DNA from: a virus | IMG/VR virus record: IMGVR_UViG_3300030104_006883 | Coordinates: 32,001-96,000 of that record | Strand: one strand, 5' to 3' | Length of the DNA: 64,000 nucleotides | Shown: positions 1 to 64,000 of the stretch, in pieces | How positions within the stretch are numbered: the stretch's first letter is position 1 | Layout: every line of letters begins with the position of its first letter | Position numbers and translations under genes: made by a program | The notes under the pieces: model-generated | What the model was told of the DNA's origin: nothing | The model's input: only the letters and a program-made list of their open reading frames with translations | Database searches by the model: none

Positions 1-283
1 ATTCTTCACCACATCTGTCTGGATGAGTTCTCTTTGCTATTCTTCTATAAACTTCTTTAAGAAAAGTGTGGTGCTCTTGGCTCTTTTCTTCCGTACTCTC
101 GACAGCTTCAGGACTGTCTTCTAACAGACTAGCTTTGTATTGGAGTTCTTTCTGAAAGTCCTCGGTGAATTTCTTACTGAACTCTGTGTCTAACTCTTCG
201 GATTCTTCCAGTTCGAGGGTCAGCGCAGATATTTCTAAGAGTATTCTCTTTTGGAATCGTTCCTTAAAGTTTTTGTTTGACAT
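1..283 (-). CDS. J-domain (DnaJ-like) co-chaperone, partial (runs off the window start); not in the ORF track
   Basis: Manual translation from ATG at 283 (minus) is open to base 1: MSNKNFKERFQKR...FLKEVYRRIAKRTHPDRCGEE, with the J-domain helix II + HPD motif. Confidence 0.8.
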   Translation of the reverse strand, partial: MSNKNFKERFQKRILLEISALTLELEESEELDTEFSKKFTEDFQKELQYKASLLEDSPEAVESTEEKSQEHHTFLKEVYRRIAKRTHPDRCGEE

Positions 284-285
284 AT

Positions 286-293
286 TATAAATA
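286..293 (+). promoter_or_regulatory. TATAAATA, T4-type late promoter consensus upstream of clpP
   Basis: Exact octamer in the 40-nt intergenic gap, 30 nt before ATG 324; AT-rich context lowers specificity. Confidence 0.35.
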
Positions 294-323
294 AATCTGT
301 AAATTTAAAAGTCATGATAAAAT

Positions 324-974
324 ATGATAAAATCCGGGTCGGACAAGGAGTCTGTTTTGAGTGAAGATTTTTGGTTTTCTAAGGCAAACAAGCCTCAAAC
401 TGGAGCCACTGCAAACAAAGGAGCAGGGTTTGGCCCAAACAATAAAATTGAATGGGAAAATAATAATATATATTTTTACTCAGAAGTTACGCGACCTAAC
501 AACCTATACTTGAATAAGTTTATAGTGACGTTATCTAACAGGTATAGCAATAGTTCTAATATCCTTGAAGTTCCTGATATACATATAAACCTCCACATTA
601 ACTCATATGGAGGCAGTGTCTTTGCAGGGTTCTCTAGTGTCGATTATATCAAGAACTGTAAGGTTCCGGTGAATACTATAATCGATGGCTGTGCCGCATC
701 AGCGGCTACTTTAATGAGCGTTGTCGGTGACAAGAGATATATGCATGAACATTCTTTTATGTTGATCCATCAGTTATCTTCAGGAATGTGGGGCAAATAT
801 GAAGATATGAAAGATGACTTACAAAATTGTGATCTTCTAATGAAAACAATTAAAAAAATCTATGAAGAAAATACTAAAATACCTAAAAAGCAGCTTGGTG
901 AAATATTAAAGCACGACCTTTGGTGGGACGCCAAGACATGTCTTAAGTATGGCCTTATAGACGAGATTATATAA
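324..974 (+). CDS. clpP: ClpP-like ATP-dependent protease proteolytic subunit
   Basis: HINSYGGSV, GCAASAAT (catalytic Ser), FMLIHQ (His), DLWWDAKTCLKYGLIDEI C-terminus. Confidence 0.9.
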   Translation: MIKSGSDKESVLSEDFWFSKANKPQTGATANKGAGFGPNNKIEWENNNIYFYSEVTRPNNLYLNKFIVTLSNRYSNSSNILEVPDIHINLHINSYGGSVFAGFSSVDYIKNCKVPVNTIIDGCAASAATLMSVVGDKRYMHEHSFMLIHQLSSGMWGKYEDMKDDLQNCDLLMKTIKKIYEENTKIPKKQLGEILKHDLWWDAKTCLKYGLIDEII

Positions 975-984
975 CCTTACTTGT

Positions 985-1058
985 GCCTCCTTAGCTCAGT
1001 TGGCCAGAGCAGTTGATTTGTAATCAACAGGTCGTCCGTTCGAATCGGACAGGGGGCT
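985..1058 (+). tRNA. tRNA-Thr(UGU), CCA not encoded
   Basis: Acceptor GCCTCCT/AGGGGGC, D arm GCTC/GAGC, anticodon stem GTTGA/TCAAC with loop TTTGTAA, T arm GTCCG-TTCGAAT-CGGAC. Confidence 0.95.
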
Positions 1059-1085
1059 TGACTTATCTTCATTTTTGTGTATAAT
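1058..1085 (+). promoter_or_regulatory. sigma70-type promoter TTGACT-N16-TATAAT
   Basis: Near-consensus -35 (1058-1063) and perfect -10 (1080-1085); predicted +1 near 1092, beside ATG 1093. Confidence 0.7.
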
Positions 1086-1092
1086 AGCTATC

Positions 1093-1296
1093 ATGAAAGA
1101 AACACTTGAAGAATTTAGAGAAAGGGTGTTGTCCTCTAATGAAATCACTGATGGGGATCTTATAAAGTGGTACTGGGAGATGTCTCAGCAGTTTGTTTTA
1201 CTGCAATCTGAAAGAGACACTTTACTGCGAAAAATAACAGTTCTGGAGAGGGGGTGCGCCTGTTATCGACAAAGCCAATTGGAGAAAGAAAATTGA
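1093..1296 (+). CDS. small hypothetical protein
   Basis: ORF track 1075..1296; ATG 1093 preferred because it sits at the promoter +1; stop overlaps next TTG start. Confidence 0.6.
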   Translation: MKETLEEFRERVLSSNEITDGDLIKWYWEMSQQFVLLQSERDTLLRKITVLERGCACYRQSQLEKEN

Positions 1297-1748
1297 AGAT
1301 ACTTTTTTTGCACGGCTTGGAGTCAAAGCCTGGGGGCAGCAAGGTAAGGCACCTTGAAAGTCTAGGACACGAGGTTTTAAATCCATCCTTGCCGAAGGAT
1401 AGCTGGTCTGATAGCGTTAAGATCGCATCGGAGATGATGTTAAGTGAGCCTGACGTGGTGATAGGATCATCGAGAGGTGGAGCATTGGCGATGCAGGTAG
1501 CTCATTTTACTACTAATCTTATTTTGATAGCTCCTGCTTGGGAGAAATATGGAGTTCACCCAACCGTCCCTTATGGTACAAAAGTCTTACATTCTTTTAA
1601 AGATGATGTTGTGCCATACCTTGATAGCTCTAAAATCATGATAAACAATGACGGAGTTAAATTAATAGAAATCGGTGACGATCATAGAATGAGCGACATA
1701 TCGGCCTTATCGGCTTTGTCGGATTGCCTTAAAGAGTTTATAAATTGA
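1293..1748 (+). CDS. alpha/beta hydrolase, YqiA/UPF0227-like esterase
   Basis: ILFLHGLES, nucleophile elbow IGSSRGG, DDVVP and DHRM; TTG start coupled to upstream TGA. Confidence 0.8.
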   Translation: MKILFLHGLESKPGGSKVRHLESLGHEVLNPSLPKDSWSDSVKIASEMMLSEPDVVIGSSRGGALAMQVAHFTTNLILIAPAWEKYGVHPTVPYGTKVLHSFKDDVVPYLDSSKIMINNDGVKLIEIGDDHRMSDISALSALSDCLKEFIN

Positions 1749-2032
1749 TAGAAGATATAAAAAAAGGCGATATGGCTATAATAGAGAATCCTAAAAGAAT
1801 TTGGCCTATTATTTCTTTTAACGGCGAGATCAATAAAGTTGTTTGGGGAAACATATCCGAGAGCCAGAAGAAGCAAACCCCGAACTATTTATTTAAGCCC
1901 ATGGTTTATATTGGAACCGAAAAAGTTTTTGATAACTGGATGAAAATTACATTGCATAAGTTCTTTTCTTCTAATGGGGAATACTTATACTTCCAAACTG
2001 ATGATTTTAAACATCTGGAGAAAATAGAATGA
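1745..2032 (+). CDS. hypothetical protein
   Basis: 95-aa ORF coupled by 4-nt overlaps on both sides. Confidence 0.6.
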   Translation: MIEDIKKGDMAIIENPKRIWPIISFNGEINKVVWGNISESQKKQTPNYLFKPMVYIGTEKVFDNWMKITLHKFFSSNGEYLYFQTDDFKHLEKIE

Positions 2033-2229
2033 AGAATTTATTGCTTATTATATTACTATCTTATGTGCTTCTTGGATGTGAAGAAGTTGAACTTGATAAA
2101 GATACTAATCCTGAGAGACTTGTACCTGTTTGTTGCTTTGACGCTGACTCTGTTTGGCGTATTGGAGACGCATGGCCCGCAACAACGAGCATGGACTATA
2201 TGATAAGAGAGATCGGCCCCGAGGAGTAA
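2029..2229 (+). CDS. small putative lipoprotein
   Basis: MK + hydrophobic run + lipobox LLGC. Confidence 0.55.
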   Translation: MKNLLLIILLSYVLLGCEEVELDKDTNPERLVPVCCFDADSVWRIGDAWPATTSMDYMIREIGPEE

Positions 2230-2230
2230 T

Positions 2231-2527
2231 ATGTCTGACTTTATTTTTACAAAAAAGCCTCATACCACAATGGTAGACGTTTGGTATCAATCAATACTGA
2301 TTGGGGAGCTAGGTTGTAAAATTGAAGATAGACATACTTGCACGTACACGGCATACTGCAATGAAAGACTCTCTTGTATAGGATCATTTGATAGCCTCGA
2401 AGAGGCTGCTCAAGCTATTCTAGATGAGCACAGAAAACTATTCAACCAGAGATTCACAGTGGAGGATCCGTGTCAGGAAAAGCTGAAAACCATGACAAGA
2501 AATGGAACAGTTGGAGATACAACGTAA
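2231..2527 (+). CDS. hypothetical protein
   Basis: 98-aa ORF with GGAG RBS at the end of the upstream gene. Confidence 0.6.
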   Translation: MSDFIFTKKPHTTMVDVWYQSILIGELGCKIEDRHTCTYTAYCNERLSCIGSFDSLEEAAQAILDEHRKLFNQRFTVEDPCQEKLKTMTRNGTVGDTT

Positions 2528-3030
2528 TTGATGAATTTAAAGGCAAAACTAAGGAAGAGATAAAACAATCCTTAGAGACCACTAAGCATCCTTTCGCTGT
2601 ATTAATGGAGCACTGGAAAGGTGACTTTAATATTGGTACGCTGATTAGAAATTCTAATGCTTTTAATGCAAACGAAGTTTTTTACGTTGGTCAAAAAAAA
2701 TATGACAGGCGAGGGACTGTTGGAACTCATCATTATATTAACTTAAGGCATATTAATAACTTCGATGATTTGTGGAAGTTAAAAGAAAAGTATACCTTTG
2801 TATGTCTTGATAATAATATAAGCGGTGTTGTGTCTATGGAAGAGTTTGACTGGCCTGAAAATGCGTTGATGATTTTTGGCGAGGAGGGCGAGGGAGTTAC
2901 TCCCGAGATGCTAGAGCTTGCGGATCACGTTGTATCCATAAAGCAATACGGGTCCGTTAGAAGTATGAATGTAGGAACGACTTCTGGGATTGCTATGTAT
3001 GACTATATTAGGAAGTACAATGAACGTTGA
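2470..3030 (+). CDS. SpoU/TrmH-family (SPOUT) RNA 2'-O-methyltransferase
   Basis: Motif 1 FNIGTLIRNSNAF, motif 2 IFGEEGEGV, motif 3 IKQYGSVRSMNV. Confidence 0.9.
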   Translation: MSGKAENHDKKWNSWRYNVIDEFKGKTKEEIKQSLETTKHPFAVLMEHWKGDFNIGTLIRNSNAFNANEVFYVGQKKYDRRGTVGTHHYINLRHINNFDDLWKLKEKYTFVCLDNNISGVVSMEEFDWPENALMIFGEEGEGVTPEMLELADHVVSIKQYGSVRSMNVGTTSGIAMYDYIRKYNER

Positions 3031-3499
3031 CCAGCAGTGGCGAACAGGATCGGGCGATATAGTAAGCTTTGATGACATTCTTGATATAATAAAGCTTCAT
3101 TCTGATGAAAACGGAATGGTATCTGTTGGTAGCGATAGTTTTATAAGAAAACAAGAGTGCATTTTTTCAACAGCTATATGTCTTTATGGTGCTGACGATC
3201 AGGCTGGTGGGAGATATTTTATAAGAAGAATCACTTTTAAAAAGAAAAGGTTTTCCACTCTCTTACAGAGAATAATGAAAGAGGTCCAAGACTCTGTTGA
3301 AATAGGGATGGCACTTCTTGAACATAATCCAATCATTGATATTGATATACATTTAGATGTTTCGGCATCAGACAGACAACAAGCTACAAGCAGGTTTTCT
3401 GATATGCTAGTTGGGTATGCCAAAGGGGCAGGTTTTGATTGTAAAATAAAGCCCCATGCATTTGCGGCTGCTTCAATTGCGGATAAACATTCTAAATGA
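3020..3499 (+). CDS. RNase H-like YkuK/DUF458 family protein
   Basis: VSVGSDS, EVQDS, IHLDV, PHAFAAASIADKH pattern; ATG 3020 preferred over track start 2990. Confidence 0.75.
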   Translation: MNVDQQWRTGSGDIVSFDDILDIIKLHSDENGMVSVGSDSFIRKQECIFSTAICLYGADDQAGGRYFIRRITFKKKRFSTLLQRIMKEVQDSVEIGMALLEHNPIIDIDIHLDVSASDRQQATSRFSDMLVGYAKGAGFDCKIKPHAFAAASIADKHSK

Positions 3500-3507
3500 C
3501 TATTTAT
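3499..3507 (+). promoter_or_regulatory. putative late promoter ACTATTTAT
   Basis: One of six copies of (A/C)CTA-D-TTA-Y just upstream of gene starts; 16 nt before ATG 3524. Confidence 0.55.
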
Positions 3508-3523
3508 TGCAGAGGCTAATAAA

Positions 3524-4312
3524 ATGTCTAGAGTAAATTTCACTTCTTCTACTAAGAAGATGCAATTAACGTCAGGTAGAACTGCTAATTTAACGTTGCC
3601 ACCAGGCGACAGGTGTTATAATTTTGGTGGCACAGACGAGTATGTAAGAGCAGACGGCGCGGTTAAACCAATCTCTTTTAATGATAAGCCACATAGCATA
3701 TCCGTTTGGTTTAAAACCCCTGCTTTCACAACACCTGCATATCATGCTTTATGGTCGTTTACTAATACTTCTGATAACAACGTTAGATATTGGTGCTCTC
3801 TGCAAGCAAATGGCCAAATAATGATATTTGGCTGGAAAGCAAGCTCTGGTAGACTGTGGGGAAGTGGTTCTGGACTTGCTTTGTCTAGTGCTAATCAAGA
3901 TGACAATGAGTGGCACCATCTACTCGTTACATATAATGGTTCTGATACCCTAAAAGGATATTTTGATGGCGGAGATCCAACGAGTATTAGTGTTGGCGCT
4001 GGTGTTCTTATCCCTGATGTATTTACAATAGGTGCTCGACTTGTTGGCGGATCATCGCTTCAATTCCCTGTGACTGGAAAAATAGCCCAATTGGCGATAT
4101 ATGACTACGAACTTAGTTCTACGAAAGCAGGTATAGTTTACAATAATGGCAAGTGCTTTAATGAGAGAGAATTGTTTCCTGAACACTACTACATTTTTGG
4201 GAATGGACCTGATTTTAAAAACTTTCCGGAACTAACTGATCTTGGTCGCGGATTTGCTGACGGAACAGCTACCAATATGGAAGCAGCCGATATTGTGGCA
4301 GATCATCCGTAA
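3524..4312 (+). CDS. LamG/concanavalin A-like jellyroll protein, probable virion decoration
   Basis: SISVWFKT, WHHLLVTYNG...YFDG, FTIGAR, GKIAQLAIYDYELS. Confidence 0.8.
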   Translation: MSRVNFTSSTKKMQLTSGRTANLTLPPGDRCYNFGGTDEYVRADGAVKPISFNDKPHSISVWFKTPAFTTPAYHALWSFTNTSDNNVRYWCSLQANGQIMIFGWKASSGRLWGSGSGLALSSANQDDNEWHHLLVTYNGSDTLKGYFDGGDPTSISVGAGVLIPDVFTIGARLVGGSSLQFPVTGKIAQLAIYDYELSSTKAGIVYNNGKCFNERELFPEHYYIFGNGPDFKNFPELTDLGRGFADGTATNMEAADIVADHP

Positions 4313-4316
4313 CATC

Positions 4317-5057
4317 TTATTTTGTATTGCTTTTTATAAAGTCTATAAGTTCTTTATGTTTTGGTGCAAAAGACAAGTGGTGAAACCTTCTGTGGACGGA
4401 GTGTATCATTCCTACTAATTTGCCGGAGCTATCAAATAGCGGAGATCCAGAGGAACCTCCGATTGCAGGAACTGTATACATGGCATAGCCCCAAAAATGA
4501 CCTGTGTACCTACCTTCTAGTATTACAACAGTATCTTTTTGAAAAACTCCCTGCGGTGCAGAGAGGTTATATATTTTATCACCTTTTTTAGGAGCCACAT
4601 AACTCATTTTTACTGGAGTCCATACTAAGCTTGGAACTTGTAACATGCACATATCTTTTTCTTCGTCTATTGCTATTATTTTAGCTATGTGCTTGCCTCC
4701 TCTTATGTCGAATACATAAAGTTCAACATCTATTGTTGCTTTCGGATTTGGAGAATATTGTATATTTTTGCTAGAGCAGGAATGTCCTGTTGTTAAAATA
4801 AAAGATCCATTTTTATGAGATCTGACAACTGAGCCGGATGAGGTTGTATTTAAAAAGTGATACTCGCACTGATTACCCGCATCTTTTTCACTCTTGGGTT
4901 CTACACAGGAAGTGGCCCTATAGGTCGTTATAACTTTTACGAAAGATTTTCTTGGCAACACCTTCCCCACACTTATATCCGACATAACATCCGGCCTGAC
5001 ACATGAGGATGTCAAAGCGATTATAAACAAGCAAGAAAGTAGTTTTTTAAGTGTCAT
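4317..5057 (-). CDS. trypsin-like serine protease with signal peptide/possible lipobox
   Basis: LTTGHSC (His), EKDMC (Asp), GGSSGSP (Ser), GKLVGM; N-terminus MTLKKLLSCLFIIALTSSC; ATG 5057 preferred over track start 5105. Confidence 0.85.
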   Translation of the reverse strand: MTLKKLLSCLFIIALTSSCVRPDVMSDISVGKVLPRKSFVKVITTYRATSCVEPKSEKDAGNQCEYHFLNTTSSGSVVRSHKNGSFILTTGHSCSSKNIQYSPNPKATIDVELYVFDIRGGKHIAKIIAIDEEKDMCMLQVPSLVWTPVKMSYVAPKKGDKIYNLSAPQGVFQKDTVVILEGRYTGHFWGYAMYTVPAIGGSSGSPLFDSSGKLVGMIHSVHRRFHHLSFAPKHKELIDFIKSNTK

Positions 5058-5088
5058 AAGGGTTTTTTTTACTGTCCGCTCCTGTATA

Positions 5089-5123
5089 ATAACTAGTGTA
5101 AACATTCAATTACCACTATTTAC
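5089..5123. promoter_or_regulatory. back-to-back divergent late-promoter motifs (CTAGTTAT on minus at 5089-5096, CTATTTAC on plus at 5116-5123)
   Basis: Imperfect dyad ATAACTAGTG...CACTATTTAC (8/10 match) between divergent protease and PhoH genes. Confidence 0.5.
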
Positions 5124-5141
5124 TTATACGCAGGAAGTGAC

Positions 5142-6455
5142 ATGAAAAGAACTTATATTCTTGATACTAATGTTTTTTTAACTAACGCAAATTCTATTTT
5201 TCTCTATAAAAACAATGATATAGTGGTTCCTTTAAAAGTATTAGATGAGATAGATAAGCATAAAAAAAGACAAGACGGTGTTGGAGTTAACGCTAGAAAC
5301 ACCATTAGAATTCTAGACTCTTTAAGGGCTAAAGGCAATTTGCACAAAGGAGTTAGACTAGGAACTGGACTGGGGAAGCTTTTTGTTAAAGATTACGCTT
5401 TACAAGATGTTCCATCTGGTTTTGATATGGCCAGTGCAGATAACCAGATAATATGTACTGCGCTTACAGAAATACATAACTCTTCTAGAAGAAAAGTTAT
5501 TGTCATTTCAAGAGATATAAATATGAGAGTCAAATGCGACTCGCTTGAAATAAAGTCAGAGGACTTTATTACAGAAGACATAATTGAAAACACAGATGAA
5601 TTATATACTGGTGTATTATCTCATCTTGTAGACGACCAGCTTATTGATCGTCTATATGAAGGAGAGGAGATCTTTTTTGATAAAGAAGATGTTATCATAC
5701 AACCAAATCAGTATGTGATGCTTGTTTCAAATGCAAATGAAAAAAAGACATGTCTTGCAAAATTTAAAGATTACAATGATCCAATAAAAAAAGTTCATGG
5801 ATATTCTGACGGTGTTTGGAATGTAAGTCCTAGAAATAAAGAACAAATGTTTGCTCTTGATCTACTCATGGACCCAAATATACCAATTGTGACTATAATA
5901 GGCAGGGCTGGGTCTGGAAAGACGCTTCTTGCGTTAGCAGCGGGCCTGGAACAAGTTTTGGAAGAAAGAAATAAAAACTATAAGAAGTTGGTAGTTTCTA
6001 GGCCTGTACAGCCGGTGGGCAAAGATATTGGATTTTTACCTGGAACGCTGGAGGAAAAGATGAGTCCATGGTTGATGCCGGTCCAAGACAATTTAGAATA
6101 CCTAATGTCAGGCAACAGATCTACTATGGAGTTGATGTTTGAAAACGGTACAATAGAAATCGAGGCTCTTTCGTACATCAGGGGGCGTTCTATTTCTAAT
6201 GCCTATATAATTATAGATGAGGCTCAGAACCTTTCTGTTCATGAGCTTAAGACAATAATTACTCGTGTAGGCGAGAATACAAAGATAATTCTAACTGGGG
6301 ACATCGAACAAATTGATAACGTTTATCTGGACGCCACTTCCAACGGCCTATCGCATGCGATTGAAAAGTTTAAATCACAACCACTTGCTGGACACATCAC
6401 TCTCCAAAAAGGTGAAAGATCCAAGACAGCAACGCTGGCGGCAAAGATTCTTTAA
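5142..6455 (+). CDS. phoH: PIN-PhoH (PhoH2/YlaK-like) protein
   Basis: N-terminal PIN ILDTNVF...ADNQI...SRDINMR; Walker A GRAGSGKT; YIRGRSI, IIDEAQN, TGDIEQID. Confidence 0.92.
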   Translation: MKRTYILDTNVFLTNANSIFLYKNNDIVVPLKVLDEIDKHKKRQDGVGVNARNTIRILDSLRAKGNLHKGVRLGTGLGKLFVKDYALQDVPSGFDMASADNQIICTALTEIHNSSRRKVIVISRDINMRVKCDSLEIKSEDFITEDIIENTDELYTGVLSHLVDDQLIDRLYEGEEIFFDKEDVIIQPNQYVMLVSNANEKKTCLAKFKDYNDPIKKVHGYSDGVWNVSPRNKEQMFALDLLMDPNIPIVTIIGRAGSGKTLLALAAGLEQVLEERNKNYKKLVVSRPVQPVGKDIGFLPGTLEEKMSPWLMPVQDNLEYLMSGNRSTMELMFENGTIEIEALSYIRGRSISNAYIIIDEAQNLSVHELKTIITRVGENTKIILTGDIEQIDNVYLDATSNGLSHAIEKFKSQPLAGHITLQKGERSKTATLAAKIL

Positions 6456-6509
6456 ATTTTTTAATTTATAAAAAACATGTGGTATTTTAAAAAGAACTAG
6501 GAGCGAAAA

Positions 6510-6788
6510 ATGGTACTGGAAAACACTTCTTTGACCGAAACTGTAGAATCTGAGAATGAATTAAAATCATGGCTTGTTAACTATGTTGGGAACAAGACTG
6601 ATCCAACTGATGAAAATGTTACTGTTGAAAATATTATTGATGTTTTGGCAAAAGAGTTTCCTGAGTTCTTGATGGCAGTCGCTGAAGAAAACTGGGTAAG
6701 AGGATACCAACAAGCATTAGATGATGTGGAAGAGGGACAAAGATTAGCCCAGGAAGAGCAAGATGAAACAATACATTCTGGAGAGTAG
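6510..6788 (+). CDS. acidic hypothetical protein
   Basis: 92-aa ORF with AGGAG RBS. Confidence 0.7.
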   Translation: MVLENTSLTETVESENELKSWLVNYVGNKTDPTDENVTVENIIDVLAKEFPEFLMAVAEENWVRGYQQALDDVEEGQRLAQEEQDETIHSGE

Positions 6789-7461
6789 TAAAAAGTCCAA
6801 GAGGAGACAGCAGCATTTTGTAATTTTTGGCGATGTTGATGTTTTTGTAAAAGATCCTCTTCCGGAAGATGTTGAGTTAGATCAAGTTCTGCGAGATCTA
6901 GAAAGGATTATCCCTAAAAATTTTACTAGGAATCTAGACATTATATACGTTGGAGACTTTGATCATCTTAGAGATAGAGATGTGAACGCCATGTACGACT
7001 CTGGGGCGATATATATAACCAATGAACAAGATGATAACGTAGACATTTTAGATGATCTTATCCACGAAATAGCTCATGCTGTAGAGGAAAATTATAACCA
7101 AGAGATATATGGAGATGATAAAATTCGGGGAGAATTTTTAGCAAAAAGAAATACTTTGCGTCGAATATTAGGTGCTCATGGTTATGATGTGCGATCACAT
7201 AATCTCTTAGATGTAGAATACTCAAGAGATTTAGATGAATTTTTTTATGAAGATGTGGGTTATGCTAAATTAAGTAATTTTGTTCTAGGTCTTTTTATAT
7301 CACCATATCCCGTCACCTCTCTAAGAGAATATTTCGCTAGTGGCTTTGAAGAGTACTATTTAGGTGATAGAAGGGCATTGGCTGAAATAAGTCCCAAATT
7401 ATATAATAAATTAAACGAGTTAAACAAAACGGAGGAAGAAAATGAAGCAAGAAAGTTCTAA
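6763..7461 (+). CDS. HEXXH zinc metallopeptidase-like protein
   Basis: LIHEIAHAVEE plus downstream EYFASGFE third-ligand-like motif. Confidence 0.65.
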   Translation: MKQYILESSKKSKRRQQHFVIFGDVDVFVKDPLPEDVELDQVLRDLERIIPKNFTRNLDIIYVGDFDHLRDRDVNAMYDSGAIYITNEQDDNVDILDDLIHEIAHAVEENYNQEIYGDDKIRGEFLAKRNTLRRILGAHGYDVRSHNLLDVEYSRDLDEFFYEDVGYAKLSNFVLGLFISPYPVTSLREYFASGFEEYYLGDRRALAEISPKLYNKLNELNKTEEENEARKF

Positions 7462-7759
7462 GTATTTAGATGATAATGCTAAAGTAAAAAAAGCTGGGGG
7501 GACAATTAAGGTTAGAGTGACCGCCCCTTTATATAAAAACAAACACACCGATCAGTTAGTTTGGATCTCAACAGAGGATGTTGTTAGCTGGCTTGCTACG
7601 AATGGACATAAGATCAAGACAGTTGAAGAGAGCGGACACGTTAGGAACAGATACTCTGATCAAGATGTGACCTGGGTGTTTTCTGTTAAAAATAAAACCT
7701 TGAAAAAGAACTCTAGTAGTGTTAAAGTTAAGCCTTTGAGCGATACTAAAGATTCTTAA
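7442..7759 (+). CDS. hypothetical protein
   Basis: 105-aa ORF overlapping upstream gene, GGAGG RBS. Confidence 0.65.
   Translation: MKQESSKYLDDNAKVKKAGGTIKVRVTAPLYKNKHTDQLVWISTEDVVSWLATNGHKIKTVEESGHVRNRYSDQDVTWVFSVKNKTLKKNSSSVKVKPLSDTKDS
7700..7728 (+). promoter_or_regulatory. sigma70-type promoter TTGAAA-N17-TAAAGT with extended -10 TG, inside the 3' end of ORF 7442..7759
   Basis: -35 at 7700-7705, TG at 7720-7721, -10 at 7723-7728; upstream of the nuclease and glycan operon. Confidence 0.45.
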
Positions 7760-7769
7760 AAGAGGTTGC

Positions 7770-8549
7770 ATGTCTCATATATCTTATTCTGAATTTCGTA
7801 TTTGGAACGAGTGCCCCTACAAACATAAATTAAAATATGTAGACAAGGTACACGATTTTCAAGGTAGTGAATATACTGCTTTTGGCACTGCTATCCATTC
7901 TGTTTGTGAAAACTCTGTTGTGTCTAATTCTTTTGATAAAACGGAACATTTTCGTGAAGCTTTTACAAGCGAGTTGGCCAAGCTGCCTGAAACTGTAAAA
8001 AAGAACTTGAATAAAGAGTTGGTTGATAACATGTATAAGGATGGTCCCGAACTAGCTGAAAGAGCGGTCCCCGCTTTAGAAAGTTATTTTGGCTCGTTTG
8101 AGGTAGTCTCTACCGAAGAGGGTCTCTATGAAAATATGGAAAGTTTCGATGATCAGATATTTAAAGGATATATTGATTTAGTTATAAAAACTGAAGATGG
8201 CAAACATCATATCTTAGATTGGAAAACATGTAGTTGGGGCTGGGACGCTAGAAAGAAGTCGGATAAAATGACAACGTACCAGCTAACACTGTACAAGAAA
8301 TATTATGCCCAAAAGCACAACATAGACTTGTCTGATATTGAAACTTACTTTGGTCTTTTAAAAAGAACAGCAAAAGATAATAAAGTTGAGATCTTTCGTG
8401 TGACGAGTGGAAATAAAAAAACAGAAAACGCCCTTAAAATGTTGAATAATACAGTGCATAATATACTTAGAGAAAATCATGTCAAAAATAAACTTGCCTG
8501 TACAAAGGGATTTGTATGCGAGTTTTATAAGACAGAACACTGTAATTAA
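7770..8549 (+). CDS. PD-(D/E)XK nuclease, RecB/AddB/Cas4-like, probable Fe-S cluster
   Basis: ISYSE...ECP, FGTAIH, GYIDLV, ILDWKT, QLTLY; one N-terminal and three C-terminal Cys (CTKGFVCEFYKTEHC). Confidence 0.85.
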   Translation: MSHISYSEFRIWNECPYKHKLKYVDKVHDFQGSEYTAFGTAIHSVCENSVVSNSFDKTEHFREAFTSELAKLPETVKKNLNKELVDNMYKDGPELAERAVPALESYFGSFEVVSTEEGLYENMESFDDQIFKGYIDLVIKTEDGKHHILDWKTCSWGWDARKKSDKMTTYQLTLYKKYYAQKHNIDLSDIETYFGLLKRTAKDNKVEIFRVTSGNKKTENALKMLNNTVHNILRENHVKNKLACTKGFVCEFYKTEHCN

Positions 8550-8558
8550 GAGGCAAGT

Positions 8559-9806
8559 GTGGATAAAAAAATTAAGGTCTTCGTAATCAGCGACATGATC
8601 CTGTCGCCTTCTGGAGTAGGCACCCAGACGAAGTATATGGTTGATGCCTTGGTAAAGACGGGAAGATATGAATTTATATGTCTTGGTGGAGCAGTAAAAC
8701 ACCATAGTTATGAACCGATCAAGTACGGCGACGATGTAGTAATTTTCCCTGTTGATGGGTATGGCAATCATGATATGATCAGGTCGCTGATAAGAACCCA
8801 TAAGCCAGACATGTTGTGGTTCATGACTGATCCAAGGTTCTATGAGTGGCTTTGGGAAATAGAAAATGAGATACGTCCATTGATTCCAATGGTTTATTAT
8901 CATGTTTGGGATAATTATCCTTATCCAAAATTTAATAAGCCTCATTACGAATCTTGCGATGTTATAGTTAATATTTCTAAAGTAACTGATGATATTGTTA
9001 AAACGGTAGCGCCGAACGTAGAGAGCTATTATATGCCTCATGCGGTGGACAATAATATTTTTTCTAAAGTAGATGACCAAGCTCTTGCTACTTTTAGGAA
9101 GGAGCATTCTTTGGATGATGGTAAATTCACGGTGTTCTGGAATAATAGAAATGCGAGAAGAAAACAGAGTGGCACTGTTATATGGTGGTTTAACGAATTC
9201 TTGAAGATAGTTGGGAAAGATAAGGCAAGGTTGGTCATGCACACCGATATTAGAGACCCTCATGGCCAAGACCTGGGAGCTATTATCCAAGAATTAGGAC
9301 TTGGGAATCGCGAAGTGGTTTTTTCGACTCAAAAGCATCCACCGGAGGTACTTGCTTTGTTATATAATAATGCTGACTGCACCATAAATATAGCTGACGC
9401 TGAAGGTTTTGGTCTCGGCACTATGGAATCTTTATCATGTGAAACACCAATTATTGTGACAATGACAGGTGGTTTACAGGAGCAGGTCACAGATGGAGAA
9501 AACTGGTTTGGAATTGGTCTGAAGCCCGCTTCTTCTGCTATTATCGGCTCATTGCAGGTTCCGTACATACGGGAGGATAGAGTTTCTGAAGAAGATGTTG
9601 TACAAGCGCTATTAGACATGTATAACAAGACCGATGAAGAAAGAAGCGCAATAGGCAAAGCTGGCCGTGAGCACATTTTAAGAAATTACAACTTTGATGA
9701 TTACGGCAATAAGTGGGTAGAACTCATGGACAAAATTCACGAGGAACACGGATCTTGGGACAATAGAAAGAAACACAATCGTTGGGTTTTAAAGGAAATA
9801 AGATAA
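8559..9806 (+). CDS. GT4-family (GT-B) glycosyltransferase
   Basis: SGVG N-terminal loop; NIADAEGFGLGTMESLSCETPIIVTMTGGLQE (EX7E). Confidence 0.9.
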   Translation: MDKKIKVFVISDMILSPSGVGTQTKYMVDALVKTGRYEFICLGGAVKHHSYEPIKYGDDVVIFPVDGYGNHDMIRSLIRTHKPDMLWFMTDPRFYEWLWEIENEIRPLIPMVYYHVWDNYPYPKFNKPHYESCDVIVNISKVTDDIVKTVAPNVESYYMPHAVDNNIFSKVDDQALATFRKEHSLDDGKFTVFWNNRNARRKQSGTVIWWFNEFLKIVGKDKARLVMHTDIRDPHGQDLGAIIQELGLGNREVVFSTQKHPPEVLALLYNNADCTINIADAEGFGLGTMESLSCETPIIVTMTGGLQEQVTDGENWFGIGLKPASSAIIGSLQVPYIREDRVSEEDVVQALLDMYNKTDEERSAIGKAGREHILRNYNFDDYGNKWVELMDKIHEEHGSWDNRKKHNRWVLKEIR

Positions 9807-11059
9807 TGTATAAAGTTATATTGAAAGCACCCGTACTTTCTAGATCTGGCTATGGGGAACACTCTAGGTTCGTCCTAAGATCTTTAATGAGGCGAGAAGA
9901 CATTTTTGACATTTATGTAATGAACATAAACTGGGGAGCAACAGGAATAGTTCCTGAAGATACTGAAGAGAGGCGGTGGATAGACTTTTTAATTCACAAG
10001 ACTATTCACGCTGTGCAACAGAATAACACTCAATTTGATATATCTTTACAAGTAACCATACCGAACGAATGGGAGCGAATAGCAAAAACAAATATTGGAA
10101 TAACCGCCGGTATAGAAACAAATATGGTCTCGCCTGTTTGGATCCAAAAGACGGAAGAAACCGTTGATAAGATTATTGTAACGTCGGAACACGCAAAAGC
10201 AGGGTTCCTTGAAACAGTGTGCACCGTCCAGGGGCCTAATGGTGAGGTGATTCGTAATGATTTTAAATGTACTAAACCGATAGAGGTGGTCAATTATCCT
10301 GCTAAGAATCTAGAGCCGATAGATATTGGGCTTGAATTACCTAATGACTTTAATTTTCTGTGCGTAGCACAATGGTCCCCAAGAAAAAATCTAGATAATA
10401 CCATTAGATGGTTTGTGGAAGAATTTATTAATGATGAGGTTGGCCTTGTTGTAAAGGCGAACTTTTCAAAAAACTGTGTATACGATAGGTATAAGTGCGA
10501 GCAAAGGCTACATTCAATACTACAAGCTTATCCTGATAGAAAGTGTAGTGTCTATTTGTTGCATGGTGGATTACGCGATGAAGAGGTGCATGGGCTCTAT
10601 AGGCATGATAAGATCAAGGCTATAATCAATCTCGCACACGGAGAAGGGTTTGGACTACCATTATTTGAAGCAGCCCAAGCGGGACTACCAGTCATAGCCC
10701 CAGATTGGAGTGGCCATTTAGATTTCTTATATATGCCCGTTGAAAACAAGAAGGGTAAAACCAAGAGTAAGGCTATGTTTGCTAAAGTTAACTACGATAT
10801 TGGCCAGGTCCAGCCGGAAGCTAGATGGGAGGGGGTTATAGAAGAACAAAGCTCTTGGTGCTATCCAGATCCTAAATCTTACAAAAACAAGCTAAGAGAA
10901 ATTTTTAAAGATCAGCCTAGATTTAAAAAGCATGCAAAGGACTTGCAAGAGTGGATCTCTGAAGAGTTTGAGCAAGAGAAGATGTACAAGAAGATGTCTG
11001 ACGCTATTCTTAGTGCGCTGCCGCAAGAAAAGGATGAAAATATACAGGTATTCGGATGA
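9806..11059 (+). CDS. GT4-family (GT-B) glycosyltransferase
   Basis: SGYG loop, PRKNLD, HGEGFGLPLFEAAQAGLPVIAPDWSGHLDF; ATG 9806 overlaps upstream TAA. Confidence 0.9.
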   Translation: MYKVILKAPVLSRSGYGEHSRFVLRSLMRREDIFDIYVMNINWGATGIVPEDTEERRWIDFLIHKTIHAVQQNNTQFDISLQVTIPNEWERIAKTNIGITAGIETNMVSPVWIQKTEETVDKIIVTSEHAKAGFLETVCTVQGPNGEVIRNDFKCTKPIEVVNYPAKNLEPIDIGLELPNDFNFLCVAQWSPRKNLDNTIRWFVEEFINDEVGLVVKANFSKNCVYDRYKCEQRLHSILQAYPDRKCSVYLLHGGLRDEEVHGLYRHDKIKAIINLAHGEGFGLPLFEAAQAGLPVIAPDWSGHLDFLYMPVENKKGKTKSKAMFAKVNYDIGQVQPEARWEGVIEEQSSWCYPDPKSYKNKLREIFKDQPRFKKHAKDLQEWISEEFEQEKMYKKMSDAILSALPQEKDENIQVFG

Positions 11060-12681
11060 GGACCGTAGTTTTTATAGCAGATTTTTATGCTAACGAGATT
11101 GCAGGCGGAGGGGAGCTTGTTAACGAGGTTTTAATTAATGGTCTTAAAGATAGGGGGTTTAAGGTACGTAGCTTGAAGAGCCAAGAGGTTACGGAAGACT
11201 ATATTAAACAAAGTGATGATTTTTTTATTATTGCTAATTTTATAGGCTTAAATGCTGCTTGCTTGTCCGCTCTTTACGAAAAAGATTATGTGATATTTGA
11301 GCATGATCACAAATATCTAAAGACTAGAGACCCTTCGCCATTTCCTAATTATCTGGCCACTGAAGACCAAATTATAAACAAGGAGTTTTATAAAAGAGCA
11401 AAGGCTGTTTTTTGTCAATCTAAGATACATTCCGAAGTTGTTAATAAAAACTTACTTATAAATAATGTTGTTAATTTGGGCTGTAGCATGTGGTCTGACA
11501 ACCATGTCCGTGTACTTAGAGAAAACTTAAACAAAGATAAGAAAAGAGACAAAGCAATCATTGCTTCTACAAATGCTGTTAAGGGAACCCGACAGGCAGA
11601 GGCTTTCTGTAAAAAATTAAACAACCCCTATGAGTTAATCCAGCCGTGTTCTTTTGAAGACTTGATTCCACAACTGGCTGAATTTAAAAGCCTAGTCTTT
11701 TTTTCGCAGGTTCTGGAAACCTTCTGTAGGTTAGCTGTAGAGGCCAGGATTCTTGGATGTAAGCTTGTAACAAACGGGAATAACGGATGTACTTCGGAGG
11801 AGTGGTTTGGGAAGCTAGAAGGAGAGGAACTTCTAAATTTTGTTGAGTCCAAAAGAGACGAAATTGTTGATACCGTAGCATCTGCTGTAACAGGCGCAGA
11901 TGGGATTAATTTTTTCAAAAAAGAAAGGTCTTCGGATACTGCGGACATAACAGTTATATTGAATTCATATAGAAGACCATATAATTTAAAGAGACAAGTA
12001 GAGGCCATAAGAAGTCAAGTCATAGGATGTAAAGAAATATGGCTTTGGGTAAATGATCATGAAGATAATCATGATTTTGATTATTCTGAGCTTGGGCTAG
12101 ACAAAATATTTCACAATAACCATAATTGGAAGTTTTATGGACGTTTTGCTGGAGCCTTGTTAGCTGATACGGAATATATTGCAATTTTTGATGACGACAC
12201 CGTACCAGGAAGACTGTGGTTTAAAAATTGCTTAGATACCATGGAAACACATGAGGGTATTCTAGGTAGCGCTGGTATAATCTTGAATGATTATCATTAC
12301 GTCAAACATGATCGATGTGGTTGGCCGACGCAAAACCCAGAGACGGAAGAGGTTGACTTGGTAGGGCATGCTTGGTTTTTCAAAAGAGAGTGGCTCCAAT
12401 ATCTTTGGAAAGAAAAACCTCCGACCTGGGACAACGGAGAAGACATACAGTTTGCCTACTCTGCTAAAACATATGGAGGTATAAAAACTTTCTGTCCTCC
12501 ACACCCCCCTAACAATAAAGAAATGCATGGGTCTACGCTTGGTAACGAGCTAGGCATTGACTCTAAGGCAACATCAAATAACAATGAGACAACTCACCAA
12601 CAATTCTTTAGTGAAAGAGATATGTGTGTTATACATGGTATAAAGAATGGTTGGGAAACAGTTCGAGGAGTAAAAATATGA
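11056..12681 (+). CDS. two-domain glycosyltransferase (GT-B-like N-terminus fused to GT2/GT-A-like C-terminus)
   Basis: AGGGEL...ETFCRLAVEARILGC in N half; VILNSYRR, FDDD, GEDI in C half. Confidence 0.75.
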   Translation: MRTVVFIADFYANEIAGGGELVNEVLINGLKDRGFKVRSLKSQEVTEDYIKQSDDFFIIANFIGLNAACLSALYEKDYVIFEHDHKYLKTRDPSPFPNYLATEDQIINKEFYKRAKAVFCQSKIHSEVVNKNLLINNVVNLGCSMWSDNHVRVLRENLNKDKKRDKAIIASTNAVKGTRQAEAFCKKLNNPYELIQPCSFEDLIPQLAEFKSLVFFSQVLETFCRLAVEARILGCKLVTNGNNGCTSEEWFGKLEGEELLNFVESKRDEIVDTVASAVTGADGINFFKKERSSDTADITVILNSYRRPYNLKRQVEAIRSQVIGCKEIWLWVNDHEDNHDFDYSELGLDKIFHNNHNWKFYGRFAGALLADTEYIAIFDDDTVPGRLWFKNCLDTMETHEGILGSAGIILNDYHYVKHDRCGWPTQNPETEEVDLVGHAWFFKREWLQYLWKEKPPTWDNGEDIQFAYSAKTYGGIKTFCPPHPPNNKEMHGSTLGNELGIDSKATSNNNETTHQQFFSERDMCVIHGIKNGWETVRGVKI

Positions 12682-13682
12682 TACTTATAAGCTTTGGTAC
12701 AAGACCTGAATATATAAAAATAAAGCCTCTTCTAAAAGAATTTTCTAAACAAAAAGTTGATTATAAGCTGCTTTTAACGGGACAACACACGGACCTGCTG
12801 TCTTCTATTGAAGAAGATGTCGATAGACTAGAGATAATAGATGGTGATAGCAGGCTAGACTCGATCGTGTCCTCTGTAATGAATAATAATCACATTTTTG
12901 ATGGAGTAGACGCAGTACTTGTCCAAGGAGACACAACTTCTGCTTTCTCGATCGCTTTAGCGGCTTTTCATAGAAAAATAAAGATAATACATTTGGAGGC
13001 GGGCCTTAGAACTTACGATATGCTCAACCCTTACCCGGAAGAGTTTAATAGACAAGTTATATCTAGAATGTCTGACATAAACTTATGTCCGACTGAAGAG
13101 TCAAGTATCAATTTAAAACATGAGCGCGTAGGTGGCAAGACTTATGTTGTTGGGAATACTGTTTTAGATAACATTGTAGATATTGAGACGGAGTACACTA
13201 ACAAAGTTGTAATTACGATGCATCGGCGTGAAAACCATGAGCTAATCCCCGAATGGTTTCGCAAACTTGATGAGATAGCAAAAAACAACAAGCACTTGGA
13301 ATTTATATTACCAATCCATCCGAACCCTAATGTATATAAACATAAGGATTTACTACATCATGTAAAAGTGGTAAAACCAATGGAGTATAGTGAATTTATT
13401 AAACTTTTAGCATCTTGCAAGTTTGTAATTACTGACAGCGGTGGATTGCAAGAAGAATCCTCATTCTTTAGAAAGAAGTGTATTGTTTGTCGAAAAACAA
13501 CAGAGAGAATTGAAGGCATGGGTGTTTTTGCATTTTTGTGCATGGGAGTAGAGGACTTGCGTGGCCTTGTGCAGTGGGTAGACGAAGATCATATTCCGGA
13601 TGAAAAAGAAGTTTGTCCGTATGGAGATGGCAAGTCCGCTGAAAAAATATGTAAAATTTTAAGGCAAAACCATGGACTTTAA
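12678..13682 (+). CDS. wecB: UDP-N-acetylglucosamine 2-epimerase (non-hydrolysing)
   Basis: GTRPEYIK, TGQH, VQGDTTS, HLEAGLRT, PYPEEFNR, TDSGGLQEE, PYGDG; ATG 12678. Confidence 0.92.
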   Translation: MILISFGTRPEYIKIKPLLKEFSKQKVDYKLLLTGQHTDLLSSIEEDVDRLEIIDGDSRLDSIVSSVMNNNHIFDGVDAVLVQGDTTSAFSIALAAFHRKIKIIHLEAGLRTYDMLNPYPEEFNRQVISRMSDINLCPTEESSINLKHERVGGKTYVVGNTVLDNIVDIETEYTNKVVITMHRRENHELIPEWFRKLDEIAKNNKHLEFILPIHPNPNVYKHKDLLHHVKVVKPMEYSEFIKLLASCKFVITDSGGLQEESSFFRKKCIVCRKTTERIEGMGVFAFLCMGVEDLRGLVQWVDEDHIPDEKEVCPYGDGKSAEKICKILRQNHGL

Positions 13683-14448
13683 GACAGATTTCCATAGGCT
13701 GCTCGACAAGCTACAGAATGGTGAGAATTTTGCTTTTAGCAGGTTCTCAGACGGGGAAATTGCTATAATGCAGGGAAAGTTATTAGTTCTTGCTAGCGAT
13801 CGAGTTATTTTAGGAGAAACAGTATATAATTTTGGATATTCGGAGAATGACCACAAAGAGTTCGATCCAAAAAGAGACAAGTTTTTGACTGATAAATTAA
13901 TAGAGGCTTACAAGCATAAACAAGATAACTATTTTGTTGGGGGCATTTGTAGAAATTGCACTTGTGCTTCAAGTGAGTTTAAACCTTGGATGCGCGAGCT
14001 TTATGGACCTGACGACGAGCATGCGATGTCTGCAAATTTACTCGTTAATTCAAACTATCCGATGTTTATAAACCACTTCATACCACAACTAAAAAAACAT
14101 AACGTGATAATGATATGTAATGAAAACGCTAATTTAGAAAAACTACCTTTTGAAGTTGTGAAAGATTTTAGAGTTGGAAAAAACTGTATTGTAAATGATC
14201 ATCACTTGATTGATGATATAAAAAAATATATAAACGATAACGAGATAAAAGATCATGTTTTTTTGTTTTCTGCGAGCAGTTTGAGCGAGGTTTTAATTTA
14301 CGAACTTTTTAAACAGAATAGTGAAAATACCTATATTGATATTGGAACCACTTTGCATCCGTATATGGGCATGGAACTAGCTAGAGACTACTTGAGAGCA
14401 TATCATGGTGGTGGTTTCCATCCGGACTTGGTTAAAAGCTGTTCTTAG
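13672..14448 (+). CDS. GT-D fold (DUF1792-like) glycosyltransferase
   Basis: FAFSRFSDGE N-terminal signature and C-terminal YIDIGT. Confidence 0.6.
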   Translation: MDFKTDFHRLLDKLQNGENFAFSRFSDGEIAIMQGKLLVLASDRVILGETVYNFGYSENDHKEFDPKRDKFLTDKLIEAYKHKQDNYFVGGICRNCTCASSEFKPWMRELYGPDDEHAMSANLLVNSNYPMFINHFIPQLKKHNVIMICNENANLEKLPFEVVKDFRVGKNCIVNDHHLIDDIKKYINDNEIKDHVFLFSASSLSEVLIYELFKQNSENTYIDIGTTLHPYMGMELARDYLRAYHGGGFHPDLVKSCS

Positions 14449-14456
14449 GTAGTTTT

Positions 14457-14843
14457 ATGAAAGAATTTGTTTTAAATAATAGAAGATTTTGGGAGTTTAT
14501 TCGCCAGCTTAGAAATGACGAAAGAGTTAAGCATGGGTTTATAGAACAAGTGGAAATAACCAAAGAACAGCATGAAAAATACATGAATTTACATGGGGAT
14601 AAGTTTTATATTTGCCTAGTAGGACAGAAAGCGGCAGGGTATGTCGGAGTGATAGACAATGATATAAGAGTGGCAACGCATCCGGACTATCAAAAAAAAG
14701 GAGTTGCTCTTTACATGATAAACGAATTAATGAAGCTTCACCCCGAGGCCTTTGCGAAGGTTAAGGTGGGGAATGAAGCAAGCGTAGCCTTATTTGAAAA
14801 GGCTGGATTTAAGAAGAAATATTATATTTTGGAGAAACAATAA
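14457..14843 (+). CDS. GNAT N-acetyltransferase (PseH/RimJ-like)
   Basis: LRND...EITKEQH, HPDYQKKGVA acetyl-CoA loop, NEASVALFEKAGF. Confidence 0.8.
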   Translation: MKEFVLNNRRFWEFIRQLRNDERVKHGFIEQVEITKEQHEKYMNLHGDKFYICLVGQKAAGYVGVIDNDIRVATHPDYQKKGVALYMINELMKLHPEAFAKVKVGNEASVALFEKAGFKKKYYILEKQ

Positions 14844-15718
14844 TGTATAGCTTAGTATTTGATATAGGGCACAACAAGTTTAGGTTTACGGAAAAATGCC
14901 TGGAGGCTAACCCTAGTTGCAATATAGTTGCAGTTGACGCAATAGATTTTAGTAAATGGGCTAAAGTTGACGACGAGAGCAGAAGGGATTTCAACGAAGC
15001 GATCGCTACATTATCACGTCTAAAATCTAAGTATGGAGACAGGATCCAAGTTTACAACAATATAGTAACCGATGAAGAGGGTTGCGAAGAGACCATTAAT
15101 ATACACACGGTTGCAACAGGAAAGTCGACAGCTATGGATATGGACGAACACATGGACCAGTCTCGGTTTTTCAACGGCAATAAATATATACTCGAAGAGT
15201 ATAATAACGTGATGACGACACATACTGGAATCAAGACGCCTCTTGAAGAATACATAATGGGGCTAAAACACAACTATGGTTCTGTAAAAAATGCGATTTC
15301 CACAGCCGCTTTGCCTTACTACCAAGAAGAAACGGTTTTAACCACAACACTAGATTCTCTAATCTCAAAAGAGGGAGTGCCTGATTTAATAAAAATAGAT
15401 GTGGAGGGCTACGAACACAAAGTAATCAAAGGCTTGACAGAGAAAGCGAACAAAATTTGTTTTGAATTTACTGAAGAGATGGACTATTGTTTGTATGAAT
15501 CTTTTCTTCACTTACAATCTTTGGGATATGAAAGCTTTGGAATTTGTGGATTTTTTGAAGAAGGGGACGGACATCGATATTTAACGTATGATTCTAATGG
15601 TGATACTCCTTTTAGAGAGCCTGAAGAATATTTTTCTATGGAATACGTTATGTTAGATTTGAGAAAAATATTGCACCCCAAAAGAAGAGTAAACTGGGGA
15701 ATGGCTTGGGTTAAATAA
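14843..15718 (+). CDS. FkbM-family SAM methyltransferase
   Basis: VFDIGHN, TTTLDSLI, PDLIKIDVEGYEHKVIKG. Confidence 0.85.
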   Translation: MYSLVFDIGHNKFRFTEKCLEANPSCNIVAVDAIDFSKWAKVDDESRRDFNEAIATLSRLKSKYGDRIQVYNNIVTDEEGCEETINIHTVATGKSTAMDMDEHMDQSRFFNGNKYILEEYNNVMTTHTGIKTPLEEYIMGLKHNYGSVKNAISTAALPYYQEETVLTTTLDSLISKEGVPDLIKIDVEGYEHKVIKGLTEKANKICFEFTEEMDYCLYESFLHLQSLGYESFGICGFFEEGDGHRYLTYDSNGDTPFREPEEYFSMEYVMLDLRKILHPKRRVNWGMAWVK

Positions 15719-16338
15719 TGCTTCACAACCCATACAAAGTAGTACAAATGTTCGAAGAAGAGATCGCTCACTATACGGGAGCCCCCTATGCTGTCTCTGT
15801 CAATAGCTGCACTAATGCTTTATTTTTGGCTTGTAAATGGGCAGGGGTGGAAGGAGAGGAGGTTGTACTTCCAAAGAGAACCTATCTATCCCCGCCGCAA
15901 TCAGTTATGCAAGCGGGCGGCAAGTTAATATTTGAAGATCTAGATTGGCAAGGAATCTACCAACTTAAGCCGTTCCCAATCTACGATGCTGCGAAGAGGC
16001 TAACATCAAATATGTATATTCCCGGCACTCTTATGTGCTTATCTTTCCATATTAAGAAACATTTAAAAATAGGCAAAGGAGGCATGATTCTTTGCGATGA
16101 TATTGATGCTGTTAAGTGGCTAAAAGCTAGAAGATATGAAGGAAGGACAGATGGGATGAAATACCACGAAGACATGATTGATGAAGAGGGGTGGAATATG
16201 TATATGACACCTGAGCAAGCGGCAAGAGGATTAACTTTAATGCAAAATTATCCGGAGCACATGCCGGATATACCGGAAGATCCTCCGTATAGAGATCTGA
16301 CAGAATTTGAATTATTTAAAGATATAGAGGTAAGATAA
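15718..16338 (+). CDS. miniaturised DegT/DnrJ/EryC1/StrS PLP aminotransferase
   Basis: FEEEIAHYTGAPYAVSVNSCTNAL, YDAA, SFHIKKHLKIGKGGMI (Lys retained); only 206 aa. Confidence 0.75.
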   Translation: MLHNPYKVVQMFEEEIAHYTGAPYAVSVNSCTNALFLACKWAGVEGEEVVLPKRTYLSPPQSVMQAGGKLIFEDLDWQGIYQLKPFPIYDAAKRLTSNMYIPGTLMCLSFHIKKHLKIGKGGMILCDDIDAVKWLKARRYEGRTDGMKYHEDMIDEEGWNMYMTPEQAARGLTLMQNYPEHMPDIPEDPPYRDLTEFELFKDIEVR

Positions 16339-17066
16339 TGAAAGCGCCTGAAACTATACCATTTATGATGTTTGATAAATACTGCATGAGCGGCGATGCA
16401 AAAATAGAGTACGCCTACAGGAATGACTGTGGAGATGAAACTCAGTCGCTTATTAACAACAATTTCACAAAAGAAGTGTTTGAAAAATCAATAGAAAGAA
16501 TTAAAAACAAAGAGCAAAACTATTACGGACCAACTGATACTTGGATGTATGAAGCACTAGAAAAGTATCCTATAAAAGATAAGCATGTAGTCATATTTGG
16601 ATCAACACACCCTTGGTATGAAGCAATGGCGATATCTTATGGCGCTTCTAAGTGTACTGTAATAGAATACTCTAAAAGAGAAAGTTTTCATGACAGTATA
16701 GAGTATATCCAACCACACGAGGTAGGAGACAACAAATATGACGTTTGCTTCTCTATATCTTCATTTGAACACGATGGGCTTGGTAGGTATGGAGATCCTT
16801 TAGATCCGGAAGGAGATCTTAAGGCAATGATCGCTGCCAAAGATAGAATACACAAAGATGGAATAATGTTTCTTTCTGTCCCAACTGGGTATGATAAGGT
16901 AGTTTTTAATCTTCATAGAGTTTATGGCCAAAAGAGGTTGCCAATGCTTTTGGAAAAGTGGGAAAAGATAGATGCTTTTGGAGAGGATCCAAACATGTTA
17001 ACCAATGATTTTAACGGGGTGAACGGATCCCCTTACCAGCCCATATTGGTGGTTAAAAATACATAA
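16338..17066 (+). CDS. DUF268-family putative methyltransferase
   Basis: VIFGSTHPWYEA, SISSFEHDGLGRYGDPLDP, NLHRVYG. Confidence 0.8.
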   Translation: MKAPETIPFMMFDKYCMSGDAKIEYAYRNDCGDETQSLINNNFTKEVFEKSIERIKNKEQNYYGPTDTWMYEALEKYPIKDKHVVIFGSTHPWYEAMAISYGASKCTVIEYSKRESFHDSIEYIQPHEVGDNKYDVCFSISSFEHDGLGRYGDPLDPEGDLKAMIAAKDRIHKDGIMFLSVPTGYDKVVFNLHRVYGQKRLPMLLEKWEKIDAFGEDPNMLTNDFNGVNGSPYQPILVVKNT

Positions 17067-17938
17067 TGATTACTTTTAGTCAATTAGGTATGCTAGGAAG
17101 GCTTGGCAACCAATTATATCAATATGCAACAGCAAAGTCCGTAGCGATTAAAACTGGCAACGTTTTAAAAATTCCCAATCCAGAACATATGTCTTGGCAC
17201 GGTCAAAAATGTTTGCTCAAAAATTTTAAAATTGAGTGTGAGTACCTGGAACTAAGCGAATACAACAATATACAAGCAAGATTTGTAGAGCCTGATCACA
17301 TGAAGTGGTACCCTGAAATTTTTAATGTACCTTCCAACACTGACCTATATGGATTCTTTCAAAGTGTTTATTATTTCCAAGATATCGAAGATCAGGTAAA
17401 AAAAGAATTTATGCTCTTAGATCATTTAGAGAGAGAGGCCGAGGAATACATTAGCTCTTTAAAGGAAGATGGTAGTGAAATTGTTAGTCTTCATGCACGT
17501 CGAGGAGACAACACGGACGGAACAAATCCTGAACTAGGACACTACTATGGCGAAAATGACATTTTTACCTGGGACAGTATATTCGGCAGATATTTTAAAG
17601 AGGCAAAGACTAAATTCAAAGATAAAAAGGTAAAGTACCTTGTCTTTACCGGCGGCAGCAGAGGACAGCTTGGAAACGAAAAGGATGTAGAGTGGTGTAA
17701 AAATAATATAAATGGTGAAAATATTTTATATTGTGAAGGTAAAGATGATATAATGGACTTTGCGATTATGAAGGCTTGTGACCATAATATTACTTGCCAC
17801 AATACATCGTTTGGATGGTGGGCTGCTTACTTAAATAATAACAAAGAAAAGATAGTCGTAGCGCCTAAAAATTATTTTGTTGATGACCCTAGCGCACACA
17901 GGGAAGGGCAAACACCGGAAGACTGGCATCTTGTATAG
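17066..17938 (+). CDS. GT11-family alpha-1,2-fucosyltransferase-like glycosyltransferase
   Basis: GRLGNQLYQYA, GFFQS..YF, SLHARRGD, NTSFGWWAAYL. Confidence 0.88.
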   Translation: MITFSQLGMLGRLGNQLYQYATAKSVAIKTGNVLKIPNPEHMSWHGQKCLLKNFKIECEYLELSEYNNIQARFVEPDHMKWYPEIFNVPSNTDLYGFFQSVYYFQDIEDQVKKEFMLLDHLEREAEEYISSLKEDGSEIVSLHARRGDNTDGTNPELGHYYGENDIFTWDSIFGRYFKEAKTKFKDKKVKYLVFTGGSRGQLGNEKDVEWCKNNINGENILYCEGKDDIMDFAIMKACDHNITCHNTSFGWWAAYLNNNKEKIVVAPKNYFVDDPSAHREGQTPEDWHLV

Positions 17939-17947
17939 GAGCTAACA

Positions 17948-19063
17948 ATGAACAAGGCATCGGTAATAGGGATCGGAAGATTAGGTCTCTGTTTTTCTTT
18001 AACACTTGAGAGAGCATCATACGATGTGGTTGGGGTGGACGTAAACCAGGACTACGTTGATCTAGTCAATTCTAAACGATTGTCTAGTGTTGAGCCAAAC
18101 GTGGAAGAGTATCTTCAAGAGTCCAAGAATTTTAAAGCTACCACAGATCTTGAGGAGGCGGTAGACTTTTCAAACCTTCTGTTTGTTGTTGTGGCAACCC
18201 CGTCTCTAGACAATGGTAGATATGACCATTCTCAAGTAGATGCACTAGCGGAAGCACTAGTTGAGCTTGGACCAAGGGAAGAAATAAAGCACTTGGTTAT
18301 TTGCTGCACAACTATGCCTGGATATTGCGATACGGTGCAGGAGAAGCTTAAAGGTCTTAACTATGTTGTTAGCTACAATCCGGAGTTTATCGCACAGGGA
18401 AGTATTTTAAGAGACCAATTACAGCCGGATATGGTGCTGATAGGTGAGGGAAACAAAGACGCCGGTATGCTTATAGAGAAAGCATACCGAGACATGACAA
18501 CCAATGCTCCCTTTATACATAAAATGAGCAGAACCGAAGCTGAGTTAACTAAGATATCTTTGAATTGCTTTCTAACAACCAAAATTGCTTTTGCGAACAT
18601 GGTAGGAGATATTGCTATAGCTTCCGGGTGCAACCCACAAAAAATTCTAAACGCCATAGGGGCAGACTCTAGAATTGGTCTAAAATATCTTGGGTACGGT
18701 TTTGGCTACGGAGGCCCTTGTTTCCCGAGAGACAACAGAGCTTTGGCTATCTATGCAAGTGATAAAAATATTAAAGCCCTTATTAGCCTCGCTTCAGATG
18801 AAAGCAACCGGGAGCACCTCAAATTTCAAGTCGAAGATTTTTGTAAAAAAGCAAGAACTGACGTAGTATCCTTCGATTCAGTGACGTATAAGCCGAATAC
18901 TACGATTATCGAAGAGTCGCAGCAGCTAGAATATGCGGCACAAATAGCAAAAAAAGGGTTTACTGTTGTAATTAAAGAATCTAAAGAAGTTGTTAACAAG
19001 CTTAAAGAAAAGTTTGGCAATCTTTTTGTCTATCAAGAGAGAGGCTTTAATAACGATGAATAA
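17948..19063 (+). CDS. UDP-glucose/GDP-mannose 6-dehydrogenase family
   Basis: GIGRLG, YNPEFIAQG, ELTK...TKIAFAN, GYGGPCFPRD (catalytic Cys). Confidence 0.9.
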   Translation: MNKASVIGIGRLGLCFSLTLERASYDVVGVDVNQDYVDLVNSKRLSSVEPNVEEYLQESKNFKATTDLEEAVDFSNLLFVVVATPSLDNGRYDHSQVDALAEALVELGPREEIKHLVICCTTMPGYCDTVQEKLKGLNYVVSYNPEFIAQGSILRDQLQPDMVLIGEGNKDAGMLIEKAYRDMTTNAPFIHKMSRTEAELTKISLNCFLTTKIAFANMVGDIAIASGCNPQKILNAIGADSRIGLKYLGYGFGYGGPCFPRDNRALAIYASDKNIKALISLASDESNREHLKFQVEDFCKKARTDVVSFDSVTYKPNTTIIEESQQLEYAAQIAKKGFTVVIKESKEVVNKLKEKFGNLFVYQERGFNNDE

Positions 19064-19835
19064 TAAACAGATAGTAGATTTTATAACAACATGGCTTGAT
19101 AGTGTTGTTGAAAGTGCCTCTTGTGATGGCTTTATTGTTGGCGTATCTGGAGGTATTGATTCTGCACTAACCTCTACCTTGGCGGCAAATACAGGTAGAA
19201 ATGTTTTGCTTCTAAATATGCCTATTTCTCAAGAAAAGGGACAATATGGCAGATCTAACGAGCAGATTGAGTGGCTAAAGCAAAAATATGAAAACGTAAG
19301 CTCTTATGAAATAGATCTAACTGACTCATTTAATATCTTCGTAGATACTATGTCGGCAACAAACCCAACAAAGCTTGCAATTGCGAACTCTGCCTCTAGG
19401 CTAAGAATGATGACTCTCTATGCTTGTGCAAACTCAAAAAATTATATGGTTGTCGGCACTGGAAACAAAGTGGAGGATTATGGTATAGGATTTTTTACTA
19501 AGTACGGCGACGGAGGAGTGGATGTAAGTCCTATAGCGGACTTGTTAAAATCGCAAGTTTATGAACTAGCGTCTTACATGGGAGTTCCGAAATCTATACA
19601 AAACGCTACACCAACTGATGGCCTTTGGGAAGATAATAGATCGGATGAGGACCAGATAGGCGCATCTTATGATGAGTTAGAGTGGGCTCTTGAATACAAC
19701 GATTCTGGTGCCGAAGAGCAGCTTTCTGAAAGACAAAAAAGAGTTCTTGAAGTATATAAACAAAGGCATTATAGTACTAAGCACAAGCTTCAAATGCCGC
19801 CTGTTTGTGAAATACCTAAACATTTAAAAGGATAA
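19056..19835 (+). CDS. nadE: NH3-dependent NAD+ synthetase
   Basis: GVSGGIDS, RLRM, GTGNKVE...FFTKYGDGGVD..PIADL.KSQV, PTDGLW, SDEDQIG; no nitrilase domain; ATG 19056. Confidence 0.95.
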   Translation: MNNKQIVDFITTWLDSVVESASCDGFIVGVSGGIDSALTSTLAANTGRNVLLLNMPISQEKGQYGRSNEQIEWLKQKYENVSSYEIDLTDSFNIFVDTMSATNPTKLAIANSASRLRMMTLYACANSKNYMVVGTGNKVEDYGIGFFTKYGDGGVDVSPIADLLKSQVYELASYMGVPKSIQNATPTDGLWEDNRSDEDQIGASYDELEWALEYNDSGAEEQLSERQKRVLEVYKQRHYSTKHKLQMPPVCEIPKHLKG

Positions 19836-19836
19836 C

Positions 19837-20853
19837 GTGATGAAAAGAGCCTTAGTTTGTGGAGCCGGTGGGTTTATCGGTGGCCATCTTGTAAAATACC
19901 TTAAAGACAAGGGATATTGGGTGAGAGGGGTAGACTTAAAGTTTAATGAGTATCACCCGGTACATGAATATGCGGACGACTTTGTTATTGGAGACTTGAG
20001 AGATCCTCACGTTGTTGCTAGTGTAGTTGATGAAGACATGGATGAAGTTTATCAACTTGCGGCAGATATGGGCGGCGCTGGATTTGTTTTTACTGGCGAG
20101 AACGATGCCGATATTATGCACAATTCTGCTTTAATCAATTTGAACATGGTTCATGAAGCGACTAGCAAGCGCGTGAAGAAGATCTTTTATTCGTCTTCCG
20201 CCTGTATGTATCCGGAGCACAATCAATTAGACCCAGATAATCCAAATTGTGTTGAAGACTCTGCGTATCCGGCAAACCCGGACTCTGAGTATGGTTGGGA
20301 AAAGCTTTTTTCTGAGCGACTTTACTTGGCTTTTATGAAGAATAAAGGTATAGAAGTCAGAGTAGCTAGATATCATAATATTTTTGGCCCATGCGGCACT
20401 TGGGATGGCGGGAGAGAGAAGGCTCCCGCAGCGATGTGTAGGAAGGCAGCTAAGGCGAAAGATAGAGGTTTAATCGAAGTGTGGGGGCCTGGGAATCAAA
20501 CAAGGTCCTTTCTTTATGTTGATGAGTGTGTAGAGGCTACATATCGGCTTATGCAATCGGATTTCACCGGCCCGGTAAACATTGGCTCGGAAGAAATGAT
20601 CTCTATTAATGATTTTGCCCAAATGGCTATTGATATATCTGGTAAGAACCTGACAATTTACAACATTGACGGACAAGAATTTGAAAATAAATATGGTCAC
20701 AAGTGCCCCATTGGAGTAAACGGAAGAAATTCTGACAATAAGCTATACGCGGAAAAGATTGGCTGGCAAGTCTCTCAACCACTTTTAGATGGAATGAAAG
20801 AAACTTATAGTTGGGTACAAGAACAGGTGGAGAGTGTAGATGAAGATCGTTGA
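19837..20853 (+). CDS. GDP-mannose 3,5-epimerase-like extended SDR
   Basis: GAGGFIG, LAADMGGAGF, YSSSACMYPEHNQ, DSEYGWEKLFSE, GGREKAPAAMCRK, closely matching GME signature. Confidence 0.85.
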   Translation: MMKRALVCGAGGFIGGHLVKYLKDKGYWVRGVDLKFNEYHPVHEYADDFVIGDLRDPHVVASVVDEDMDEVYQLAADMGGAGFVFTGENDADIMHNSALINLNMVHEATSKRVKKIFYSSSACMYPEHNQLDPDNPNCVEDSAYPANPDSEYGWEKLFSERLYLAFMKNKGIEVRVARYHNIFGPCGTWDGGREKAPAAMCRKAAKAKDRGLIEVWGPGNQTRSFLYVDECVEATYRLMQSDFTGPVNIGSEEMISINDFAQMAIDISGKNLTIYNIDGQEFENKYGHKCPIGVNGRNSDNKLYAEKIGWQVSQPLLDGMKETYSWVQEQVESVDEDR

Positions 20854-21799
20854 GGATTGGGGTAGTACTTATGGAGATGCGATTAACCACTATTGGCGTT
20901 TTGAAGATTTTTCAGAAGATGATGGTAAAAATATATTTTTTTTAGGACTTTCCACATCTACTTCTGAATTCAAAGAAAAATATAAAAATTATGAAAACAA
21001 AATGTTTTTTAACACCGAGCACCCCTGCGCCTTTTATGATACAGACCGTAAGATTATAGCTCGAAGCGCTAATTTAGATGGATATTACTCAAAAATTTTC
21101 ACACAAGACCCATACTCTGCCGCATGGTTAAACGAACTACAAGGTAGGGATACTTTTACTTTGCTATACCCAACACCAATTAATAAAAAATATATTGTAG
21201 AAAAGAAACAACAAAAGGAGTATGATGTTTTATATTGGGGAGGGATACACAGCCAAGTACATGTAGACATACTAGATGCAATGAAAGATTTTAAGTATAA
21301 CTTCCTATCTTTAGGACCCGCTCATTGGGGAATTCAGCATATGCCGACGGCTAATTTAATGACGCATCAAAACGCACCAAGAGAAGAAATGTGGCACTTG
21401 ATAAGAAAAACGAAAATAAATGTTATGGCGAACTTGCTTTTTTTAAACCCTGCACATGTGAGTAGAATTAAAAAAATAAAGGGATGGGAGAAAAATGAAG
21501 CTTTTTCACATCTTGATTTGGGTATCCTCCCACAAATAAAATCAAGACCATTCGAATCGGCGGTTAATAGATGCTTAATGCTTGTTAAAAGAAATCCTTG
21601 GAATATAATCGAATATTGGTTTGAGCCTGATAAGGAGTTTGTCTACTATGACAACGAAGAGGACCTGCCTGAAATTATAAACGGAATATTGTCGAATTGG
21701 GAGCATTATGAGAATATAATTGATAATGCTTTTGAAAAAGCAATAAATAACTATACAATTGACCACTTTATGGAAATAGTGAAGGGAGAGTGCATATGA
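20840..21799 (+). CDS. CgeB/YkvP-like glycosyltransferase
   Basis: C-terminal QIKSRPFESAVNRCLML...FEPDKEFVYY..EEDL pattern. Confidence 0.65.
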   Translation: MKIVEDWGSTYGDAINHYWRFEDFSEDDGKNIFFLGLSTSTSEFKEKYKNYENKMFFNTEHPCAFYDTDRKIIARSANLDGYYSKIFTQDPYSAAWLNELQGRDTFTLLYPTPINKKYIVEKKQQKEYDVLYWGGIHSQVHVDILDAMKDFKYNFLSLGPAHWGIQHMPTANLMTHQNAPREEMWHLIRKTKINVMANLLFLNPAHVSRIKKIKGWEKNEAFSHLDLGILPQIKSRPFESAVNRCLMLVKRNPWNIIEYWFEPDKEFVYYDNEEDLPEIINGILSNWEHYENIIDNAFEKAINNYTIDHFMEIVKGECI

Positions 21800-22206
21800 G
21801 TGATAGAAAATATCTACCGACTTTATCGGAGCTAGTTGATCGGCTTTCAATAGTGCAGCTTAAAGAAGTCTTCATAACAGAACATAAGGAAGAGTATGCC
21901 AAAGAGATAGAGGCAATAGTTCACGATATACAACTAATCTTAGACGAGTGTGAGCAGATAGATGCAGAGACGATTCGTGCAATTGTTGTGTTATCACAAA
22001 TGAACTTGCATATTTGGCATAATGAATCAAACTATCGAAAAGGAATTAAAGATGGTAACAACCTTGAATTGACCCATGGATTGAACGGTATCAGAAATGT
22101 AGCGAAGAACAAAATCCAAGAATTGAACGGGGGCAGGAAGGACTACAAGATAGACTGCTTGGCGGCAGAGTTCGAAGATTGGGAGATCTCTTGGAAAAAG
22201 GAATAA
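21796..22206 (+). CDS. all-helical conserved protein, DUF4254-like
   Basis: LSELVDRLSIVQLKE...MNLHIWHNES...NGIRN. Confidence 0.5.
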   Translation: MSDRKYLPTLSELVDRLSIVQLKEVFITEHKEEYAKEIEAIVHDIQLILDECEQIDAETIRAIVVLSQMNLHIWHNESNYRKGIKDGNNLELTHGLNGIRNVAKNKIQELNGGRKDYKIDCLAAEFEDWEISWKKE

Positions 22207-22682
22207 TATACGATGTGCTTGAGCACTCCCCGGACGCGTATACAGACTATAGAGGCGACCTGTGGACTCTCTGGCAGGCTGGAGTTAGCGAGCTTGATTT
22301 ACCCTACAATCATGACAAAGTGTCTACTTCTAGAAAGAATGTTCTCCGTGGAATACATGGAGATTTTAAGTCTCATAAACTTATTACATGCTTGTACGGA
22401 GAGATATATTTTGTTATAGTTGATAATAGGAAAGAGTCGCCGACATATAGACAGTGGGACTCTACTATATTGAGTGATAAAAATAGAAAACAAATTTTGC
22501 TGCCCCCTGGAGTAGGCAATGGTTTTTTGGTTCTGAGCGATAACTCTGTATTTCATTACAAATGGTATTATTATGGAGATTATCCTGATGTAGGGGACCA
22601 GTTTAGTATAAAATGGAACGACAGCGAGTTGGGCATTAACTGGCCTATCGGCAATCCGATTCTTTCCCCAAGAGACGCATAA
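22179..22682 (+). CDS. rmlC: dTDP-4-dehydrorhamnose 3,5-epimerase family cupin
   Basis: DYRG, SRKNVLRGIHG, KLITCLYGEIY.VIVDNRKESPT, GNGFLVLSD, WND..LGINWP; start may be TTG 22191. Confidence 0.9.
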   Translation: MGDLLEKGIIYDVLEHSPDAYTDYRGDLWTLWQAGVSELDLPYNHDKVSTSRKNVLRGIHGDFKSHKLITCLYGEIYFVIVDNRKESPTYRQWDSTILSDKNRKQILLPPGVGNGFLVLSDNSVFHYKWYYYGDYPDVGDQFSIKWNDSELGINWPIGNPILSPRDA

Positions 22683-22702
22683 AATTTTAAAAGGAAAATA
22701 AA

Positions 22703-23242
22703 ATGAAAAAAGCACTTATTCTTACACACGCTGGGTTTCAAGACCACGAAGTAATTTATCCATATCATAGTCTAAAAGAGAACAACTTTGAAGTTACTGT
22801 TGTAGCTAACCAGCTAGGAAGGTTTTACGGTATTCTAGGTTGTCATATGGTTTGTGATGTCTTAACAACAGACTTCAACGACTCTAAAGAAAGAGCAAAA
22901 TATTTAGAGTATGATTTATTAGTTGTTCCAGGGGGTGTGAAGGCACTAGAAAAGCTAAGGCTAGAAGAGGGAATAGTTGAATTTGTTCGTGAATGGAATG
23001 AACTAGATAAGACTATCTTCTCCCTATGTAACGGCGCTCAACTGCTCATTACGGCAGATGTTGTCAGGGGCAAGACCGTATCAGGGTATTATGCTATTGA
23101 AGCGGACATTAATAATGCGGGAGCGACTTATCATAGAGGCCCTGTTGTTGTTGATAGTAATATAGTCTCTTCCCCACATTATGATTTTATGGGAGAGTGG
23201 ATGAGAACTGGATATCAAACACTTGAGGAAAGAGGCAAGTAG
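22703..23242 (+). CDS. DJ-1/PfpI family protein
   Basis: GFQDHEV, LLVVPGG, SLCNGAQLL (Cys elbow), VVVDSNIVSS. Confidence 0.85.
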   Translation: MKKALILTHAGFQDHEVIYPYHSLKENNFEVTVVANQLGRFYGILGCHMVCDVLTTDFNDSKERAKYLEYDLLVVPGGVKALEKLRLEEGIVEFVREWNELDKTIFSLCNGAQLLITADVVRGKTVSGYYAIEADINNAGATYHRGPVVVDSNIVSSPHYDFMGEWMRTGYQTLEERGK

Positions 23243-23245
23243 CTT

Positions 23246-23908
23246 GTGAGAAAATTTGATAACATTGTTAAAAAACCATGGGGATACGAGTACGTAGCAT
23301 ACGAAAACGAACATTGTGCCTTGTGGTTTTTGCACATAAAGCACCAACACAGTACGTCGATGCATTGTCACCCAAATAAAACAACTGGTTTGATTTTATT
23401 AGATGGGCTCGCTGAAGTTTCTTTTATAGGTGATACGTTTCTTCTTAAACCTAATCACAAAATTATGATAAGAAAGGGCCTATTCCACTCTACAAAAGCA
23501 ACAAGCAAGAGTGGGATTAGCTTATTTGAAATAGAGACTCCGGTTGACAAGTTCGATCTCGTTAGGCTGCGAGATAGTTACGGTCGAGAAGGTAAGCCCT
23601 ATGAAGATGTCAGTCATGAGTACCCAAAGCTAGAAGAGTGCTTGAGAATTGAGGAGCCTCCAAGAGGCGCAGAAAATGTATACAGGACTGGTTCGACAAC
23701 CCTTAGAGTATGCAACATAAAAGACACGTCATTTTTTGACGATATAGAAGATGATAAAAATGTAATGTTTTTAAGAGGTGGCATTGTAACTGAGTACGGA
23801 ATTAATGTCGCTGGTCCTGGTGATATTGTATTAAGTAAAGTTATAAAAGAGTTGACAAGTGTTTTTAATAAAATTAAAATGGAAACGATTATAATGGTGT
23901 TTGAATAA
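23246..23908 (+). CDS. cupin, mannose-6-phosphate isomerase-like
   Basis: VKKPWGYE, TSMHCHPNK, GLFHS, FEIETP. Confidence 0.7.
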   Translation: MRKFDNIVKKPWGYEYVAYENEHCALWFLHIKHQHSTSMHCHPNKTTGLILLDGLAEVSFIGDTFLLKPNHKIMIRKGLFHSTKATSKSGISLFEIETPVDKFDLVRLRDSYGREGKPYEDVSHEYPKLEECLRIEEPPRGAENVYRTGSTTLRVCNIKDTSFFDDIEDDKNVMFLRGGIVTEYGINVAGPGDIVLSKVIKELTSVFNKIKMETIIMVFE

Positions 23909-24306
23909 TGAGTGCAAAAGACTATCCACCCGGATTTGAAAAAGATACAAACAATCTTGCTATTGACTTTGATGGCGTGATTCACAACTATGATAAAGGC
24001 TATCACGACGGCACCTGCTATGGTGATCCAATTGAAGGCTCCCTTGAGGCTATAAGAAGCCTGTCAAAAGACTATAATATAGTTATTTTTACGGCCAAGG
24101 CTAAACCATCTAGGCCACTAGTAAACGGAAAGACTGGAGTCGAACTAGTTCAAGAGTGGCTTGAAAAGCATGATGTGATGCAATATGTGGCCGAGATCAC
24201 CGCTGAAAAGCCCCGATCGCAGATCTACATAGATGATAAAGGATACCACTTCCAGAACTGGGAAGACACTCTGAAATACCTGGAAGAGAAAGATGGAAGA
24301 ATTTAG
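23908..24306 (+). CDS. HAD-superfamily phosphatase
   Basis: AIDFDGVIH, FTAK, KP, YIDDKG. Confidence 0.8.
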   Translation: MSAKDYPPGFEKDTNNLAIDFDGVIHNYDKGYHDGTCYGDPIEGSLEAIRSLSKDYNIVIFTAKAKPSRPLVNGKTGVELVQEWLEKHDVMQYVAEITAEKPRSQIYIDDKGYHFQNWEDTLKYLEEKDGRI

Positions 24307-25126
24307 ATTAAAGGTCTTTGAAAGGGCCGCTCTTTGTAGAAACTTCGAACAGTACGTTTTCGATGGCATACGAAACAAAATGTTCAATTTTCCAATTTAT
24401 CTTTCGGCAGGACAGGAGTATATATCAGCGTCTATAGCCGAAGTCATGAGTGAAAAGGGCATTACCCCGAACATTTTCATTCAGCATAGAGGGCATTCAA
24501 CTTACTTGTCATATGATGCGCCTATAGAAAAACTAATAGACGAGTTACTCGGAAGAGAAACTGGATGTGCCTATGGTATGGGCGGCTCGGCCTCTATACA
24601 TTCGAAAGAAAAGAATATCTTTGGGCACGATGGGCTTATGGGATCACAAGCTCCTATCGCTGTTGGACACTGCTATTCTACGCAGCATCCCACTATAGTG
24701 CATCTTGGAGACGCATCTGCGGAAGAGGACTATGTTCTCGGCGCTCTTGGATGGGCCTCTACTAAGAACCTTCCCATACTTTTTGTGGTAGAGGATAATA
24801 ATTTGTCTATTTTGACGGAGAAGAAGGTGCGTAGAAATTGGGAAATGCACGACGTAGCGCAGGCATTCCGCATGAAGGGAAAAGATATCTCTGATGATCC
24901 CATTGAAATAAAGGAAGCACTGGATGATGTTTTTAATGGCCCCATGTTATTAAATATTAATACCCATAGGAAGTTTTGGCACTCCGGCGCGGGCATTGAC
25001 GACGAAGATACGTTTGATAGATATGAAACAGAGATGGAACTGTTGGGGGACAGAGCCAAAGAAATAGATAAGCAATATAAACAAAAGATAAATGAACTAT
25101 GGAAAAAACAGTTAGAGACACAATAA
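24293..25126 (+). CDS. TPP-dependent dehydrogenase E1 alpha-like subunit
   Basis: YLSAGQE, QHRGH, GMGGS, TPP motif GDASAEE...VEDNNLS. Confidence 0.88.
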   Translation: MEEFRLKVFERAALCRNFEQYVFDGIRNKMFNFPIYLSAGQEYISASIAEVMSEKGITPNIFIQHRGHSTYLSYDAPIEKLIDELLGRETGCAYGMGGSASIHSKEKNIFGHDGLMGSQAPIAVGHCYSTQHPTIVHLGDASAEEDYVLGALGWASTKNLPILFVVEDNNLSILTEKKVRRNWEMHDVAQAFRMKGKDISDDPIEIKEALDDVFNGPMLLNINTHRKFWHSGAGIDDEDTFDRYETEMELLGDRAKEIDKQYKQKINELWKKQLETQ

Positions 25127-26004
25127 AAGAGCTAACCAGGGGACACCTAGAATCGGGTAGTAGATGTTTCGGACAATGCTTGACTGCTGTCGGGTGGGTA
25201 GGGGGAACCCTTCCTGAAATGTATGAAGAAGACGGCATGGTAGAACTTTCGATGGCTGATGTTGCTGCGAGCGGCTTCTTAACTGGCTTGGCTTTAGCTG
25301 GAGAGAGGCCAATTTATGTGGTAAGATATCAAGGATTTCAATGGTTTAATGCATCTATTATAACAAATTATGCAATGAAGTCTAAAGAGATATGGAAGCG
25401 CCCATGCCCCATGCTGATAAGAAGCATAGCAATGGAAGGAGGCATAGGCCCAGTAGCAGGTTCATCGCACCATTCGATATACCAAAGGATGCCTGGAGTT
25501 AAGGTAGCTTCTCCGATGACGCCTGGTGAGTATCGAGAGGTGTATGAGAGGTTTATGGAAGAGGATGAAGTTTATTATGTGTCCGAGCACAGGAAGAGTT
25601 ACGATAATACTCAAGAACTTGCTGATACCATACACGAAGAGGCTGATATAACCTTATTCCCTATCTCCATAACAAGGTTTGCGGCAGAAGAAGCTAGACA
25701 AAAACTAGAGGAGCAGGGCCTGAAAGTTAACGTAATTCATCAAGTTTGGATAAAGCCGTTTATTTTTCACCCTGAGTGGGCGACAGCGTTAAACAATTCT
25801 CGATTTGGTGGTATAGTATTAGACGATGATTATGAGGAAGGCGTTGCTAGTAGCATTGCCCATAGAATGATAATGGGCTCTACCTCAAAAGTTGCAACAA
25901 TGGGCTTACCGCATAGGACTGCCGGGTTCCACCCAAGGGTGGACAACTTGCCACCAAACGCAGACCAAATTATTGATAGAGTTAAGGAAATTTGTAATGT
26001 ATGA
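25099..26004 (+). CDS. TPP-dependent dehydrogenase E1 beta/transketolase C-terminal-like subunit
   Basis: ELSMAD...GLALAGERPI, GPVAGSSH, PGVKVASPMTP, VSEHR, VIHQVWIKP. Confidence 0.85.
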   Translation: MEKTVRDTIKELTRGHLESGSRCFGQCLTAVGWVGGTLPEMYEEDGMVELSMADVAASGFLTGLALAGERPIYVVRYQGFQWFNASIITNYAMKSKEIWKRPCPMLIRSIAMEGGIGPVAGSSHHSIYQRMPGVKVASPMTPGEYREVYERFMEEDEVYYVSEHRKSYDNTQELADTIHEEADITLFPISITRFAAEEARQKLEEQGLKVNVIHQVWIKPFIFHPEWATALNNSRFGGIVLDDDYEEGVASSIAHRMIMGSTSKVATMGLPHRTAGFHPRVDNLPPNADQIIDRVKEICNV

Positions 26005-27151
26005 TTGGCCGCTAATAAATGATAATATTTCGCAAAGAGATAAAGAGATACTTTCTCATTTTATTCTAAAAAGCAATAGGTTTACTAATGGGCCTAAAGT
26101 AGCTGAATTCGAGGAAGAGTGGTCTAAGTGGCTCGGAGTAAAGTACAGCGTGATGGTCGGGTCTGGAGCCGCTGCTAACTATATAACAACTTCCATAACG
26201 AGAGAGTTAAAAGGATCAGGCGGAGAAATTATTGTTCCACCTATTGGATGGGTATCTGATATATCATCCGTAATCAACACCGGATTCACGCCTGTGTTTG
26301 TAGATGTCAATCTGGCAACCATGGCTATTGCCTATGAAAACATTAAAGCAGCCATAAATGAAAATACGAAAGCGATTGTTCTTGTTCATGCGCTTGGTTT
26401 TAATGGAATTAATGATAAAATTATTTCTTTGGCGAAGGAGCATGATCTGCTGTTATTAGAGGACTGCTGTGAAGCTCATGGTGCGACTTATAATGGCAAG
26501 AGGGTTGGTTCTCTTGGTGATATGTCTTGTTTTTCTTTTTATTTTGGCCATCATATAACAACTATTGAAGGCGGGATGGTTTGTACAAATGATGAAGAAA
26601 CGTACCAACTTGCGAGAATGCTTAGATCTCATGGCATGACACGCGAAGCCTCTAAAGAAACACAGGAGAAATACGCCAGTCCGGACCTTAACCCTTTGTT
26701 TACTTTTGCTGTGCCTGGATACAACATGAGGAGCACTGAAATAAATGCTGTTTTAGGTCTAGAGCAAATTCGAAGGTTAGATTACAATGTACACACACGA
26801 CAACAAAATTTTGATACCTGGATAAACAACTTAGATAGTGAGAAGTATTATACTAAGTTTGCAGATGCCGGTAACAGCAATTTTGCTCTTCCTTTAATCT
26901 TAGCTGAAGGGAGCACAAAAAAAGATGTTGTATGCGCAATTCTTGAAGAAGAAAAAGTAGAGTATAGACTTGGCACAGCAGGCGGCGGCAATCAGGCCAG
27001 ACAGCCTTATTTAAAAAACTATGAGCATAAGATAGTTGAAGAGTTGAAGAATTCCAACTATATCCATGATTATGGGTTGTACATTGGCAATCATACTGAT
27101 TTATCGGAACAGCAGATTAAAAATCTATGTGCAAGGTTAAATGATGTTTAA
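25997..27151 (+). CDS. ColD-like GDP-4-keto-6-deoxymannose 3-dehydratase (DegT fold, His replacing the PLP Lys)
   Basis: LLLEDCCEAHG, SFYFGHHITTIEGGM, LRSHG, GYNMRSTE; lacks the Cys-rich Fe-S insert of RfbH/E1; ATG 25997. Confidence 0.8.
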   Translation: MYDWPLINDNISQRDKEILSHFILKSNRFTNGPKVAEFEEEWSKWLGVKYSVMVGSGAAANYITTSITRELKGSGGEIIVPPIGWVSDISSVINTGFTPVFVDVNLATMAIAYENIKAAINENTKAIVLVHALGFNGINDKIISLAKEHDLLLLEDCCEAHGATYNGKRVGSLGDMSCFSFYFGHHITTIEGGMVCTNDEETYQLARMLRSHGMTREASKETQEKYASPDLNPLFTFAVPGYNMRSTEINAVLGLEQIRRLDYNVHTRQQNFDTWINNLDSEKYYTKFADAGNSNFALPLILAEGSTKKDVVCAILEEEKVEYRLGTAGGGNQARQPYLKNYEHKIVEELKNSNYIHDYGLYIGNHTDLSEQQIKNLCARLNDV

Positions 27152-28115
27152 AAACCAAAAGGTCTTAGTTACTGGTGGCTCTGGCATGATTGGCAGAGAA
27201 CTAGTATCATTATTACTAGAAAAGGGTGCTAGCGTCTATATCGCGGACCTCAAGCAACCAGAGGAACTAAAAGATAAAGTTACATTTGTTAAGGTAGACT
27301 TGCGAGAGTACTCCTCTTGTTTACAGATCTGTGAAGGTATGGACTATGTGTTTAATTTGGTGGGAATTAAGTGCTCGCCAAGAGTCTGCATTGAGGAGCC
27401 AGCGAAGATAATGGGTCCTATGATGCAATTTAACACGAACATGCTTGAGGCAGCAATGCACCACAATGTAAAATGGTACCTATATACAAGCACAGTGGGT
27501 GTTTACCAACCGGCAGAAGTCCTAAGAGAGGACGATGTTTGGTCAACACAACCCTCAAAGAACGATTGGTTCGGAGGCTGGGCAAAGCGAATGGGAGAAC
27601 TTCAATGCCAAGCGTACCAGAAGCAGTACGGAGAGGGGAAATGCAGTATCGTAAGACCTGCAAATGTTTATGGTCCCCACGACAACTTTGACCTAGATAG
27701 TGCAATGGTAATACCTTCTCTTATTAGGAAAGCATTTAGTAACGATGTTTTACAAGTATGGGGCGATGGCTCATCTATTAGAGACTTTATTCACGCGAGA
27801 GATGTTGCCAGGGGTATGATTTTTGCGGTAGAAAATAAAATAACAGAACCACTTAATCTTGGCTCCGGAGATGAAATTAGCATCAAAAGAATAGCAGAGG
27901 CTGTAGCTAAAGAGGCAGATGTAAAAATAGAATGGGACACTTCCAAGCCAACAGGAGACCACAGAAGAGTTTTTGACATGGAAAGAGCAAAGTCTCATGG
28001 TTTCCAGCCCCAGATCTCAATCGAAGAGGGCGTCAAAGAAACAATTGACTGGTACTTGAAAAATAAATCAATGGCTGATTCTGGCAAAGACGTGTTTAAA
28101 TTGTTGGAGAAGTAA
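27141..28115 (+). CDS. GDP-fucose synthase-like extended SDR lacking the catalytic Tyr
   Basis: TGGSGMIG, RPANVYGPHDNF, VIPSLIRK, VWGDG..IRDFIH; YxxxK site reads GGWAK. Confidence 0.75.
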   Translation: MMFKNQKVLVTGGSGMIGRELVSLLLEKGASVYIADLKQPEELKDKVTFVKVDLREYSSCLQICEGMDYVFNLVGIKCSPRVCIEEPAKIMGPMMQFNTNMLEAAMHHNVKWYLYTSTVGVYQPAEVLREDDVWSTQPSKNDWFGGWAKRMGELQCQAYQKQYGEGKCSIVRPANVYGPHDNFDLDSAMVIPSLIRKAFSNDVLQVWGDGSSIRDFIHARDVARGMIFAVENKITEPLNLGSGDEISIKRIAEAVAKEADVKIEWDTSKPTGDHRRVFDMERAKSHGFQPQISIEEGVKETIDWYLKNKSMADSGKDVFKLLEK

Positions 28116-28697
28116 TTGAAAAAGTTTAAAGTTTTAATAACTGGCTGCTCTTCTGGGCTAGGGCTCCATTTGGCCAATAAATTTGAAAAGGAAGGTCATT
28201 TTGTTTTTAGACATGAAGGCAAAAAGCACTTTGATTTGTCAAAAATAGAAGAAGTTAAACACTTATCAGAAGAAGCAAAAAAGCTCGAAATAGATGTCTT
28301 AGTTAATAATGCAGCGATGGTATGTCCAAGCATTGTTTTAGAGGAATATGAAGATGACTTAATTGATTCAATGATAGAGGTAAACTTGAAAGCTCCAATT
28401 GTATTAACTAAAAAATTACTTCCGACTTTAAAGAATCTTATAAATATTAATTCCATGGTTGGGCTGGAAATAAAGGCACCTAGAACACTCTACTCTGCCA
28501 CTAAGTGGGGACTGAGAGGCTTTTCAAATAGTCTAAAGAAGGAAAGCAATCTGTCGGTTTTAGACGTATACCCCACGAATATAAAAACAACCCCGGATAG
28601 GGTAAATGCAATGGATATCGATATGGTTGTTGATGAGATCTACAGCGCGTTTGTTGAAGAAAAAGAAGAACTAATATTGGACGGAAGAAAAAGATGA
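28116..28697 (+). CDS. classical short-chain dehydrogenase/reductase
   Basis: TGCSSGLG, VLVNNAA, INSMVG, YSATK; TTG start. Confidence 0.85.
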   Translation: MKKFKVLITGCSSGLGLHLANKFEKEGHFVFRHEGKKHFDLSKIEEVKHLSEEAKKLEIDVLVNNAAMVCPSIVLEEYEDDLIDSMIEVNLKAPIVLTKKLLPTLKNLININSMVGLEIKAPRTLYSATKWGLRGFSNSLKKESNLSVLDVYPTNIKTTPDRVNAMDIDMVVDEIYSAFVEEKEELILDGRKR

Positions 28698-29647
28698 AAA
28701 GAATTTTAATTTGCGGAGCAACAGGGTTCATAGGTAGAAACCTCTTAGATTTCTACTCTAAAGATAAGAAATATAAAATTAGGGCTACCCACTTTAAGAG
28801 ACCGGCTTTATCTGGTTATGAAGACGTTGAGTGGGTACAGTGTGATCTTCGCGATCCAAAGCAGGTGTCAGATGTCCTGCAAGACGTAGATATAATTATG
28901 CAGTTTGCTGCCACCACAACTGGAGCAAAGGATATTGTCTCTAAACCGTATATCCATGTCACGGACAATGTTATTATGAATTCTTATCTCTTACGAGAGG
29001 CTTTTGAGCAAGGAGTGGAGCATTTTATTTTTCCAAGCTGCACAATAATGTACCAAAAATCAGAAAAAGCCTTAAAAGAAGACGACTACAACCCTTCGGA
29101 TGATATTTTGCCTTTTTATTATGGAGCGGGGCACACAAAGGTGTACTTAGAAAACATGTGTAAGTTTTATGCTGGTTTTGGAAAAACCAAGCACACGGTT
29201 ATTAGGCACTCTAATTTATACGGACCTCATGATAAATATGATTTAGAAAAGTCTCATGTAACAGGAGCGACAATTACTAAAGTCATGACTTCTAGAAATG
29301 ATGTTGTTAGCGTATGGGGAACCGGGGAGGAGGCGAGAGACCTACTGTATATAGAAGATTTTATTTCCTTTATAGAGGCAGCGATAAACAATCAAGAAAG
29401 CGACTATGAGCTTTATAACGTTGGCTTAGGTAAGGGTATAAAAATTAAAGATTTAGTTAAAAAAGTGATACAATGTTCTGGTAAAAATTTAAAAATTGAA
29501 CATGACTTAACGAAACCAACGGTGCCTACTTCTTTATTTTTAGACTGTACAAAGGCAAAAAAAGAGCTTAATTGGGAGCCAAACTATACTTTAGAAGGTG
29601 GTTTAAAAGAAACAATCAAATGGTATAAGGAAAATTATAATGGGTAA
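28694..29647 (+). CDS. GDP-fucose synthase-like extended SDR lacking the catalytic Tyr
   Basis: GATGFIG, FPSCTIMY, RHSNLYGPHD, VWGTG..ARDLLY; YxxxK site reads AGHTK. Confidence 0.75.
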   Translation: MKRILICGATGFIGRNLLDFYSKDKKYKIRATHFKRPALSGYEDVEWVQCDLRDPKQVSDVLQDVDIIMQFAATTTGAKDIVSKPYIHVTDNVIMNSYLLREAFEQGVEHFIFPSCTIMYQKSEKALKEDDYNPSDDILPFYYGAGHTKVYLENMCKFYAGFGKTKHTVIRHSNLYGPHDKYDLEKSHVTGATITKVMTSRNDVVSVWGTGEEARDLLYIEDFISFIEAAINNQESDYELYNVGLGKGIKIKDLVKKVIQCSGKNLKIEHDLTKPTVPTSLFLDCTKAKKELNWEPNYTLEGGLKETIKWYKENYNG

Positions 29648-30434
29648 TCTAAAAACAGACATGGACTCGTTTGAATTAAGTGAGAAGCAACTTGAATTTT
29701 ATTACGAAAATGGGTATTTATTAATCCCTCAAGTATGGGGGAGAGAGGAAATCGACATTATTAGAAAAGACCTAGATGAGGCCGCAGAGGGCCATTTTAC
29801 GGTTAGGCTAGATATGCATTTTCATAAAAGTATAAAACAGGCACATAGAGGAAAAAAGATGTGCGACATTGGGGATGCTATATGTAATGGACGAGCAGTG
29901 CCAATAGCTGCAACTACATTTTTTTGCAAGCCAAATAATCCACTAGAATATGGATCAATATGGCATCAAGACAATTTTGCCCCTATGGCTCCTAACGGAA
30001 ACAATTATATAAATTTAGCTATAGCTGTTGATGACGCCGACGAAACAAACGGATCTTTGATCGTGATCCCTGGAAGCCATAAATTTGGTATGCTGTCTTT
30101 TGACCCTAGCCCAAATTTCTCACGAGATGAGAAGGGTCGTATAGTACAGGTTGCACCGATTGGAGATGCCAAAAAGCTGAGTGATTACACAAACGCTGAT
30201 GGAATCGTACTTTCCGACGACCTTCCGACAGTGCAGTTAAAGTATAATGCAGGAGATGTTCTGGTAGTAAATGGATTGTTGCTACACAAGGCTGATAAAA
30301 ATATGCATCCAACTCGATGGAGGCGTACAATATACGCGGTTTATATCAAGGAGAAGGAGCCTTTTTGGCCAGGATGGACCGCGCAAAGAAAACTTCTAGA
30401 AAGATATGATTCTCCGAATTATAACAAAGGATAA
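29640..30434 (+). CDS. Fe(II)/2-oxoglutarate dioxygenase, PhyH family
   Basis: WHQDN (HxD), NGSLIVIPGSH, AGDVLV...LLHKA (distal His), RR. Confidence 0.85.
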   Translation: MGNLKTDMDSFELSEKQLEFYYENGYLLIPQVWGREEIDIIRKDLDEAAEGHFTVRLDMHFHKSIKQAHRGKKMCDIGDAICNGRAVPIAATTFFCKPNNPLEYGSIWHQDNFAPMAPNGNNYINLAIAVDDADETNGSLIVIPGSHKFGMLSFDPSPNFSRDEKGRIVQVAPIGDAKKLSDYTNADGIVLSDDLPTVQLKYNAGDVLVVNGLLLHKADKNMHPTRWRRTIYAVYIKEKEPFWPGWTAQRKLLERYDSPNYNKG

Positions 30435-30437
30435 AAA

Positions 30438-31445
30438 TTGAAGAGAGCAGTTATTACAGGAATCACAGGTATGGTTGGTTCTCATCTGGCAGATTATCTG
30501 CTTGAGAACACAGATTGGGAAGTGTATGGACTGGTTCGATGGAATGACAAGATGGATAACATTGAACACCTCATGCCACTAATCAATAACAAAGAAAGAA
30601 TTCATCTTTTAAATGCGGATATTAATGATCTGGCTTCGCTATTAACTTGCTTTAAGGAGTCAAATCCGGACTATGTTTTTCATTTAGCTGCACAAAGCTA
30701 CCCAAAAACAAGCTTTACCGCACCTCTTGAGACATTAGAAACAAATATCCTTGGTACGGCGAAAGTCCTCGAAGCAATAAGAGTATTAAAGCAAGATCCG
30801 GTGGTACACGTATGTGCGTCTTCGGAAGTTTTCGGTCGAGTGCCAAAAGAATTTTTACCAATTCACGAGGATATAACTTTTCATCCTGCCTCTCCCTATG
30901 CGATTTCAAAAGTAGGAACAGATCTTGTTGGTAGATTTTATGGAGAGGCTTATGGCATGACTGTGATAACGACTCGAATGTTTACCCATACGGGTCCACG
31001 AAGAGGGGATGTGTTTGCTGAATCAACGTTTGCAAAGCAAATTGCCATGATTGAAAAGGGCCTCCAAGAACCAGTTGTTAAAGTAGGAAATTTGGAATCT
31101 CTTAGAACTTGGTCCGATGTTAGAGATGCTGTTAGGGCTTATTACCTGCTGGTCACGCAGGATCCGAAAGCCGGAGAGTATTACAATATTGGTGGATCGT
31201 TTACTTGCACTATCAGGGAGATGTTGGATCATTTAATATCTCTATCAACAGTTAAGGATATTAAAGTTGAGACCGATCCTGAAAGACTACGGCCAATCGA
31301 TGCAGATTTGCAAGTGCCCGATACGACGAAATTCAAGTCGCACACTGGATGGGAACCAGAAATATCTTTTGAAAGAACTATGTTGGATCTGTTAAACTAT
31401 TGGAGAGAGCAAGTTAATTCTGGCCAAAGGTTTTTGTCTAGATAA
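30438..31445 (+). CDS. gmd: GDP-mannose 4,6-dehydratase-like (Gmd/Rmd group)
   Basis: ITGITGMVGSHLA, HLAAQS, ASSEVFG, PASPYAISK, RMFTHTGPRRG, GNLES.RTWSDVRD, RPID. Confidence 0.8.
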   Translation: MKRAVITGITGMVGSHLADYLLENTDWEVYGLVRWNDKMDNIEHLMPLINNKERIHLLNADINDLASLLTCFKESNPDYVFHLAAQSYPKTSFTAPLETLETNILGTAKVLEAIRVLKQDPVVHVCASSEVFGRVPKEFLPIHEDITFHPASPYAISKVGTDLVGRFYGEAYGMTVITTRMFTHTGPRRGDVFAESTFAKQIAMIEKGLQEPVVKVGNLESLRTWSDVRDAVRAYYLLVTQDPKAGEYYNIGGSFTCTIREMLDHLISLSTVKDIKVETDPERLRPIDADLQVPDTTKFKSHTGWEPEISFERTMLDLLNYWREQVNSGQRFLSR

Positions 31446-31455
31446 GGACGGACAG

Positions 31456-32190
31456 ATGTCTATTTTAGTTATTGGAGAAAGTTGTCTCGATGTGTTTAGG
31501 TATGGTGAGTGTAACCGGATGTGCCCGGAAGCTCCTGTGCCAGTGTTTAACCCTATAGAAACCACAGAAAACGGGGGGATGGCAACTAATGTCTATACAA
31601 ATCTTATTAGTATGAAATCGGAAGCAGATATTCTTACTAATGAAAATTATAATTCTATTAAGAAAATAAGATTTATAGATCATAGGACCAATCATATGTT
31701 TATGCGCCTCGATGAAAGGGATGGGGATTATGGTACGTGTCCGGTTGAGGACATAGACTTCGATAAATATCAAGCTATAATAGTATCTGATTACAACAAA
31801 GGATACCTTTCGGAAGAGCATATAAATTATATTGGTAGATCCCACGATAGTGTCTTTTTAGACACGAAAAAAATACTGGGGGATTGGTGTGAGAGTGTAA
31901 AATTTATTAAATTTAACAGCGCAGAATACGAAAGGTCTAAACCATATATAAACAGGACTATTGAAGAGAAGCTTATTGTAACTCTTGGCCCCCAGGGCGC
32001 TCGGCATAATGGCACGATCTACTCGGTGCCCAAAGTAGATATCAAGGACACCTCCGGAGCAGGAGACACCTTTGTAGCTGCGCTTGTTAGCGAATATATA
32101 GATAGCAAAGACATAGGCAAAGCTATAGAATATGCAAATAGGTGCTCAACTGTTGTAGTTCAAAAGAAAGGGGTTGCAACTATATGGTGA
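31456..32190 (+). CDS. HldE/RfaE kinase domain (PfkB family), stand-alone
   Basis: VIGESCLD, PEAPVPV, GGMATNV, IVSDYNKG, DTSGAGDTF. Confidence 0.85.
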   Translation: MSILVIGESCLDVFRYGECNRMCPEAPVPVFNPIETTENGGMATNVYTNLISMKSEADILTNENYNSIKKIRFIDHRTNHMFMRLDERDGDYGTCPVEDIDFDKYQAIIVSDYNKGYLSEEHINYIGRSHDSVFLDTKKILGDWCESVKFIKFNSAEYERSKPYINRTIEEKLIVTLGPQGARHNGTIYSVPKVDIKDTSGAGDTFVAALVSEYIDSKDIGKAIEYANRCSTVVVQKKGVATIW

Positions 32191-32579
32191 TTTGGACAAA
32201 TGGTTGTTACGATGTTTTACACAGAGGGCACGTTGAATTATTTAAATACGCGGCATCTTTAGGCACAAAATTGATAGTTGGAATAGACACTGACGAAAGA
32301 GTCGCCGCCGCCAAAGGCCCTAGCAGGCCTTTTAATAATTTAGAAGACAGAAAGTTTCTTCTACAGTCCATTCGCTATATAGACGAAGTTTATGAGTATT
32401 CATCTGACGCAGAATTAGAAAATCTATTGGTTGAAAATAATGTTGACACGATGGTGATTGGATCGGACTGGGAAGGAAAAGGTGTTATTGGTGAGAAACT
32501 AGTTAAAAATATTAAATTTTTTGATAGAATAGAGGGGTACTCTACAACGAAGGTTTTAGAAAATGGTATACGTAGTTGA
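32184..32579 (+). CDS. HldE/RfaE nucleotidyltransferase domain, stand-alone
   Basis: WTNGCYDVLHRGH, LIVGIDTD, KGPSRP, GSDW, GYSTT; ATG 32184. Confidence 0.88.
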   Translation: MVIWTNGCYDVLHRGHVELFKYAASLGTKLIVGIDTDERVAAAKGPSRPFNNLEDRKFLLQSIRYIDEVYEYSSDAELENLLVENNVDTMVIGSDWEGKGVIGEKLVKNIKFFDRIEGYSTTKVLENGIRS

Positions 32580-32886
32580 CATAGATGGGACTATTTGTAG
32601 CTCTACAGTAAGCGGAGACTACGAAGACTCAGCACCGTACATGCATAGAATAGAAAAAATCAATTCTTTGTATGAAGATGGGCACACCATAATATACTTC
32701 ACCGCAAGAGGAATGGGAAGACATAACAATAATCCGGTAAGAGCCGTTCAGGATTTCTATTCTATGACAGAGGTGAGGCTTAGGCAGTGGGGAGCTAAGT
32801 ATCATGAGCTAATACTTGGGAAACCAGCAGCCGATGTTTATATAGATGATAAAGGGATAGAAGCAAATGAGTTCTTCAACAAATAA
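32563..32886 (+). CDS. small HAD-superfamily phosphatase (capsule-cluster type)
   Basis: VVDIDGTIC, YFTARG, LGKP, YIDDKG. Confidence 0.8.
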   Translation: MVYVVDIDGTICSSTVSGDYEDSAPYMHRIEKINSLYEDGHTIIYFTARGMGRHNNNPVRAVQDFYSMTEVRLRQWGAKYHELILGKPAADVYIDDKGIEANEFFNK

Positions 32887-33238
32887 AACTCCCCCCATAA
32901 AGTTTGTTAAAAAAGGATGGGGATATGAAAAATGGATTGTTAATAAAAAAGAATATTGTGGAAAGCTATTGTTTTTTCTACAAGGCAAAAGATGTTCTTG
33001 GCATTACCATGTTTTGAAAGACGAAGTGTTTTATCTACAGTCTGGTAAGATGATGTTATACTATTCTGAAAATGATGATATAACAAAGGCTAAACAACTA
33101 ATATTAAACCCTGGGGACAATTTTTATGTTTACCCAGGCCTGAGACATCAGATGGTTGCGTTGGAAGATAGCGAACTATATGAATTCTCAACAGAACATT
33201 TTGACAGTGACTCGTACAGAGTTATAAAAGGTGATTAG
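32867..33238 (+). CDS. cupin, sugar isomerase-like
   Basis: VKKGWGYEKWIVN..YCGKLL, SWHYH..KDEVF, HQM, EFST. Confidence 0.75.
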   Translation: MSSSTNKTPPIKFVKKGWGYEKWIVNKKEYCGKLLFFLQGKRCSWHYHVLKDEVFYLQSGKMMLYYSENDDITKAKQLILNPGDNFYVYPGLRHQMVALEDSELYEFSTEHFDSDSYRVIKGD

Positions 33239-34200
33239 TGAAATTAGTAGTTATAACAGGATGTTTGGGGTTTATTGGCTCTCACGTTACTCGTCTTTGC
33301 CTAAATAAGGGCTGGAGAGTGTACGGAATTGACGATCTTACTTATGCGGCCAACAAAGAACTGCTAGAAGAGTTCTACTCGTTTAATAAAAAGGAAGATA
33401 ACTTTGTTTTTAAGAAAGCAAATATTTGCGATTTAAAATCTATACCCGATTGCGACTATATCATAAATACAGCCGCAGAAACTCACGTTGGTAATAGTAT
33501 AATCGACAGTGAAGATTTTATTAAAAGCAATATTAATGGAGTTAAGAATATTCTTGATATCATAAAAAGCAAGCCAACAAATGTTGGACAAAGGCCAGTG
33601 CTGTTTCACTTTAGCACGGATGAGGTATATGGGGACATTATAAAAGGCGCTCATACTGAGAAAGATCCTCTTAAGCCAAGCAACCCATACTCTGCCTCTA
33701 AAGCATCGTCAGACATGCTGATTGAAGCCTGGGCTAGAACTTATGGAATTAATTACGTTATTTTGCGTCCAACTAATAATTATGGTACCCATCAAAACGC
33801 AGAAAAGCTAATACCACTTTCAGTCAAACTCTTACAGAGAGGAAAAAAGATACGATTGCACGACAGAGGAGAGCCGTATAGAAACTGGCTACATGCGGAA
33901 GATACCGCAAGTGGAGTCATAAGCATTATTGAATCTGGCGTTTTAAACGAGATTTTTAATATCGCTGGAGGATTTGAGCAGAAAAACAAAGAAACCGTTA
34001 AAAAAATAATAGAATGTTATTTCTCCCATAGTGTAGATTGGAATGATTATATTGATTTGGACTACGCTAGACCAGGACAGGATGTTAGATATTCGCTGGA
34101 CGACAGCAAACTAAGGAGCCTGGGTTGGGAGCCGAAAAAGAATTTTGATGAGGAAATAAGTGCTATTGTTTGGCACTATAAAAATAATTTTAAATGGTAA
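33238..34200 (+). CDS. rmlB: dTDP-glucose 4,6-dehydratase family
   Basis: TGCLGFIGS, DDLTYAA, AAETHV, FSTDEVYG, PSNPYSASKAS, NNYG.HQ..EKLIP, RPGQDVRY. Confidence 0.9.
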   Translation: MKLVVITGCLGFIGSHVTRLCLNKGWRVYGIDDLTYAANKELLEEFYSFNKKEDNFVFKKANICDLKSIPDCDYIINTAAETHVGNSIIDSEDFIKSNINGVKNILDIIKSKPTNVGQRPVLFHFSTDEVYGDIIKGAHTEKDPLKPSNPYSASKASSDMLIEAWARTYGINYVILRPTNNYGTHQNAEKLIPLSVKLLQRGKKIRLHDRGEPYRNWLHAEDTASGVISIIESGVLNEIFNIAGGFEQKNKETVKKIIECYFSHSVDWNDYIDLDYARPGQDVRYSLDDSKLRSLGWEPKKNFDEEISAIVWHYKNNFKW

Positions 34201-34212
34201 AGGAGAACCAAA

Positions 34213-34431
34213 ATGGCTATTGAAGAAAAGACAAAGCTTTCGGATGAGGCCCTCGGGGCAGTGATGATGTGCTTACAGAAGTGCATTATGGAGCAGAGCG
34301 ATATTGTACCTATGTTAAAGAATTTAGACTTTACAACTGTGAATGACGAATTGTTTGTACTAAATCCACCAATTGTAAAGTTTGATGTGGAGGAAGTACC
34401 AGAGGGCGAAAGCTTAGTAGACGATGCCTAG
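34213..34431 (+). CDS. small hypothetical protein
   Basis: 72-aa ORF, AGGAG RBS. Confidence 0.7.
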   Translation: MAIEEKTKLSDEALGAVMMCLQKCIMEQSDIVPMLKNLDFTTVNDELFVLNPPIVKFDVEEVPEGESLVDDA

Positions 34432-34693
34432 ATACGTTTACAAGTGCAGTGAGTGTGAAGCATCGTTTATGGTGCGCCACTCTATAAGCGATACGGTAGA
34501 GGATTGCACAGTTTGTAAGGCTAGCGGCTGTGTGACAAGGACCATATCAAATTTTACAGTAAAAAAGAGCGATGATACTCAAAACAATTCTGAGGTTGGT
34601 AGCTTAGTAAAGCGCAGCATAGAAGAATTTCGCTCTGATTTAAAAAGAGACAAGCAAAAGCTTAGAGAGGAAGAGTATGAACCAGGGAACTAA
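34424..34693 (+). CDS. FmdB-family zinc-ribbon protein
   Basis: MPRYVYKCSEC...CTVC. Confidence 0.8.
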   Translation: MPRYVYKCSECEASFMVRHSISDTVEDCTVCKASGCVTRTISNFTVKKSDDTQNNSEVGSLVKRSIEEFRSDLKRDKQKLREEEYEPGN

Positions 34694-35060
34694 AGCAGCA
34701 GTCGCAGTATCGGTACTATTGAATGCCATATTGGTGGCTTTGGTAGTAGGGTTCTTGCCATTTTTGCTTTTTCTCTCTGCTTGCTTGAATCTGCTTGCAT
34801 TCTTTTATGTCAGAGATCTACTGAGAGAGCTAGCAGTATCTGAAGAAAATATAATAGAAATATCAAGTTCCTTAAGTATGTTTGCAAATCATATTGAAAA
34901 GATATATGAGATGGAAACTTTTTACGGAGACACTGTGTTACAAGAACTTTTAGAGCATTCTCAATATGTTGTCGAAGATATTGATAAATATATTTCTATT
35001 CAAACAGAGTCTGAACAAGAAATAGAGGAAATAAATTTTGACAGCCAAGAGACGTCGTAG
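34677..35060 (+). CDS. putative membrane protein with C-terminal helical domain
   Basis: ~35-aa hydrophobic N-terminal stretch followed by acidic helices. Confidence 0.6.
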   Translation: MNQGTKAAVAVSVLLNAILVALVVGFLPFLLFLSACLNLLAFFYVRDLLRELAVSEENIIEISSSLSMFANHIEKIYEMETFYGDTVLQELLEHSQYVVEDIDKYISIQTESEQEIEEINFDSQETS

Positions 35061-35736
35061 ACCAAGAACTACTAATAAGTACTTTACAAAGATACACCAG
35101 GAAGCAATAGTTGCATACGCTATTACGGATGACCTGGAGGAAAGAACCAAGCTATACGTAGAACTAATAGAGCCTGCTTTTAGCGAACTGGTCGACAAGA
35201 TAGTATTCACTTATAAATTTAATAACTTGCCAAATATTGAGTATCTAAAAGAAGATTGTAAGATTTGGCTAACCACTATTTTGGACAAATTCGATCCTGA
35301 GAAGGGGTCGAAAGCGTTTTCTTATTTTAGTGTCATTACAAAAAATTGGTTCATCTATAAAGTTAAAAAGAATTCTAAAAACTTAAAAAGAGAAGTAAAT
35401 TTTGATGATTTATCTAGCGAACTAGAGACGGGCTACCTTTCTGTTCAAAATGAATATTTGAACGAAAGAGAAAAGTATGAATTCTGGCAACATCTTTGGG
35501 TAGAGATCGATACTTGGGAAACTTCCAAATTAAAAGAAAACGAGAAAAAGGTTTTAGAGGCAATAAGATTCCTGTTTGATAAAGCAGATGATATAGAAAT
35601 TTTTAACAAAAAAGCGATTTATTTGTACATAAGGGAAATTACGGGTCTGAATACTAAACAAGTTGTTAATAATCTTAATAAATTAAGAATAAAGTATAGG
35701 GCTTTCAAAAAGGACTGGGTTGTAGGAAAAAAATAA
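35038..35736 (+). CDS. phage sigma factor, T4 gp55-like late sigma
   Basis: YFT..., KFDPEKGSKAFSYFSVITKNWF resembling the gp55 region-2 segment; sits just before the structural operon. Confidence 0.65.
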   Translation: MTAKRRRRPRTTNKYFTKIHQEAIVAYAITDDLEERTKLYVELIEPAFSELVDKIVFTYKFNNLPNIEYLKEDCKIWLTTILDKFDPEKGSKAFSYFSVITKNWFIYKVKKNSKNLKREVNFDDLSSELETGYLSVQNEYLNEREKYEFWQHLWVEIDTWETSKLKENEKKVLEAIRFLFDKADDIEIFNKKAIYLYIREITGLNTKQVVNNLNKLRIKYRAFKKDWVVGKK

Positions 35737-35754
35737 TTTTTTCCTATTTATTTT
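35723..35754 (+). terminator. AT-rich hairpin plus T tract, possible weak intrinsic terminator
   Basis: TAGGAAAAAA-ATAA-TTTTTTCCTA (10-bp perfect stem) followed by TTTATTTT. Confidence 0.45.
35743..35751 (+). promoter_or_regulatory. putative late promoter CCTATTTAT
   Basis: Motif copy; T4 late-promoter spacing puts +1 on the A of ATG 35758 (no SD present). Confidence 0.55.
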
Positions 35755-35757
35755 ACT

Positions 35758-36057
35758 ATGGAAAAAATAGAAGAATATCTAGCTGAATCGGTTACAAACA
35801 TAAGAAGCGATAGGGCATTAGCCCTAACCTTGCTAACCGACATACTAGAAAAGATACAGCTAGCAGAGATGCACAAGGACCTGGGACCTGTTGCTGCGAA
35901 GTATCTAGAGACATTGCAGCGCTCTAACGAACAGTTGGTAAAAGTATCGGCGCTACTCCAGAAGAAGATATCCAGCGGTAAAGACTTATCGTCTTTTGAC
36001 AAAGACGAAATATTCAAATTAATACAGGCCGAGCCGGATGGAAACTTAGACGGATGA
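35758..36057 (+). CDS. helical hypothetical protein, first gene of the structural operon
   Basis: 99-aa ORF, KYLETLQRSNEQLVK; coupled to next gene. Confidence 0.7.
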   Translation: MEKIEEYLAESVTNIRSDRALALTLLTDILEKIQLAEMHKDLGPVAAKYLETLQRSNEQLVKVSALLQKKISSGKDLSSFDKDEIFKLIQAEPDGNLDG

Positions 36058-36698
36058 CAAGCAAATTAAAACAAAGATTAACAGCGCCCATAAACAATTT
36101 ACAGAGAAGAAGAGTTGATAAAAGAAAGCTCGACCCTCTCTCTGCAACTGTTTCCGGTAGGTTGGAACAACTCTCTCAAATAGGAAAAGAAAGAGTTAGC
36201 GAGCAAGCATCTATACCTTTTAGAGAGAGAGGCGTTTTTAAAGCTTTTGTGCTGGCGGTTTTAAGCCCAGAGAAGAATAAAGTCCATCAGAGCAAGATGG
36301 AAAACGAGGTTTTTATGGACCAAGGGGCACCGGCCATAATTTTTAGAATTCCTGAAATGCACGCTTGCCTACCAGCCCCGAGCGACTTAACTACTTTAGA
36401 TGATAAGGATTCTTTTTTAATTGAAGTTCACCCTGTCGCGCTACCCATGAACGATAGTGTTGTTGCACCAAAGGTTGGTGCTATGGTCGATATTATTTAT
36501 GAAGACCCCGTTAACATGATAGGCCCTAGATATGTTGGAGCAGTAAAGGGACAAAGTGCAGAAAAGACTAATATGAACGCCTCAAAAGAAGATAAGGCAA
36601 CAAAAGCGTTTAACTCTAGGTTTTCGGGTGTATCGGTGTCGGATTTTGACGGCGGGATAAATATAGGCGCAAAGATAGCAGATCCGGAGGAAGTGTAA
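36054..36698 (+). CDS. putative baseplate spike OB-fold (gp5 N-terminal-like) protein
   Basis: AIIFRIPE...PKVGAMVDIIYED resembles the gp5/VgrG OB-fold P-x-x-G-x-x-V strand; context. Confidence 0.4.
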   Translation: MTSKLKQRLTAPINNLQRRRVDKRKLDPLSATVSGRLEQLSQIGKERVSEQASIPFRERGVFKAFVLAVLSPEKNKVHQSKMENEVFMDQGAPAIIFRIPEMHACLPAPSDLTTLDDKDSFLIEVHPVALPMNDSVVAPKVGAMVDIIYEDPVNMIGPRYVGAVKGQSAEKTNMNASKEDKATKAFNSRFSGVSVSDFDGGINIGAKIADPEEV

Positions 36699-36702
36699 TA
36701 TT

Positions 36703-37746
36703 ATGGCTGGTAGTGAGGAAAATAAGTCAACATCAAGCAACACTGTTTCGCGAGCAGTGGACTATACGGGTTATGTCACAACAGACCCCAGGGCTCAAAA
36801 AAGAACCTTAAGAAAAATGCGCAAAGACTATCCTGGTCTCGGCGGGTCTTTCATGCCTGAACCGGAACCAAAATATATTAAAACTGAATCCGAACACGTC
36901 ATTAAGGGCAAAAACAACTCTTACATAGTTATGGGGAAAGATCGACCCGGTAGTATTTTTTCTGGCTACGGAGGGGCAGGCAATACGAAATCAAACATGA
37001 TTGATATGGTTGTTGGCAGGATGGGCTATCTCGCTAAAAGTAAATTTAAAGACGGTAAAAATGCTTATGCTGACAATAATTTTATTTATGACGCTGCTAG
37101 AGTTTATATATGTCAAAAAACAAACATAGATACTAATTTCGGACTACAATCATCACCGGGTGCACCAACTCCTATGGACGAAGGTGTCGAGATGCCAAGA
37201 GCGGCTATTGGAATGAAGGCGGACGTTATCAGGATAGTGGGAAGAGAAAACATCCGAATTGTTTCTGGATTCGGCGATGGGACTGAATCTACCATGGAAA
37301 AAGGTAGAAGAAACTCTCTTGGAGGTCGCGTTATGGACGCTGGAGGTATTGACTTGATTGCCAATAACAATACCAACCTAAGAGGCGTTGATATGTCGGC
37401 AGATGTACAACCTCTAGTCAAAGGAAACAATTTGAGGGAATGCATTGACGACCTTTACGAGCAGATAAAAAGCTTGAGTGGGCATTTATCTGAGTTTGTG
37501 GTCAGCCAAACAAAGTTTAACAAGCAAACTATAGAGCACACACATAGGTCGCCGTTTTTTAATGGACCCACCAGGCCATCCGAAAGGCTAGAAAACGTAG
37601 GAAAAGGAATAAATGCGGTTTTGGCCTCATATTTCCAGAGAAAACTAAAAGCACATCAAGTGGTGATGATTAATAATAACAAAACTTATACTGATGCTCT
37701 AATGGGGCAAAAGTATATATGTAGCTATAAGAATCATACCAACTAG
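36703..37746 (+). CDS. putative baseplate central spike protein
   Basis: Short beta-strand repeats (SEHVIKG, SYIVMG, ADVIRIVG, GIDLIA) and a C-terminal HTH (HxH) apex-like motif. Confidence 0.5.
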   Translation: MAGSEENKSTSSNTVSRAVDYTGYVTTDPRAQKRTLRKMRKDYPGLGGSFMPEPEPKYIKTESEHVIKGKNNSYIVMGKDRPGSIFSGYGGAGNTKSNMIDMVVGRMGYLAKSKFKDGKNAYADNNFIYDAARVYICQKTNIDTNFGLQSSPGAPTPMDEGVEMPRAAIGMKADVIRIVGRENIRIVSGFGDGTESTMEKGRRNSLGGRVMDAGGIDLIANNNTNLRGVDMSADVQPLVKGNNLRECIDDLYEQIKSLSGHLSEFVVSQTKFNKQTIEHTHRSPFFNGPTRPSERLENVGKGINAVLASYFQRKLKAHQVVMINNNKTYTDALMGQKYICSYKNHTN

Positions 37747-37755
37747 GGCATTATA

Positions 37756-38703
37756 ATGAGTACGATAGTAATAGAAGAAGAAGTAGATGCAAGAGATTAC
37801 GACACGGAGATGTCGGCACTCGATACAGTGCAGGGCGAAGAATTTGTGGATCTGTCTATAGCTGGTGAGCCTTTGAACATTTATGAAATCTTAATACTCA
37901 TTTGTCAAAGGGGGCAAAATAAAGTGGATGACAGAGGTACGGCGACTCATTTCCATAAAAAAGGCCCAAGCGGCAGAGGCAAACCAGCAAAGGCCAAATA
38001 TCCTACAGGTCTTAAAGACAACCCTATTAGGTTGAAGGTACACGCTGCTACCGCTGAAATGACAAGACAATTTTTAAGCGTCGCAACCGATAGACGCGTC
38101 ATTTATGTACCACAGCATGGAGGACTGAGGCCTCATAAAACGTTGGCCAAGGGAGAGGTAGACACGCACGGATCGGGCATAGCTTGGGACCACGGAGACT
38201 ATAGAAAAATTTCTCCACCTGCGGCACCTACTTTCTTTTACTCCGATAACAACTCTGCTCTTACGACAAGGCAACTTGTTGCAGCAGTCGCGGTCTTATG
38301 CGACCAAGGTGTTTTGCCGGAAGGCAGGTTAGGATTTTATGGCACCAAGCATGTCATCAATAACATGCATTATGATTTTCTTTTTTGGAAAAAACAAAAT
38401 AGTAGTCTTTTTAAAAAGATTGATAATAGAACGATGACGGGCGGATCTGTATCTGGTTGGTATTGGCACAATAAAAAGAAGGTTTTAAGCTTTCCAAAAG
38501 CCAACTCTATGCAAGACAATCTACAATGGGTAAAGAAAAATAGACCAAAAAATAAAAGTATAGATGAAATTTTAGATCTTTATTCAACATATTCTAATGT
38601 ATTACAAGGTAACAAAATAATTACATTAGAAGAATACCTTAGCTACCTGGAAGAGCGAGAAGCAAATGCAAATTCATGGGTGAAAATGAAGAAAATAACC
38701 TAA
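37756..38703 (+). CDS. peptidase M15-like (zinc D-Ala-D-Ala/L,D-endopeptidase) cell-wall hydrolase
   Basis: GGLR, H-x6-D (HGSGIAWD), and GFY...MHYD second zinc motif. Confidence 0.6.
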   Translation: MSTIVIEEEVDARDYDTEMSALDTVQGEEFVDLSIAGEPLNIYEILILICQRGQNKVDDRGTATHFHKKGPSGRGKPAKAKYPTGLKDNPIRLKVHAATAEMTRQFLSVATDRRVIYVPQHGGLRPHKTLAKGEVDTHGSGIAWDHGDYRKISPPAAPTFFYSDNNSALTTRQLVAAVAVLCDQGVLPEGRLGFYGTKHVINNMHYDFLFWKKQNSSLFKKIDNRTMTGGSVSGWYWHNKKKVLSFPKANSMQDNLQWVKKNRPKNKSIDEILDLYSTYSNVLQGNKIITLEEYLSYLEEREANANSWVKMKKIT

Positions 38704-38718
38704 AGGATTATATATTTT

Positions 38719-41700
38719 ATGGCGAAGAAAATAAAAGGTTTGACCATTCCAGTATCGCTCTATTGGACGACTGAAAAGAGTTTTGTTGACAGCGACAACA
38801 AGAGAAGGCTTTCCGAAGAGCTACAGAGCATTATAAGAAAAAAAGCTGCTGATATATTAGATTCGGAATACAGCCTATCCCCAGGAGCTTATTTTGATTT
38901 ATCCAATGGTACCGCGTTCTTGCTCCCCTCAGCTAAAAGCAAAAAGAGCTTTTCTTACCAGCCCGCCACCTCTGAAATGCAAGTTAAGGTTTTCTTACCT
39001 TCAAGCAAGGTTAAGAGTTTAGGAATTACTAAGAAATCTGACTTACCTACGACTTATTTGTTTGATTCTACCGATTATCTTATTTTAGTTTTTGATGAGT
39101 CGTTTAGCGATAGCTCTCCAATAATGAAAAAGTTTGAAGAGTTTAAGGCCATTTTGAAATCGATGGTAGATACGGCGGACAAGTTTGGTGTAGACCTTTA
39201 TAAAGAAAAGTATATCCTAGAAAATTTTGACGCTTGGACTTCAGGAGTTAGGGACGACATACAAGAATTTTATAAACAAAAAAAACAAAGTGCCCAACAG
39301 ACAGGGTTTGCCAGTCTATACGACATGGGTCCGGTTATTCCTATCCTGGGAATAACTTTCCCAAACACAAAAAATATTAACGACTACAGGTCCGAATTGG
39401 CCGAGTCGGTTCCTACGCTCGGCCAATTTATGGACACACTACCCGGCCTGGCACCGGGACAGACAGCCCGAAGCCTTAGTGAGGAAGAATCTAAAGAGTT
39501 TGAGATTACTCGAAACAGAGAGGTAAATTTAAATAATGATGATTATGTAGCAAAGATTGGTTTTAAAAAAAATCACTTCGGCTTTACTTTCATAAAGAGC
39601 ATTCCAGAAGATGCGGTTAGATTTGGAGAGGCTGAATTCGAAGCTCAATTTGCTTTGAGCGCAAATCCTTTAAGTGAGGAGGAGTTGAAAGAACTCGAAA
39701 TCCCGCCCGCGCAGGCTGGAGATGCTGAAACACTTGCCAATAATCAATTATTAAACCCTACTCCAAAAAGAACTCAAAATACTATTGGCGGCGAATATTA
39801 TCCAACGTTTGTAAATTACATTAGAAACATGAACGAGATAATAAAAGAGTATCCTGCACAAAGTGATGATGTTTATGGAGTGGATAGGCAGGTAGACTTG
39901 ATGCCGTTCTTGGAGATGTATCACTATCCACAAGACATACCGCTAAAAGACTTAGAAAAGATAGGCAGGTCTTTCGATGAAGCAGAAGAGAATTATAAGA
40001 CCGCTGCACAAGTAGACACAGAAAACAAAGAGCTACACGTTCTCAACGCGAAAATAGCAGACAAACTTCATAATCAAGTGGTCAACGCACCGTTTACACG
40101 ACAAGACGCGGCAGACACACTAAAAGAAAATGGCGGCTTGCATGGCGCTTATGGTTCTCTGATGCAAGATGGGTTTAATTTTGATTCATTAAATTATGAG
40201 TATGATGTGCCCTGGCTAAGTTATCCTGGCAACTCTAAAATTAGACCATCCCACATTATTAGCGATTCGATAGTTTCTCAAATAAGTTCTGGAAAAATGT
40301 TGTCTAGAATTAAGACAATCAAAGACATAGAAAATCTGATTGTTAAGCGATTAACAATTAGAGATCTTTTGATCATGGCACTAACTTGTGCCGATAGGTA
40401 CGGTACCCCGAACATCAATGTTCTGGAAAGAATTGATAAGTTCTTGATGGCCCTTGGTAACACAAGAGTAATGCCTGCTTTTAGAAAGACCACTCCAATT
40501 GGAGATTTCTGGGTGGATTTCACGGATCAGATCGAAGGGGTCATTAAAGAAACTGTAGAAAAAGCGATAGTCGAGTTCTTTAAGCAAACCTTGGTGATGA
40601 TAGCTTCTTGTAACGTCGAGGGGGTTGGGAAGCAATTTAAAAAAGGCACAGCCGATCTTGGAAACTTTTTAACAAACAAAGACGGCGCTCTTCTAAAGTT
40701 TGCTGATGATGTTTTAACCAAGTCTCTACAGAAAACACCTAATTCTCAAAATTTACTTAGAACTAAGAATGAGTTGGAAAGAATAGCTAAAATTGTTACC
40801 ACAAATACAACTCCGCTAGAATTAAGAGAATGTCTCCAAGGAAACGCAAGCGACGCTGTGATCGCTGCGATAGCGGAAGGGCTTGGTAGGGAACTTGGCT
40901 TTAACGCCGAGAAGTCTGCTGTTGAATCATCTTTAAAGCAAATGGGCAGAGAGGATTGTGATTTAGCACTATTAGATGAAAGAATTGAGGAATATGCACT
41001 AGAGACAGCAGATACTAGCACGGAGCTTTGTGCGGACTTCAAAAGGCAACTTAAAGAAAAATATTCAAACTATGATGATAATTTACTAGAAGAAATTATT
41101 GGCAGCTTGCCGGATAAGGACCCAGAAACTGCACTTGCGTTCGATCCGGAATTCGCTTTGCAACCTTGCGAGCTTTTAAAAATCCCTGACCCTGCTGGTG
41201 ATTTTATGAACCAGAGCGCATACGAAAGTGCGTTTACCAGCGTGAAGACTAAATTTACTTTTGAATTAAATGCTTTTCCAATTTTCCTACTTGATTCGGG
41301 CGCTGTAAGAAAGCTAAATATTAAAACTGATTTGGTCGAAATTGATGATGGCACGTTTATGCCAACCATGACTTCTAACAAGGGGGCGCTTGAAGATAAC
41401 AGCTTGGGGTTATTGAAGGAATACAAAAAACTTCTTGATGACGACACCCGCGCTTTAGTACAGGTTGTCTCTAGCGATTCTAGGCAGGATGTAAAATACA
41501 ACGCAGCTAATCCTAAAGCTACAACTCTTCTGATGGAAAATCCTAATATTCCTCCTGTTCTTCTAAAAATTCTTGAAGACCTAGCTGCTGAAGAACCTGA
41601 TGCAGTGGCAAACTTGTCTTTGAAAAAGAAGGTCAATTCTCAAGATTTGAAAAATTCTAATATTGTTGATGGCTTAGAGTATGATAAAGAGATTATACTT

Positions 41701-44700
41701 AGGAACAAGGTTTATGCTAATCTTTCTCCTGTAGGTATTAGCCAACAGCTTATTTCTGTAACAGGATTGCAATCTATAGAAATAGACAATCTTAAAGAGA
41801 CACTTTCTCTTAGAATTTCTAGCCCACCTCCTAATAAACAACTAGAATCTGCAATCAAATCATTCGATAAAGATTTTAAATATCCTAACGTGTTGGCTGC
41901 ATCTTTTGGCTTGATAGAGAACGCTCAACCGACTTCGCAGGCGGAAAGATTTTCACAAGTAGCGACAAAGGGATGGAAAGATATTTTAGGCAAGATTGAC
42001 GATAGCTACACGTCGGCATTTAGGACCGCCATGCGCATTCACTACCCTGTTGCGGTAGATGCTTTCGCTGGCAGATTTTCTAAAAAAGCTAAGTATTCTC
42101 CGTTTTTAATGTCAGATAAGCTAACCACTATGAGTATCTTCGATGACCCTCTATGTCCGACAAAACAAGTTGACTTGTTGGATCTCGCCGCATTAACTGC
42201 GTCGATGGAGACAATTAGAAAAAACTTTATATGCCAAGGCATGGATGAACAAGAGGCACTGCAAAGAGCAATTCAGGCGGGTTTGACTATAACATTTATG
42301 AGGGTGCTAATCTATGAGAAGTTCTTACCATCAATTTTTTACTTCTCTGAGGTGGGGATGGACAACGTTAATAAAGAAATTTATATGGCGTTTATATTCA
42401 GTCTGTTCTGTGCTGAGATCGATGGCGGCGGGGACGATATACTAGGGATTATGGCACAAGCCTCTCGCGACCTTCTTTCCGAAGAAGAAGCAATTGACCT
42501 TTCGAACACTGATGCGCTGAAGCTTTTGTTAGAAAAAACTCTTTACGAAGTTAGCGACAAAGTTAAAGAAAATATACAGACAACCTCCGAATTAGATGTA
42601 AACGCAGAAAAGTTTGGAGAAGTTAGCGATGTGTTATTAAGGAGGATATTGGACACTCCAGTAATTGCAACCTATGGGCCTGTGCAAGATGACTTAAAAA
42701 ACAAACCTCTTACGGACGATACGTTAAAGCTTCAAGGCCGCACAGTATATCCAGAGATACTTAACGTGCCTACTTTTATGAGTGTGTACGAGGACACAGC
42801 CAACCAGGCGCTGGACACTGCGAGATACTTAGCATATACATATAACGGAAAGAAAAACGATGATTTGATAGGGATCTTACAACAAGCATCCAAAGATAAG
42901 ACAATTGATTTAAGCTCTCTAGATGCAGCAATCGCTTTAGCAGATGGAGCGGTGCCTCCTGAGCTTTTTAATAACGAATCCGGCAAGCTTGTCTCTATAG
43001 AAAAGCAATTATTAAAAAACGATATTGACAAAAAATATTTTAAAGAAGGCGGCTTTCTTCTAGAACAGTTCATAGAAGTTCAAACAAAGAAAGGGTTTAG
43101 TCTAAAAGACATTACTAAAGACACGCAGGTTAAAAAGATTAACTTTAACTTAAACCCCCTATTCTCAAATGTATCCGCTGAAGACGCCTTGGCAGAAGGG
43201 GTATATGGTGAAATTAGTGAAGAATCATTTGATTATGTTGATGACTTCTTAGAACTTGCTGGTTCCACTCCGTTGCTGAGCGGCTACGTTGGCCTTGATG
43301 ACTTTTATTCTCTGACAACGATTACACAAAATATAAATGAAGGATTTTCGGAACTTTCTCAAATCGATAAAGATCTTCATAATATGCTAGAAGAATGGAA
43401 GCAATTTAGGTACAGACCAACAGCTATACCAAAACAAGTTTTAGATCTCAACCAAGAATCGGAGATCTTTAAAAACATAAACTCTATAGATGAAAGTGGA
43501 AATATAAATGTTTTTAAAAGCATAAACAGTATTGATGATATTGCTAATACAAACGGTAATTCGCATGTTCCCATTGGAGCACATAGGCTTGTAGCGCCAA
43601 ACACTAGCAAGGCAAAGAAAGGAGCCAATTTTTCTTTTTATATTAGAGGCGATAGCTTAAACAGCGCAAAAAAATCAACAGTAAAATATACTCCAAATTC
43701 TTTGTTAAAGTTTGATGCTGATCTAGATGCTATTGATTGGGCTAAGTGGGAAACTCTTGACTTTGCGGATATTCCGGCAAAGCAGAGTGTGCTATATGAT
43801 ACGGTAGTCTCACTCTATCAAATTATGTTTAAAAAACAAGGCACGAACCTTGACGTCTTCAAAGCAGAATTAATGATGCGTGGATTTGTACCATACACGG
43901 GAGACACTCTGGACACAACAGAGCAAGGCGCTAGTCTCAGCGTTCAAGATAACAATGTTATTGTCGCCCCTGCGGGATATTCTGTAACAGACCCATACCT
44001 ACTAAAAGCTTGGCTTAACGTTGGGTACATACACAAATATCTAAGATCTCTTAAATATCGTGTTGAGTATGAATCAAAATTTACCTGGGAAATTTGGGAA
44101 GACACTGACTACCAAGGTCAAGAAAAAATTATACTAGGAGGTGGGGATATTGATAATCCTACTTCTACTGACGACTGCTATGCTGTGTTTGGAAAAATTT
44201 ATAGCAACCTGTCTAAACTTTTTGGTGATCAAGAAGAACAAAGATTCCACGTAAAGCAGCTAGAATACGATGCTGAAAACGAAAAATGGAGATTATCGTT
44301 TAAAAGCTCCGTAATTCCACGTCTTCTTCTTTACATGGAAAACCTATATCAAGAAGAACTAGGCCTGTTCCCAATCGAAAAAGATCTAATAGAGTACGTT
44401 AAAGATACTGATTTTTCTAATATAAACGAAGCATCTGAAAATATTCTTAGCTTCTTAAATCTACAATATGCCATACCGAAGCCGGAAGAAGGCACGTCGG
44501 AAATGGAGAATTGGCAAGCCATCTTCAACCCAGTCTATGTCACCGTTTCTCTACCTTTTGGTAAGTCTCTTGGCCTTAGCAACGCAGCCACTTTTGGTGA
44601 AATGAATAATAATTTCGTAGAGTTTGATGTTAATACTATGGCACAATCTTTTAAGGACGATGAACTAAAGTTTTCAGCGAACCTAGTAACTTCTTATAAT

Positions 44701-47562
44701 CAAGTAGACGAAATTTTATTTAATCTTAACGCCGAAGAGCTTTATTGGCACTTTGATCATGTACTGAAAAATATTACTTTTTATGGACTGTTTACGGACA
44801 AGTCGGTGGGAGCTAACTGGACCAAGTGGGTTAGCTGTTTAAACGGGTACAATTATTATCCTTACGAACTTACTGAACGCGAAATAGACCCAACTGAGAC
44901 CAAGGGAGATCCGGATAAATCAAAGATTGCTTGGAGACAATTTTCAAATCCCGATGTGGAGATAGAGTTTTTACATCAGGTCACTAAGAAGAATAAAAAA
45001 GATAAATATCTTAATTCAACCTCACTCCCTTTGCTTGACTACCAAGACAAAAATTATGATTTTGCCAAGAAAACATTTGGGGATGGAAAAACTACCAACT
45101 TACACATAAAGCCCTCATTGTTGTTTGGAAAGACCACCATCCATTATGACAATGGCGAATACAGCAATGAGCCGGAGGGGCATCCAAACGTAACTAATTT
45201 TCAATCATTTAATTGGTATACTGACCACGGAACTTATGGTCAGAACGTAAACGATGGCATCGACGATGACATTAGCGAGCACATGGCGAAAAGATATCAT
45301 CCTGATTATTTGCATGAAGAAACAGCTAGAGTCGGCTTTAAAATTCTAAAGAGCGATGCAGGATCCAATGCTTTACCTGAAAAGAATGTTAACACGACGC
45401 CCTACACTCCCTCACAATATGCTAGAATTTGGGGTATCAAGGCAAAAAATTATTCACCTCTCCTTAATGAGTCTTATGGTAACATGAAGGACTGGGATCC
45501 TAATTGGGACGGCGGGTTCTTTGCGGGTGCAGGCGACGCCGGAAAAGCAATCTTGGAGGGTATAGGGAATATCTTCGGTCTAGGCGGCTTTACAGACTCA
45601 GAAAATCCAGGCCCTAGAAGCGTCCTCTGGTTTTTAAACGAATTTAAAGACATATGGACAGAGGACCATGGTAGAAGAAAGGCTACTCTAGATACTCTAC
45701 TGATGAACATGAAATTTTATCTAAACCAAATAGAAAACTACGATACCCTACCCCAGAGTCACATGAACGATTGGACGGCTCTTTACGTTAGTGATGCCGT
45801 TGACAACATCATGCTAAATGGGCCGGATCTTGGACTTAAGTCAATTAGAATTGGTAGAACAACTCCGGTCGGCAAGCAGTACGAAATAAACTCGATGGGC
45901 AACTTAGATGGACTTGATGCTCGTGGCCTTGATTTTGATAATGAGATTGGAGATGTGATAAATAAATTTATGTCTAAACCAAATTATGACACTTTATATG
46001 GACAGGATTTTGAACTAGCAGAAGACGCGGAATACACGCCGATCATTAAAATTCCTTTAGTTAGACAAGGCATATCTGGACATAAAGCAGGATATGAAAA
46101 CTTTAACTTCCCTATGGATAAATTTGCCGTCCACATGCAAGACTCGGCGTTCTTTGCTACGGGCAAATCAAAGAGCGCATATAACAATATGTATAATGCT
46201 AGATCCCTATACTTGTACAATTCGACTGCCAATACTTATGAAAGAATAGACGGACAACAAACGGTAGCGTATAAATTATTGAAGCACTGGTACGACAGAA
46301 TTGAGGAGCTTCGTGACAAGAGAGCAAAAATACTAAATAACTTGAGAGATAAAATAATAAAGTTTATGCCCGCATCTCCACCTGGAGATTCTTATAAGGT
46401 GCAAGACGGAGACGCCGAAGTAACTTTCCCAGGGAGTGGATTTTTTGCAGACCAGCCGCATACGAACTACTTTAAACCTTTTAAAGCAGGAGTTAGGCTT
46501 AGCTATGTTCTCCCCGTTTCGGAAGAGTCAGAGGACGCGATACCTGCGGAAATGCCAATTCCAAAAGAAGTTTTGTCTAGCATGGTTCAAGCGCGCCGAG
46601 TTGAGGCTGGAACGCCTGGGAAATGGTACCCACCTCTTTACAGAAAGTCGTATGAGATAATTGAAAGGCAAGCTAGAGAAGTGAAGGTCGATGATGATGT
46701 AGAGGTGCAAATTACCAATAAACAAGTTTATAAAATTCCAATTGCTGAATCTAAAATTAAAATTAGTGAGATTTACGGAATTGAAGATCAAGAGCTACCA
46801 GTAGCATTCGCGCTACAGCTAGATGAAAACAATGATATAAAATACGATTATAACAAAGTTTACGAAGCTATTTTTAAACTTAAAGAAAAGCTATTAGAGA
46901 GCCCCGACTTCCAGGTTATGTTCAATTACTCTCTTCCTGTTGAAGACTTATCAACAATGAGCGCTCTGGCGACTTACAATACTGTGGTGGATAAAGCCAA
47001 GCCAGGTCTAGGACAAATGTTCGCTACAACTAAAAAAGATCTATTGAATACAATGCAAGCATTTAGCCTGCCTCTTAGCTATGATTCGGAAGCCTTAATT
47101 AGATCTTATGAAGAAGAATATGCTTTTACCACTACTGATCCGATTGACGAAACAGGAGTAGACGCAAAAGTTATTTTTGATGCAAGCCGGATGATTTTGA
47201 AAGCAGTGGCAGAAATTAGCGATCCAACAGTTGCAACAGCTAAGGCAATTAAAGATGTGACATACTTGGGTGTAAAATCAACAATAAAAGCTGGCGAAGC
47301 AGCATTTGGTGGAGACGCCTCATCGCTTTATGACAACAGTACTATGAGATACTGGAGAAGTTCAAAAGCGATGGCCCCAATTATTCTTTCATTGCTGCCG
47401 TATCCCATAATCCCGGCCCCGCTCTTGTTCAGCATGGGGATTGTCAAGCCATTTCATATTACGCCCCTTGGTATGGCTTATCTTGGCAATTCAATTTATG
47501 AACATATTGAGCCGCGTGATCAAACCCTTGCTGCTGGGTATCACTCTGATAAGGACTGTTAA
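38719..47562 (+). CDS. giant 2,947-aa virion-associated protein of unknown function
   Basis: Uninterrupted ORF between spike/lysin and gp25-like genes; hydrophobic Pro-rich C-terminus; no recognisable domain. Confidence 0.75.
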   Translation: MAKKIKGLTIPVSLYWTTEKSFVDSDNKRRLSEELQSIIRKKAADILDSEYSLSPGAYFDLSNGTAFLLPSAKSKKSFSYQPATSEMQVKVFLPSSKVKSLGITKKSDLPTTYLFDSTDYLILVFDESFSDSSPIMKKFEEFKAILKSMVDTADKFGVDLYKEKYILENFDAWTSGVRDDIQEFYKQKKQSAQQTGFASLYDMGPVIPILGITFPNTKNINDYRSELAESVPTLGQFMDTLPGLAPGQTARSLSEEESKEFEITRNREVNLNNDDYVAKIGFKKNHFGFTFIKSIPEDAVRFGEAEFEAQFALSANPLSEEELKELEIPPAQAGDAETLANNQLLNPTPKRTQNTIGGEYYPTFVNYIRNMNEIIKEYPAQSDDVYGVDRQVDLMPFLEMYHYPQDIPLKDLEKIGRSFDEAEENYKTAAQVDTENKELHVLNAKIADKLHNQVVNAPFTRQDAADTLKENGGLHGAYGSLMQDGFNFDSLNYEYDVPWLSYPGNSKIRPSHIISDSIVSQISSGKMLSRIKTIKDIENLIVKRLTIRDLLIMALTCADRYGTPNINVLERIDKFLMALGNTRVMPAFRKTTPIGDFWVDFTDQIEGVIKETVEKAIVEFFKQTLVMIASCNVEGVGKQFKKGTADLGNFLTNKDGALLKFADDVLTKSLQKTPNSQNLLRTKNELERIAKIVTTNTTPLELRECLQGNASDAVIAAIAEGLGRELGFNAEKSAVESSLKQMGREDCDLALLDERIEEYALETADTSTELCADFKRQLKEKYSNYDDNLLEEIIGSLPDKDPETALAFDPEFALQPCELLKIPDPAGDFMNQSAYESAFTSVKTKFTFELNAFPIFLLDSGAVRKLNIKTDLVEIDDGTFMPTMTSNKGALEDNSLGLLKEYKKLLDDDTRALVQVVSSDSRQDVKYNAANPKATTLLMENPNIPPVLLKILEDLAAEEPDAVANLSLKKKVNSQDLKNSNIVDGLEYDKEIILRNKVYANLSPVGISQQLISVTGLQSIEIDNLKETLSLRISSPPPNKQLESAIKSFDKDFKYPNVLAASFGLIENAQPTSQAERFSQVATKGWKDILGKIDDSYTSAFRTAMRIHYPVAVDAFAGRFSKKAKYSPFLMSDKLTTMSIFDDPLCPTKQVDLLDLAALTASMETIRKNFICQGMDEQEALQRAIQAGLTITFMRVLIYEKFLPSIFYFSEVGMDNVNKEIYMAFIFSLFCAEIDGGGDDILGIMAQASRDLLSEEEAIDLSNTDALKLLLEKTLYEVSDKVKENIQTTSELDVNAEKFGEVSDVLLRRILDTPVIATYGPVQDDLKNKPLTDDTLKLQGRTVYPEILNVPTFMSVYEDTANQALDTARYLAYTYNGKKNDDLIGILQQASKDKTIDLSSLDAAIALADGAVPPELFNNESGKLVSIEKQLLKNDIDKKYFKEGGFLLEQFIEVQTKKGFSLKDITKDTQVKKINFNLNPLFSNVSAEDALAEGVYGEISEESFDYVDDFLELAGSTPLLSGYVGLDDFYSLTTITQNINEGFSELSQIDKDLHNMLEEWKQFRYRPTAIPKQVLDLNQESEIFKNINSIDESGNINVFKSINSIDDIANTNGNSHVPIGAHRLVAPNTSKAKKGANFSFYIRGDSLNSAKKSTVKYTPNSLLKFDADLDAIDWAKWETLDFADIPAKQSVLYDTVVSLYQIMFKKQGTNLDVFKAELMMRGFVPYTGDTLDTTEQGASLSVQDNNVIVAPAGYSVTDPYLLKAWLNVGYIHKYLRSLKYRVEYESKFTWEIWEDTDYQGQEKIILGGGDIDNPTSTDDCYAVFGKIYSNLSKLFGDQEEQRFHVKQLEYDAENEKWRLSFKSSVIPRLLLYMENLYQEELGLFPIEKDLIEYVKDTDFSNINEASENILSFLNLQYAIPKPEEGTSEMENWQAIFNPVYVTVSLPFGKSLGLSNAATFGEMNNNFVEFDVNTMAQSFKDDELKFSANLVTSYNQVDEILFNLNAEELYWHFDHVLKNITFYGLFTDKSVGANWTKWVSCLNGYNYYPYELTEREIDPTETKGDPDKSKIAWRQFSNPDVEIEFLHQVTKKNKKDKYLNSTSLPLLDYQDKNYDFAKKTFGDGKTTNLHIKPSLLFGKTTIHYDNGEYSNEPEGHPNVTNFQSFNWYTDHGTYGQNVNDGIDDDISEHMAKRYHPDYLHEETARVGFKILKSDAGSNALPEKNVNTTPYTPSQYARIWGIKAKNYSPLLNESYGNMKDWDPNWDGGFFAGAGDAGKAILEGIGNIFGLGGFTDSENPGPRSVLWFLNEFKDIWTEDHGRRKATLDTLLMNMKFYLNQIENYDTLPQSHMNDWTALYVSDAVDNIMLNGPDLGLKSIRIGRTTPVGKQYEINSMGNLDGLDARGLDFDNEIGDVINKFMSKPNYDTLYGQDFELAEDAEYTPIIKIPLVRQGISGHKAGYENFNFPMDKFAVHMQDSAFFATGKSKSAYNNMYNARSLYLYNSTANTYERIDGQQTVAYKLLKHWYDRIEELRDKRAKILNNLRDKIIKFMPASPPGDSYKVQDGDAEVTFPGSGFFADQPHTNYFKPFKAGVRLSYVLPVSEESEDAIPAEMPIPKEVLSSMVQARRVEAGTPGKWYPPLYRKSYEIIERQAREVKVDDDVEVQITNKQVYKIPIAESKIKISEIYGIEDQELPVAFALQLDENNDIKYDYNKVYEAIFKLKEKLLESPDFQVMFNYSLPVEDLSTMSALATYNTVVDKAKPGLGQMFATTKKDLLNTMQAFSLPLSYDSEALIRSYEEEYAFTTTDPIDETGVDAKVIFDASRMILKAVAEISDPTVATAKAIKDVTYLGVKSTIKAGEAAFGGDASSLYDNSTMRYWRSSKAMAPIILSLLPYPIIPAPLLFSMGIVKPFHITPLGMAYLGNSIYEHIEPRDQTLAAGYHSDKDC

Positions 47563-47577
47563 TAATAGTTTTATCAA

Positions 47578-47586
47578 ACTATTTAT
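47578..47586 (+). promoter_or_regulatory. putative late promoter ACTATTTAT, overlapping an 8-bp inverted repeat (47564-47583)
   Basis: AATAGTTT-TATC-AAACTATT; 17 nt before ATG 47604 with AAGGAG RBS. Confidence 0.55.
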
Positions 47587-47603
47587 TTTAAAGGAGCCAT
47601 GTT

Positions 47604-47978
47604 ATGCCTGGATACGGAGCAAAACTTCCATTAATAATTGATGCACAAGATGGGCCATATTCTCTAGTACACGATTACGCGACGCTTATGCGGCAAAACC
47701 TAAAGATGCTTTTGCTTACTGCTCCTGGTGAGAGGATGATGATCCCTAGCTACGGCGTGGGATTAAGAAATTTTCTTTTTGAAAATAGGGGGCCTAATGT
47801 TAAAAACGATATTAGGGCAAAAATAAAAGAGCAAGTAAAAATTTACTTGCCATTTATAAAAATTTTGAGGATAGCGTTTTTCGATACAGAGGAAAACACT
47901 TTATCCTTAGAGGTCTCCTATGTTGTTGAGTCTTTGAATTTAAAAGACCTTGTAACAATAAATGTTGATTTGAACTAA
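47604..47978 (+). CDS. baseplate wedge subunit, T4 gp25/GPW family
   Basis: QNLKMLLLTAPGERMMIPSYGVGLRNFLFE...I.EQV..YLPFI. Confidence 0.9.
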   Translation: MPGYGAKLPLIIDAQDGPYSLVHDYATLMRQNLKMLLLTAPGERMMIPSYGVGLRNFLFENRGPNVKNDIRAKIKEQVKIYLPFIKILRIAFFDTEENTLSLEVSYVVESLNLKDLVTINVDLN

Positions 47979-47982
47979 TTAT
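47974..47982 (+). promoter_or_regulatory. putative late promoter ACTAATTAT
   Basis: Motif variant 22 nt before ATG 48005 with GAGG RBS. Confidence 0.45.
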
Positions 47983-48004
47983 TTTTGCTTGAGGAAACAT
48001 AGCA

Positions 48005-49798
48005 ATGGCAAAAAAAAATAATCCTATAAATTATACCAATAGAGACTTTGAATCGATAAAACAATCACTTGTAGAATATGCAAAAAGATATTATCCTACA
48101 AACTTCAAAGATTTTAACGAATCCTCATTTGGTTCTTTGATGCTTGACACCGTTGCATACGTAGGAGATATGCTCTCCTTTTATCTTGATTATCAAGTTA
48201 ACGAATCCTTCATAGATAGTGCTGTTGATTATGATAATGTCGTTAGGCTAGCAAGGCAGCTTGGATACAAACTCGATAAGGCTTATACGTCTTCCGGACT
48301 TGTCTCTTTTTTCTTAGTGGTCCCAGCAAAGACTGTTGGTGGAGGTCCCGACACCGACTACATGCCAAAAATATTAAAGGGCAGCACGGTTAGAAGCCAA
48401 AATGGTTCCTCTTTTACTTTAGCGGACGATATAGATTTTTCCGATGATAATAATTTAGTTTATCCGGCAACGATTGATTCGTCTACCGGAAGGCCGCTAA
48501 AGTATGCTGTGAAGGCGACTGGCAATGTGGTTTCGGGTGAACTGGCCGTTAAAAGAATCTCGGTGGGCAACTTTACTAGGTTTTTGAGATTGGCAGTAGA
48601 TGATGAAAACACGACAGAAATTATATCGGTCTATGATGCAAGCGGAAGACAATACTACGAAGTAGAGAGCCTAACGCAGGACTTTGTTTATAGGTCGGTT
48701 CCGAATCCGGGGTCGGACAGGCAACTTGTAAAAGAATTGATGAAGCCTGTGGTTGTGCCTAGAAGATTTGTTGTTGAGAAAGATGACGATAATACATTCC
48801 TACAATTTGGATTTGGATCGGAGTCCGAGCTTGATTCAGACGATGTAGTGGATCCTAGCAAGATTAATTTTAATTTGTACGGAAAAAAATATATTAGCGA
48901 CTCTACTTTTGATCCCACAAAGCTTTTATCGAATAGTAAGCTGGGCATAGCCCCTAGTGATACCACCCTGACAGTAACCTATAGAAAGAATAATACAACA
49001 GATTCAAATGCTCCGGTGGGCGGAATTGCAAGTCCGGGCAAGATTAACTATTTCTTTTTAGCAGAAGAAAGTTTAGATGCTTTTAAATTACAAGAAGTTA
49101 GAAGCAGCATCGAGATCTATAATGAAGAACCGATAAATGGAGACATAGAAAATCTATCTGCGGACGAGATTAGAGTTAGAGCTTTGGGCGCTCAAGCCTC
49201 TCAGGGGAGAGCAGTCACTAGACAGGATTACGTAAACCTTTGCTATAGAATGCCTGCCAAATTTGGAGCGATAAAGAGAGCCTCTATATATCAAGATCAA
49301 AACTCGGTAAAAAGAAATCTAAACTTATACACAATTAGTGAAGACTCCGACGGCAACCTTACGGAAACCAACTCCACAATAAAAGAAAATTTAAAAACTT
49401 GGATTCAGGGGTACAAGATGCTTAACGACACTATTGATATCTTAGACGCTTATGTTATCAATTTAGAGATTGATTTCGTTGTAACTGGAGATAGACAGTT
49501 CACGCCTGAGCAAACACTTACAGACTGCCTGAACGCTCTCAACGAAAAGTTTTCTGTAGTGCCGGAGATAGGCGAACCTTTTAAAGTTAGAGACATTTAC
49601 AAAGTTCTAAATAAGCTAGATAGTGTCTTAGATGTCGTAGACGTAAAGATTGGACAAAAGCTAGGCGGTCAATACTCTAGTAATGAATATAATATACCTA
49701 TCAACACCAGCGGCGATGGCTCACAGATCCTCATACCTGCCAACATGATATACGAAATCAAGTTCCCCAACACAAACATCAAAGGCGAGGTCAGATAA
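48005..49798 (+). CDS. baseplate wedge subunit, T4 gp6/baseplate J-like
   Basis: NYTNRDFESIK, DFNESSFG..MLD..AY..D.L.FY.D, LARQLGY, RAVTRQDY. Confidence 0.85.
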   Translation: MAKKNNPINYTNRDFESIKQSLVEYAKRYYPTNFKDFNESSFGSLMLDTVAYVGDMLSFYLDYQVNESFIDSAVDYDNVVRLARQLGYKLDKAYTSSGLVSFFLVVPAKTVGGGPDTDYMPKILKGSTVRSQNGSSFTLADDIDFSDDNNLVYPATIDSSTGRPLKYAVKATGNVVSGELAVKRISVGNFTRFLRLAVDDENTTEIISVYDASGRQYYEVESLTQDFVYRSVPNPGSDRQLVKELMKPVVVPRRFVVEKDDDNTFLQFGFGSESELDSDDVVDPSKINFNLYGKKYISDSTFDPTKLLSNSKLGIAPSDTTLTVTYRKNNTTDSNAPVGGIASPGKINYFFLAEESLDAFKLQEVRSSIEIYNEEPINGDIENLSADEIRVRALGAQASQGRAVTRQDYVNLCYRMPAKFGAIKRASIYQDQNSVKRNLNLYTISEDSDGNLTETNSTIKENLKTWIQGYKMLNDTIDILDAYVINLEIDFVVTGDRQFTPEQTLTDCLNALNEKFSVVPEIGEPFKVRDIYKVLNKLDSVLDVVDVKIGQKLGGQYSSNEYNIPINTSGDGSQILIPANMIYEIKFPNTNIKGEVR

Positions 49799-51426
49799 TG
49801 TCAATTAAAAGATATTTTGCTACAGCAGACAATACGATAACTAATGCCTTCAAGTCTAGTTTAACTACAAGGGGTACCGGATCGAACATGGGCGCTGCTG
49901 ATGTTTTAGAAGTATTTTCTATTTCTGGCCAAGCAAGTTCTGGATCAACTGAACTATCTAGAGTTTTGATACAATTCCCTATTTCTGGGTCAACGACTGG
50001 AGAAATAAAAGCAGACCGAACAGCAGGCACTATCCCTGCTAGTGGTAGTGTTAGATTTTATCTTAGAATGTTCAATGCAAAGCATAGTCAAACGCTTCCT
50101 AGAAATATGATTCTCAACGTACAGGCAGTTTCGCAGTCATGGAGCGAGGGAACTGGCCTAGATATGGAAAACTATACAGACAGGGGCGTTTCGAACTGGG
50201 TCTCCGGTAACATCTCTGGAAGCGTCGGTGCGCCTGCCTCTGGTAAAGGCGGCTGGGACGGGGCATGGGGGACTTCCAGTATGGACCAAACGACTGGGTT
50301 TGTCCCTGGAGGCACGTTCCACACGGCGGCGTATTCTGCCGGAACTGATGGAATGCCAATGTACACTGCAACCTTCACCAATGGTGATGAAGATATGGAA
50401 GTGGACGTGACTGCGGCAGTGGAAGAGTGGATTGCGGGTACATACTTAAACTATGGTTTTGGTGTGTATCTTACATCTTCACAAGAGGCATATTCGGTGG
50501 GGGACGGAACTAACGTTCCAAGAAATTTAGGCGGCTCGACTGACTCGTACTACACAAAGAAGTTCTTTTCTAGAACAAGCGATTTCTTTTTCAAGAGACC
50601 AGTACTAGAAGCCAGATGGGACTCCTCCGTTCAAGATGACAGAGGCCAGTTCTTTATGAGTAGTTCTTTAGCAACCGCGACAGACAATCTAAACACTCTC
50701 TTTTTGTACAACTACATAAAAGGGCAATTAAAGAATATACCGGAAGTTGGCACAACAGGATCAATCATGGTTGCACTGTACTCTGGTTCTGCTGATGATA
50801 CGGAGCCATCGGGCTCCAAGATGATTCTTAGCGCAGGCGGAAACGCAGGGGCAAGCCTCTTATACGCTACGGGAGGATATCACGACACGGGTATTTATAC
50901 GGCGTCTGTAGCCTTTACTGGGTCCTCAGCGTTGGAAACAATTTACGACGTCTGGACTTCCGGAACTTGGGATAATCACGAAGTAACGCAGTTCTTTACA
51001 GGCACGATAACTCCCGTGGGAATCACAGGGTCAATAAATTATCCAATTAGAGAATATGTGACAAACATAATCAATTTGAAGGCGGCATATACGGATAAAG
51101 AAAAGCCAAGACTTAGACTGTTCGTTCGAGACAAAAATTGGAATCCGAATATATACAGCCTGTCTTCTACCACGCCAAACACAGAGGTCATTGAAGAAGC
51201 ACACTATAAGATCGTTAGAGCAGTAGATGGTCTAGAGGTTCTTGCATATAACACTGGCAGCACCAAAGCAACCAAATTATCTTACGATTCTAATGGCAAC
51301 TACTTTGATCTAGATATGAGTATGTTAGATACAGATTATATGTATAAAATTTACTTTGCATATAATATCAATGGCGATTATCAAGAGCAACCGGAAGTTT
51401 TTAAGTTTAGAGTCGAAGAAAAATGA
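49798..51426 (+). CDS. Ser/Gly/Thr-rich structural protein with DNRLRE-like N-terminal domain
   Basis: ELSRVLIQF, FYLRMF, VSQSWSEGTG pattern; many SGS/TGS motifs; coupled to baseplate gene. Confidence 0.55.
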   Translation: MSIKRYFATADNTITNAFKSSLTTRGTGSNMGAADVLEVFSISGQASSGSTELSRVLIQFPISGSTTGEIKADRTAGTIPASGSVRFYLRMFNAKHSQTLPRNMILNVQAVSQSWSEGTGLDMENYTDRGVSNWVSGNISGSVGAPASGKGGWDGAWGTSSMDQTTGFVPGGTFHTAAYSAGTDGMPMYTATFTNGDEDMEVDVTAAVEEWIAGTYLNYGFGVYLTSSQEAYSVGDGTNVPRNLGGSTDSYYTKKFFSRTSDFFFKRPVLEARWDSSVQDDRGQFFMSSSLATATDNLNTLFLYNYIKGQLKNIPEVGTTGSIMVALYSGSADDTEPSGSKMILSAGGNAGASLLYATGGYHDTGIYTASVAFTGSSALETIYDVWTSGTWDNHEVTQFFTGTITPVGITGSINYPIREYVTNIINLKAAYTDKEKPRLRLFVRDKNWNPNIYSLSSTTPNTEVIEEAHYKIVRAVDGLEVLAYNTGSTKATKLSYDSNGNYFDLDMSMLDTDYMYKIYFAYNINGDYQEQPEVFKFRVEEK

Positions 51427-54400
51427 GTTTAAAAGATCTCTTTAAAAAAGAAAAATTTAGTCAAGTCTTGACTAAAAAAAGCAAAAAGGATTTGGAGCAA
51501 GAGGTAGAATCTTCTGCTTTTGTGCCAACTTATTTAAAAAAGTCTAATAGAGTTCTGCCTCAAGTGGACTACTCTGATCCTAAAAACTTTGCTAGATACG
51601 GCCTAGCGTCTCGATATTATAGGGATTCAATTGAGCGTATCTACAAAGAGTATCCCTATGATGGCTCATTAAGAGAAAAGATGGAGTGGGATGAAAGCTC
51701 TCTTTTAATTGATAAATATATTTTTGAAGAGCATTACCCTAGAACAAATGGATATATTAATTTTCTAGGATCTAGAGAAATGAGTACTGTAGCTGGTAAT
51801 TTTACTAGTTTTACTCACCCGTATGCTTATAACGATTACGCACAATATATCTTTTTAAAGGGAGGACCGCATCCTAGCAAACTTAGAGGCACAGAAACCC
51901 TAAGCGGAGAGCTTGTGCCAAGCTCCTCTATCAACTCTTTACCAAATTATTATGATTCTAACATTAATAGAACATCGAATCTTGAATTTAATGGAACCGA
52001 TGGAGTTACGGTAGAGTTCTGGCTTAGGAAAGATTCTTACCAAACGGCATCTGAATCTCCGACACAAACAGTTTTTGATCTTTGGAGTAGCGGCTCTTGG
52101 GGTGCTGATGTCGCAGGACAGCCTGGTTATGGACGTCTAAAGGTCGTCTCTTGTGTCGATCCTGTTGCATCTGGTTCTTCATTGTACATCTCTTTAATGT
52201 CCGGGTCAGGGCAGTATACCCAAGGAGTTTTCGACCCTCAACCTGCCACGATTGGCGGAGAAACACTAATATCAATAGGTACGGACGTTCCTGTCACAAG
52301 CTCAACATGGCACCATTATGCCCTTAGCTTCGCCAATACGGGGAGCAATATGAGAGCAAGATTATATGTGGATGGAGCCCTAAACCAAGAGATAGTAACA
52401 GGATCCTCTATTTCTTCAATAACGGGCACAATGGTGGCACAACTCGGCGCTCTAATTACTTCTCCTTCTGGATCTCATGCCGCCACACAGGGCTATGGAG
52501 CCCTAAGCGGGTCTTTAGATGAGTTTCGATTCTGGAGAAAAGAAAGAACTCCTGAACAGATTGGAAGATACTGGAAAAGACAGATTGGCGGCGGCACTAA
52601 CACGGACGATGTAAAATACTACTACAGTGGTTCCGTAGACGAAGGTAATGCTGTAGAGCTTGGGTTCTACTACAAGTTCAATGAAGGAATAACGCAAACA
52701 GCCAGTGTTGATTCAAACATTCTAGACTATTCCGGAAGAGTAACAAACGGTACTTGGACAGGATATAGCAACAGCAGCGCGCTATTAACGGATATGAGAT
52801 CAACAAATTCTGCAATTGTAGAGGCAAGCGCGTCAGCGGCAGAGTTTAAAGATCCGATAATTTACGAGAGACATCCAGATGTGCAGTCACTACTGGAAAC
52901 GAAAATAAAAGAAGGCGAACTACATGACCTTACTAATAACGCATCGATATTTAATTCATTCCCCTCTTGGATAAGGGAAGAGACAGAAGACAATCCGACA
53001 CTCGAACAATTATCTCAAATAATGGGCAGCTATTTTGATGAGCTACACATTATGATTGAAGATGTGAACAAAGTAAAGGATATCAGATATGTGTCTGGGT
53101 CTCTATCTGATGTTAATAAAGAATCTTCAATTGCTAAAAATCTCTTGTCAGGGGTCGGCTTTGACACGCCGGAGTTATTTGTTGATGCGGAGGTAATCGA
53201 AAAGTTTCTTCAAATGGGCGATGATAGAACCTATTCACAAAGCATAGATGATATTAAGAACCTCATATATAAAAACATTTATAACAATTTAACACACATA
53301 ATGAAATCTAAGGGGACTGTTAAATCTCTTAGAAATTTGATGCATTGCTTTGGTGTTAGTGAAGACTTAATAAAGATTAACACCTTTGCCGATAATATGA
53401 CTTTTGCTGTTAAAGACGAATATTATGATTCAACAATAAAAAAGACTTTCTTAGACTTTAGTTCTCTAGATGCGAGCAGTGCCGCTGTCTACCAGCAAAC
53501 TTCATCCTTGATCACGGATTCTACCGCGTATCTGTCGGCGTCTGGTTATCCCGCTGCACAGCAGGAATCGGATGGCTTTGGCTCTACATTTGAAAGCGAA
53601 GTGTTATTTCCATACCTACCGGATCAAGATACAGTAGAGTTTAAAGGCAACTATCCTTTAACATCTTCTATTTTTGGTGCACACTCCGCAAGACTGACTG
53701 CTCCGGCGGATACAACGTGGCAAGATGACAGCGGGGAAGATTACTTTTTCGAAGTACGCTCTGTAAAGAGCGTCAAAGACACAAGACACTCGTATTTCCA
53801 ACTTGCCAGCCCGCTGTTGTCTACTGGCTTTCTAGAGACTGAAGTTTTTTATGATGTATACGACAACTCGAATTGGACTTTTGCTGTTAAGGTTGCGCCT
53901 TCTAAGTACCCTCAATCTACACTAGACAATAGAACAGTGGGCACTGCCGACACTTATGTAGTTGAGTTTTATGGAGTCAACAACGTACAAGATATTATTA
54001 AAAATGAGTTTCATCATACGGAGACAATTAGTAATACGCTTGGAAAGAACTTTATGTCTTCGGCCAAAAGACTGTTTGCGGGAGCTAGTGTGGCCAACTT
54101 CACAGGCTCAGTCAACTTCTACTCAGATGTAAAAATTTCATCTGTCAAAGCATGGATGTCTCATCTTACTAACGAAGAAATTAAATCTCATGCAATAGAC
54201 GCTGGTAATTACGGAACTAGACAACCAGCGAACAACGCGTTTGTTTTCCAAACAGGGTCAACTTCTAACGACGGATCTACGAATGTTTTTATTCCAAAAA
54301 TAAAAACTCTTGCGCTTGATTGGGACTTCGGGCTTGTCACGGGCTCGGATGCCGCAGGAGCTTTTGCGGCATATGACATAACCTCCGGCTCCAGCGACCT

Positions 54401-57400
54401 TAGAAGAGAATACGGATGGCTTGGGAATGTTGTCAACTTACCAAATTCTGGAATTGGCAGAGGGTTCCCTGCGTCGACCGCTTCTTTTGTTTCTGTAGAA
54501 TACTTAGAGGATTCTAAAAAGCAGTTGCCAGAGATCCTGTATTCAGAAGACATGGTATCAATTTTATCTTTTGACGACGATAATCTTTATAGAGACCAAA
54601 AGCCGGTCGGATTTTTTACCTCTATAGAAAAAAACATGTACCAAGCTCTTTCTGAAGAGATTATGAACTTCTTTGCATCAATAAGAGATTATGGAGCACT
54701 AATTGGTCGAACTGAGGAAAGATACCGACAAGATTATAAGAGACTGTCGTTCCTGAAACAAATATTCTTTGAAAGACTTGGGAACACTCCGGACGTAGAC
54801 AGATTTGTTGAATACTTTAAATGGATAGACCAATCACTAGGCACAATGATAATGAATCTTGTTCCTGCATCTGCTAATATCAATAAGGGAATCAAGACGG
54901 TTATCGAAAGTCACGCTCTTGAAAGAAATAAGTACAGAAATAAATTTCCAACAATTGATTCTAAATTTGCTGAACCGGCATCATCGGGACAATTACAGCC
55001 AAACCTAGACACTACGAAGGTAAAGGTAAACTTAGCGATTCCAGACACGCTTGCTGGAAAATACCAAGATTTTATCGCAAAGCCAAATCCTTCTTTAGCA
55101 GGGCCTAAGCTCAATTCCCCACCGAGTACTGATCAAGATGTTCATATCTTATGGTGGAAGAACAAAGTCGACAAAACAAAGTTTGCGAAAACTGGCAACG
55201 CTGCACTAGATGTCATTAGACAGAAGTTATTTACGGTTTTTCAAAACAGTAACCAGGACTTACAAAACAAGCCATTTGTTTTTAGCACGAGTGTGAAAGC
55301 AAAAGAAATCGCTGGCGGTGCCAAGATGCCAGCGAACAAAAAAGGAATGTCTATAGCTTCAAAGATTTTATCTTTCGCGTCGAATAAGCAATTTGTAATT
55401 AATAATTCTAACGTGTCGGATCCGACAAAGACCTATATAGAAGAAATTATTCCAATAGAATTATTAACCAAGAGAAAGATAGTTGAGGTTAATATTGACA
55501 ACGAGCCAGATGCTTATCTTGTCAGCGGCAGCGACTCTGTTTTACCATTTGCTTTTTATAGTGCGAGCCATGAATATGACAGTGGAGCTTCGCTAGGCGG
55601 CTATTTGGCCTCTTTGGGCGTTTCTTTGAGTAATACGCAGATAAGTTTTGGCAATGATTTTTCAAATAATGAATTCGAAACCCCGCTGCAAGGGCCGTTC
55701 ACGGAAAGATTTGTAGGAGGGTATCAATATAGAAATGTCGCTCCTAATAAATTAGACGAAGCCGGGAATTTTAATACGGCGTACAATAGACCGGAAGGCT
55801 ATAATATAGTCCTTGCTTCAAATGAAATCACCGTTGTTCCCGTTGACAGTATTAATACAAATTTTGCTAGAGGTACTAGAATAAGACTACCTGGCGTTAA
55901 GAGGCCTGTCAACATCACAAACAGACCGTTTTATGCAACTAGTGGCTCTGTTATAAGTGGTAATTTAAATTTCACAAACCCAACAAGAACAGTTGGCAAT
56001 TTTGAAAGAAACTATGAATTAGTAATGACTACGGGCAGAGACACTAACAACCTATGGTTTAAGTCTGGCTCCACAGGAGCAGGCGGCGCTAGCAACCAGT
56101 ACGCTGAAGTTCTTACTTTAACTGGTAATTTGAACTTTGCTCTGCCGGATAGAGCCACTGGATCTAATAAGACTGTCATAGCAGAAAGATTCTCCGCACC
56201 AGGCAGTAAAGAAGTGTTGACAAGAGGGTTTTTAGACCCAGCGTCAGAGACGTACTCAGTTTATAACCAGTTGAATTATAGAAACTCGGTTGTCAGAACT
56301 AGTTTAAATGTTAGTGGAACTTTACATTCATTAGCATATGGTATACAAACTGGCAGCTTTGCCATTGGAGACGCGTATTCTTCTCTTGTTATGGCATCGT
56401 CTCACAAAGTAAATAGAAATGCTAGAAGAACAGTTTTTGTTACTGGAACAAGTTATTTTGCGCCAGTAATTTCAGTGGTAGTATCTGGCTCTAGATTTGA
56501 CAATGATAATGTAACGCATCAGATACCGCAGAGCGATAGAAATTATAATTGGATTACAGCGTCGATGCTTGATATAAACGGTGCTCCATATGGATTTGCT
56601 AACGCTGCTGGTTTTGTATCAAGTGCTGCTGGCGAGGTGTCTGAGTTTAAATTCTTAAGCGCAAGTCAAACATCAGTTAATAGTCATGTTGTAGATTTTG
56701 TTGGATTAAATACACTTATAAACGCACCATTACTAACTGGAACAAACGCTGTGAGTACGGCGTCCTTAAATACTTCTATCGCTTCATTAAGCTCGGCGGA
56801 TCTTTTAAATGCTCTACTTCTTCATCAGAACGGACCTTATGGGTTTGTTAGTTGGAAACAAATCAATAATTCAACCAACCCGCTGGTAAGGAACATGGTA
56901 AAGAATAATAGAATTTCTACCTTTACAGCGATGAATGATTTCTTCACTAAATCAAAATATAAGTGGTCGGGCGCTTCTGGAAAAGAAAAAGTATCCCACA
57001 ATAGCGCGACTAATGTGCGACGATTGTCTTCTTTTACAGAGCCGCCTGTTATTACTAGCTTCAAGCCAATTACACACAAGGTTGCTACAAAAGACTACGA
57101 TGGGAATAAGGCTAATTTTGATATCAAACATAGCTACGCCAATAATCTATCCAAATTCGCTTCGCCTGACTTAAACAACTCACTGGGCGCAGAAAGTAAT
57201 AAGCCAACACAGGCTTATGATAAATTATATAAAATATATACAAATAAAGAACTTGGAGAGGATAATCCGATTTCTGATTTGTTATCGCTTGAATATAAAG
57301 AAAATGTATATCCTCGATCTGTCAACGCCTATCTCGGCAAGTCTAGAGGGCGACAAAACTATACAGAGGTGCCGGGAACAGGACAGAATGGTTTCGATCG

Positions 57401-60113
57401 CAGAGAACATAGAACGTTTTGGCGAGATTCTCTTTTTGCGAGAGAAAGAACAGCAGCAACGGCGGTAAACTCTCAAGGATATACAATCTACAACAACCAA
57501 AGTAGAACACTTAGTGTTTGGCCTGTAGACTGCGGGGACGTATCTGAGATAGCCGGTCTATATGGCTTTCCTATTGATCTTACTGATTTGAACGGCGCGG
57601 TAGGTGAGCTTACTCACTATCCGTTCGTCAATCCCACGGGCTCTGTCACTGATGGCATCTTCCCTTCAGGCTTCTACGCCCCAATGTATGGGTATCACGT
57701 ATCGGCCTCCGCTGCGATGCATAGAAGAGCAATAAACCACAAGGTATATGCAGACACATATATCAGACCCCCAGTGTATCGCACAAATATACTTGCGGGC
57801 AAGAATCCTTGGTTTGATAGTTATGAAGACTATTCGGAAGATATAAGAAGGATAGCAAAAGACTACACTGTGCTGCCCGAATTTAGAATATCGGACCACA
57901 TGGACTTCTATCTAAATAATCAGACGGCATCTTTTGTTGGAACAAATAATAAATTCCTTAGTCTTGACGGAACAGCACACACCTCTAGCGCTCAAGGAGA
58001 GTTCGCTGAATTTGACGAAAGTTTTTTCAATGTTTATTCTAATTCTGACTTTATGAAATACTTTGATGTCATTCAAGAGGATCATGTCGGAGAGGAAATA
58101 GGTAAGCCGAGTAAAATTAAAATGACTTGTAGGGGAGTTAAAAAACTATTGCCATATAACGGATTTTATCCGACAACCAGAACACTTCAATTGGCTTCTC
58201 TACTCTCGCAGTCACTTGGGCCTTTCCTAAGCGGCTCGACTGAAAACTTAAACAATCCCGATACAGAGAGGTTAAACGCTGTTAACCGTCTTTTTGTGGC
58301 ACCTGGCTTGTTATTTAATAGTATCAAATCAGCAGTCGCGGTGGATTTTCCTTACTATACTTCTGCTGTGTCGGGCACAACCGCGTACCCTGGAGGATCG
58401 ACGGCAATTCAACAGCAGCTTCTTGGATATGAAACTCCGTATGATATGAGGCTACCATTTGAGGCGCTGGTAGATATCACTAAACACTTGCCCCCTACAA
58501 TTAAAGAGGTCACAGCGTGGGACTCCCTTACTTCGTTTCAGACAAACCTTTTCTTAGGCGAGCCAACTGCTACCGGTTCACATCCTTATGTAAACTGGAT
58601 GTTCGAAAAGAAACCTAATTTTGAGCTAGCCATGCATAACTTTCTGGGAGAGACGGTTAAGTTTTTCTTAAAAAATGAAAGTCTTACCAATTTCTATTCC
58701 GCACAACAGAGCCAGTTTAAAACTATGAAATCTGGTTCGACATATGGCCTGAGAGTAAATATGTTTAAGTCAAACGGCATGACGCTAACAGAGAATGTTG
58801 ATGCAAATCCTTCAAGGGGTCGAGCACGAGGAGCAATATACGGACCTCCCATGTCAAGTAGTTATTGGGCGTCGAAGAGCCATCCTAGCCTGAGCGGTTT
58901 TGACGATCCAGCGTATGCACCTCACACGCCACCCTACTTTTATGGTTTAGCACAAGCAAGTCTTAGCTTCGAGTGTTCTGAAACTAAAAAATATACTCTA
59001 CAAGAAATTTTGGCTGGACTAACTGTCTCTTACGCAAATGCACATCCTGGTTTGGTGCTAAATTGCTCAGCCTCTCTTAACAAGATGGAAGTTAGCTCTT
59101 CTATGAATTTGTTCGGAACTACAAGGGTGCAAAAAGTAAACTACTCAACAGGCCTTGGCCCTGAAGGTAATTACTTGCCAAGCTCTTTTGAGACTCCCGC
59201 TGACGACGCTTTTGATGTTTGGTCTATCGGAACTAAATGGGAATGCCCTGCATTGAACTTTAGCGCGTCGCACACTTCAACAGAAGGCGTAGGGATTTGG
59301 GCTGGGTATGGAACTATTCCGGACGAGACGACAGGAGTTTACACCGGACTGTCAAACGTTTCTGAGCAAGAGTCTTTACTGGAAGTGGTAGGGTTCCAAA
59401 CTACGAGAGAAAAGATCGGTAAAATTGCAGACGCTAAAGAAATATCCGAAGGTGTTGTTGCCATACCTTTTGTTGACAGTCCTGATTTAACTGATCTAGA
59501 GACAGTCGAATACCTTGGTAAGTCGTTCTTTAAGATAGATAGTGACACATATAAATACCAAACAGAGCTTAAAGAGGCAAAAGGCATTGCAGTGGAAAAG
59601 GCTAGCACGGAGGATGGAGCAGACAACGTACAACAAACCAGCATCACGGATATGTACGAAAAGATGCACAAATATGTAATCCCGCCACAACTTGATTTTA
59701 CTGATAAAGATTTAAATAAATCTCCGTTTGTGATGTATATCTTTGATTTTAACCACACATTAGACCAGAAAGACTTGGCTGATATTTGGCAAGGAGTCAT
59801 GCCAAAAATTTCAATAACAGCAGAGAAGCAGGATATTACTATTGAACATGCCATGAGCAAACACGAGTTCTTTGGAGGAATGCCATTGCCGCCGGAAACA
59901 AGGTGGATGGTGTTTAAAGTTAAGAAGAGAGCAGAGAATAACTACTTTAAAGTTACCGCCGATTCTAAAGATGACGATAGGTTCAAGTTCCTATTCAAGT
60001 CGTCAGAAAAAGATTATAAACATAGTTATAATTGGCCATATGATTTCTTCTCTTTGGTTGAGTTAGGACAGATAGAGGCCGCTGTAGAAATTGAGGGAGA
60101 CAAAAAAGAATGA
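51423..60113 (+). CDS. giant 2,896-aa structural protein with N-terminal LamG domain
   Basis: TVEFWLRK, WHHYALSF, LYVDG, GSLDEFRFWRKERT, YYKFNEG; S/T/G/A/N-rich middle. Confidence 0.75.
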   Translation: MSLKDLFKKEKFSQVLTKKSKKDLEQEVESSAFVPTYLKKSNRVLPQVDYSDPKNFARYGLASRYYRDSIERIYKEYPYDGSLREKMEWDESSLLIDKYIFEEHYPRTNGYINFLGSREMSTVAGNFTSFTHPYAYNDYAQYIFLKGGPHPSKLRGTETLSGELVPSSSINSLPNYYDSNINRTSNLEFNGTDGVTVEFWLRKDSYQTASESPTQTVFDLWSSGSWGADVAGQPGYGRLKVVSCVDPVASGSSLYISLMSGSGQYTQGVFDPQPATIGGETLISIGTDVPVTSSTWHHYALSFANTGSNMRARLYVDGALNQEIVTGSSISSITGTMVAQLGALITSPSGSHAATQGYGALSGSLDEFRFWRKERTPEQIGRYWKRQIGGGTNTDDVKYYYSGSVDEGNAVELGFYYKFNEGITQTASVDSNILDYSGRVTNGTWTGYSNSSALLTDMRSTNSAIVEASASAAEFKDPIIYERHPDVQSLLETKIKEGELHDLTNNASIFNSFPSWIREETEDNPTLEQLSQIMGSYFDELHIMIEDVNKVKDIRYVSGSLSDVNKESSIAKNLLSGVGFDTPELFVDAEVIEKFLQMGDDRTYSQSIDDIKNLIYKNIYNNLTHIMKSKGTVKSLRNLMHCFGVSEDLIKINTFADNMTFAVKDEYYDSTIKKTFLDFSSLDASSAAVYQQTSSLITDSTAYLSASGYPAAQQESDGFGSTFESEVLFPYLPDQDTVEFKGNYPLTSSIFGAHSARLTAPADTTWQDDSGEDYFFEVRSVKSVKDTRHSYFQLASPLLSTGFLETEVFYDVYDNSNWTFAVKVAPSKYPQSTLDNRTVGTADTYVVEFYGVNNVQDIIKNEFHHTETISNTLGKNFMSSAKRLFAGASVANFTGSVNFYSDVKISSVKAWMSHLTNEEIKSHAIDAGNYGTRQPANNAFVFQTGSTSNDGSTNVFIPKIKTLALDWDFGLVTGSDAAGAFAAYDITSGSSDLRREYGWLGNVVNLPNSGIGRGFPASTASFVSVEYLEDSKKQLPEILYSEDMVSILSFDDDNLYRDQKPVGFFTSIEKNMYQALSEEIMNFFASIRDYGALIGRTEERYRQDYKRLSFLKQIFFERLGNTPDVDRFVEYFKWIDQSLGTMIMNLVPASANINKGIKTVIESHALERNKYRNKFPTIDSKFAEPASSGQLQPNLDTTKVKVNLAIPDTLAGKYQDFIAKPNPSLAGPKLNSPPSTDQDVHILWWKNKVDKTKFAKTGNAALDVIRQKLFTVFQNSNQDLQNKPFVFSTSVKAKEIAGGAKMPANKKGMSIASKILSFASNKQFVINNSNVSDPTKTYIEEIIPIELLTKRKIVEVNIDNEPDAYLVSGSDSVLPFAFYSASHEYDSGASLGGYLASLGVSLSNTQISFGNDFSNNEFETPLQGPFTERFVGGYQYRNVAPNKLDEAGNFNTAYNRPEGYNIVLASNEITVVPVDSINTNFARGTRIRLPGVKRPVNITNRPFYATSGSVISGNLNFTNPTRTVGNFERNYELVMTTGRDTNNLWFKSGSTGAGGASNQYAEVLTLTGNLNFALPDRATGSNKTVIAERFSAPGSKEVLTRGFLDPASETYSVYNQLNYRNSVVRTSLNVSGTLHSLAYGIQTGSFAIGDAYSSLVMASSHKVNRNARRTVFVTGTSYFAPVISVVVSGSRFDNDNVTHQIPQSDRNYNWITASMLDINGAPYGFANAAGFVSSAAGEVSEFKFLSASQTSVNSHVVDFVGLNTLINAPLLTGTNAVSTASLNTSIASLSSADLLNALLLHQNGPYGFVSWKQINNSTNPLVRNMVKNNRISTFTAMNDFFTKSKYKWSGASGKEKVSHNSATNVRRLSSFTEPPVITSFKPITHKVATKDYDGNKANFDIKHSYANNLSKFASPDLNNSLGAESNKPTQAYDKLYKIYTNKELGEDNPISDLLSLEYKENVYPRSVNAYLGKSRGRQNYTEVPGTGQNGFDRREHRTFWRDSLFARERTAATAVNSQGYTIYNNQSRTLSVWPVDCGDVSEIAGLYGFPIDLTDLNGAVGELTHYPFVNPTGSVTDGIFPSGFYAPMYGYHVSASAAMHRRAINHKVYADTYIRPPVYRTNILAGKNPWFDSYEDYSEDIRRIAKDYTVLPEFRISDHMDFYLNNQTASFVGTNNKFLSLDGTAHTSSAQGEFAEFDESFFNVYSNSDFMKYFDVIQEDHVGEEIGKPSKIKMTCRGVKKLLPYNGFYPTTRTLQLASLLSQSLGPFLSGSTENLNNPDTERLNAVNRLFVAPGLLFNSIKSAVAVDFPYYTSAVSGTTAYPGGSTAIQQQLLGYETPYDMRLPFEALVDITKHLPPTIKEVTAWDSLTSFQTNLFLGEPTATGSHPYVNWMFEKKPNFELAMHNFLGETVKFFLKNESLTNFYSAQQSQFKTMKSGSTYGLRVNMFKSNGMTLTENVDANPSRGRARGAIYGPPMSSSYWASKSHPSLSGFDDPAYAPHTPPYFYGLAQASLSFECSETKKYTLQEILAGLTVSYANAHPGLVLNCSASLNKMEVSSSMNLFGTTRVQKVNYSTGLGPEGNYLPSSFETPADDAFDVWSIGTKWECPALNFSASHTSTEGVGIWAGYGTIPDETTGVYTGLSNVSEQESLLEVVGFQTTREKIGKIADAKEISEGVVAIPFVDSPDLTDLETVEYLGKSFFKIDSDTYKYQTELKEAKGIAVEKASTEDGADNVQQTSITDMYEKMHKYVIPPQLDFTDKDLNKSPFVMYIFDFNHTLDQKDLADIWQGVMPKISITAEKQDITIEHAMSKHEFFGGMPLPPETRWMVFKVKKRAENNYFKVTADSKDDDRFKFLFKSSEKDYKHSYNWPYDFFSLVELGQIEAAVEIEGDKKE

Positions 60114-61918
60114 CATTCTTCAATAGAAAAGAAGAAGTTATAGATATTGAACTAACTCAATATGGCAAACTACTATTGTCTAAAGGAAAGTTCAAGCCAA
60201 AGAAGTACGCTTTTTTTGATGATGACATCGTTTACGATGCACAATACGCAACTCCAACAGATAGAACAAGTGTTGCGGGCGCTGTAGAAGAAAATCAAAA
60301 TGATATTTCTACTAGAATCAAAGAATCCGTTAGGAGCCATGCTCAACATAACTATGGAGATGCTTACAACTTAGGGGAGATAGAAGAGGCGGAAGAAAGT
60401 GTTCTAATGAGCACTTCGGTAAAAAACTTTAAAGGTATAGAATATGAATTGGTTTCAACTGATGCCGAGCTTGTATTGATGACTAAGACATTTGAATATT
60501 CGGATTACACGAAATACTTCCCCGCAGGACAGCAACAGTTGTGGATAGCCTGGATGATGAACAAAATCAATAAAATATTTTTAGGCCAAAAGAAGACGTA
60601 TTCAACACAATTGAAGTCTTACTCGCAATTTAAAATAGAAGTAGATGCCAATGCCCTTAACCCAGACGACAACACTCTGAGTCCAAAAATAACTCTCATC
60701 AAATATTATCCATATACCGAGACAAGCAAAAAGGCTTTTCCTACTTATGAGACGAGTTTTGAAACCATGGAGTTTGGAAAAAGTAGAACAGTGTTTGATC
60801 ATGATCTTTACTATGAAGGCCTCCCGCTGGGATCGATGGAACTTAAAAATCAAAAAATGCCAGCGTGGGACATTCTGTCTCTAAATGACAAAGAAATAAA
60901 TTTAAGATCTCTAACGTTAGATTTGTTTAGCTCTCCACCTGGCAACAAGCCGCTGGACAACTTTAACACAAAATATTATACTTATGGAAATCTTCCAATA
61001 CCACAAATTAGTGCTGACATAAAAGTTAGAACTATACTGGACGATGACAAGACTATAAACCTTCTTGAAGAAGATATAGTAGAGTCGCAACGCCTAATAG
61101 ACGGGCTTACTTTAAGAGTTAAGAACGATTATCTTTTACTAATAGTGGATGAAAAAAATACTTATTTTGAAAATGAAAATTTTGATATTGAAGTTTTTGA
61201 AATGCAAAACAACTCAAAGCCAGCGACCGCAACTTTTGTTGTGAGCGCGGTTGGCAGCATCTCTAATGGACAAACCCTTAAATTTACCACATACGATGGC
61301 GCACTATACAGCGCAGCCGTAGACACATCGGTGACTAAAGACAACTCAACTGCGACTGTGATAGGCACAAGCGGCGTCTCTACAGATGCGGACTTGGCAG
61401 AATCTATTAGCAACAGCATTAATTCTTTTAATAAAACACAATACACGGTGGTAGATGGAGTTGAGGCCACTTTCAATGAAATAGGGTCCACCGGAGATCA
61501 GCAGTTTGTACTGCAACAAGCTGGGTTTACCGAGGTTTACACTAAAGAACATGCTGTACAGGGGACTTTATTTACTGACGGCGTTTTGACATCTCTTGTT
61601 AATTGGGACGAAGATCCTGCATCTAAAACTCTAAAAAGGCTGTATTTTTCTAAGGACGCGACCAACATGGAATCGGGGATGCTATACTCTCCTGAAGAAG
61701 CCACTGCTGTCTCTGCCACGCCGGTAAGTGATACCCACGTAGCATATTATTTAAATGTTCTTGTAGATGAAGAGATTGATAGTCAATTGTTCAACAAGTA
61801 TCAAGATAAACTCAAAAACATGAGAGTTGACAAGTTGCTAAAACCCGAAGTACAAACAAATCCCAACAACTTTAATATTTACGGAGATGATACGGAAGAT
61901 CCGGGGAGTATTTGTTAA
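60110..61918 (+). CDS. structural protein, possible tail-fibre/baseplate attachment
   Basis: N-terminal ELTQYGKLLLSKG...YAFFDD resembles the LTxxG tail-collar/fibre start; low-complexity T/S/V segment. Confidence 0.45.
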   Translation: MTFFNRKEEVIDIELTQYGKLLLSKGKFKPKKYAFFDDDIVYDAQYATPTDRTSVAGAVEENQNDISTRIKESVRSHAQHNYGDAYNLGEIEEAEESVLMSTSVKNFKGIEYELVSTDAELVLMTKTFEYSDYTKYFPAGQQQLWIAWMMNKINKIFLGQKKTYSTQLKSYSQFKIEVDANALNPDDNTLSPKITLIKYYPYTETSKKAFPTYETSFETMEFGKSRTVFDHDLYYEGLPLGSMELKNQKMPAWDILSLNDKEINLRSLTLDLFSSPPGNKPLDNFNTKYYTYGNLPIPQISADIKVRTILDDDKTINLLEEDIVESQRLIDGLTLRVKNDYLLLIVDEKNTYFENENFDIEVFEMQNNSKPATATFVVSAVGSISNGQTLKFTTYDGALYSAAVDTSVTKDNSTATVIGTSGVSTDADLAESISNSINSFNKTQYTVVDGVEATFNEIGSTGDQQFVLQQAGFTEVYTKEHAVQGTLFTDGVLTSLVNWDEDPASKTLKRLYFSKDATNMESGMLYSPEEATAVSATPVSDTHVAYYLNVLVDEEIDSQLFNKYQDKLKNMRVDKLLKPEVQTNPNNFNIYGDDTEDPGSIC

Positions 61919-64000
61919 TGGCTGTAATGCAAACGGCAGGATCTGGACCTTTTCCAGAGATGGGAGTCAAAGAGATATGCTTGTTTTCACTTGGACAACA
62001 AACTAAGGTCAAGCTTAAAGTTGTGTTAAAAGACAGAGGGGACAAGTTTGTTAAATGGTTCACAAAGTCCTCCAAAAAAAATCTATATTTAAAAGTTGTA
62101 CAGACAACTGATAATGATGCTCTGTCTGAAATTATGACCGAAAAGACTTTTGTATCCAGTCAGGAACTAAAACAAATAACCACAAAAACAAAGACTGAGC
62201 AGATTTTAAACATCGGATCAGAACTAGCGGATATGGGCCTCAAGTTCAATGTCACGCAACTTCAAAAATTCTTTGTAAGACAAGAAGCTGGAGGTAAGCT
62301 CTACGAGATTCCGTTAGAGCTTGAATTCCTTGTAAACACTACAACCCCCGAAGATCTATGCTATGTTTTAATTCCAAAAATAACAGGCAAGACTTTTAGT
62401 GACAGCAACACCGGCCTGTACTCAAGTAGTAACCAACTAAACTCTTTGATAAAAAAAGAGGTTGTTTTTGATGGCGGCGCGCTTACGAAAGATTCTAAAG
62501 TCTATTTGATGAACCAAGGCGAAAAAGGAATACCCGTAGCTTGGACAGGGGCAGTTCATTTTATGGGCGAGAACAGCACTTCACCAATGACTGGGCTATA
62601 TCATACGGGACAAAATAAATATTTAAGCGTGGGCACGGTTCCAAATACAAAGATAAAAGACTTTAGAGTCTTGAAGCATGTCTCGAACATAAACTTTTCA
62701 AAGCCTATGCCTGCGAGTGAAACCTTTAAGCCTGCTATTTTTTCTAAAATTTATCTTTCAAGGACTTACTACGATACAACGACTGGTTACTTTTCGGTCA
62801 ACGTAAACAACTTACTAAAAAAATACATATCCTTTTCAAAGCATTTCAATGATTCGGGCCTGAACTTAAAAGACTTCGCGTCATTTAAATCTTTTAAGCT
62901 CGTCAGAAGAAAGGTACAAATAATAGACGGAGAGACAATTCCTGTTGGGCCGAAAGAGGTTGTTAGAGAATTTAAAAATCCTGATAAAGCATTAACTACG
63001 GGTGCAGAGGACAATAAGTTCTCCTCGGTGGGAAATACTTTTAATGATAAAAGGTCTAATAGCTTAGTAAAAATGTTTGACTTTCACGACGAACTAGACC
63101 AATCAGAGGGCGCAAAATATCAATATGGTATTGAAGGCACTGTTGTAGACTTGACAAGCATCAAAGCAAACGCTTTAGTAAAGCAATTGTCAAAAAGATC
63201 TAAGGAGCTTGAAACTTACAAAGTAAACGCTGAAAAGAATTATAATTCCGATTCTGGGTGCTACACCACAAGTTTTATAAATGCCAATCTAAACAACAAA
63301 GTTGTTCATGGATCTATCAAAGACTTGGTAACAGTCTTGACAATTGGCAATGGACCGTTGGATATTTCTAGTACGGTGAGATTTTTTGTAAATATGACGT
63401 CTCCTGTTTCGGGAGATCCGGAGGGAATAACGGCGCTGATTAAGGCTATAAACGAAACAGCAAGCCGATTACAGAACTATTCGAGCGCATACGTCTCTAA
63501 AAAGCCTGGTACAACGTCCGGCAGTTCGACTAAAGCAAACAACAAGTCACCAAAAAATGTGAAAGAAATTAGCTTTTCTCATTATTTTAAAGATGTTATT
63601 AATGCCGATTCCACATATTATGGTTATGAATTCTTATCTTCGGCTAACAAGCTTGCCAACCTGACAGCGCAGCCTAGCGTATCGCCGATAAGATATATGC
63701 CTAGTCGTGACGTGAAGAGGCAAGAGTTTTTGGATAGGGTCGAACTAGAAACAAATAAGTATTTTATACCGGATGCCGCGAGCGACGCCGGGAACTTTTC
63801 AAGCACCCTTATACCCCTGGCTGGCGGCTCTAGCGTAAACCCGGATGATTCTATTGAAAATACGAAATATTCTTTCTTGACTCCTGCTGTGATAAAAATG
63901 GCACAAATTAAAGTTAAGCAGAAAGAAACGCCCGGAGGAGAAAAAAAGAATCTTGCTCTCATCTATAATTCATATGACGATAAGCCTGCTTTTGACAATT
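61918..64000 (+). CDS. large hypothetical structural protein, partial (runs off the window end); not in the ORF track
   Basis: ATG 61918 overlaps TAA of the previous gene; every segment spot-translated was open (MAVMQTAG..., WTGAVHFMGE..., ...DKPAFDN) and the absence from the track fits no stop before 64000. Confidence 0.8.
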   Translation, partial: MAVMQTAGSGPFPEMGVKEICLFSLGQQTKVKLKVVLKDRGDKFVKWFTKSSKKNLYLKVVQTTDNDALSEIMTEKTFVSSQELKQITTKTKTEQILNIGSELADMGLKFNVTQLQKFFVRQEAGGKLYEIPLELEFLVNTTTPEDLCYVLIPKITGKTFSDSNTGLYSSSNQLNSLIKKEVVFDGGALTKDSKVYLMNQGEKGIPVAWTGAVHFMGENSTSPMTGLYHTGQNKYLSVGTVPNTKIKDFRVLKHVSNINFSKPMPASETFKPAIFSKIYLSRTYYDTTTGYFSVNVNNLLKKYISFSKHFNDSGLNLKDFASFKSFKLVRRKVQIIDGETIPVGPKEVVREFKNPDKALTTGAEDNKFSSVGNTFNDKRSNSLVKMFDFHDELDQSEGAKYQYGIEGTVVDLTSIKANALVKQLSKRSKELETYKVNAEKNYNSDSGCYTTSFINANLNNKVVHGSIKDLVTVLTIGNGPLDISSTVRFFVNMTSPVSGDPEGITALIKAINETASRLQNYSSAYVSKKPGTTSGSSTKANNKSPKNVKEISFSHYFKDVINADSTYYGYEFLSSANKLANLTAQPSVSPIRYMPSRDVKRQEFLDRVELETNKYFIPDAASDAGNFSSTLIPLAGGSSVNPDDSIENTKYSFLTPAVIKMAQIKVKQKETPGGEKKNLALIYNSYDDKPAFDN

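Follow-up and report, generated by a model that had tools for sequence, protein, structure and literature searches.

A probable glycan-biosynthesis island of exchangeable cassettes at a fixed locus in uncultured marine T4-type myoviruses

The window analysed here is a stretch of 64,000 nucleotides of viral DNA (positions 32,001 to 96,000 of IMG/VR record IMGVR_UViG_3300030104_006883), and positions 8559-34200 of it are filled by a block of sugar-related genes. We consider it highly probable (about 0.9, for the reading as a whole) that this block is a flexible island for glycan biosynthesis, which occupies a fixed locus in a lineage of abundant, uncultured marine T4-type myoviruses. Two glycosyltransferase (GT) genes at its left end, GT1 and GT2, would be virus-specific core genes of the lineage that encode retaining GT4 enzymes, and beyond them and a frequent third compact GT-B module the other 0-24 kb would consist of cassettes swapped among phages. 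What is new is the virus-specific core pair behind a nuclease gene, the same layout in cultured phages, an intein pattern and the cassette island itself.

One contig of 185,927 bp makes up the record; it comes from a T4-type phage, and its completeness is rated at 100%. At 186 kb it lies just below the 200-kb jumbo threshold, so the label 'jumbo phage' used in an earlier, sequence-only reading does not apply. Both gp23 and gp25 are encoded. The baseplate wedge gene gp25 (47604..47978, plus strand; Pfam GPW_gp25, E 2.1e-13) marks the structural module, and the gp23 capsid gene is located elsewhere in the genome. The cellular look of the gene content, and the presence of close GT1 homologues in MAGs that carry Pelagibacter, Woesearchaeota and Gammaproteobacteria labels, would suit a chimeric assembly, or an O-antigen locus of cellular origin that was wrongly joined to phage DNA. 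Those MAG contigs, however, show the phage order ClpP-PhoH-nuclease-GT1-GT2, and all of the matches (9/9) in 185,579 species genomes were phage-syntenic contigs. The backbone synteny recurs in 80 IMG/VR loci and in cultured phages, three of which share the locus, composition is uniform through the block with continuous GC and GC skew, and the genes to either side are phage genes of the same orientation, without gaps. A join with cellular DNA is refuted by the synteny and was rejected, its chance being negligible; the block is phage-borne, as first read.

The left anchor of the locus is a conserved PD-(D/E)XK nuclease gene (7770..8549, plus strand; Pfam PF12705, E 1.1e-17), which stands directly upstream of GT1 in 79 of the 80 related loci. 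GT1 (8559..9806, plus strand) and its distant paralogue GT2 (9782..11059, plus strand) are both matched by Pfam Glycos_transf_1 and phrog_2170, and both keep the E-x7-E motif: E282-x7-E290 is invariant in GT1, and GT2 retains EGFGL...E. GT1 was found in 80/80 loci at ~60% identity and in 5/5 long contigs picked independently by another gene; GT2 was found in 77/80 loci, and its neighbour clusters in the Atlas are 100% viral. At E<1e-30, GT1 has 249 representative clusters. In 17 of the best 150 clusters, a length and split-match pattern like that of an intein appears at GT1 residue ~277-297, the position of the catalytic E-x7-E motif, and Pfam confirms an intein in 3 of these 17. The nuclease-GT1-GT2 order also occurs in the cultured Flavobacterium phage immuto and Microcystis phage Mel-JY01, the nearest cultured phages by GT1 (32-35% identity) and by layout, with GT2 orthologues at 31% and 32% identity respectively; the cultured phage RM378 has GT1. 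In these cultured relatives GT1-GT2 lie downstream of genes for a nuclease, DNA replication or nucleotide metabolism. One complete relative, of 180.7 kb and with terminal repeats, keeps GT1 and GT2 but has no island, nor an SDR gene anywhere in its genome. By PDB sequence, the nearest solved relatives of GT1 are BshA, MshA and sucrose-phosphate synthase, at E 8e-8 or worse; PBCV-1 B736L is also among its weak matches (E 4e-4), and Pfam gave no DUF1975 match for GT1.

Among 22 contigs, the distance from GT1 to the sigma gene ranges from 3.35 kb, in a complete relative with no island, to 27.5 kb. In the closest relative (L086), the homologue of the gene at 19837 is followed directly by that of the gene at 32867, which amounts to a 12-kb indel. 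The block 25099-33238 recurs in another relative (L123) at 46-91% identity per gene, and at 73-91% over 25099 to 30438, whereas the core proteins of L123 are 62-65% identical; cassette proteins reach 73-91% identity between backbones that are only 60-65% identical. The pooled islands contain 404 gene clusters, 218 of them singletons, with GT, SDR, methyltransferase, TPP, DegT and formyltransferase families dominant. The sequence-only reading had raised the question whether the first three GTs are core and the rest a variable island: this holds for GT1 and GT2 and for the variable remainder, but the third GT module is only frequent.

Packing is tight throughout the island. The roughly 30 coupled same-strand genes claimed earlier were counted as 32 abutting plus-strand ORFs, which fill 8559-34200 (~26 kb); neighbouring ORFs are spaced at between -113 and +20 nt, most of them overlapping. 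An apparent 223-nt gap past 34200 contains an ORF of ~72 codons when the sequence is read directly, and with this ORF begins the conserved right anchor (34213..35736, plus strand), which continues with a zinc-ribbon gene (34424; Pfam Zn_ribbon_8), a 2-TM protein of 127 aa (34677) and a late-sigma-like gene (35038). The sigma assignment is a weak match to phrog_234 (E 7.5e-5), and gp25 follows at 47604, in agreement with the late sigma factor and baseplate genes seen downstream at first. The right anchor has at least 431 relatives in IMG/VR, and its genes come directly after GT2 in two relatives (L094 and L114).

All six GTs of the first description were recovered, namely two GT4, a GT-B+GT-A fusion, a GT-D fold, a GT11 and a CgeB-like enzyme, and all six are acidic (pI 5.3-6.2). 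The fusion, GT3 (11056..12681, plus strand), consists of a GT-B domain (residues 1-280) and a GT-A/GT2 domain (295-540; Pfam Glycos_transf_2 at 300-447). The compact GT-B domain was modelled by AF2 with pLDDT above 90. The best Foldseek matches of GT3 are EXT1/EXT2, then GtfC/Gtf3, T4 AGT and BshA; many other GT-B enzymes resemble it at least as closely as GtfC/Gtf3 do. The N-domain of GT3 is in some relatives joined to the C-terminus of GT2 instead. The GT-D (DUF1792-fold) protein (13672..14448, plus strand; AF2 pLDDT 86) has an invariant D27-G28-E29 and has 4phr, 4pfx and 5v4a as its top three Foldseek matches; VIA-align gave Z 16.4 and rmsd 2.8 A over 202 aligned residues, with unrelated folds below 5. 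It has no Pfam match and no PDB sequence match, so the likeness is at fold level only. The remaining two are the GT11 (17066..17938, plus strand; alpha-1,2-fucosyltransferase family, Pfam PF01531, E 1.4e-21) and the CgeB-like GT (starting at 20840, plus strand; Pfam Glyco_trans_1_2).

The sole island enzyme above an NCBIfam equivalog cut-off is the non-hydrolysing UDP-GlcNAc 2-epimerase WecB (12624..13682, plus strand; TIGR00236, 241 bits against a cut-off of 210; Pfam Epimerase_2, E 4e-69). On the same strand, Pfam identifies a GNAT (14457-14843), an FkbM methyltransferase (14843-15718), a short DegT-like protein of 206 aa (15718-16338; 84-91% identity in 13 loci, with a 214-aa counterpart in immuto), a DUF268 methyltransferase-like protein (16338-17066) and an SDR epimerase/reductase (19837-20853). 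An NDP-sugar 6-dehydrogenase (17948-19063, plus strand; TIGR03026, 224 bits, above cut-off) adjoins a NadE-like ATP-pyrophosphatase (18990-19835, plus strand; nadE domain 189 bits; Pfam), as it also does in L065 and L086. The 12-kb cassette missing from the closest relative (20840..32886, plus strand; Pfam, NCBIfam) comprises the CgeB-like GT, a 138-aa conserved unknown, RmlC-like, DJ-1/PfpI, cupin and 132-aa unknown proteins, a PDH-E1 alpha/beta-like TPP pair, an RfbH-like 3-dehydrase, three SDRs, a PhyH dioxygenase, a Gmd-like 4,6-dehydratase, a PfkB kinase, a nucleotidyltransferase and a HAD-like phosphatase. At the right end of the island are a cupin (32867-33238, plus strand; Pfam) and an RmlB-like NDP-hexose 4,6-dehydratase (33238-34200, plus strand; Pfam; TIGR01181, 288 bits, below the cut-off of 365), and the island SDRs apart from the RmlB-like and Gmd-like enzymes number four in all. 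The TPP pair and the NadE-like, DJ-1/PfpI and 206-aa DegT-like proteins go beyond those listed before.

Enzymes of GDP-, UDP- and dTDP-sugar metabolism are present as claimed, with nucleotide carriers assigned by family resemblance only; of the claimed heptose enzymes, the PfkB kinase and the nucleotidyltransferase resemble rfaE domains I and II, and no GmhA is present. Nor is a primary NDP-sugar pyrophosphorylase encoded; host NDP-sugar pools are therefore needed, and the term 'autonomous' was overstated. Starting from host UDP-GlcNAc, UDP-hexose, GDP/dTDP-hexose and a phosphosugar, the cassettes would make rare donors, which may include ManNAc, uronic acid, 6-deoxy and 3,6-dideoxy sugars (a C2 branch being possible) and a heptose-type sugar; O/N-methyl and acetyl groups are likely decorations. 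They would also provide the elongating GTs (GT-A, GT-D, GT11 and CgeB-like).

The absence of membrane steps was confirmed by a Kyte-Doolittle scan, in which no ORF of at least 80 aa on the island coding strand has two or more TM segments. Only one protein of the genome is multi-pass, a PAP2 phosphatase ~105 kb from the island, and the islands of 155 related loci, 1.2 Mb of DNA in total, contain no multi-pass protein. Wzx, Wzy, ABC exporter and phosphoglycosyl-transferase genes are likewise absent from the genome, from five complete relatives and from the 1.2 Mb of related islands, so no flippase or polymerase was found for the cluster. The step taken earlier from these missing genes to a soluble acceptor is nevertheless unproven: because O-antigen and capsule GTs are themselves free of TM segments, the absence of Wzx/Wzy does not exclude host machinery, and the PGT, Wzx and ligase of the host could be used.

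The explanation that we prefer overall, a lineage island acting on a virion protein, falls a little short of even odds, and the acceptor itself, which was also the choice of the sequence-only reading, is put forward tentatively as the plausible, leading candidate, a prediction. All steps would be soluble and cytoplasmic; the GT1/GT2 pair would prime a conserved phage-encoded acceptor, most likely a virion surface protein, and island enzymes would extend the glycan so begun. The only setting in which the GT-D fold is known to have been characterised is the extension of O-glycans on the streptococcal adhesin Fap1 in the cytoplasm, and CgeB acts in spore-crust maturation within the mother cell; together with the acidic GTs, a weak indication, they lean towards a protein acceptor. 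Comparable cases are known from the capsids of mycobacteriophages, the particles of chloroviruses and mimiviruses and the spore crust of Bacillus. A scan for Ser/Thr-rich acceptors found no serine-rich repeat acceptor. If the virion reading is true, related phages would carry different surface glycans, and a cultured relative now permits a direct test of the acceptor.

Remodelling of the host envelope, in which phage GTs extend a host undecaprenyl-PP-sugar primer at the inner membrane face and the glycan so made is then displayed by the host's Wzx and ligase or by capsule exporters, is less likely, though a serious competitor. It would mask receptors and block superinfection, or keep progeny from re-adsorbing to debris. 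Cyanophage and pelagimyophage 'LPS' clusters are usually interpreted in this way. Und-PP-GlcNAc is a widely shared primer, which could explain a GT pair conserved across host phyla, and the polymorphism between close relatives looks like O-antigen diversity. Against the virion reading, the island enzyme families are those of O-antigen and capsule loci, GT1-GT2 placement after nuclease, replication or nucleotide-metabolism genes in the cultured relatives would suit an early host-takeover role, and the encoded PAP2 membrane phosphatase might have undecaprenyl-PP or lipid A as its substrate; the analogous clusters of cyanophages and pelagimyophages have been published as putative host O-antigen or host-surface remodelling (PMC7824862, PMC7029224). 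An envelope role, however, has to do without any initiating transferase, flippase, polymerase or ABC exporter encoded in this genome, the five complete relatives or the 1.2 Mb of related islands, and GT1/GT2 are virus-specific, lineage-universal and retained without the island, which is atypical of host-derived auxiliary genes. The cassettes, moreover, pass among phages, and the GTs are acidic and not basic (a weak point). A non-virion phage or host protein, RNA or a small molecule as soluble acceptor is more doubtful still: BshA, MshA and sucrose-phosphate synthase use small soluble acceptors, membrane steps are absent and the pair is core even in island-less relatives, but those PDB matches are weak and GT4-generic, no candidate acceptor or exporter was found, and a hypervariable elaboration of 0-24 kb fits poorly with an intracellular metabolite or a regulatory modification. 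DNA hypermodification, with GTs glycosylating modified phage bases as in T4 glucosyl-hmC or the MT/5mYOX-dependent di-/trisaccharides, is very improbable. GT1/GT2 adjoin a nuclease and lie among replication genes in RM378 and Mel-JY01, phage DNA GTs are known to descend from LPS-type GTs with heptose usable, and T4 alpha-glucosyltransferase is among the GT3 fold matches. DNA glycosylation by the locus is nonetheless unlikely because the genome, rated complete, has no hydroxymethyl-pyrimidine route (no ThyA-like/dCMP-hydroxymethylase, Tet/JBP dioxygenase, C5-cytosine methyltransferase or DpdA), and because immuto, with the same GT1-GT2 locus, yielded dA, dC, dT and fdPreQ1 but no glycosylated nucleoside by LC-UV-MS (PMC10516641).

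When compared with bacterial O-antigen and capsule loci, the island has the same sugar-nucleotide chemistry, GT families and hypervariable cassettes at a fixed locus, but it is borne on a lytic-type phage backbone and has no initiating transferase, flippase, polymerase, chain-length regulator or ABC transporter. The streptococcal serine-rich repeat adhesins are glycosylated stepwise without a lipid carrier (GtfA/GtfB, Gtf3/GtfC, dGT1 with DUF1792), and share with the island a GT-B pair, a compact GT-B (GtfC/Gtf3 among the GT3 fold matches) and a GT-D domain with a GT-A partner (Z 16.4, at fold level only). GtfB is a non-catalytic partner, whereas GT1 and GT2 both keep catalytic motifs; GT1 has no DUF1975 match, and a serine-rich repeat acceptor was not found. 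Glycosylated mycobacteriophages, in which GT genes are reportedly few and a large nucleotide-sugar pathway is lacking, likewise use phage-encoded cytoplasmic GTs with membrane steps absent. They are the only known phage case with glycans shown on capsid and tail-tube proteins (Freeman et al. 2023, cited through PMC12619734). Their hosts are Actinobacteria and their virion glycans are observed, whereas those of the present lineage are predicted.

Giant-virus glycosylation gene sets are clade-specific. Chloroviruses and Mimivirus/Megavirinae also encode nucleotide-sugar pathways and soluble GTs, which decorate particle proteins (PMC4691112, PMC7019647), but they are unrelated lineages with eukaryotic hosts, and the B736L match is weak. 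Phage DNA glycosylation, by the T4 alpha/beta-glucosyltransferases or the MT/5mYOX clusters with products of up to three sugars, heptose included (Pyle et al.), also uses soluble phage GT-B enzymes and host NDP-sugars; it differs in that the present genome has no hydroxymethyl-pyrimidine or 7-deazaguanine enzyme. The nearest counterparts are the clusters of marine myoviruses. The sequence-only view that phages use only a few GTs is outdated by the 15-gene sugar cluster of Prochlorococcus phage P-SSM2, the 13 GTs among 22 genes of cyanophage S-SCSM2R and the similar host-recognition cluster of pelagimyophages (PMC7824862, PMC12801897, PMC7029224), all contiguous, carried by T4-type marine myoviruses and polymorphic between related phages. 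SDR epimerases/dehydratases, cupins, a PfkB kinase, a HIGH-type nucleotidyltransferase and GTs of many families are common to them and the island. Since the same enzyme classes are already published for these phages, the island belongs to a known kind. It comes from a different, uncultured lineage, is bigger (32 genes, 26 kb), has a GT-D fold and a PDH-E1-like TPP pair, and is anchored on a virus-specific, lineage-core GT4 pair with inteins in some members.

The source record is a single contig of 185,927 bp with 41% GC, and the collection rates it as a 100% complete virus. A profile search of the genome recovered a gp23-family capsid protein (202 bits). The window carries a gp25 baseplate wedge gene at 47604, a gene at 35038 for a late-sigma-like protein (phrog_234, E = 7.5e-5, a weak match), and ClpP, PhoH-PIN, RNase-H-like and PD-(D/E)XK genes upstream of the island. 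Therefore, the source is a T4-type myovirus of 186 kb, and the jumbo phage label of the sequence-only reading has to be dropped because the genome falls just below the 200-kb threshold. Nucleotide searches with the island and with the baseplate region gave no match among 50,697 phage records, where relatives were recovered by protein-level searches only. GC content and GC skew are smooth across the island, and an assembly chimera was ruled out by synteny. A tRNA-Thr gene (anticodon TGT) lies at 985-1058, directly after the ClpP-like gene. Two giant ORFs, 38719-47562 (2947 aa) and 51423-60113 (2896 aa), stand on either side of the gp25 gene, and the ORFs of 597, 542 and 602 aa beside them had no Pfam match. 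The capsid protein (596 aa; positions 120872-122662 of the whole source genome, G000:C1) has an insertion of ~130 residues which splits its Pfam-matched parts and is moderately rich in Ser, Thr and Gly (S+T 0.20 compared with 0.16 overall).

The island, the sugar-gene block at 8559-34200 between the PD-(D/E)XK nuclease gene and the zinc-ribbon and late-sigma-like genes, consists of 32 ORFs on the plus strand with spacings of -113 to +20 nt. The apparent 223-nt gap 3' of 34200 is in fact an ORF of ~72 codons (34213-34431) with an AAGGAG Shine-Dalgarno sequence, and so the same-strand run extends into the late-sigma and baseplate genes. This ORF occupies the sole apparent gap after the island, and the passage from the island to the late-sigma region shows no transcription boundary. 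With 6 occurrences and 6.5 expected, the T4 late-promoter motif TATAAATA showed no enrichment, and sigma-70-like promoters and terminators near 33-39 kb were at or below chance.

At least 124 relatives of GT1, the core GT4 enzyme encoded at 8559, were found in IMG/VR with ~60% identity, and at least 431 relatives of the late-sigma-like protein. Across the 80 GT1-anchored loci, PhoH is followed in near-invariant order (71-80 of 80 loci) by two small genes, PD-(D/E)XK, GT1 and GT2 (the second GT4, at 9782), and GT1 was present in five of five long contigs picked via the sigma gene. From GT2 or GT3 (the GT-B plus GT-A fusion at 11056) to the zinc-ribbon and sigma genes, the segment is mosaic throughout. 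The GT1-to-sigma distance is 26.5 kb here and 3.35-27.5 kb across 22 contigs, and the island itself ranges from absent to 24 kb among relatives. For example, in the related contig L094 the zinc-ribbon gene lies directly 3' of GT2 with no island, and SDR genes are missing throughout its genome, which is complete at 180.7 kb and has terminal repeats. The closest relative (GT1 87% and sigma 98% identical) is without window 20840-32866, a 12-kb indel, and has two other differences. Most of this 12-kb block (25099-33238) has a counterpart in another locus, L123, where the individual genes are 46-91% identical (73-91% over 25099-30438), while the core proteins of L123 are just 62-65% identical to those of the window. 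Thus, cassettes pass between phages. When the islands of 155 related loci were pooled (1.21 Mb, 1404 ORFs with a minimum length of 90 residues), they gave 404 gene clusters, including 218 singletons; Pfam placed representatives of 148 clusters in 106 families, the leading ones being glycosyltransferase family 2, SDR, Glyco_trans_1_2, methyltransferases, TPP/transketolase, FkbM, DegT, cytidylyltransferase and formyltransferase.

The six glycosyltransferases claimed from sequence alone are all real, as judged by Pfam families and, for the ORFs at 11056 and 13672, by fold models, and all six have an acidic pI. Both GT1 (8559-9806) and GT2 match Glycos_transf_1 with a Pfam score above the cut-off, together with phrog_2170. 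They retain the E-x7-E motif and share EGFGL...E, and E282 and E290 are invariant among GT1 proteins. In serine-rich repeat protein (SRRP) glycosylation, GtfA carries a DUF1975 insertion and GtfB is a non-catalytic partner; a GtfA/GtfB-type initiating pair was rejected for GT1 and GT2, as GT1 has no Pfam DUF1975 match and both enzymes keep their catalytic motifs. GT3 (541 residues) is modelled as a compact GT-B domain (residues 1-280, pLDDT >90) followed by a GT-A domain of family GT2, and Foldseek ranked bifunctional exostosins best, then GtfC/Gtf3, T4 alpha-glucosyltransferase and BshA. The compact GT-B domain is frequent among relatives. In four related loci (L014, L025, L053 and L081), the GT2 orthologues are ~700 aa long and carry a domain comparable to window 11056-11860 at their C-terminus, in place of its fusion to a GT-A domain here. 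This domain is 26-28% identical to the N-half of GT3 over ~270 residues, and the gene fusion implies that the two proteins are functionally linked. The remaining enzymes are GT11 (17066), the CgeB-like Glyco_trans_1_2 protein (20840) and ORF 13672 (258 residues), whose model (pLDDT 86) has the GT-D/DUF1792 fold. This model aligned 202 of the 258 residues with 5v4a and 4phr at Z 16.4 and an rmsd of 2.8-2.9 A; the structural runners-up, TagA/TarA, reached Z 10 and unrelated folds stayed below 5. Its D27-G28-E29 is invariant across 11 homologues and is a candidate for the metal-binding D-x-E motif of DUF1792. ORF 13672 had no Pfam match at E<=0.01, the DUF1792 model included, and no PDB sequence or profile match; PDB sequence searches with GT2 and GT3 likewise returned nothing. 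No relevant literature was found on DUF1792 in phage or on a glycosyltransferase in Far-T4 phages.

The other enzyme classes of the island include SDR epimerases/dehydratases, cupins, a PfkB kinase and a HIGH nucleotidyltransferase. More specifically, there are an NDP-sugar dehydrogenase and an adjoining NadE-like protein (17948-19835); RmlC-like, RmlB-like and Gmd-like enzymes; an RfbH-like 3-dehydrase; four additional SDRs; a TPP-dependent pair resembling PDH-E1 alpha and beta; a PhyH dioxygenase; two cupins; a kinase and a nucleotidyltransferase similar to rfaE domains I and II; a HAD-like phosphatase; a GNAT; FkbM and DUF268 methyltransferases; a DJ-1/PfpI protein; and a short DegT-like protein. 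WecB is the only sugar enzyme that exceeds an equivalog cut-off. No pyrophosphorylase for primary NDP-sugars is encoded, and the pathway thus draws on host pools; the system proposed as autonomous is not fully so. The DegT-like protein (15718-16338, 206 aa) spans the aminotransferase fold only in part. Its identity is 84-91% among phages with cores that are ~60% identical (for example at 22531-23175 of the related locus L083), and it has a 214-aa counterpart in the cultured Flavobacterium phage immuto. It is probably a distinct short form rather than a broken gene.

The sugar products were assigned from enzyme families only. WecB would supply UDP-ManNAc, and the NDP-sugar dehydrogenase a uronic acid. 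The dehydrogenase and the NadE-like ATP-pyrophosphatase adjoin here and in two related loci (L065 and L086), and the latter may amidate the uronic acid or serve phage NAD+ synthesis. The DJ-1/PfpI gene (class I glutaminase-like, 22703-23242) lies near this pair. The 4,6-dehydratases and reductases, taken with the RfbH-like 3-dehydrase and the E1 alpha/beta-like pair, point to a 3,6-dideoxy sugar bearing a two-carbon branch. An NDP-heptose-like sugar is the putative product of four genes that recur together as a cassette (cupin, kinase, phosphatase and nucleotidyltransferase), and GT11 suggests an alpha-1,2-linked 6-deoxyhexose.

By their sequence distribution, GT1 and GT2 are phage genes, not captured from hosts. 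GT1 matches only 10 of the 50,697 phage records, including immuto, Mel-JY01 (Microcystis) and RM378 (Rhodothermus). The layout in immuto and Mel-JY01 is PD-(D/E)XK, GT1 and GT2 (31-32% identity for the GT2 orthologues), then a GT-A gene and sugar genes; in RM378, GT1 is followed by an unannotated 425-residue gene and lies among replication genes. A GT1 profile scan across 185,579 prokaryote species, each represented by one genome, was made with a narrow GT1 alignment since the wide one was too divergent. It gave nine matches, all with phage synteny, which indicates phage contigs mis-binned into MAGs. The labels on these contigs (L172-L178: two Candidatus Pelagibacter, three Woesearchaeota contigs in two bins, a Gammaproteobacteria and an "uncultured proteobacterium") are unreliable as host evidence. 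The nearest Atlas clusters of GT2 are 100% viral. A representative library of 1.84 billion proteins yielded 249 GT1 clusters at E<1e-30. Among the best 150 of these, 17 (P0002, P0015 and P0030 among them) have 574-911 residues with the match split at ~277-297. An intein was confirmed by Pfam in the three clusters checked, two being full (Hint and LAGLIDADG) and one mini. The insertions fall inside or beside the E-x7-E catalytic motif, at two or three insertion points at least. Inteins occupy conserved sites of conserved genes, and so their presence agrees with GT1 having a core role. The literature searched contained no account of an intein within a phage glycosyltransferase.

The absence of membrane steps, proposed earlier for the island, extends to the whole lineage. 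In a six-frame hydropathy scan of the 185,927-bp contig, a crude and simple predictor of TM segments, no ORF had more than five TM segments, and hence none had 10-11. The sole five-TM protein, and the one multi-pass membrane protein that the phage encodes, is a PAP2-family phosphatase of 218 residues (G000:C1:169479-170135), whose gene lies ~105 kb away from the island. Its substrate could be undecaprenyl-PP or lipid A, and so it bears on a host-envelope acceptor; it had no homologue among the related loci compared, and no link to the island could be demonstrated. The initiating phosphoglycosyl transferase Bac_transf (PF02397) is missing from the genome; five complete relatives lack it too and also have no Polysacc_synt (PF01943, Wzx), and none of the 1404 pooled island ORFs has three or more predicted TM segments.

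What, then, is the acceptor? DNA is unlikely, because the known routes to glycosyltransferase-decorated bases are missing: the complete genome has no ThyA-like hydroxymethylase (PF00303), Tet/JBP dioxygenase (PF12851) or C5-cytosine methyltransferase (PF00145), and no DpdA/TGT. The nucleosides of immuto agree, as LC-UV-MS of its DNA gave dA, dC, dT and fdPreQ1 only (PMC10516641). We assign a probability of roughly 0.4 to an acceptor that the phage encodes and that is glycosylated in the cytoplasm, with a protein of the virion surface as the most plausible candidate. This would fit the virus-specific, universal pair GT1 and GT2, kept even when the island is absent, the complete lack of lipid-carrier genes, the predicted GT-D fold of ORF 13672 and the CgeB-like enzyme; the acidic pI of the six enzymes fits weakly. 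To our knowledge, the GT-D fold has been characterised only in the cytoplasmic O-glycan extension of a streptococcal adhesin. As for the CgeB-like enzyme, glycosylation of the Bacillus spore crust takes place within the mother cell. A scan for Ser/Thr-rich acceptors flagged fibre-like structural proteins and the capsid insertion, none of them specific enough to name the acceptor. Alternatively, host LPS or capsule would be remodelled via host machinery, which is the published view of analogous phage clusters (PMC7824862, PMC7029224). We rate this as somewhat less likely than a virion protein; it would accommodate several observations, since O-antigen glycosyltransferases are likewise TM-free, a common Und-PP-sugar primer could account for the conserved GT pair, and this view agrees with both the PAP2 phosphatase and the position that GT1-GT2 take in cultured relatives, beside nuclease and replication genes.

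If a virion protein is the acceptor, we tentatively propose for this abundant marine myovirus lineage a serotype-like virion glycan that is rapidly swapped. The virus-specific pair of GT4 enzymes, which is conserved to the point of hosting inteins, would prime a structural protein in the cytoplasm, and the swappable island of 0-24 kb, with several hundred gene families in its pool, would diversify the outer sugars. Such a system would amount to O-antigen variation in phage form, with no lipid carrier, and would point to an unrecognised selective pressure on the virion surface at sea.

For about twenty years, marine phages have been known to carry large sugar-biosynthesis clusters, and these have always been explained by host-surface remodelling, which was assumed without a test. 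The present locus makes the acceptor question testable, as a universal virus-specific two-enzyme core can be separated from an optional, exchangeable island, more than 1 Mb of related islands contains no membrane step, and immuto, with the same layout, is cultured and has sugar-free DNA. If the glycan is on the virion, ocean phage particles would carry variable "serotypes", with consequences for host recognition, aggregation and sinking, and the metagenomic reading of phage diversity; a glycan on the host would instead make the locus a superinfection-exclusion module of very large size. Either outcome would decide how such auxiliary genes are annotated.

When compared with known systems, the class itself is not new. 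The cluster of 15 genes in P-SSM2 described by Iyer et al. has matching enzyme classes and is polymorphic (PMC7824862), S-SCSM2R has 13 glycosyltransferases in 22 genes (PMC12801897), and pelagimyophages carry many within a hypervariable region (PMC7029224). Our locus shares with these marine T4-type LPS/capsule-like clusters the T4-type genome, the contiguous enzyme classes and the sporadic, polymorphic occurrence, but it is a larger example in a different lineage. What is new here is the core-plus-cassette anatomy with an island from absent to 24 kb, the virus specificity of GT1 and GT2 and the inteins that some GT1 genes carry, a predicted GT-D enzyme in a phage, the lineage-wide lack of membrane genes, and a cultured relative which allows virion and host glycans to be measured directly. 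In contrast to phage DNA glycosylation, the enzyme which makes the glycosyl-accepting base is missing, and unlike a Wzx/Wzy- or ABC-dependent O-antigen or capsule locus, there is no initiating transferase, flippase, polymerase or ABC permease. With the virion glycosylation of mycobacteriophages, chloroviruses and mimiviruses, the locus has in common virus-encoded soluble glycosyltransferases and no lipid-carrier step.

What the first reader, a model, noticed from the sequence alone, without database searches (positions are those of the whole stretch)
24293..31445. Candidate GDP-linked branched-chain 3,6-dideoxy sugar pathway (yersiniose-like)
Seen: contiguous order E1 alpha, E1 beta, ColD-like dehydratase (GHH, no Fe-S insert), Fcl-like SDR, classical SDR, Fcl-like SDR, PhyH dioxygenase, Gmd; no E2/E3 subunits, so this is not a pyruvate dehydrogenase complex. 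Known: Gmd then ColD gives GDP-4-keto-3,6-dideoxymannose; TPP enzymes (YerE in CDP-yersiniose, AviB1/B2 E1 alpha/beta in avilamycin eurekanate) add a pyruvate-derived two-carbon branch to a 4-ketosugar, which a reductase (YerF) reduces. Inference: the phage merges colitose-type GDP chemistry with TPP branching to make a C4-branched octose, possibly hydroxylated by PhyH. I do not know of this route in a virus.
Basis: partly seen in the sequence, partly recalled or inferred. Interest (0 to 1): 0.82.

Follow-up and report, generated by a model that had tools for sequence, protein, structure and literature searches.

The report
Phage heptose operon with thiamine branching enzyme
A large marine phage carries a tightly packed operon that remodels a seven-carbon nucleotide sugar into a 3,6-dideoxy-4-keto form and, with a stand-alone two-subunit thiamine enzyme and its fixed helper genes, probably adds a carbon branch to it; the untested cassette is also common in SAR11 and other ocean bacteria.

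Summary
In detail: the eight genes are there, in the stated order, and overlap one another. The 185.9-kb phage genome has no E2 or lipoyl protein.

- **Base sugar.** It is a heptose, not mannose. The "Gmd" and the upstream RmlC-like gene match Campylobacter jejuni GDP-heptose 4,6-dehydratase and epimerases far better than Gmd or RmlC. With the His-type ColD-like enzyme, this is the known GDP-3,6-dideoxyheptose pathway.
- **Missed partners.** The E1 pair always travels with a DJ-1/PfpI protein and a PMI-like bicupin, and often a small HAD phosphatase. These lie just left of the finding.
- **Link to the 3-dehydratase.** Of 68 viral loci sampled through the ColD-like gene, 58 carry a ThDP pair: this long one, or a minimal 208+176-aa pair in the same slot. 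Classical colitose loci carry none.
- **Odd feature.** The E1 beta subunit has Asp where ThDP enzymes have the cofactor-activating Glu, in 68 of 68 family members.

C-branching of the 4-keto sugar is the best reading (about 0.55) but is inferred, not shown. This scan has found the same cassette before on other DNA. Verdict: a new variant of a known kind.

The parts
22179..22682 (+). RmlC-like cupin epimerase of the GDP-heptose type (C3/C5 epimerase)
   Evidence: Pfam dTDP_sugar_isom 3.7e-39. The best solved relatives are C. jejuni GDP-heptose epimerases 7ang/7m14/8dco at about 165 bits, against RmlC at 96 bits.
22703..23242 (+). DJ-1/PfpI-family protein with an invariant nucleophile Cys (C109); a fixed partner of the long E1 pair; role unknown
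   Evidence: Pfam DJ-1_PfpI 4.2e-35. PfpI/PH1704-type by the PDB search. The Cys is invariant in 65 homologs. It is present in 15/16 loci with the long E1 pair and 0/33 without.
23246..23908 (+). Bicupin-like protein with an N-terminal PMI/KdgF-like metal cupin (H40, H42, H81 invariant); a fixed partner of the long E1 pair; role unknown
   Evidence: Pfam MannoseP_isomer 2.4e-07. AF2 model pLDDT 92.5. Foldseek finds bicupins and small PMIs. It is present in 16/16 loci with the long E1 pair and 0/33 without.
23908..24306 (+). Small HAD-type phosphatase (DxDxV motif)
   Evidence: The sequence carries DFDGV. There is a weak GmhB hit. It is present in 11/16 loci with the long E1 pair and 0/33 without.
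24293..25126 (+). E1 alpha-like ThDP subunit (PP domain), 277 aa, with an intact GDA(S)...EDNN ThDP-Mg motif
   Evidence: Pfam E1_dh 3.9e-18. TIGR03182 scores 106 bits against a 394 cut-off. The motifs are conserved in 72 homologs.
25099..26004 (+). E1 beta-like subunit (PYR + C-terminal domain), 301 aa, with Asp54 at the position of the ThDP-activating Glu
   Evidence: Pfam Transket_pyr 3.7e-11. Alignment to 1w85_B. Asp is invariant in 68/68 family members, while Glu is kept in outgroups, the mini pair and housekeeping E1 beta.
25997..27151 (+). ColD-type PLP/PMP 3-dehydratase (His in place of the Schiff-base Lys)
   Evidence: PDB ColD 2gms E 5.9e-58, with FGHH aligned to ColD SHH. The start is ATG 25997.
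27141..28115 (+). Fcl/GME-like extended SDR (SDR1) with the non-canonical motif WFGGWAK
   Evidence: It is present in cassettes with either ThDP pair.
28116..28697 (+). Short classical SDR (193 aa; TGxxxGxG, NNAA, YSATK); candidate ketoreductase for the branch
   Evidence: Pfam adh_short 6.6e-26. Motifs seen. It is found only in loci with the long E1 pair: 10/16 against 0/33.
28694..29647 (+). Fcl/GalE-like extended SDR (SDR3) with the non-canonical motif FYYGAGHTK
29640..30434 (+). PhyH-family Fe(II)/2-oxoglutarate dioxygenase (HxD...H present)
   Evidence: Pfam PhyH 1.2e-18. The weak best solved hit is AviO1, 4xaa, E 3.8e-6. It is present in 5/16 loci with the long E1 pair and 1/33 without.
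30438..31445 (+).
   Evidence: PDB 7us5 E 1.9e-115 (389 bits), against E. coli Gmd 1db3 at 152 bits. TIGR01472 scores 175 bits against a 415 cut-off.
31456..32190 (+). PfkB-type, HldE-domain-I-like heptose kinase (short, 244 aa)
   Evidence: TIGR02198 2.5e-30. It follows the dehydratase in most related cassettes.
32142..32579 (+). HldE-domain-II/TagD-like nucleotidyltransferase
   Evidence: TIGR02199 4.1e-28; TIGR01518 8.7e-24.
32563..32886 (+). Small HAD phosphatase (DIDGT)
   Evidence: TIGR01689 1.7e-10; sequence.
32867..33238 (+). Small cupin (KGWGYE) in the sugar-activation block
   Evidence: Pfam Cupin_2 4e-07.

Best explanation
The block is the core of a phage operon (about 22179-33238, inside a glycan island of about 27 kb) that tailors an NDP-heptose, most likely GDP-D-glycero-D-manno-heptose.

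Step 1 rests on strong homology. The 4,6-dehydratase (30438) makes the 6-deoxy-4-keto-heptose. The His-type ColD-like enzyme (25997) removes the C3 hydroxyl to give the 3,6-dideoxy-4-keto-heptose. This matches the characterised C. jejuni HS:5/HS:11 pathway. The RmlC-like epimerase (22179) and the Fcl-like SDRs can finish that pathway.

Step 2 is inferred from context and precedent. The stand-alone E1 alpha/beta ThDP enzyme decarboxylates a 2-oxo acid, with pyruvate as the default guess. It adds the acyl-anion equivalent to the C4 ketone, making a 4-C-acyl tertiary alcohol. This follows YerE in yersiniose and the E1-type pairs AviB1/B2, Plm8/9 and KbDH of actinomycetes.

Step 3 is also inferred. 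The short classical SDR (28116), found only with this E1 pair, reduces the branch ketone. PhyH may hydroxylate the product.

The outcome would be a heptose analogue of yersiniose, a branched nonose, handed to the island's glycosyltransferases.

DJ-1/PfpI, the bicupin and the small HAD are obligatory companions of this E1 pair. They may supply or tailor the donor or the branch. Their chemistry is unknown.
For: Heptose base pathway:
- The dehydratase scores 389 bits to C. jejuni GDP-heptose 4,6-dehydratase 7us5, against 152 bits to Gmd.
- The epimerase scores 165 bits to C. jejuni GDP-heptose epimerases, against 96 bits to RmlC.
- The ColD-type enzyme has His.
- The four-enzyme pathway is published (PMC10440746).

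The E1 pair is not a dehydrogenase E1:
- The phage has no E2 or lipoyl protein.
- It scores far below the equivalog cut-offs.
- It forms a separate, long-branched clade from PdhAB/AcoAB, which do have E2 neighbours.
- In a complete Pelagibacter genome it is the only heterodimeric E1, and it sits in a GDP-heptose locus.

Link to the 3-dehydratase:
- Genes overlap.
- 48 of 73 E1-sampled loci carry a His-type DegT.
- Of 68 non-redundant viral loci sampled through ColD, 58 carry a ThDP pair: 18 the long pair and 40 a mini pair in the same slot between RmlC and ColD. At least 5 of the 10 without one are truncated.
- Classical colitose loci on roseobacter plasmids have none.

Other support:
- The five nearest non-family E1 alpha relatives with readable context all lie in glycan loci.
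- Precedent for E1-type sugar C-branching: PMC4802897, PMC10338323, PMC12247030.
- The short SDR is restricted to loci with the long pair.
Against: - No enzyme here has been assayed. The acceptor, the donor and the position of attack are all inferred.
- E1 beta has Asp instead of the near-universal ThDP-activating Glu, so catalysis may differ.
- No characterised branching pathway uses a DJ-1 protein, a PMI-like cupin or a phosphatase. Their strict linkage is unexplained and hints at chemistry outside the simple model.
- If C4 becomes a tertiary alcohol, C4 reductases are not needed, yet two Fcl-like SDRs are conserved in the cassette.
- I could not compare the pair with AviB1/B2, Plm8/9 or KbDH. 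The three-group tree cannot show which group is its sister.
- The phage lacks GmhA, HddA and HddC. It has an ADP-heptose-type kinase and nucleotidyltransferase instead.
Confidence: 0.55

Rival explanations
1. The sugar-nucleotide pathway stops at an unbranched NDP-3,6-dideoxyheptose, as in C. jejuni. The DJ-1/cupin/HAD/E1 module works on a phosphorylated small molecule or sugar phosphate instead. One option is a DXS- or transketolase-like C2 addition to an aldose phosphate, followed by PMI-like isomerisation and dephosphorylation. This would build a different higher-carbon sugar or a non-sugar substituent for the same glycan.
For: - All four enzymes of the published 3,6-dideoxyheptose route are present without needing the E1 pair.
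- The module's fixed partners are a PMI-like cupin and a HAD phosphatase, which is typical sugar-phosphate chemistry.
- A GHMP kinase is the next most common neighbour, in 36 loci.
- Heptose-activation genes recur next to distant E1 pairs.
Against: - The ThDP pair, long or mini, sits directly upstream of, and often overlaps, the ColD-type gene in a collinear cassette. The mini pair comes without any cupin, HAD or DJ-1.
- The kinase and phosphatase are needed for NDP-heptose synthesis anyway.
- Known E1-type relatives act on NDP-keto sugars.
Confidence: 0.22
2. The E1 pair is catalytically impaired or not a carboligase, because the activating Glu is Asp. It would serve a structural or scaffolding role, or act as a plain decarboxylase.
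For: Asp replaces the Glu in all 68 family members. Every other E1 beta compared keeps Glu, including the mini pair. The family branch is very long.
Against: - The ThDP-Mg motif and other cofactor motifs are strictly conserved over many clades of bacteria and phages.
- The Asp itself is invariant, which suggests selection for function.
- Asp keeps the carboxylate.
Confidence: 0.08
3. The pair is an auxiliary metabolic gene for central carbon metabolism: pyruvate or acetoin dehydrogenase E1 using host E2/E3.
For: Automatic names in source databases call it pyruvate/acetoin dehydrogenase E1 alpha. Identity to PdhA/AcoA is 26-28%.
Against: - The phage has no E2, E3 or lipoyl protein.
- It scores about 106 bits against a 394 cut-off.
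- It forms a clade separate from E1s that have E2 neighbours.
- In 73 loci it is always embedded in glycan operons.
- The alpha subunit is shortened to 277 aa.
Confidence: 0.03

Closest known systems
Campylobacter jejuni HS:5/HS:11 GDP-3,6-dideoxy-heptose pathway (4,6-dehydratase, PLP C3-dehydratase, C5-epimerase, C4-reductase; PMC10440746)
   Same: The same enzyme families occur in one operon. The dehydratase and epimerase are clear homologues (389 and 165 bits to the solved C. jejuni enzymes). The 3-dehydratase is His-type.
   Different: The phage cassette adds a ThDP pair, DJ-1, a bicupin, a HAD, a short SDR and PhyH. Its Fcl-like SDRs lack a canonical YxxxK. Sugar activation genes are of the PfkB/HldC type, not HddA/HddC.
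E1-type (alphaKADH2) ThDP sugar C-branching enzymes of actinomycete antibiotic pathways: AviB1/B2, Plm8/9, EvdU5/EvdS3, aldgamycin pair, KbDH-alpha/beta (PMC4802897, PMC10338323, PMC12247030)
   Same: Both are stand-alone E1 alpha/beta heterodimers without E2/E3, encoded among NDP-deoxy-keto-sugar genes.
   Different: Those enzymes serve secondary metabolites in Actinomycetota and act on dTDP/UDP hexoses or pentoses. This pair sits in surface-glycan loci of marine bacteria and in phages, in a heptose context. Its alpha subunit is shorter, it has Asp for the activating Glu, and it has obligatory DJ-1 and cupin partners. The sequence relationship to the characterised members was not tested.
CDP-yersiniose pathway (4,6-dehydratase, E1/E3 3-dehydrase, YerE, YerF; PMC9306805)
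   Same: The logic is the same: 4,6-dehydration, His-type PMP 3-deoxygenation, ThDP addition to the C4 ketone, then reduction of the branch by an SDR.
   Different: YerE is a single-chain AHAS-like flavoprotein of the decarboxylase superfamily, not an E1 pair. The nucleotide is CDP and the sugar a hexose. The 3-dehydrase there is the Fe-S type with a reductase partner.
GDP-colitose pathway (Gmd, ColD, ColC)
   Same: ColD is the closest solved relative of the 3-dehydratase. Fcl-like SDRs follow it.
   Different: The dehydratase is heptose-type, not Gmd, and there is no ManC. Genuine colitose loci (gmd-fcl-colD-manC on roseobacter plasmids) carry no ThDP enzyme.

Membership tests
C. jejuni-type GDP-3,6-dideoxyheptose pathway | GDP-D-glycero-D-manno-heptose 4,6-dehydratase | tested here: met
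   7us5 E 1.9e-115 (389 bits), against Gmd 1db3 at 152 bits.
C. jejuni-type GDP-3,6-dideoxyheptose pathway | PLP/PMP C3-dehydratase with His replacing the Schiff-base Lys | tested here: met
   ColD 2gms E 5.9e-58. FGHH aligns with ColD SHH (His188).
C. jejuni-type GDP-3,6-dideoxyheptose pathway | RmlC-fold GDP-heptose C3/C5 epimerase | tested here: met
   7ang/7m14/8dco at about 165 bits, against RmlC at 96 bits. The gene lies at 22179-22682, outside the finding.
C. jejuni-type GDP-3,6-dideoxyheptose pathway | Fcl-like NADPH C4-reductase with a Ser-Tyr-Lys triad | tested here: inconclusive
   Two Fcl/GME-like SDRs are present. Both have an altered motif (WFGGWAK; FYYGAGHTK) with no Tyr four residues before the Lys.
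C. jejuni-type GDP-3,6-dideoxyheptose pathway | GDP-heptose supply by GmhA, HddA, GmhB and HddC | tested here: not met
   The phage genome has no SIS, GHMP kinase or NTP_transferase. It has a PfkB kinase, an HldC-like nucleotidyltransferase and two HADs instead. Bacterial carriers such as Pelagibacter do have the set.
E1-type (alphaKADH2) ThDP sugar C-branching enzymes | Heterodimeric E1 alpha (PP domain with ThDP-Mg motif) plus E1 beta (PYR + C-terminal domain) | tested here: met
   Pfam E1_dh and Transket_pyr/Transketolase_C. GDA..EDNN is conserved.
E1-type (alphaKADH2) ThDP sugar C-branching enzymes | No E2/E3 or lipoyl partner | tested here: met
   None in the phage genome and none in the contexts inspected.
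E1-type (alphaKADH2) ThDP sugar C-branching enzymes | Encoded with enzymes that make an NDP-deoxy-keto sugar | tested here: met
   It overlaps the ColD-type gene. The association holds in 58 of 68 ColD-sampled loci when the mini pair is counted.
E1-type (alphaKADH2) ThDP sugar C-branching enzymes | Canonical ThDP-activating Glu in the PYR domain | tested here: not met
   Asp in 68/68 family members. Glu is kept in housekeeping E1 beta, outgroups and the mini pair.
E1-type (alphaKADH2) ThDP sugar C-branching enzymes | Groups in a tree with characterised members (AviB1/B2, Plm8/9, KbDH) | not testable with these tools
   No reference sequences could be fetched. The profile scan for distant loci failed.
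E1-type (alphaKADH2) ThDP sugar C-branching enzymes | Pyruvate-dependent carboligation onto a keto sugar | not testable with these tools
   This needs a biochemical assay.
2-oxo acid / acetoin dehydrogenase complex E1 (PdhAB, AcoAB) | Adjacent or genomic E2 with a lipoyl domain; equivalog-level score; groups with such E1s | tested here: not met
   No E2 or lipoyl protein. TIGR03182 scores 106 bits against a 394 cut-off. It forms a clade separate from Priestia Pdh, Paracoccus Aco and the Thermus E1, which have E2 neighbours.
YerE-type ThDP flavoenzymes (AHAS-like) | Single chain with TPP_enzyme_N/M/C domains | tested here: not met
   The domain architecture is E1_dh + Transket_pyr on two chains.
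GDP-colitose pathway | Gmd equivalog and ManC with ColD and ColC | tested here: not met
   TIGR01472 scores 175 bits against a 415 cut-off, and the heptose-type match is far better. The genome has no NTP_transferase.

The most novel reading that the evidence does not exclude
The five-gene block DJ-1/PfpI - bicupin - HAD - E1 alpha - E1 beta is a self-contained, horizontally mobile branch-installing module. Its ThDP is activated by Asp rather than Glu. Its donor is not plain pyruvate but a 2-oxo acid made or unmasked by the DJ-1, cupin and phosphatase partners. It would produce an undescribed C-branched nonose on the surface glycans of SAR11 and other abundant marine bacteria. Phages carry the module to rewrite the host surface, or to glycosylate virions, during infection.
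Probability: 0.25. Interest if true: 0.8.

Novelty: new variant of a known kind. Interest (0 to 1): 0.66.

Why it matters
- **Reach of the chemistry.** E1-type ThDP sugar branching is so far tied to actinomycete antibiotics. LPS branching is attributed to YerE-type enzymes (PMC12247030). If the reading is right, the E1-type chemistry also operates in surface glycans of the most abundant ocean bacteria (SAR11, SAR116, marine Gammaproteobacteria) and in their large phages, on a heptose scaffold. It would predict a sugar nobody has described.
- **Annotation.** It corrects a likely systematic misannotation. These genes are named pyruvate/acetoin dehydrogenase E1 in metagenome records and could be read as central-carbon auxiliary metabolic genes.
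- **Enzymology.** The Asp-for-Glu substitution and the obligatory DJ-1/cupin partners are testable enzymological oddities.
- **Phage biology.** Surface-glycan genes swapped between phage and host bear on receptor masking and superinfection exclusion.

Tried and rejected
- **Close relatives among isolated phages.** There are none. Only a 63% nucleotide hit to Synechococcus phage Bellamy over the dehydratase, and about 31% protein identity of the baseplate wedge to Microcystis and Flavobacterium phages. The host stays unknown.
- **Names for the outgroup E1 alpha clusters.** None are recorded.
- **Profile scan of genomes to reach actinomycete AviB/Plm/KbDH homologues.**
- **Tree with dehydrogenase-complex E1s and glycan-locus E1s.** The three groups meet at one node, so it cannot say which is sister to the family. 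It only shows that the family is not nested in Pdh/Aco.
- **Earlier impression from bit scores.** I thought glycan-locus E1s were clearly closer than housekeeping ones. I withdrew this after plasmid PdhA/AcoA hits scored similarly.
- **Fold search and ESM Atlas for the bicupin.** Both returned only generic cupin, PMI and oxalate-decarboxylase-like matches, with no function.
- **Search for a cultured plasmid-borne carrier.** E1 alpha hits were housekeeping. ColD hits were ordinary colitose loci without ThDP enzymes.
- **First classification of ColD loci as 'E1-lacking'.** This was wrong. They carry a minimal ThDP pair in the same slot.
- **PhyH similarity to AviO1.** It is too weak (30 bits) to carry a functional claim.

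Full report
**Setting.** The window is bases 32001-96000 of a 185,927-bp IMG/VR virus record that CheckV rates complete. It encodes PhoH, a T4-type baseplate wedge protein and two ORFs of about 2,900 aa. No isolated phage is close: the baseplate wedge is about 31% identical to those of Microcystis and Flavobacterium myoviruses. Between about 8.5 and 35 kb lies a one-strand island of glycosyltransferases and sugar-nucleotide enzymes. The finding covers its centre.

**Observation.** All eight ORFs are present in the stated order. Start and stop codons overlap or abut.
- Pfam and NCBIfam give E1_dh, Transket_pyr/Transketolase_C, DegT, Epimerase (Fcl-like), adh_short, Epimerase (Fcl-like), PhyH and GDP_Man_Dehyd.
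- The DegT protein's best solved relative is ColD (2gms, E 5.9e-58). His lies at the ColD His188 position. Its 384 aa match ColD rather than the longer Fe-S E1 dehydrase.
- Its real start is most likely ATG 25997, inside ATGTATGA with the E1 beta stop.
- The whole phage genome has no 2-oxoacid_dh (E2) domain and no lipoyl domain.

**The base sugar is a heptose.** The 'Gmd' ORF matches the solved C. jejuni GDP-D-glycero-D-manno-heptose 4,6-dehydratase (7us5) at E 1.9e-115 and 389 bits. E. coli Gmd scores 152 bits, and the ORF is far below the Gmd equivalog cut-off. An RmlC-like gene just upstream of the finding (22179-22682) matches the C. jejuni GDP-heptose 3- and 3,5-epimerases at about 165 bits, against 96 bits for RmlC. 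Together with the His-type 3-dehydratase and Fcl-like SDRs, this is the enzyme set that Ghosh, Xiang and Raushel showed makes GDP-3,6-dideoxyheptoses in C. jejuni HS:5 and HS:11 (PMC10440746).

Downstream lie a PfkB (HldE domain I-like) kinase, an HldE domain II-like nucleotidyltransferase, a HAD phosphatase and a small cupin. The phage genome has no SIS isomerase, GHMP kinase or ManC/HddC-type transferase. 'GDP-linked' therefore follows from the families of the tailoring enzymes, not from an encoded guanylyltransferase.

**The E1 pair and its family.**
- E1 alpha (277 aa) keeps the ThDP-Mg motif (GDAS...EDNN) and other cofactor motifs. These are conserved in 72 homologues.
- About 2,800 proteins in public data match it. 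More than 120 clusters are at least 75% identical, mostly from marine metagenomes.
- Related loci occur in Pelagibacteraceae, SAR116, Methylopumilus, Marinisomatales and marine gammaproteobacterial genomes at 52-65% identity, and in 42 IMG/VR contigs.
- In a search of 1.8 billion representatives the family stands apart at 155 bits or more. Then there is a gap down to about 85-103 bits.
- The five next-best relatives whose contigs could be read all lie in glycan loci, with SDRs, DegT enzymes, SIS/HldE/GHMP heptose genes and glycosyltransferases, and never with an E2.
- Plasmid-borne PdhA/AcoA score in the same range. I therefore built an alpha+beta tree with three E1s that do have E2 or lipoyl neighbours: Priestia Pdh, Paracoccus Aco and Thermus. 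The family, the glycan-locus outgroups and the dehydrogenase E1s form three well-supported groups meeting at one node. The family sits on a very long branch. The tree cannot say which group is its sister.
- A complete Pelagibacter genome has no other heterodimeric E1. There the pair sits amid GmhA, HddA, an HddC-GmhB fusion, a His-type DegT, an SDR and a B12-radical SAM gene.
- Within the family, viral and bacterial clades interleave, which suggests repeated exchange.

**An unusual residue.** In alignments to the Geobacillus E1 beta structure and to all other E1 beta sequences gathered, the ThDP-activating glutamate is Asp in the window protein. It is Asp in all 68 family members. Glu is kept in the housekeeping E1 beta subunits, the glycan-locus outgroups, fused forms and the mini pair. 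From general knowledge, this Glu is all but universal in ThDP enzymes. An invariant Asp together with conserved cofactor motifs argues for an active but atypical enzyme.

A tblastn survey and de novo clustering of ORFs around 73 loci gave these counts:

| Gene | Loci |
|---|---|
| E1 beta | 67 |
| E1 alpha | 66 |
| PMI-like cupin | 66 |
| DJ-1/PfpI | 65 |
| ColD-type | 48 |
| GHMP kinase | 36 |
| B12-radical SAM | 34 |
| Fcl-like SDRs | 33 |
| RmlD-like SDR | 30 |
| HAD | 24 + 17 |
| Heptose dehydratase | 23 |
| RmlC-like | 21 |

- In the window the partners are DJ-1 (22703-23242), the cupin (23246-23908) and a small HAD (23908-24306), directly left of the finding.
- The DJ-1 nucleophile Cys is invariant, and the protein is PfpI/PH1704-like.
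- The cupin models confidently (pLDDT 92.5) as a bicupin-like protein. Its N-terminal domain is a PMI/KdgF-like metal cupin with invariant His residues.
- Even an E1 pair only 30% identical (L079) is flanked by a PMI-like cupin and a DJ-1 gene.

**A natural experiment.** I sampled viral contigs through the ColD-like and dehydratase genes, which is unbiased with respect to E1. This revealed a collinear cassette: RmlC - X - ColD - SDR1 - ... - SDR - heptose dehydratase - kinase.
- X is either DJ-1 + cupin + HAD + E1 alpha + E1 beta, or a minimal ThDP pair. The minimal pair is a 208-aa E1_dh-like protein and a 176-aa Transket_pyr-like protein.
- Of 68 non-redundant loci, 18 have the long pair, 40 have the mini pair and 10 have neither. 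At least five of those ten have truncated flanks.
- Among 49 loci with adequate flanks:

| Gene | With the long pair | Without it |
|---|---|---|
| DJ-1 | 15/16 | 0/33 |
| Bicupin | 16/16 | 0/33 |
| Small HAD | 11/16 | 0/33 |
| Short classical SDR | 10/16 | 0/33 |
| PhyH | 5/16 | 1/33 |

- The loci are related, so these counts are not independent events.
- Some loci carry both pairs (L008, L013, L014, L016, L050, L076).
- Ordinary colitose loci (gmd-fcl-colD-manC on Parasedimentitalea and Sulfitobacter plasmids) carry no ThDP enzyme.

A ThDP enzyme is thus a near-constant companion of this clade of 3-dehydratases. This is the strongest evidence here that it acts on the 3-deoxy-4-keto product.

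**Mechanism.**
- *Shown by homology:* 4,6-dehydration and C3-deoxygenation of an NDP-heptose.
- *Inferred from context and precedent:* ThDP-dependent addition of an acyl-anion equivalent to C4. The precedents are YerE in yersiniose (PMC9306805) and the E1-type pairs Plm8/9, AviB1/B2, EvdU5/EvdS3 and KbDH (PMC4802897, PMC10338323, PMC12247030).
- *Inferred:* the short SDR, with its canonical Tyr-Lys motif, is the best candidate for reducing the branch ketone. PhyH is a possible hydroxylase. Its best solved hit, the avilamycin oxygenase AviO1, is weak.
- *Unexplained:* the roles of DJ-1, the bicupin and the HAD; why two Fcl-like SDRs with altered catalytic motifs are kept; and the source of the NDP-heptose.

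**Comparison and novelty.** A 2025 review places E1-type (alphaKADH2) branching in actinomycete secondary metabolism and YerE-type branching in LPS. It reports no structure for the E1 type (PMC12247030). A heptose-based, phage- and SAR11-borne E1-type system with an Asp variant and DJ-1/cupin partners is therefore a new variant of a known kind.

This scan has met the same cassette on other genomes, and the follow-ups reached the same reading. I reached the heptose assignment, the partner set, the mini pair and the Asp substitution from my own calls.

Noticed in passing
window 25099-26004 (E1 beta, Asp54): The ThDP-activating Glu of the PYR domain is Asp in this protein and in all 68 family members. 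Housekeeping E1 beta, glycan-locus outgroups, fused forms and the mini pair keep Glu.
   Followed up: yes
L097:8839-9999 (and about 40 other viral loci; also L013, L014, L016, L008, L050, L076): A minimal split ThDP enzyme occupies the same slot between RmlC and ColD in cassettes that lack the long E1 pair. It is a 208-aa E1_dh-like protein plus a 176-aa Transket_pyr-like protein, with no C-terminal domain. In L076 it occurs as a 397-aa fusion. Some loci have both pairs.
   Followed up: partly
window 27141-28115 and 28694-29647: Both Fcl/GME-like SDRs lack a canonical YxxxK. The family motif is [WY][FY]GG(A)WxK, and the window SDR1 even has Phe where orthologues have Tyr. Both are conserved in cassettes with either ThDP pair.
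   Followed up: partly
window 31456-33238: The sugar-activation block is of the ADP-heptose type: a short PfkB kinase, an HldC/TagD-like nucleotidyltransferase, a HAD and a small cupin. The genome has no GmhA/SIS, GHMP kinase or ManC/HddC, yet the tailoring enzymes resemble GDP-heptose enzymes. The nucleotide carrier and the isomerase step are open.
   Followed up: partly
window 33238-34200: An RmlB-like dTDP-glucose 4,6-dehydratase (288 bits, below the 365 cut-off) ends the sugar block. This may point to a second deoxysugar pathway in the island.
   Followed up: no
window 15718-16338: This 206-aa ORF matches only parts of the DegT aminotransferase profile, in two stretches. It lies between an FkbM-type and a DUF268-type methyltransferase gene. 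It may be a truncated or split aminotransferase.
   Followed up: no
window 21790-22206: This 138-aa protein has no clear family (weak DUF7164). It is 78-87% identical in 18 viral loci and absent from the bacterial loci, so it is a phage-specific, highly conserved member of the cassette.
   Followed up: no
L121:5305-6522 (also L104): Some mini-pair cassettes also carry a TylC3-like NDP-sugar C-methyltransferase (Methyltransf_14), a second kind of C-branching enzyme in the same operon.
   Followed up: no
window 38719-47562 and 51423-60113: Two giant ORFs (2,947 and 2,896 aa) flank the baseplate wedge genes immediately downstream of the glycan island.
   Followed up: no
L074 (Pelagibacter sp. Uisw_130, CP159814.1 946681-967520): A complete genome of a named Pelagibacter strain carries the long E1 pair with DJ-1, cupin, HddA, a His-type DegT, an SDR, an HddC-GmhB fusion, GmhA and two radical SAM genes. 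It is a possible experimental handle.
   Followed up: partly
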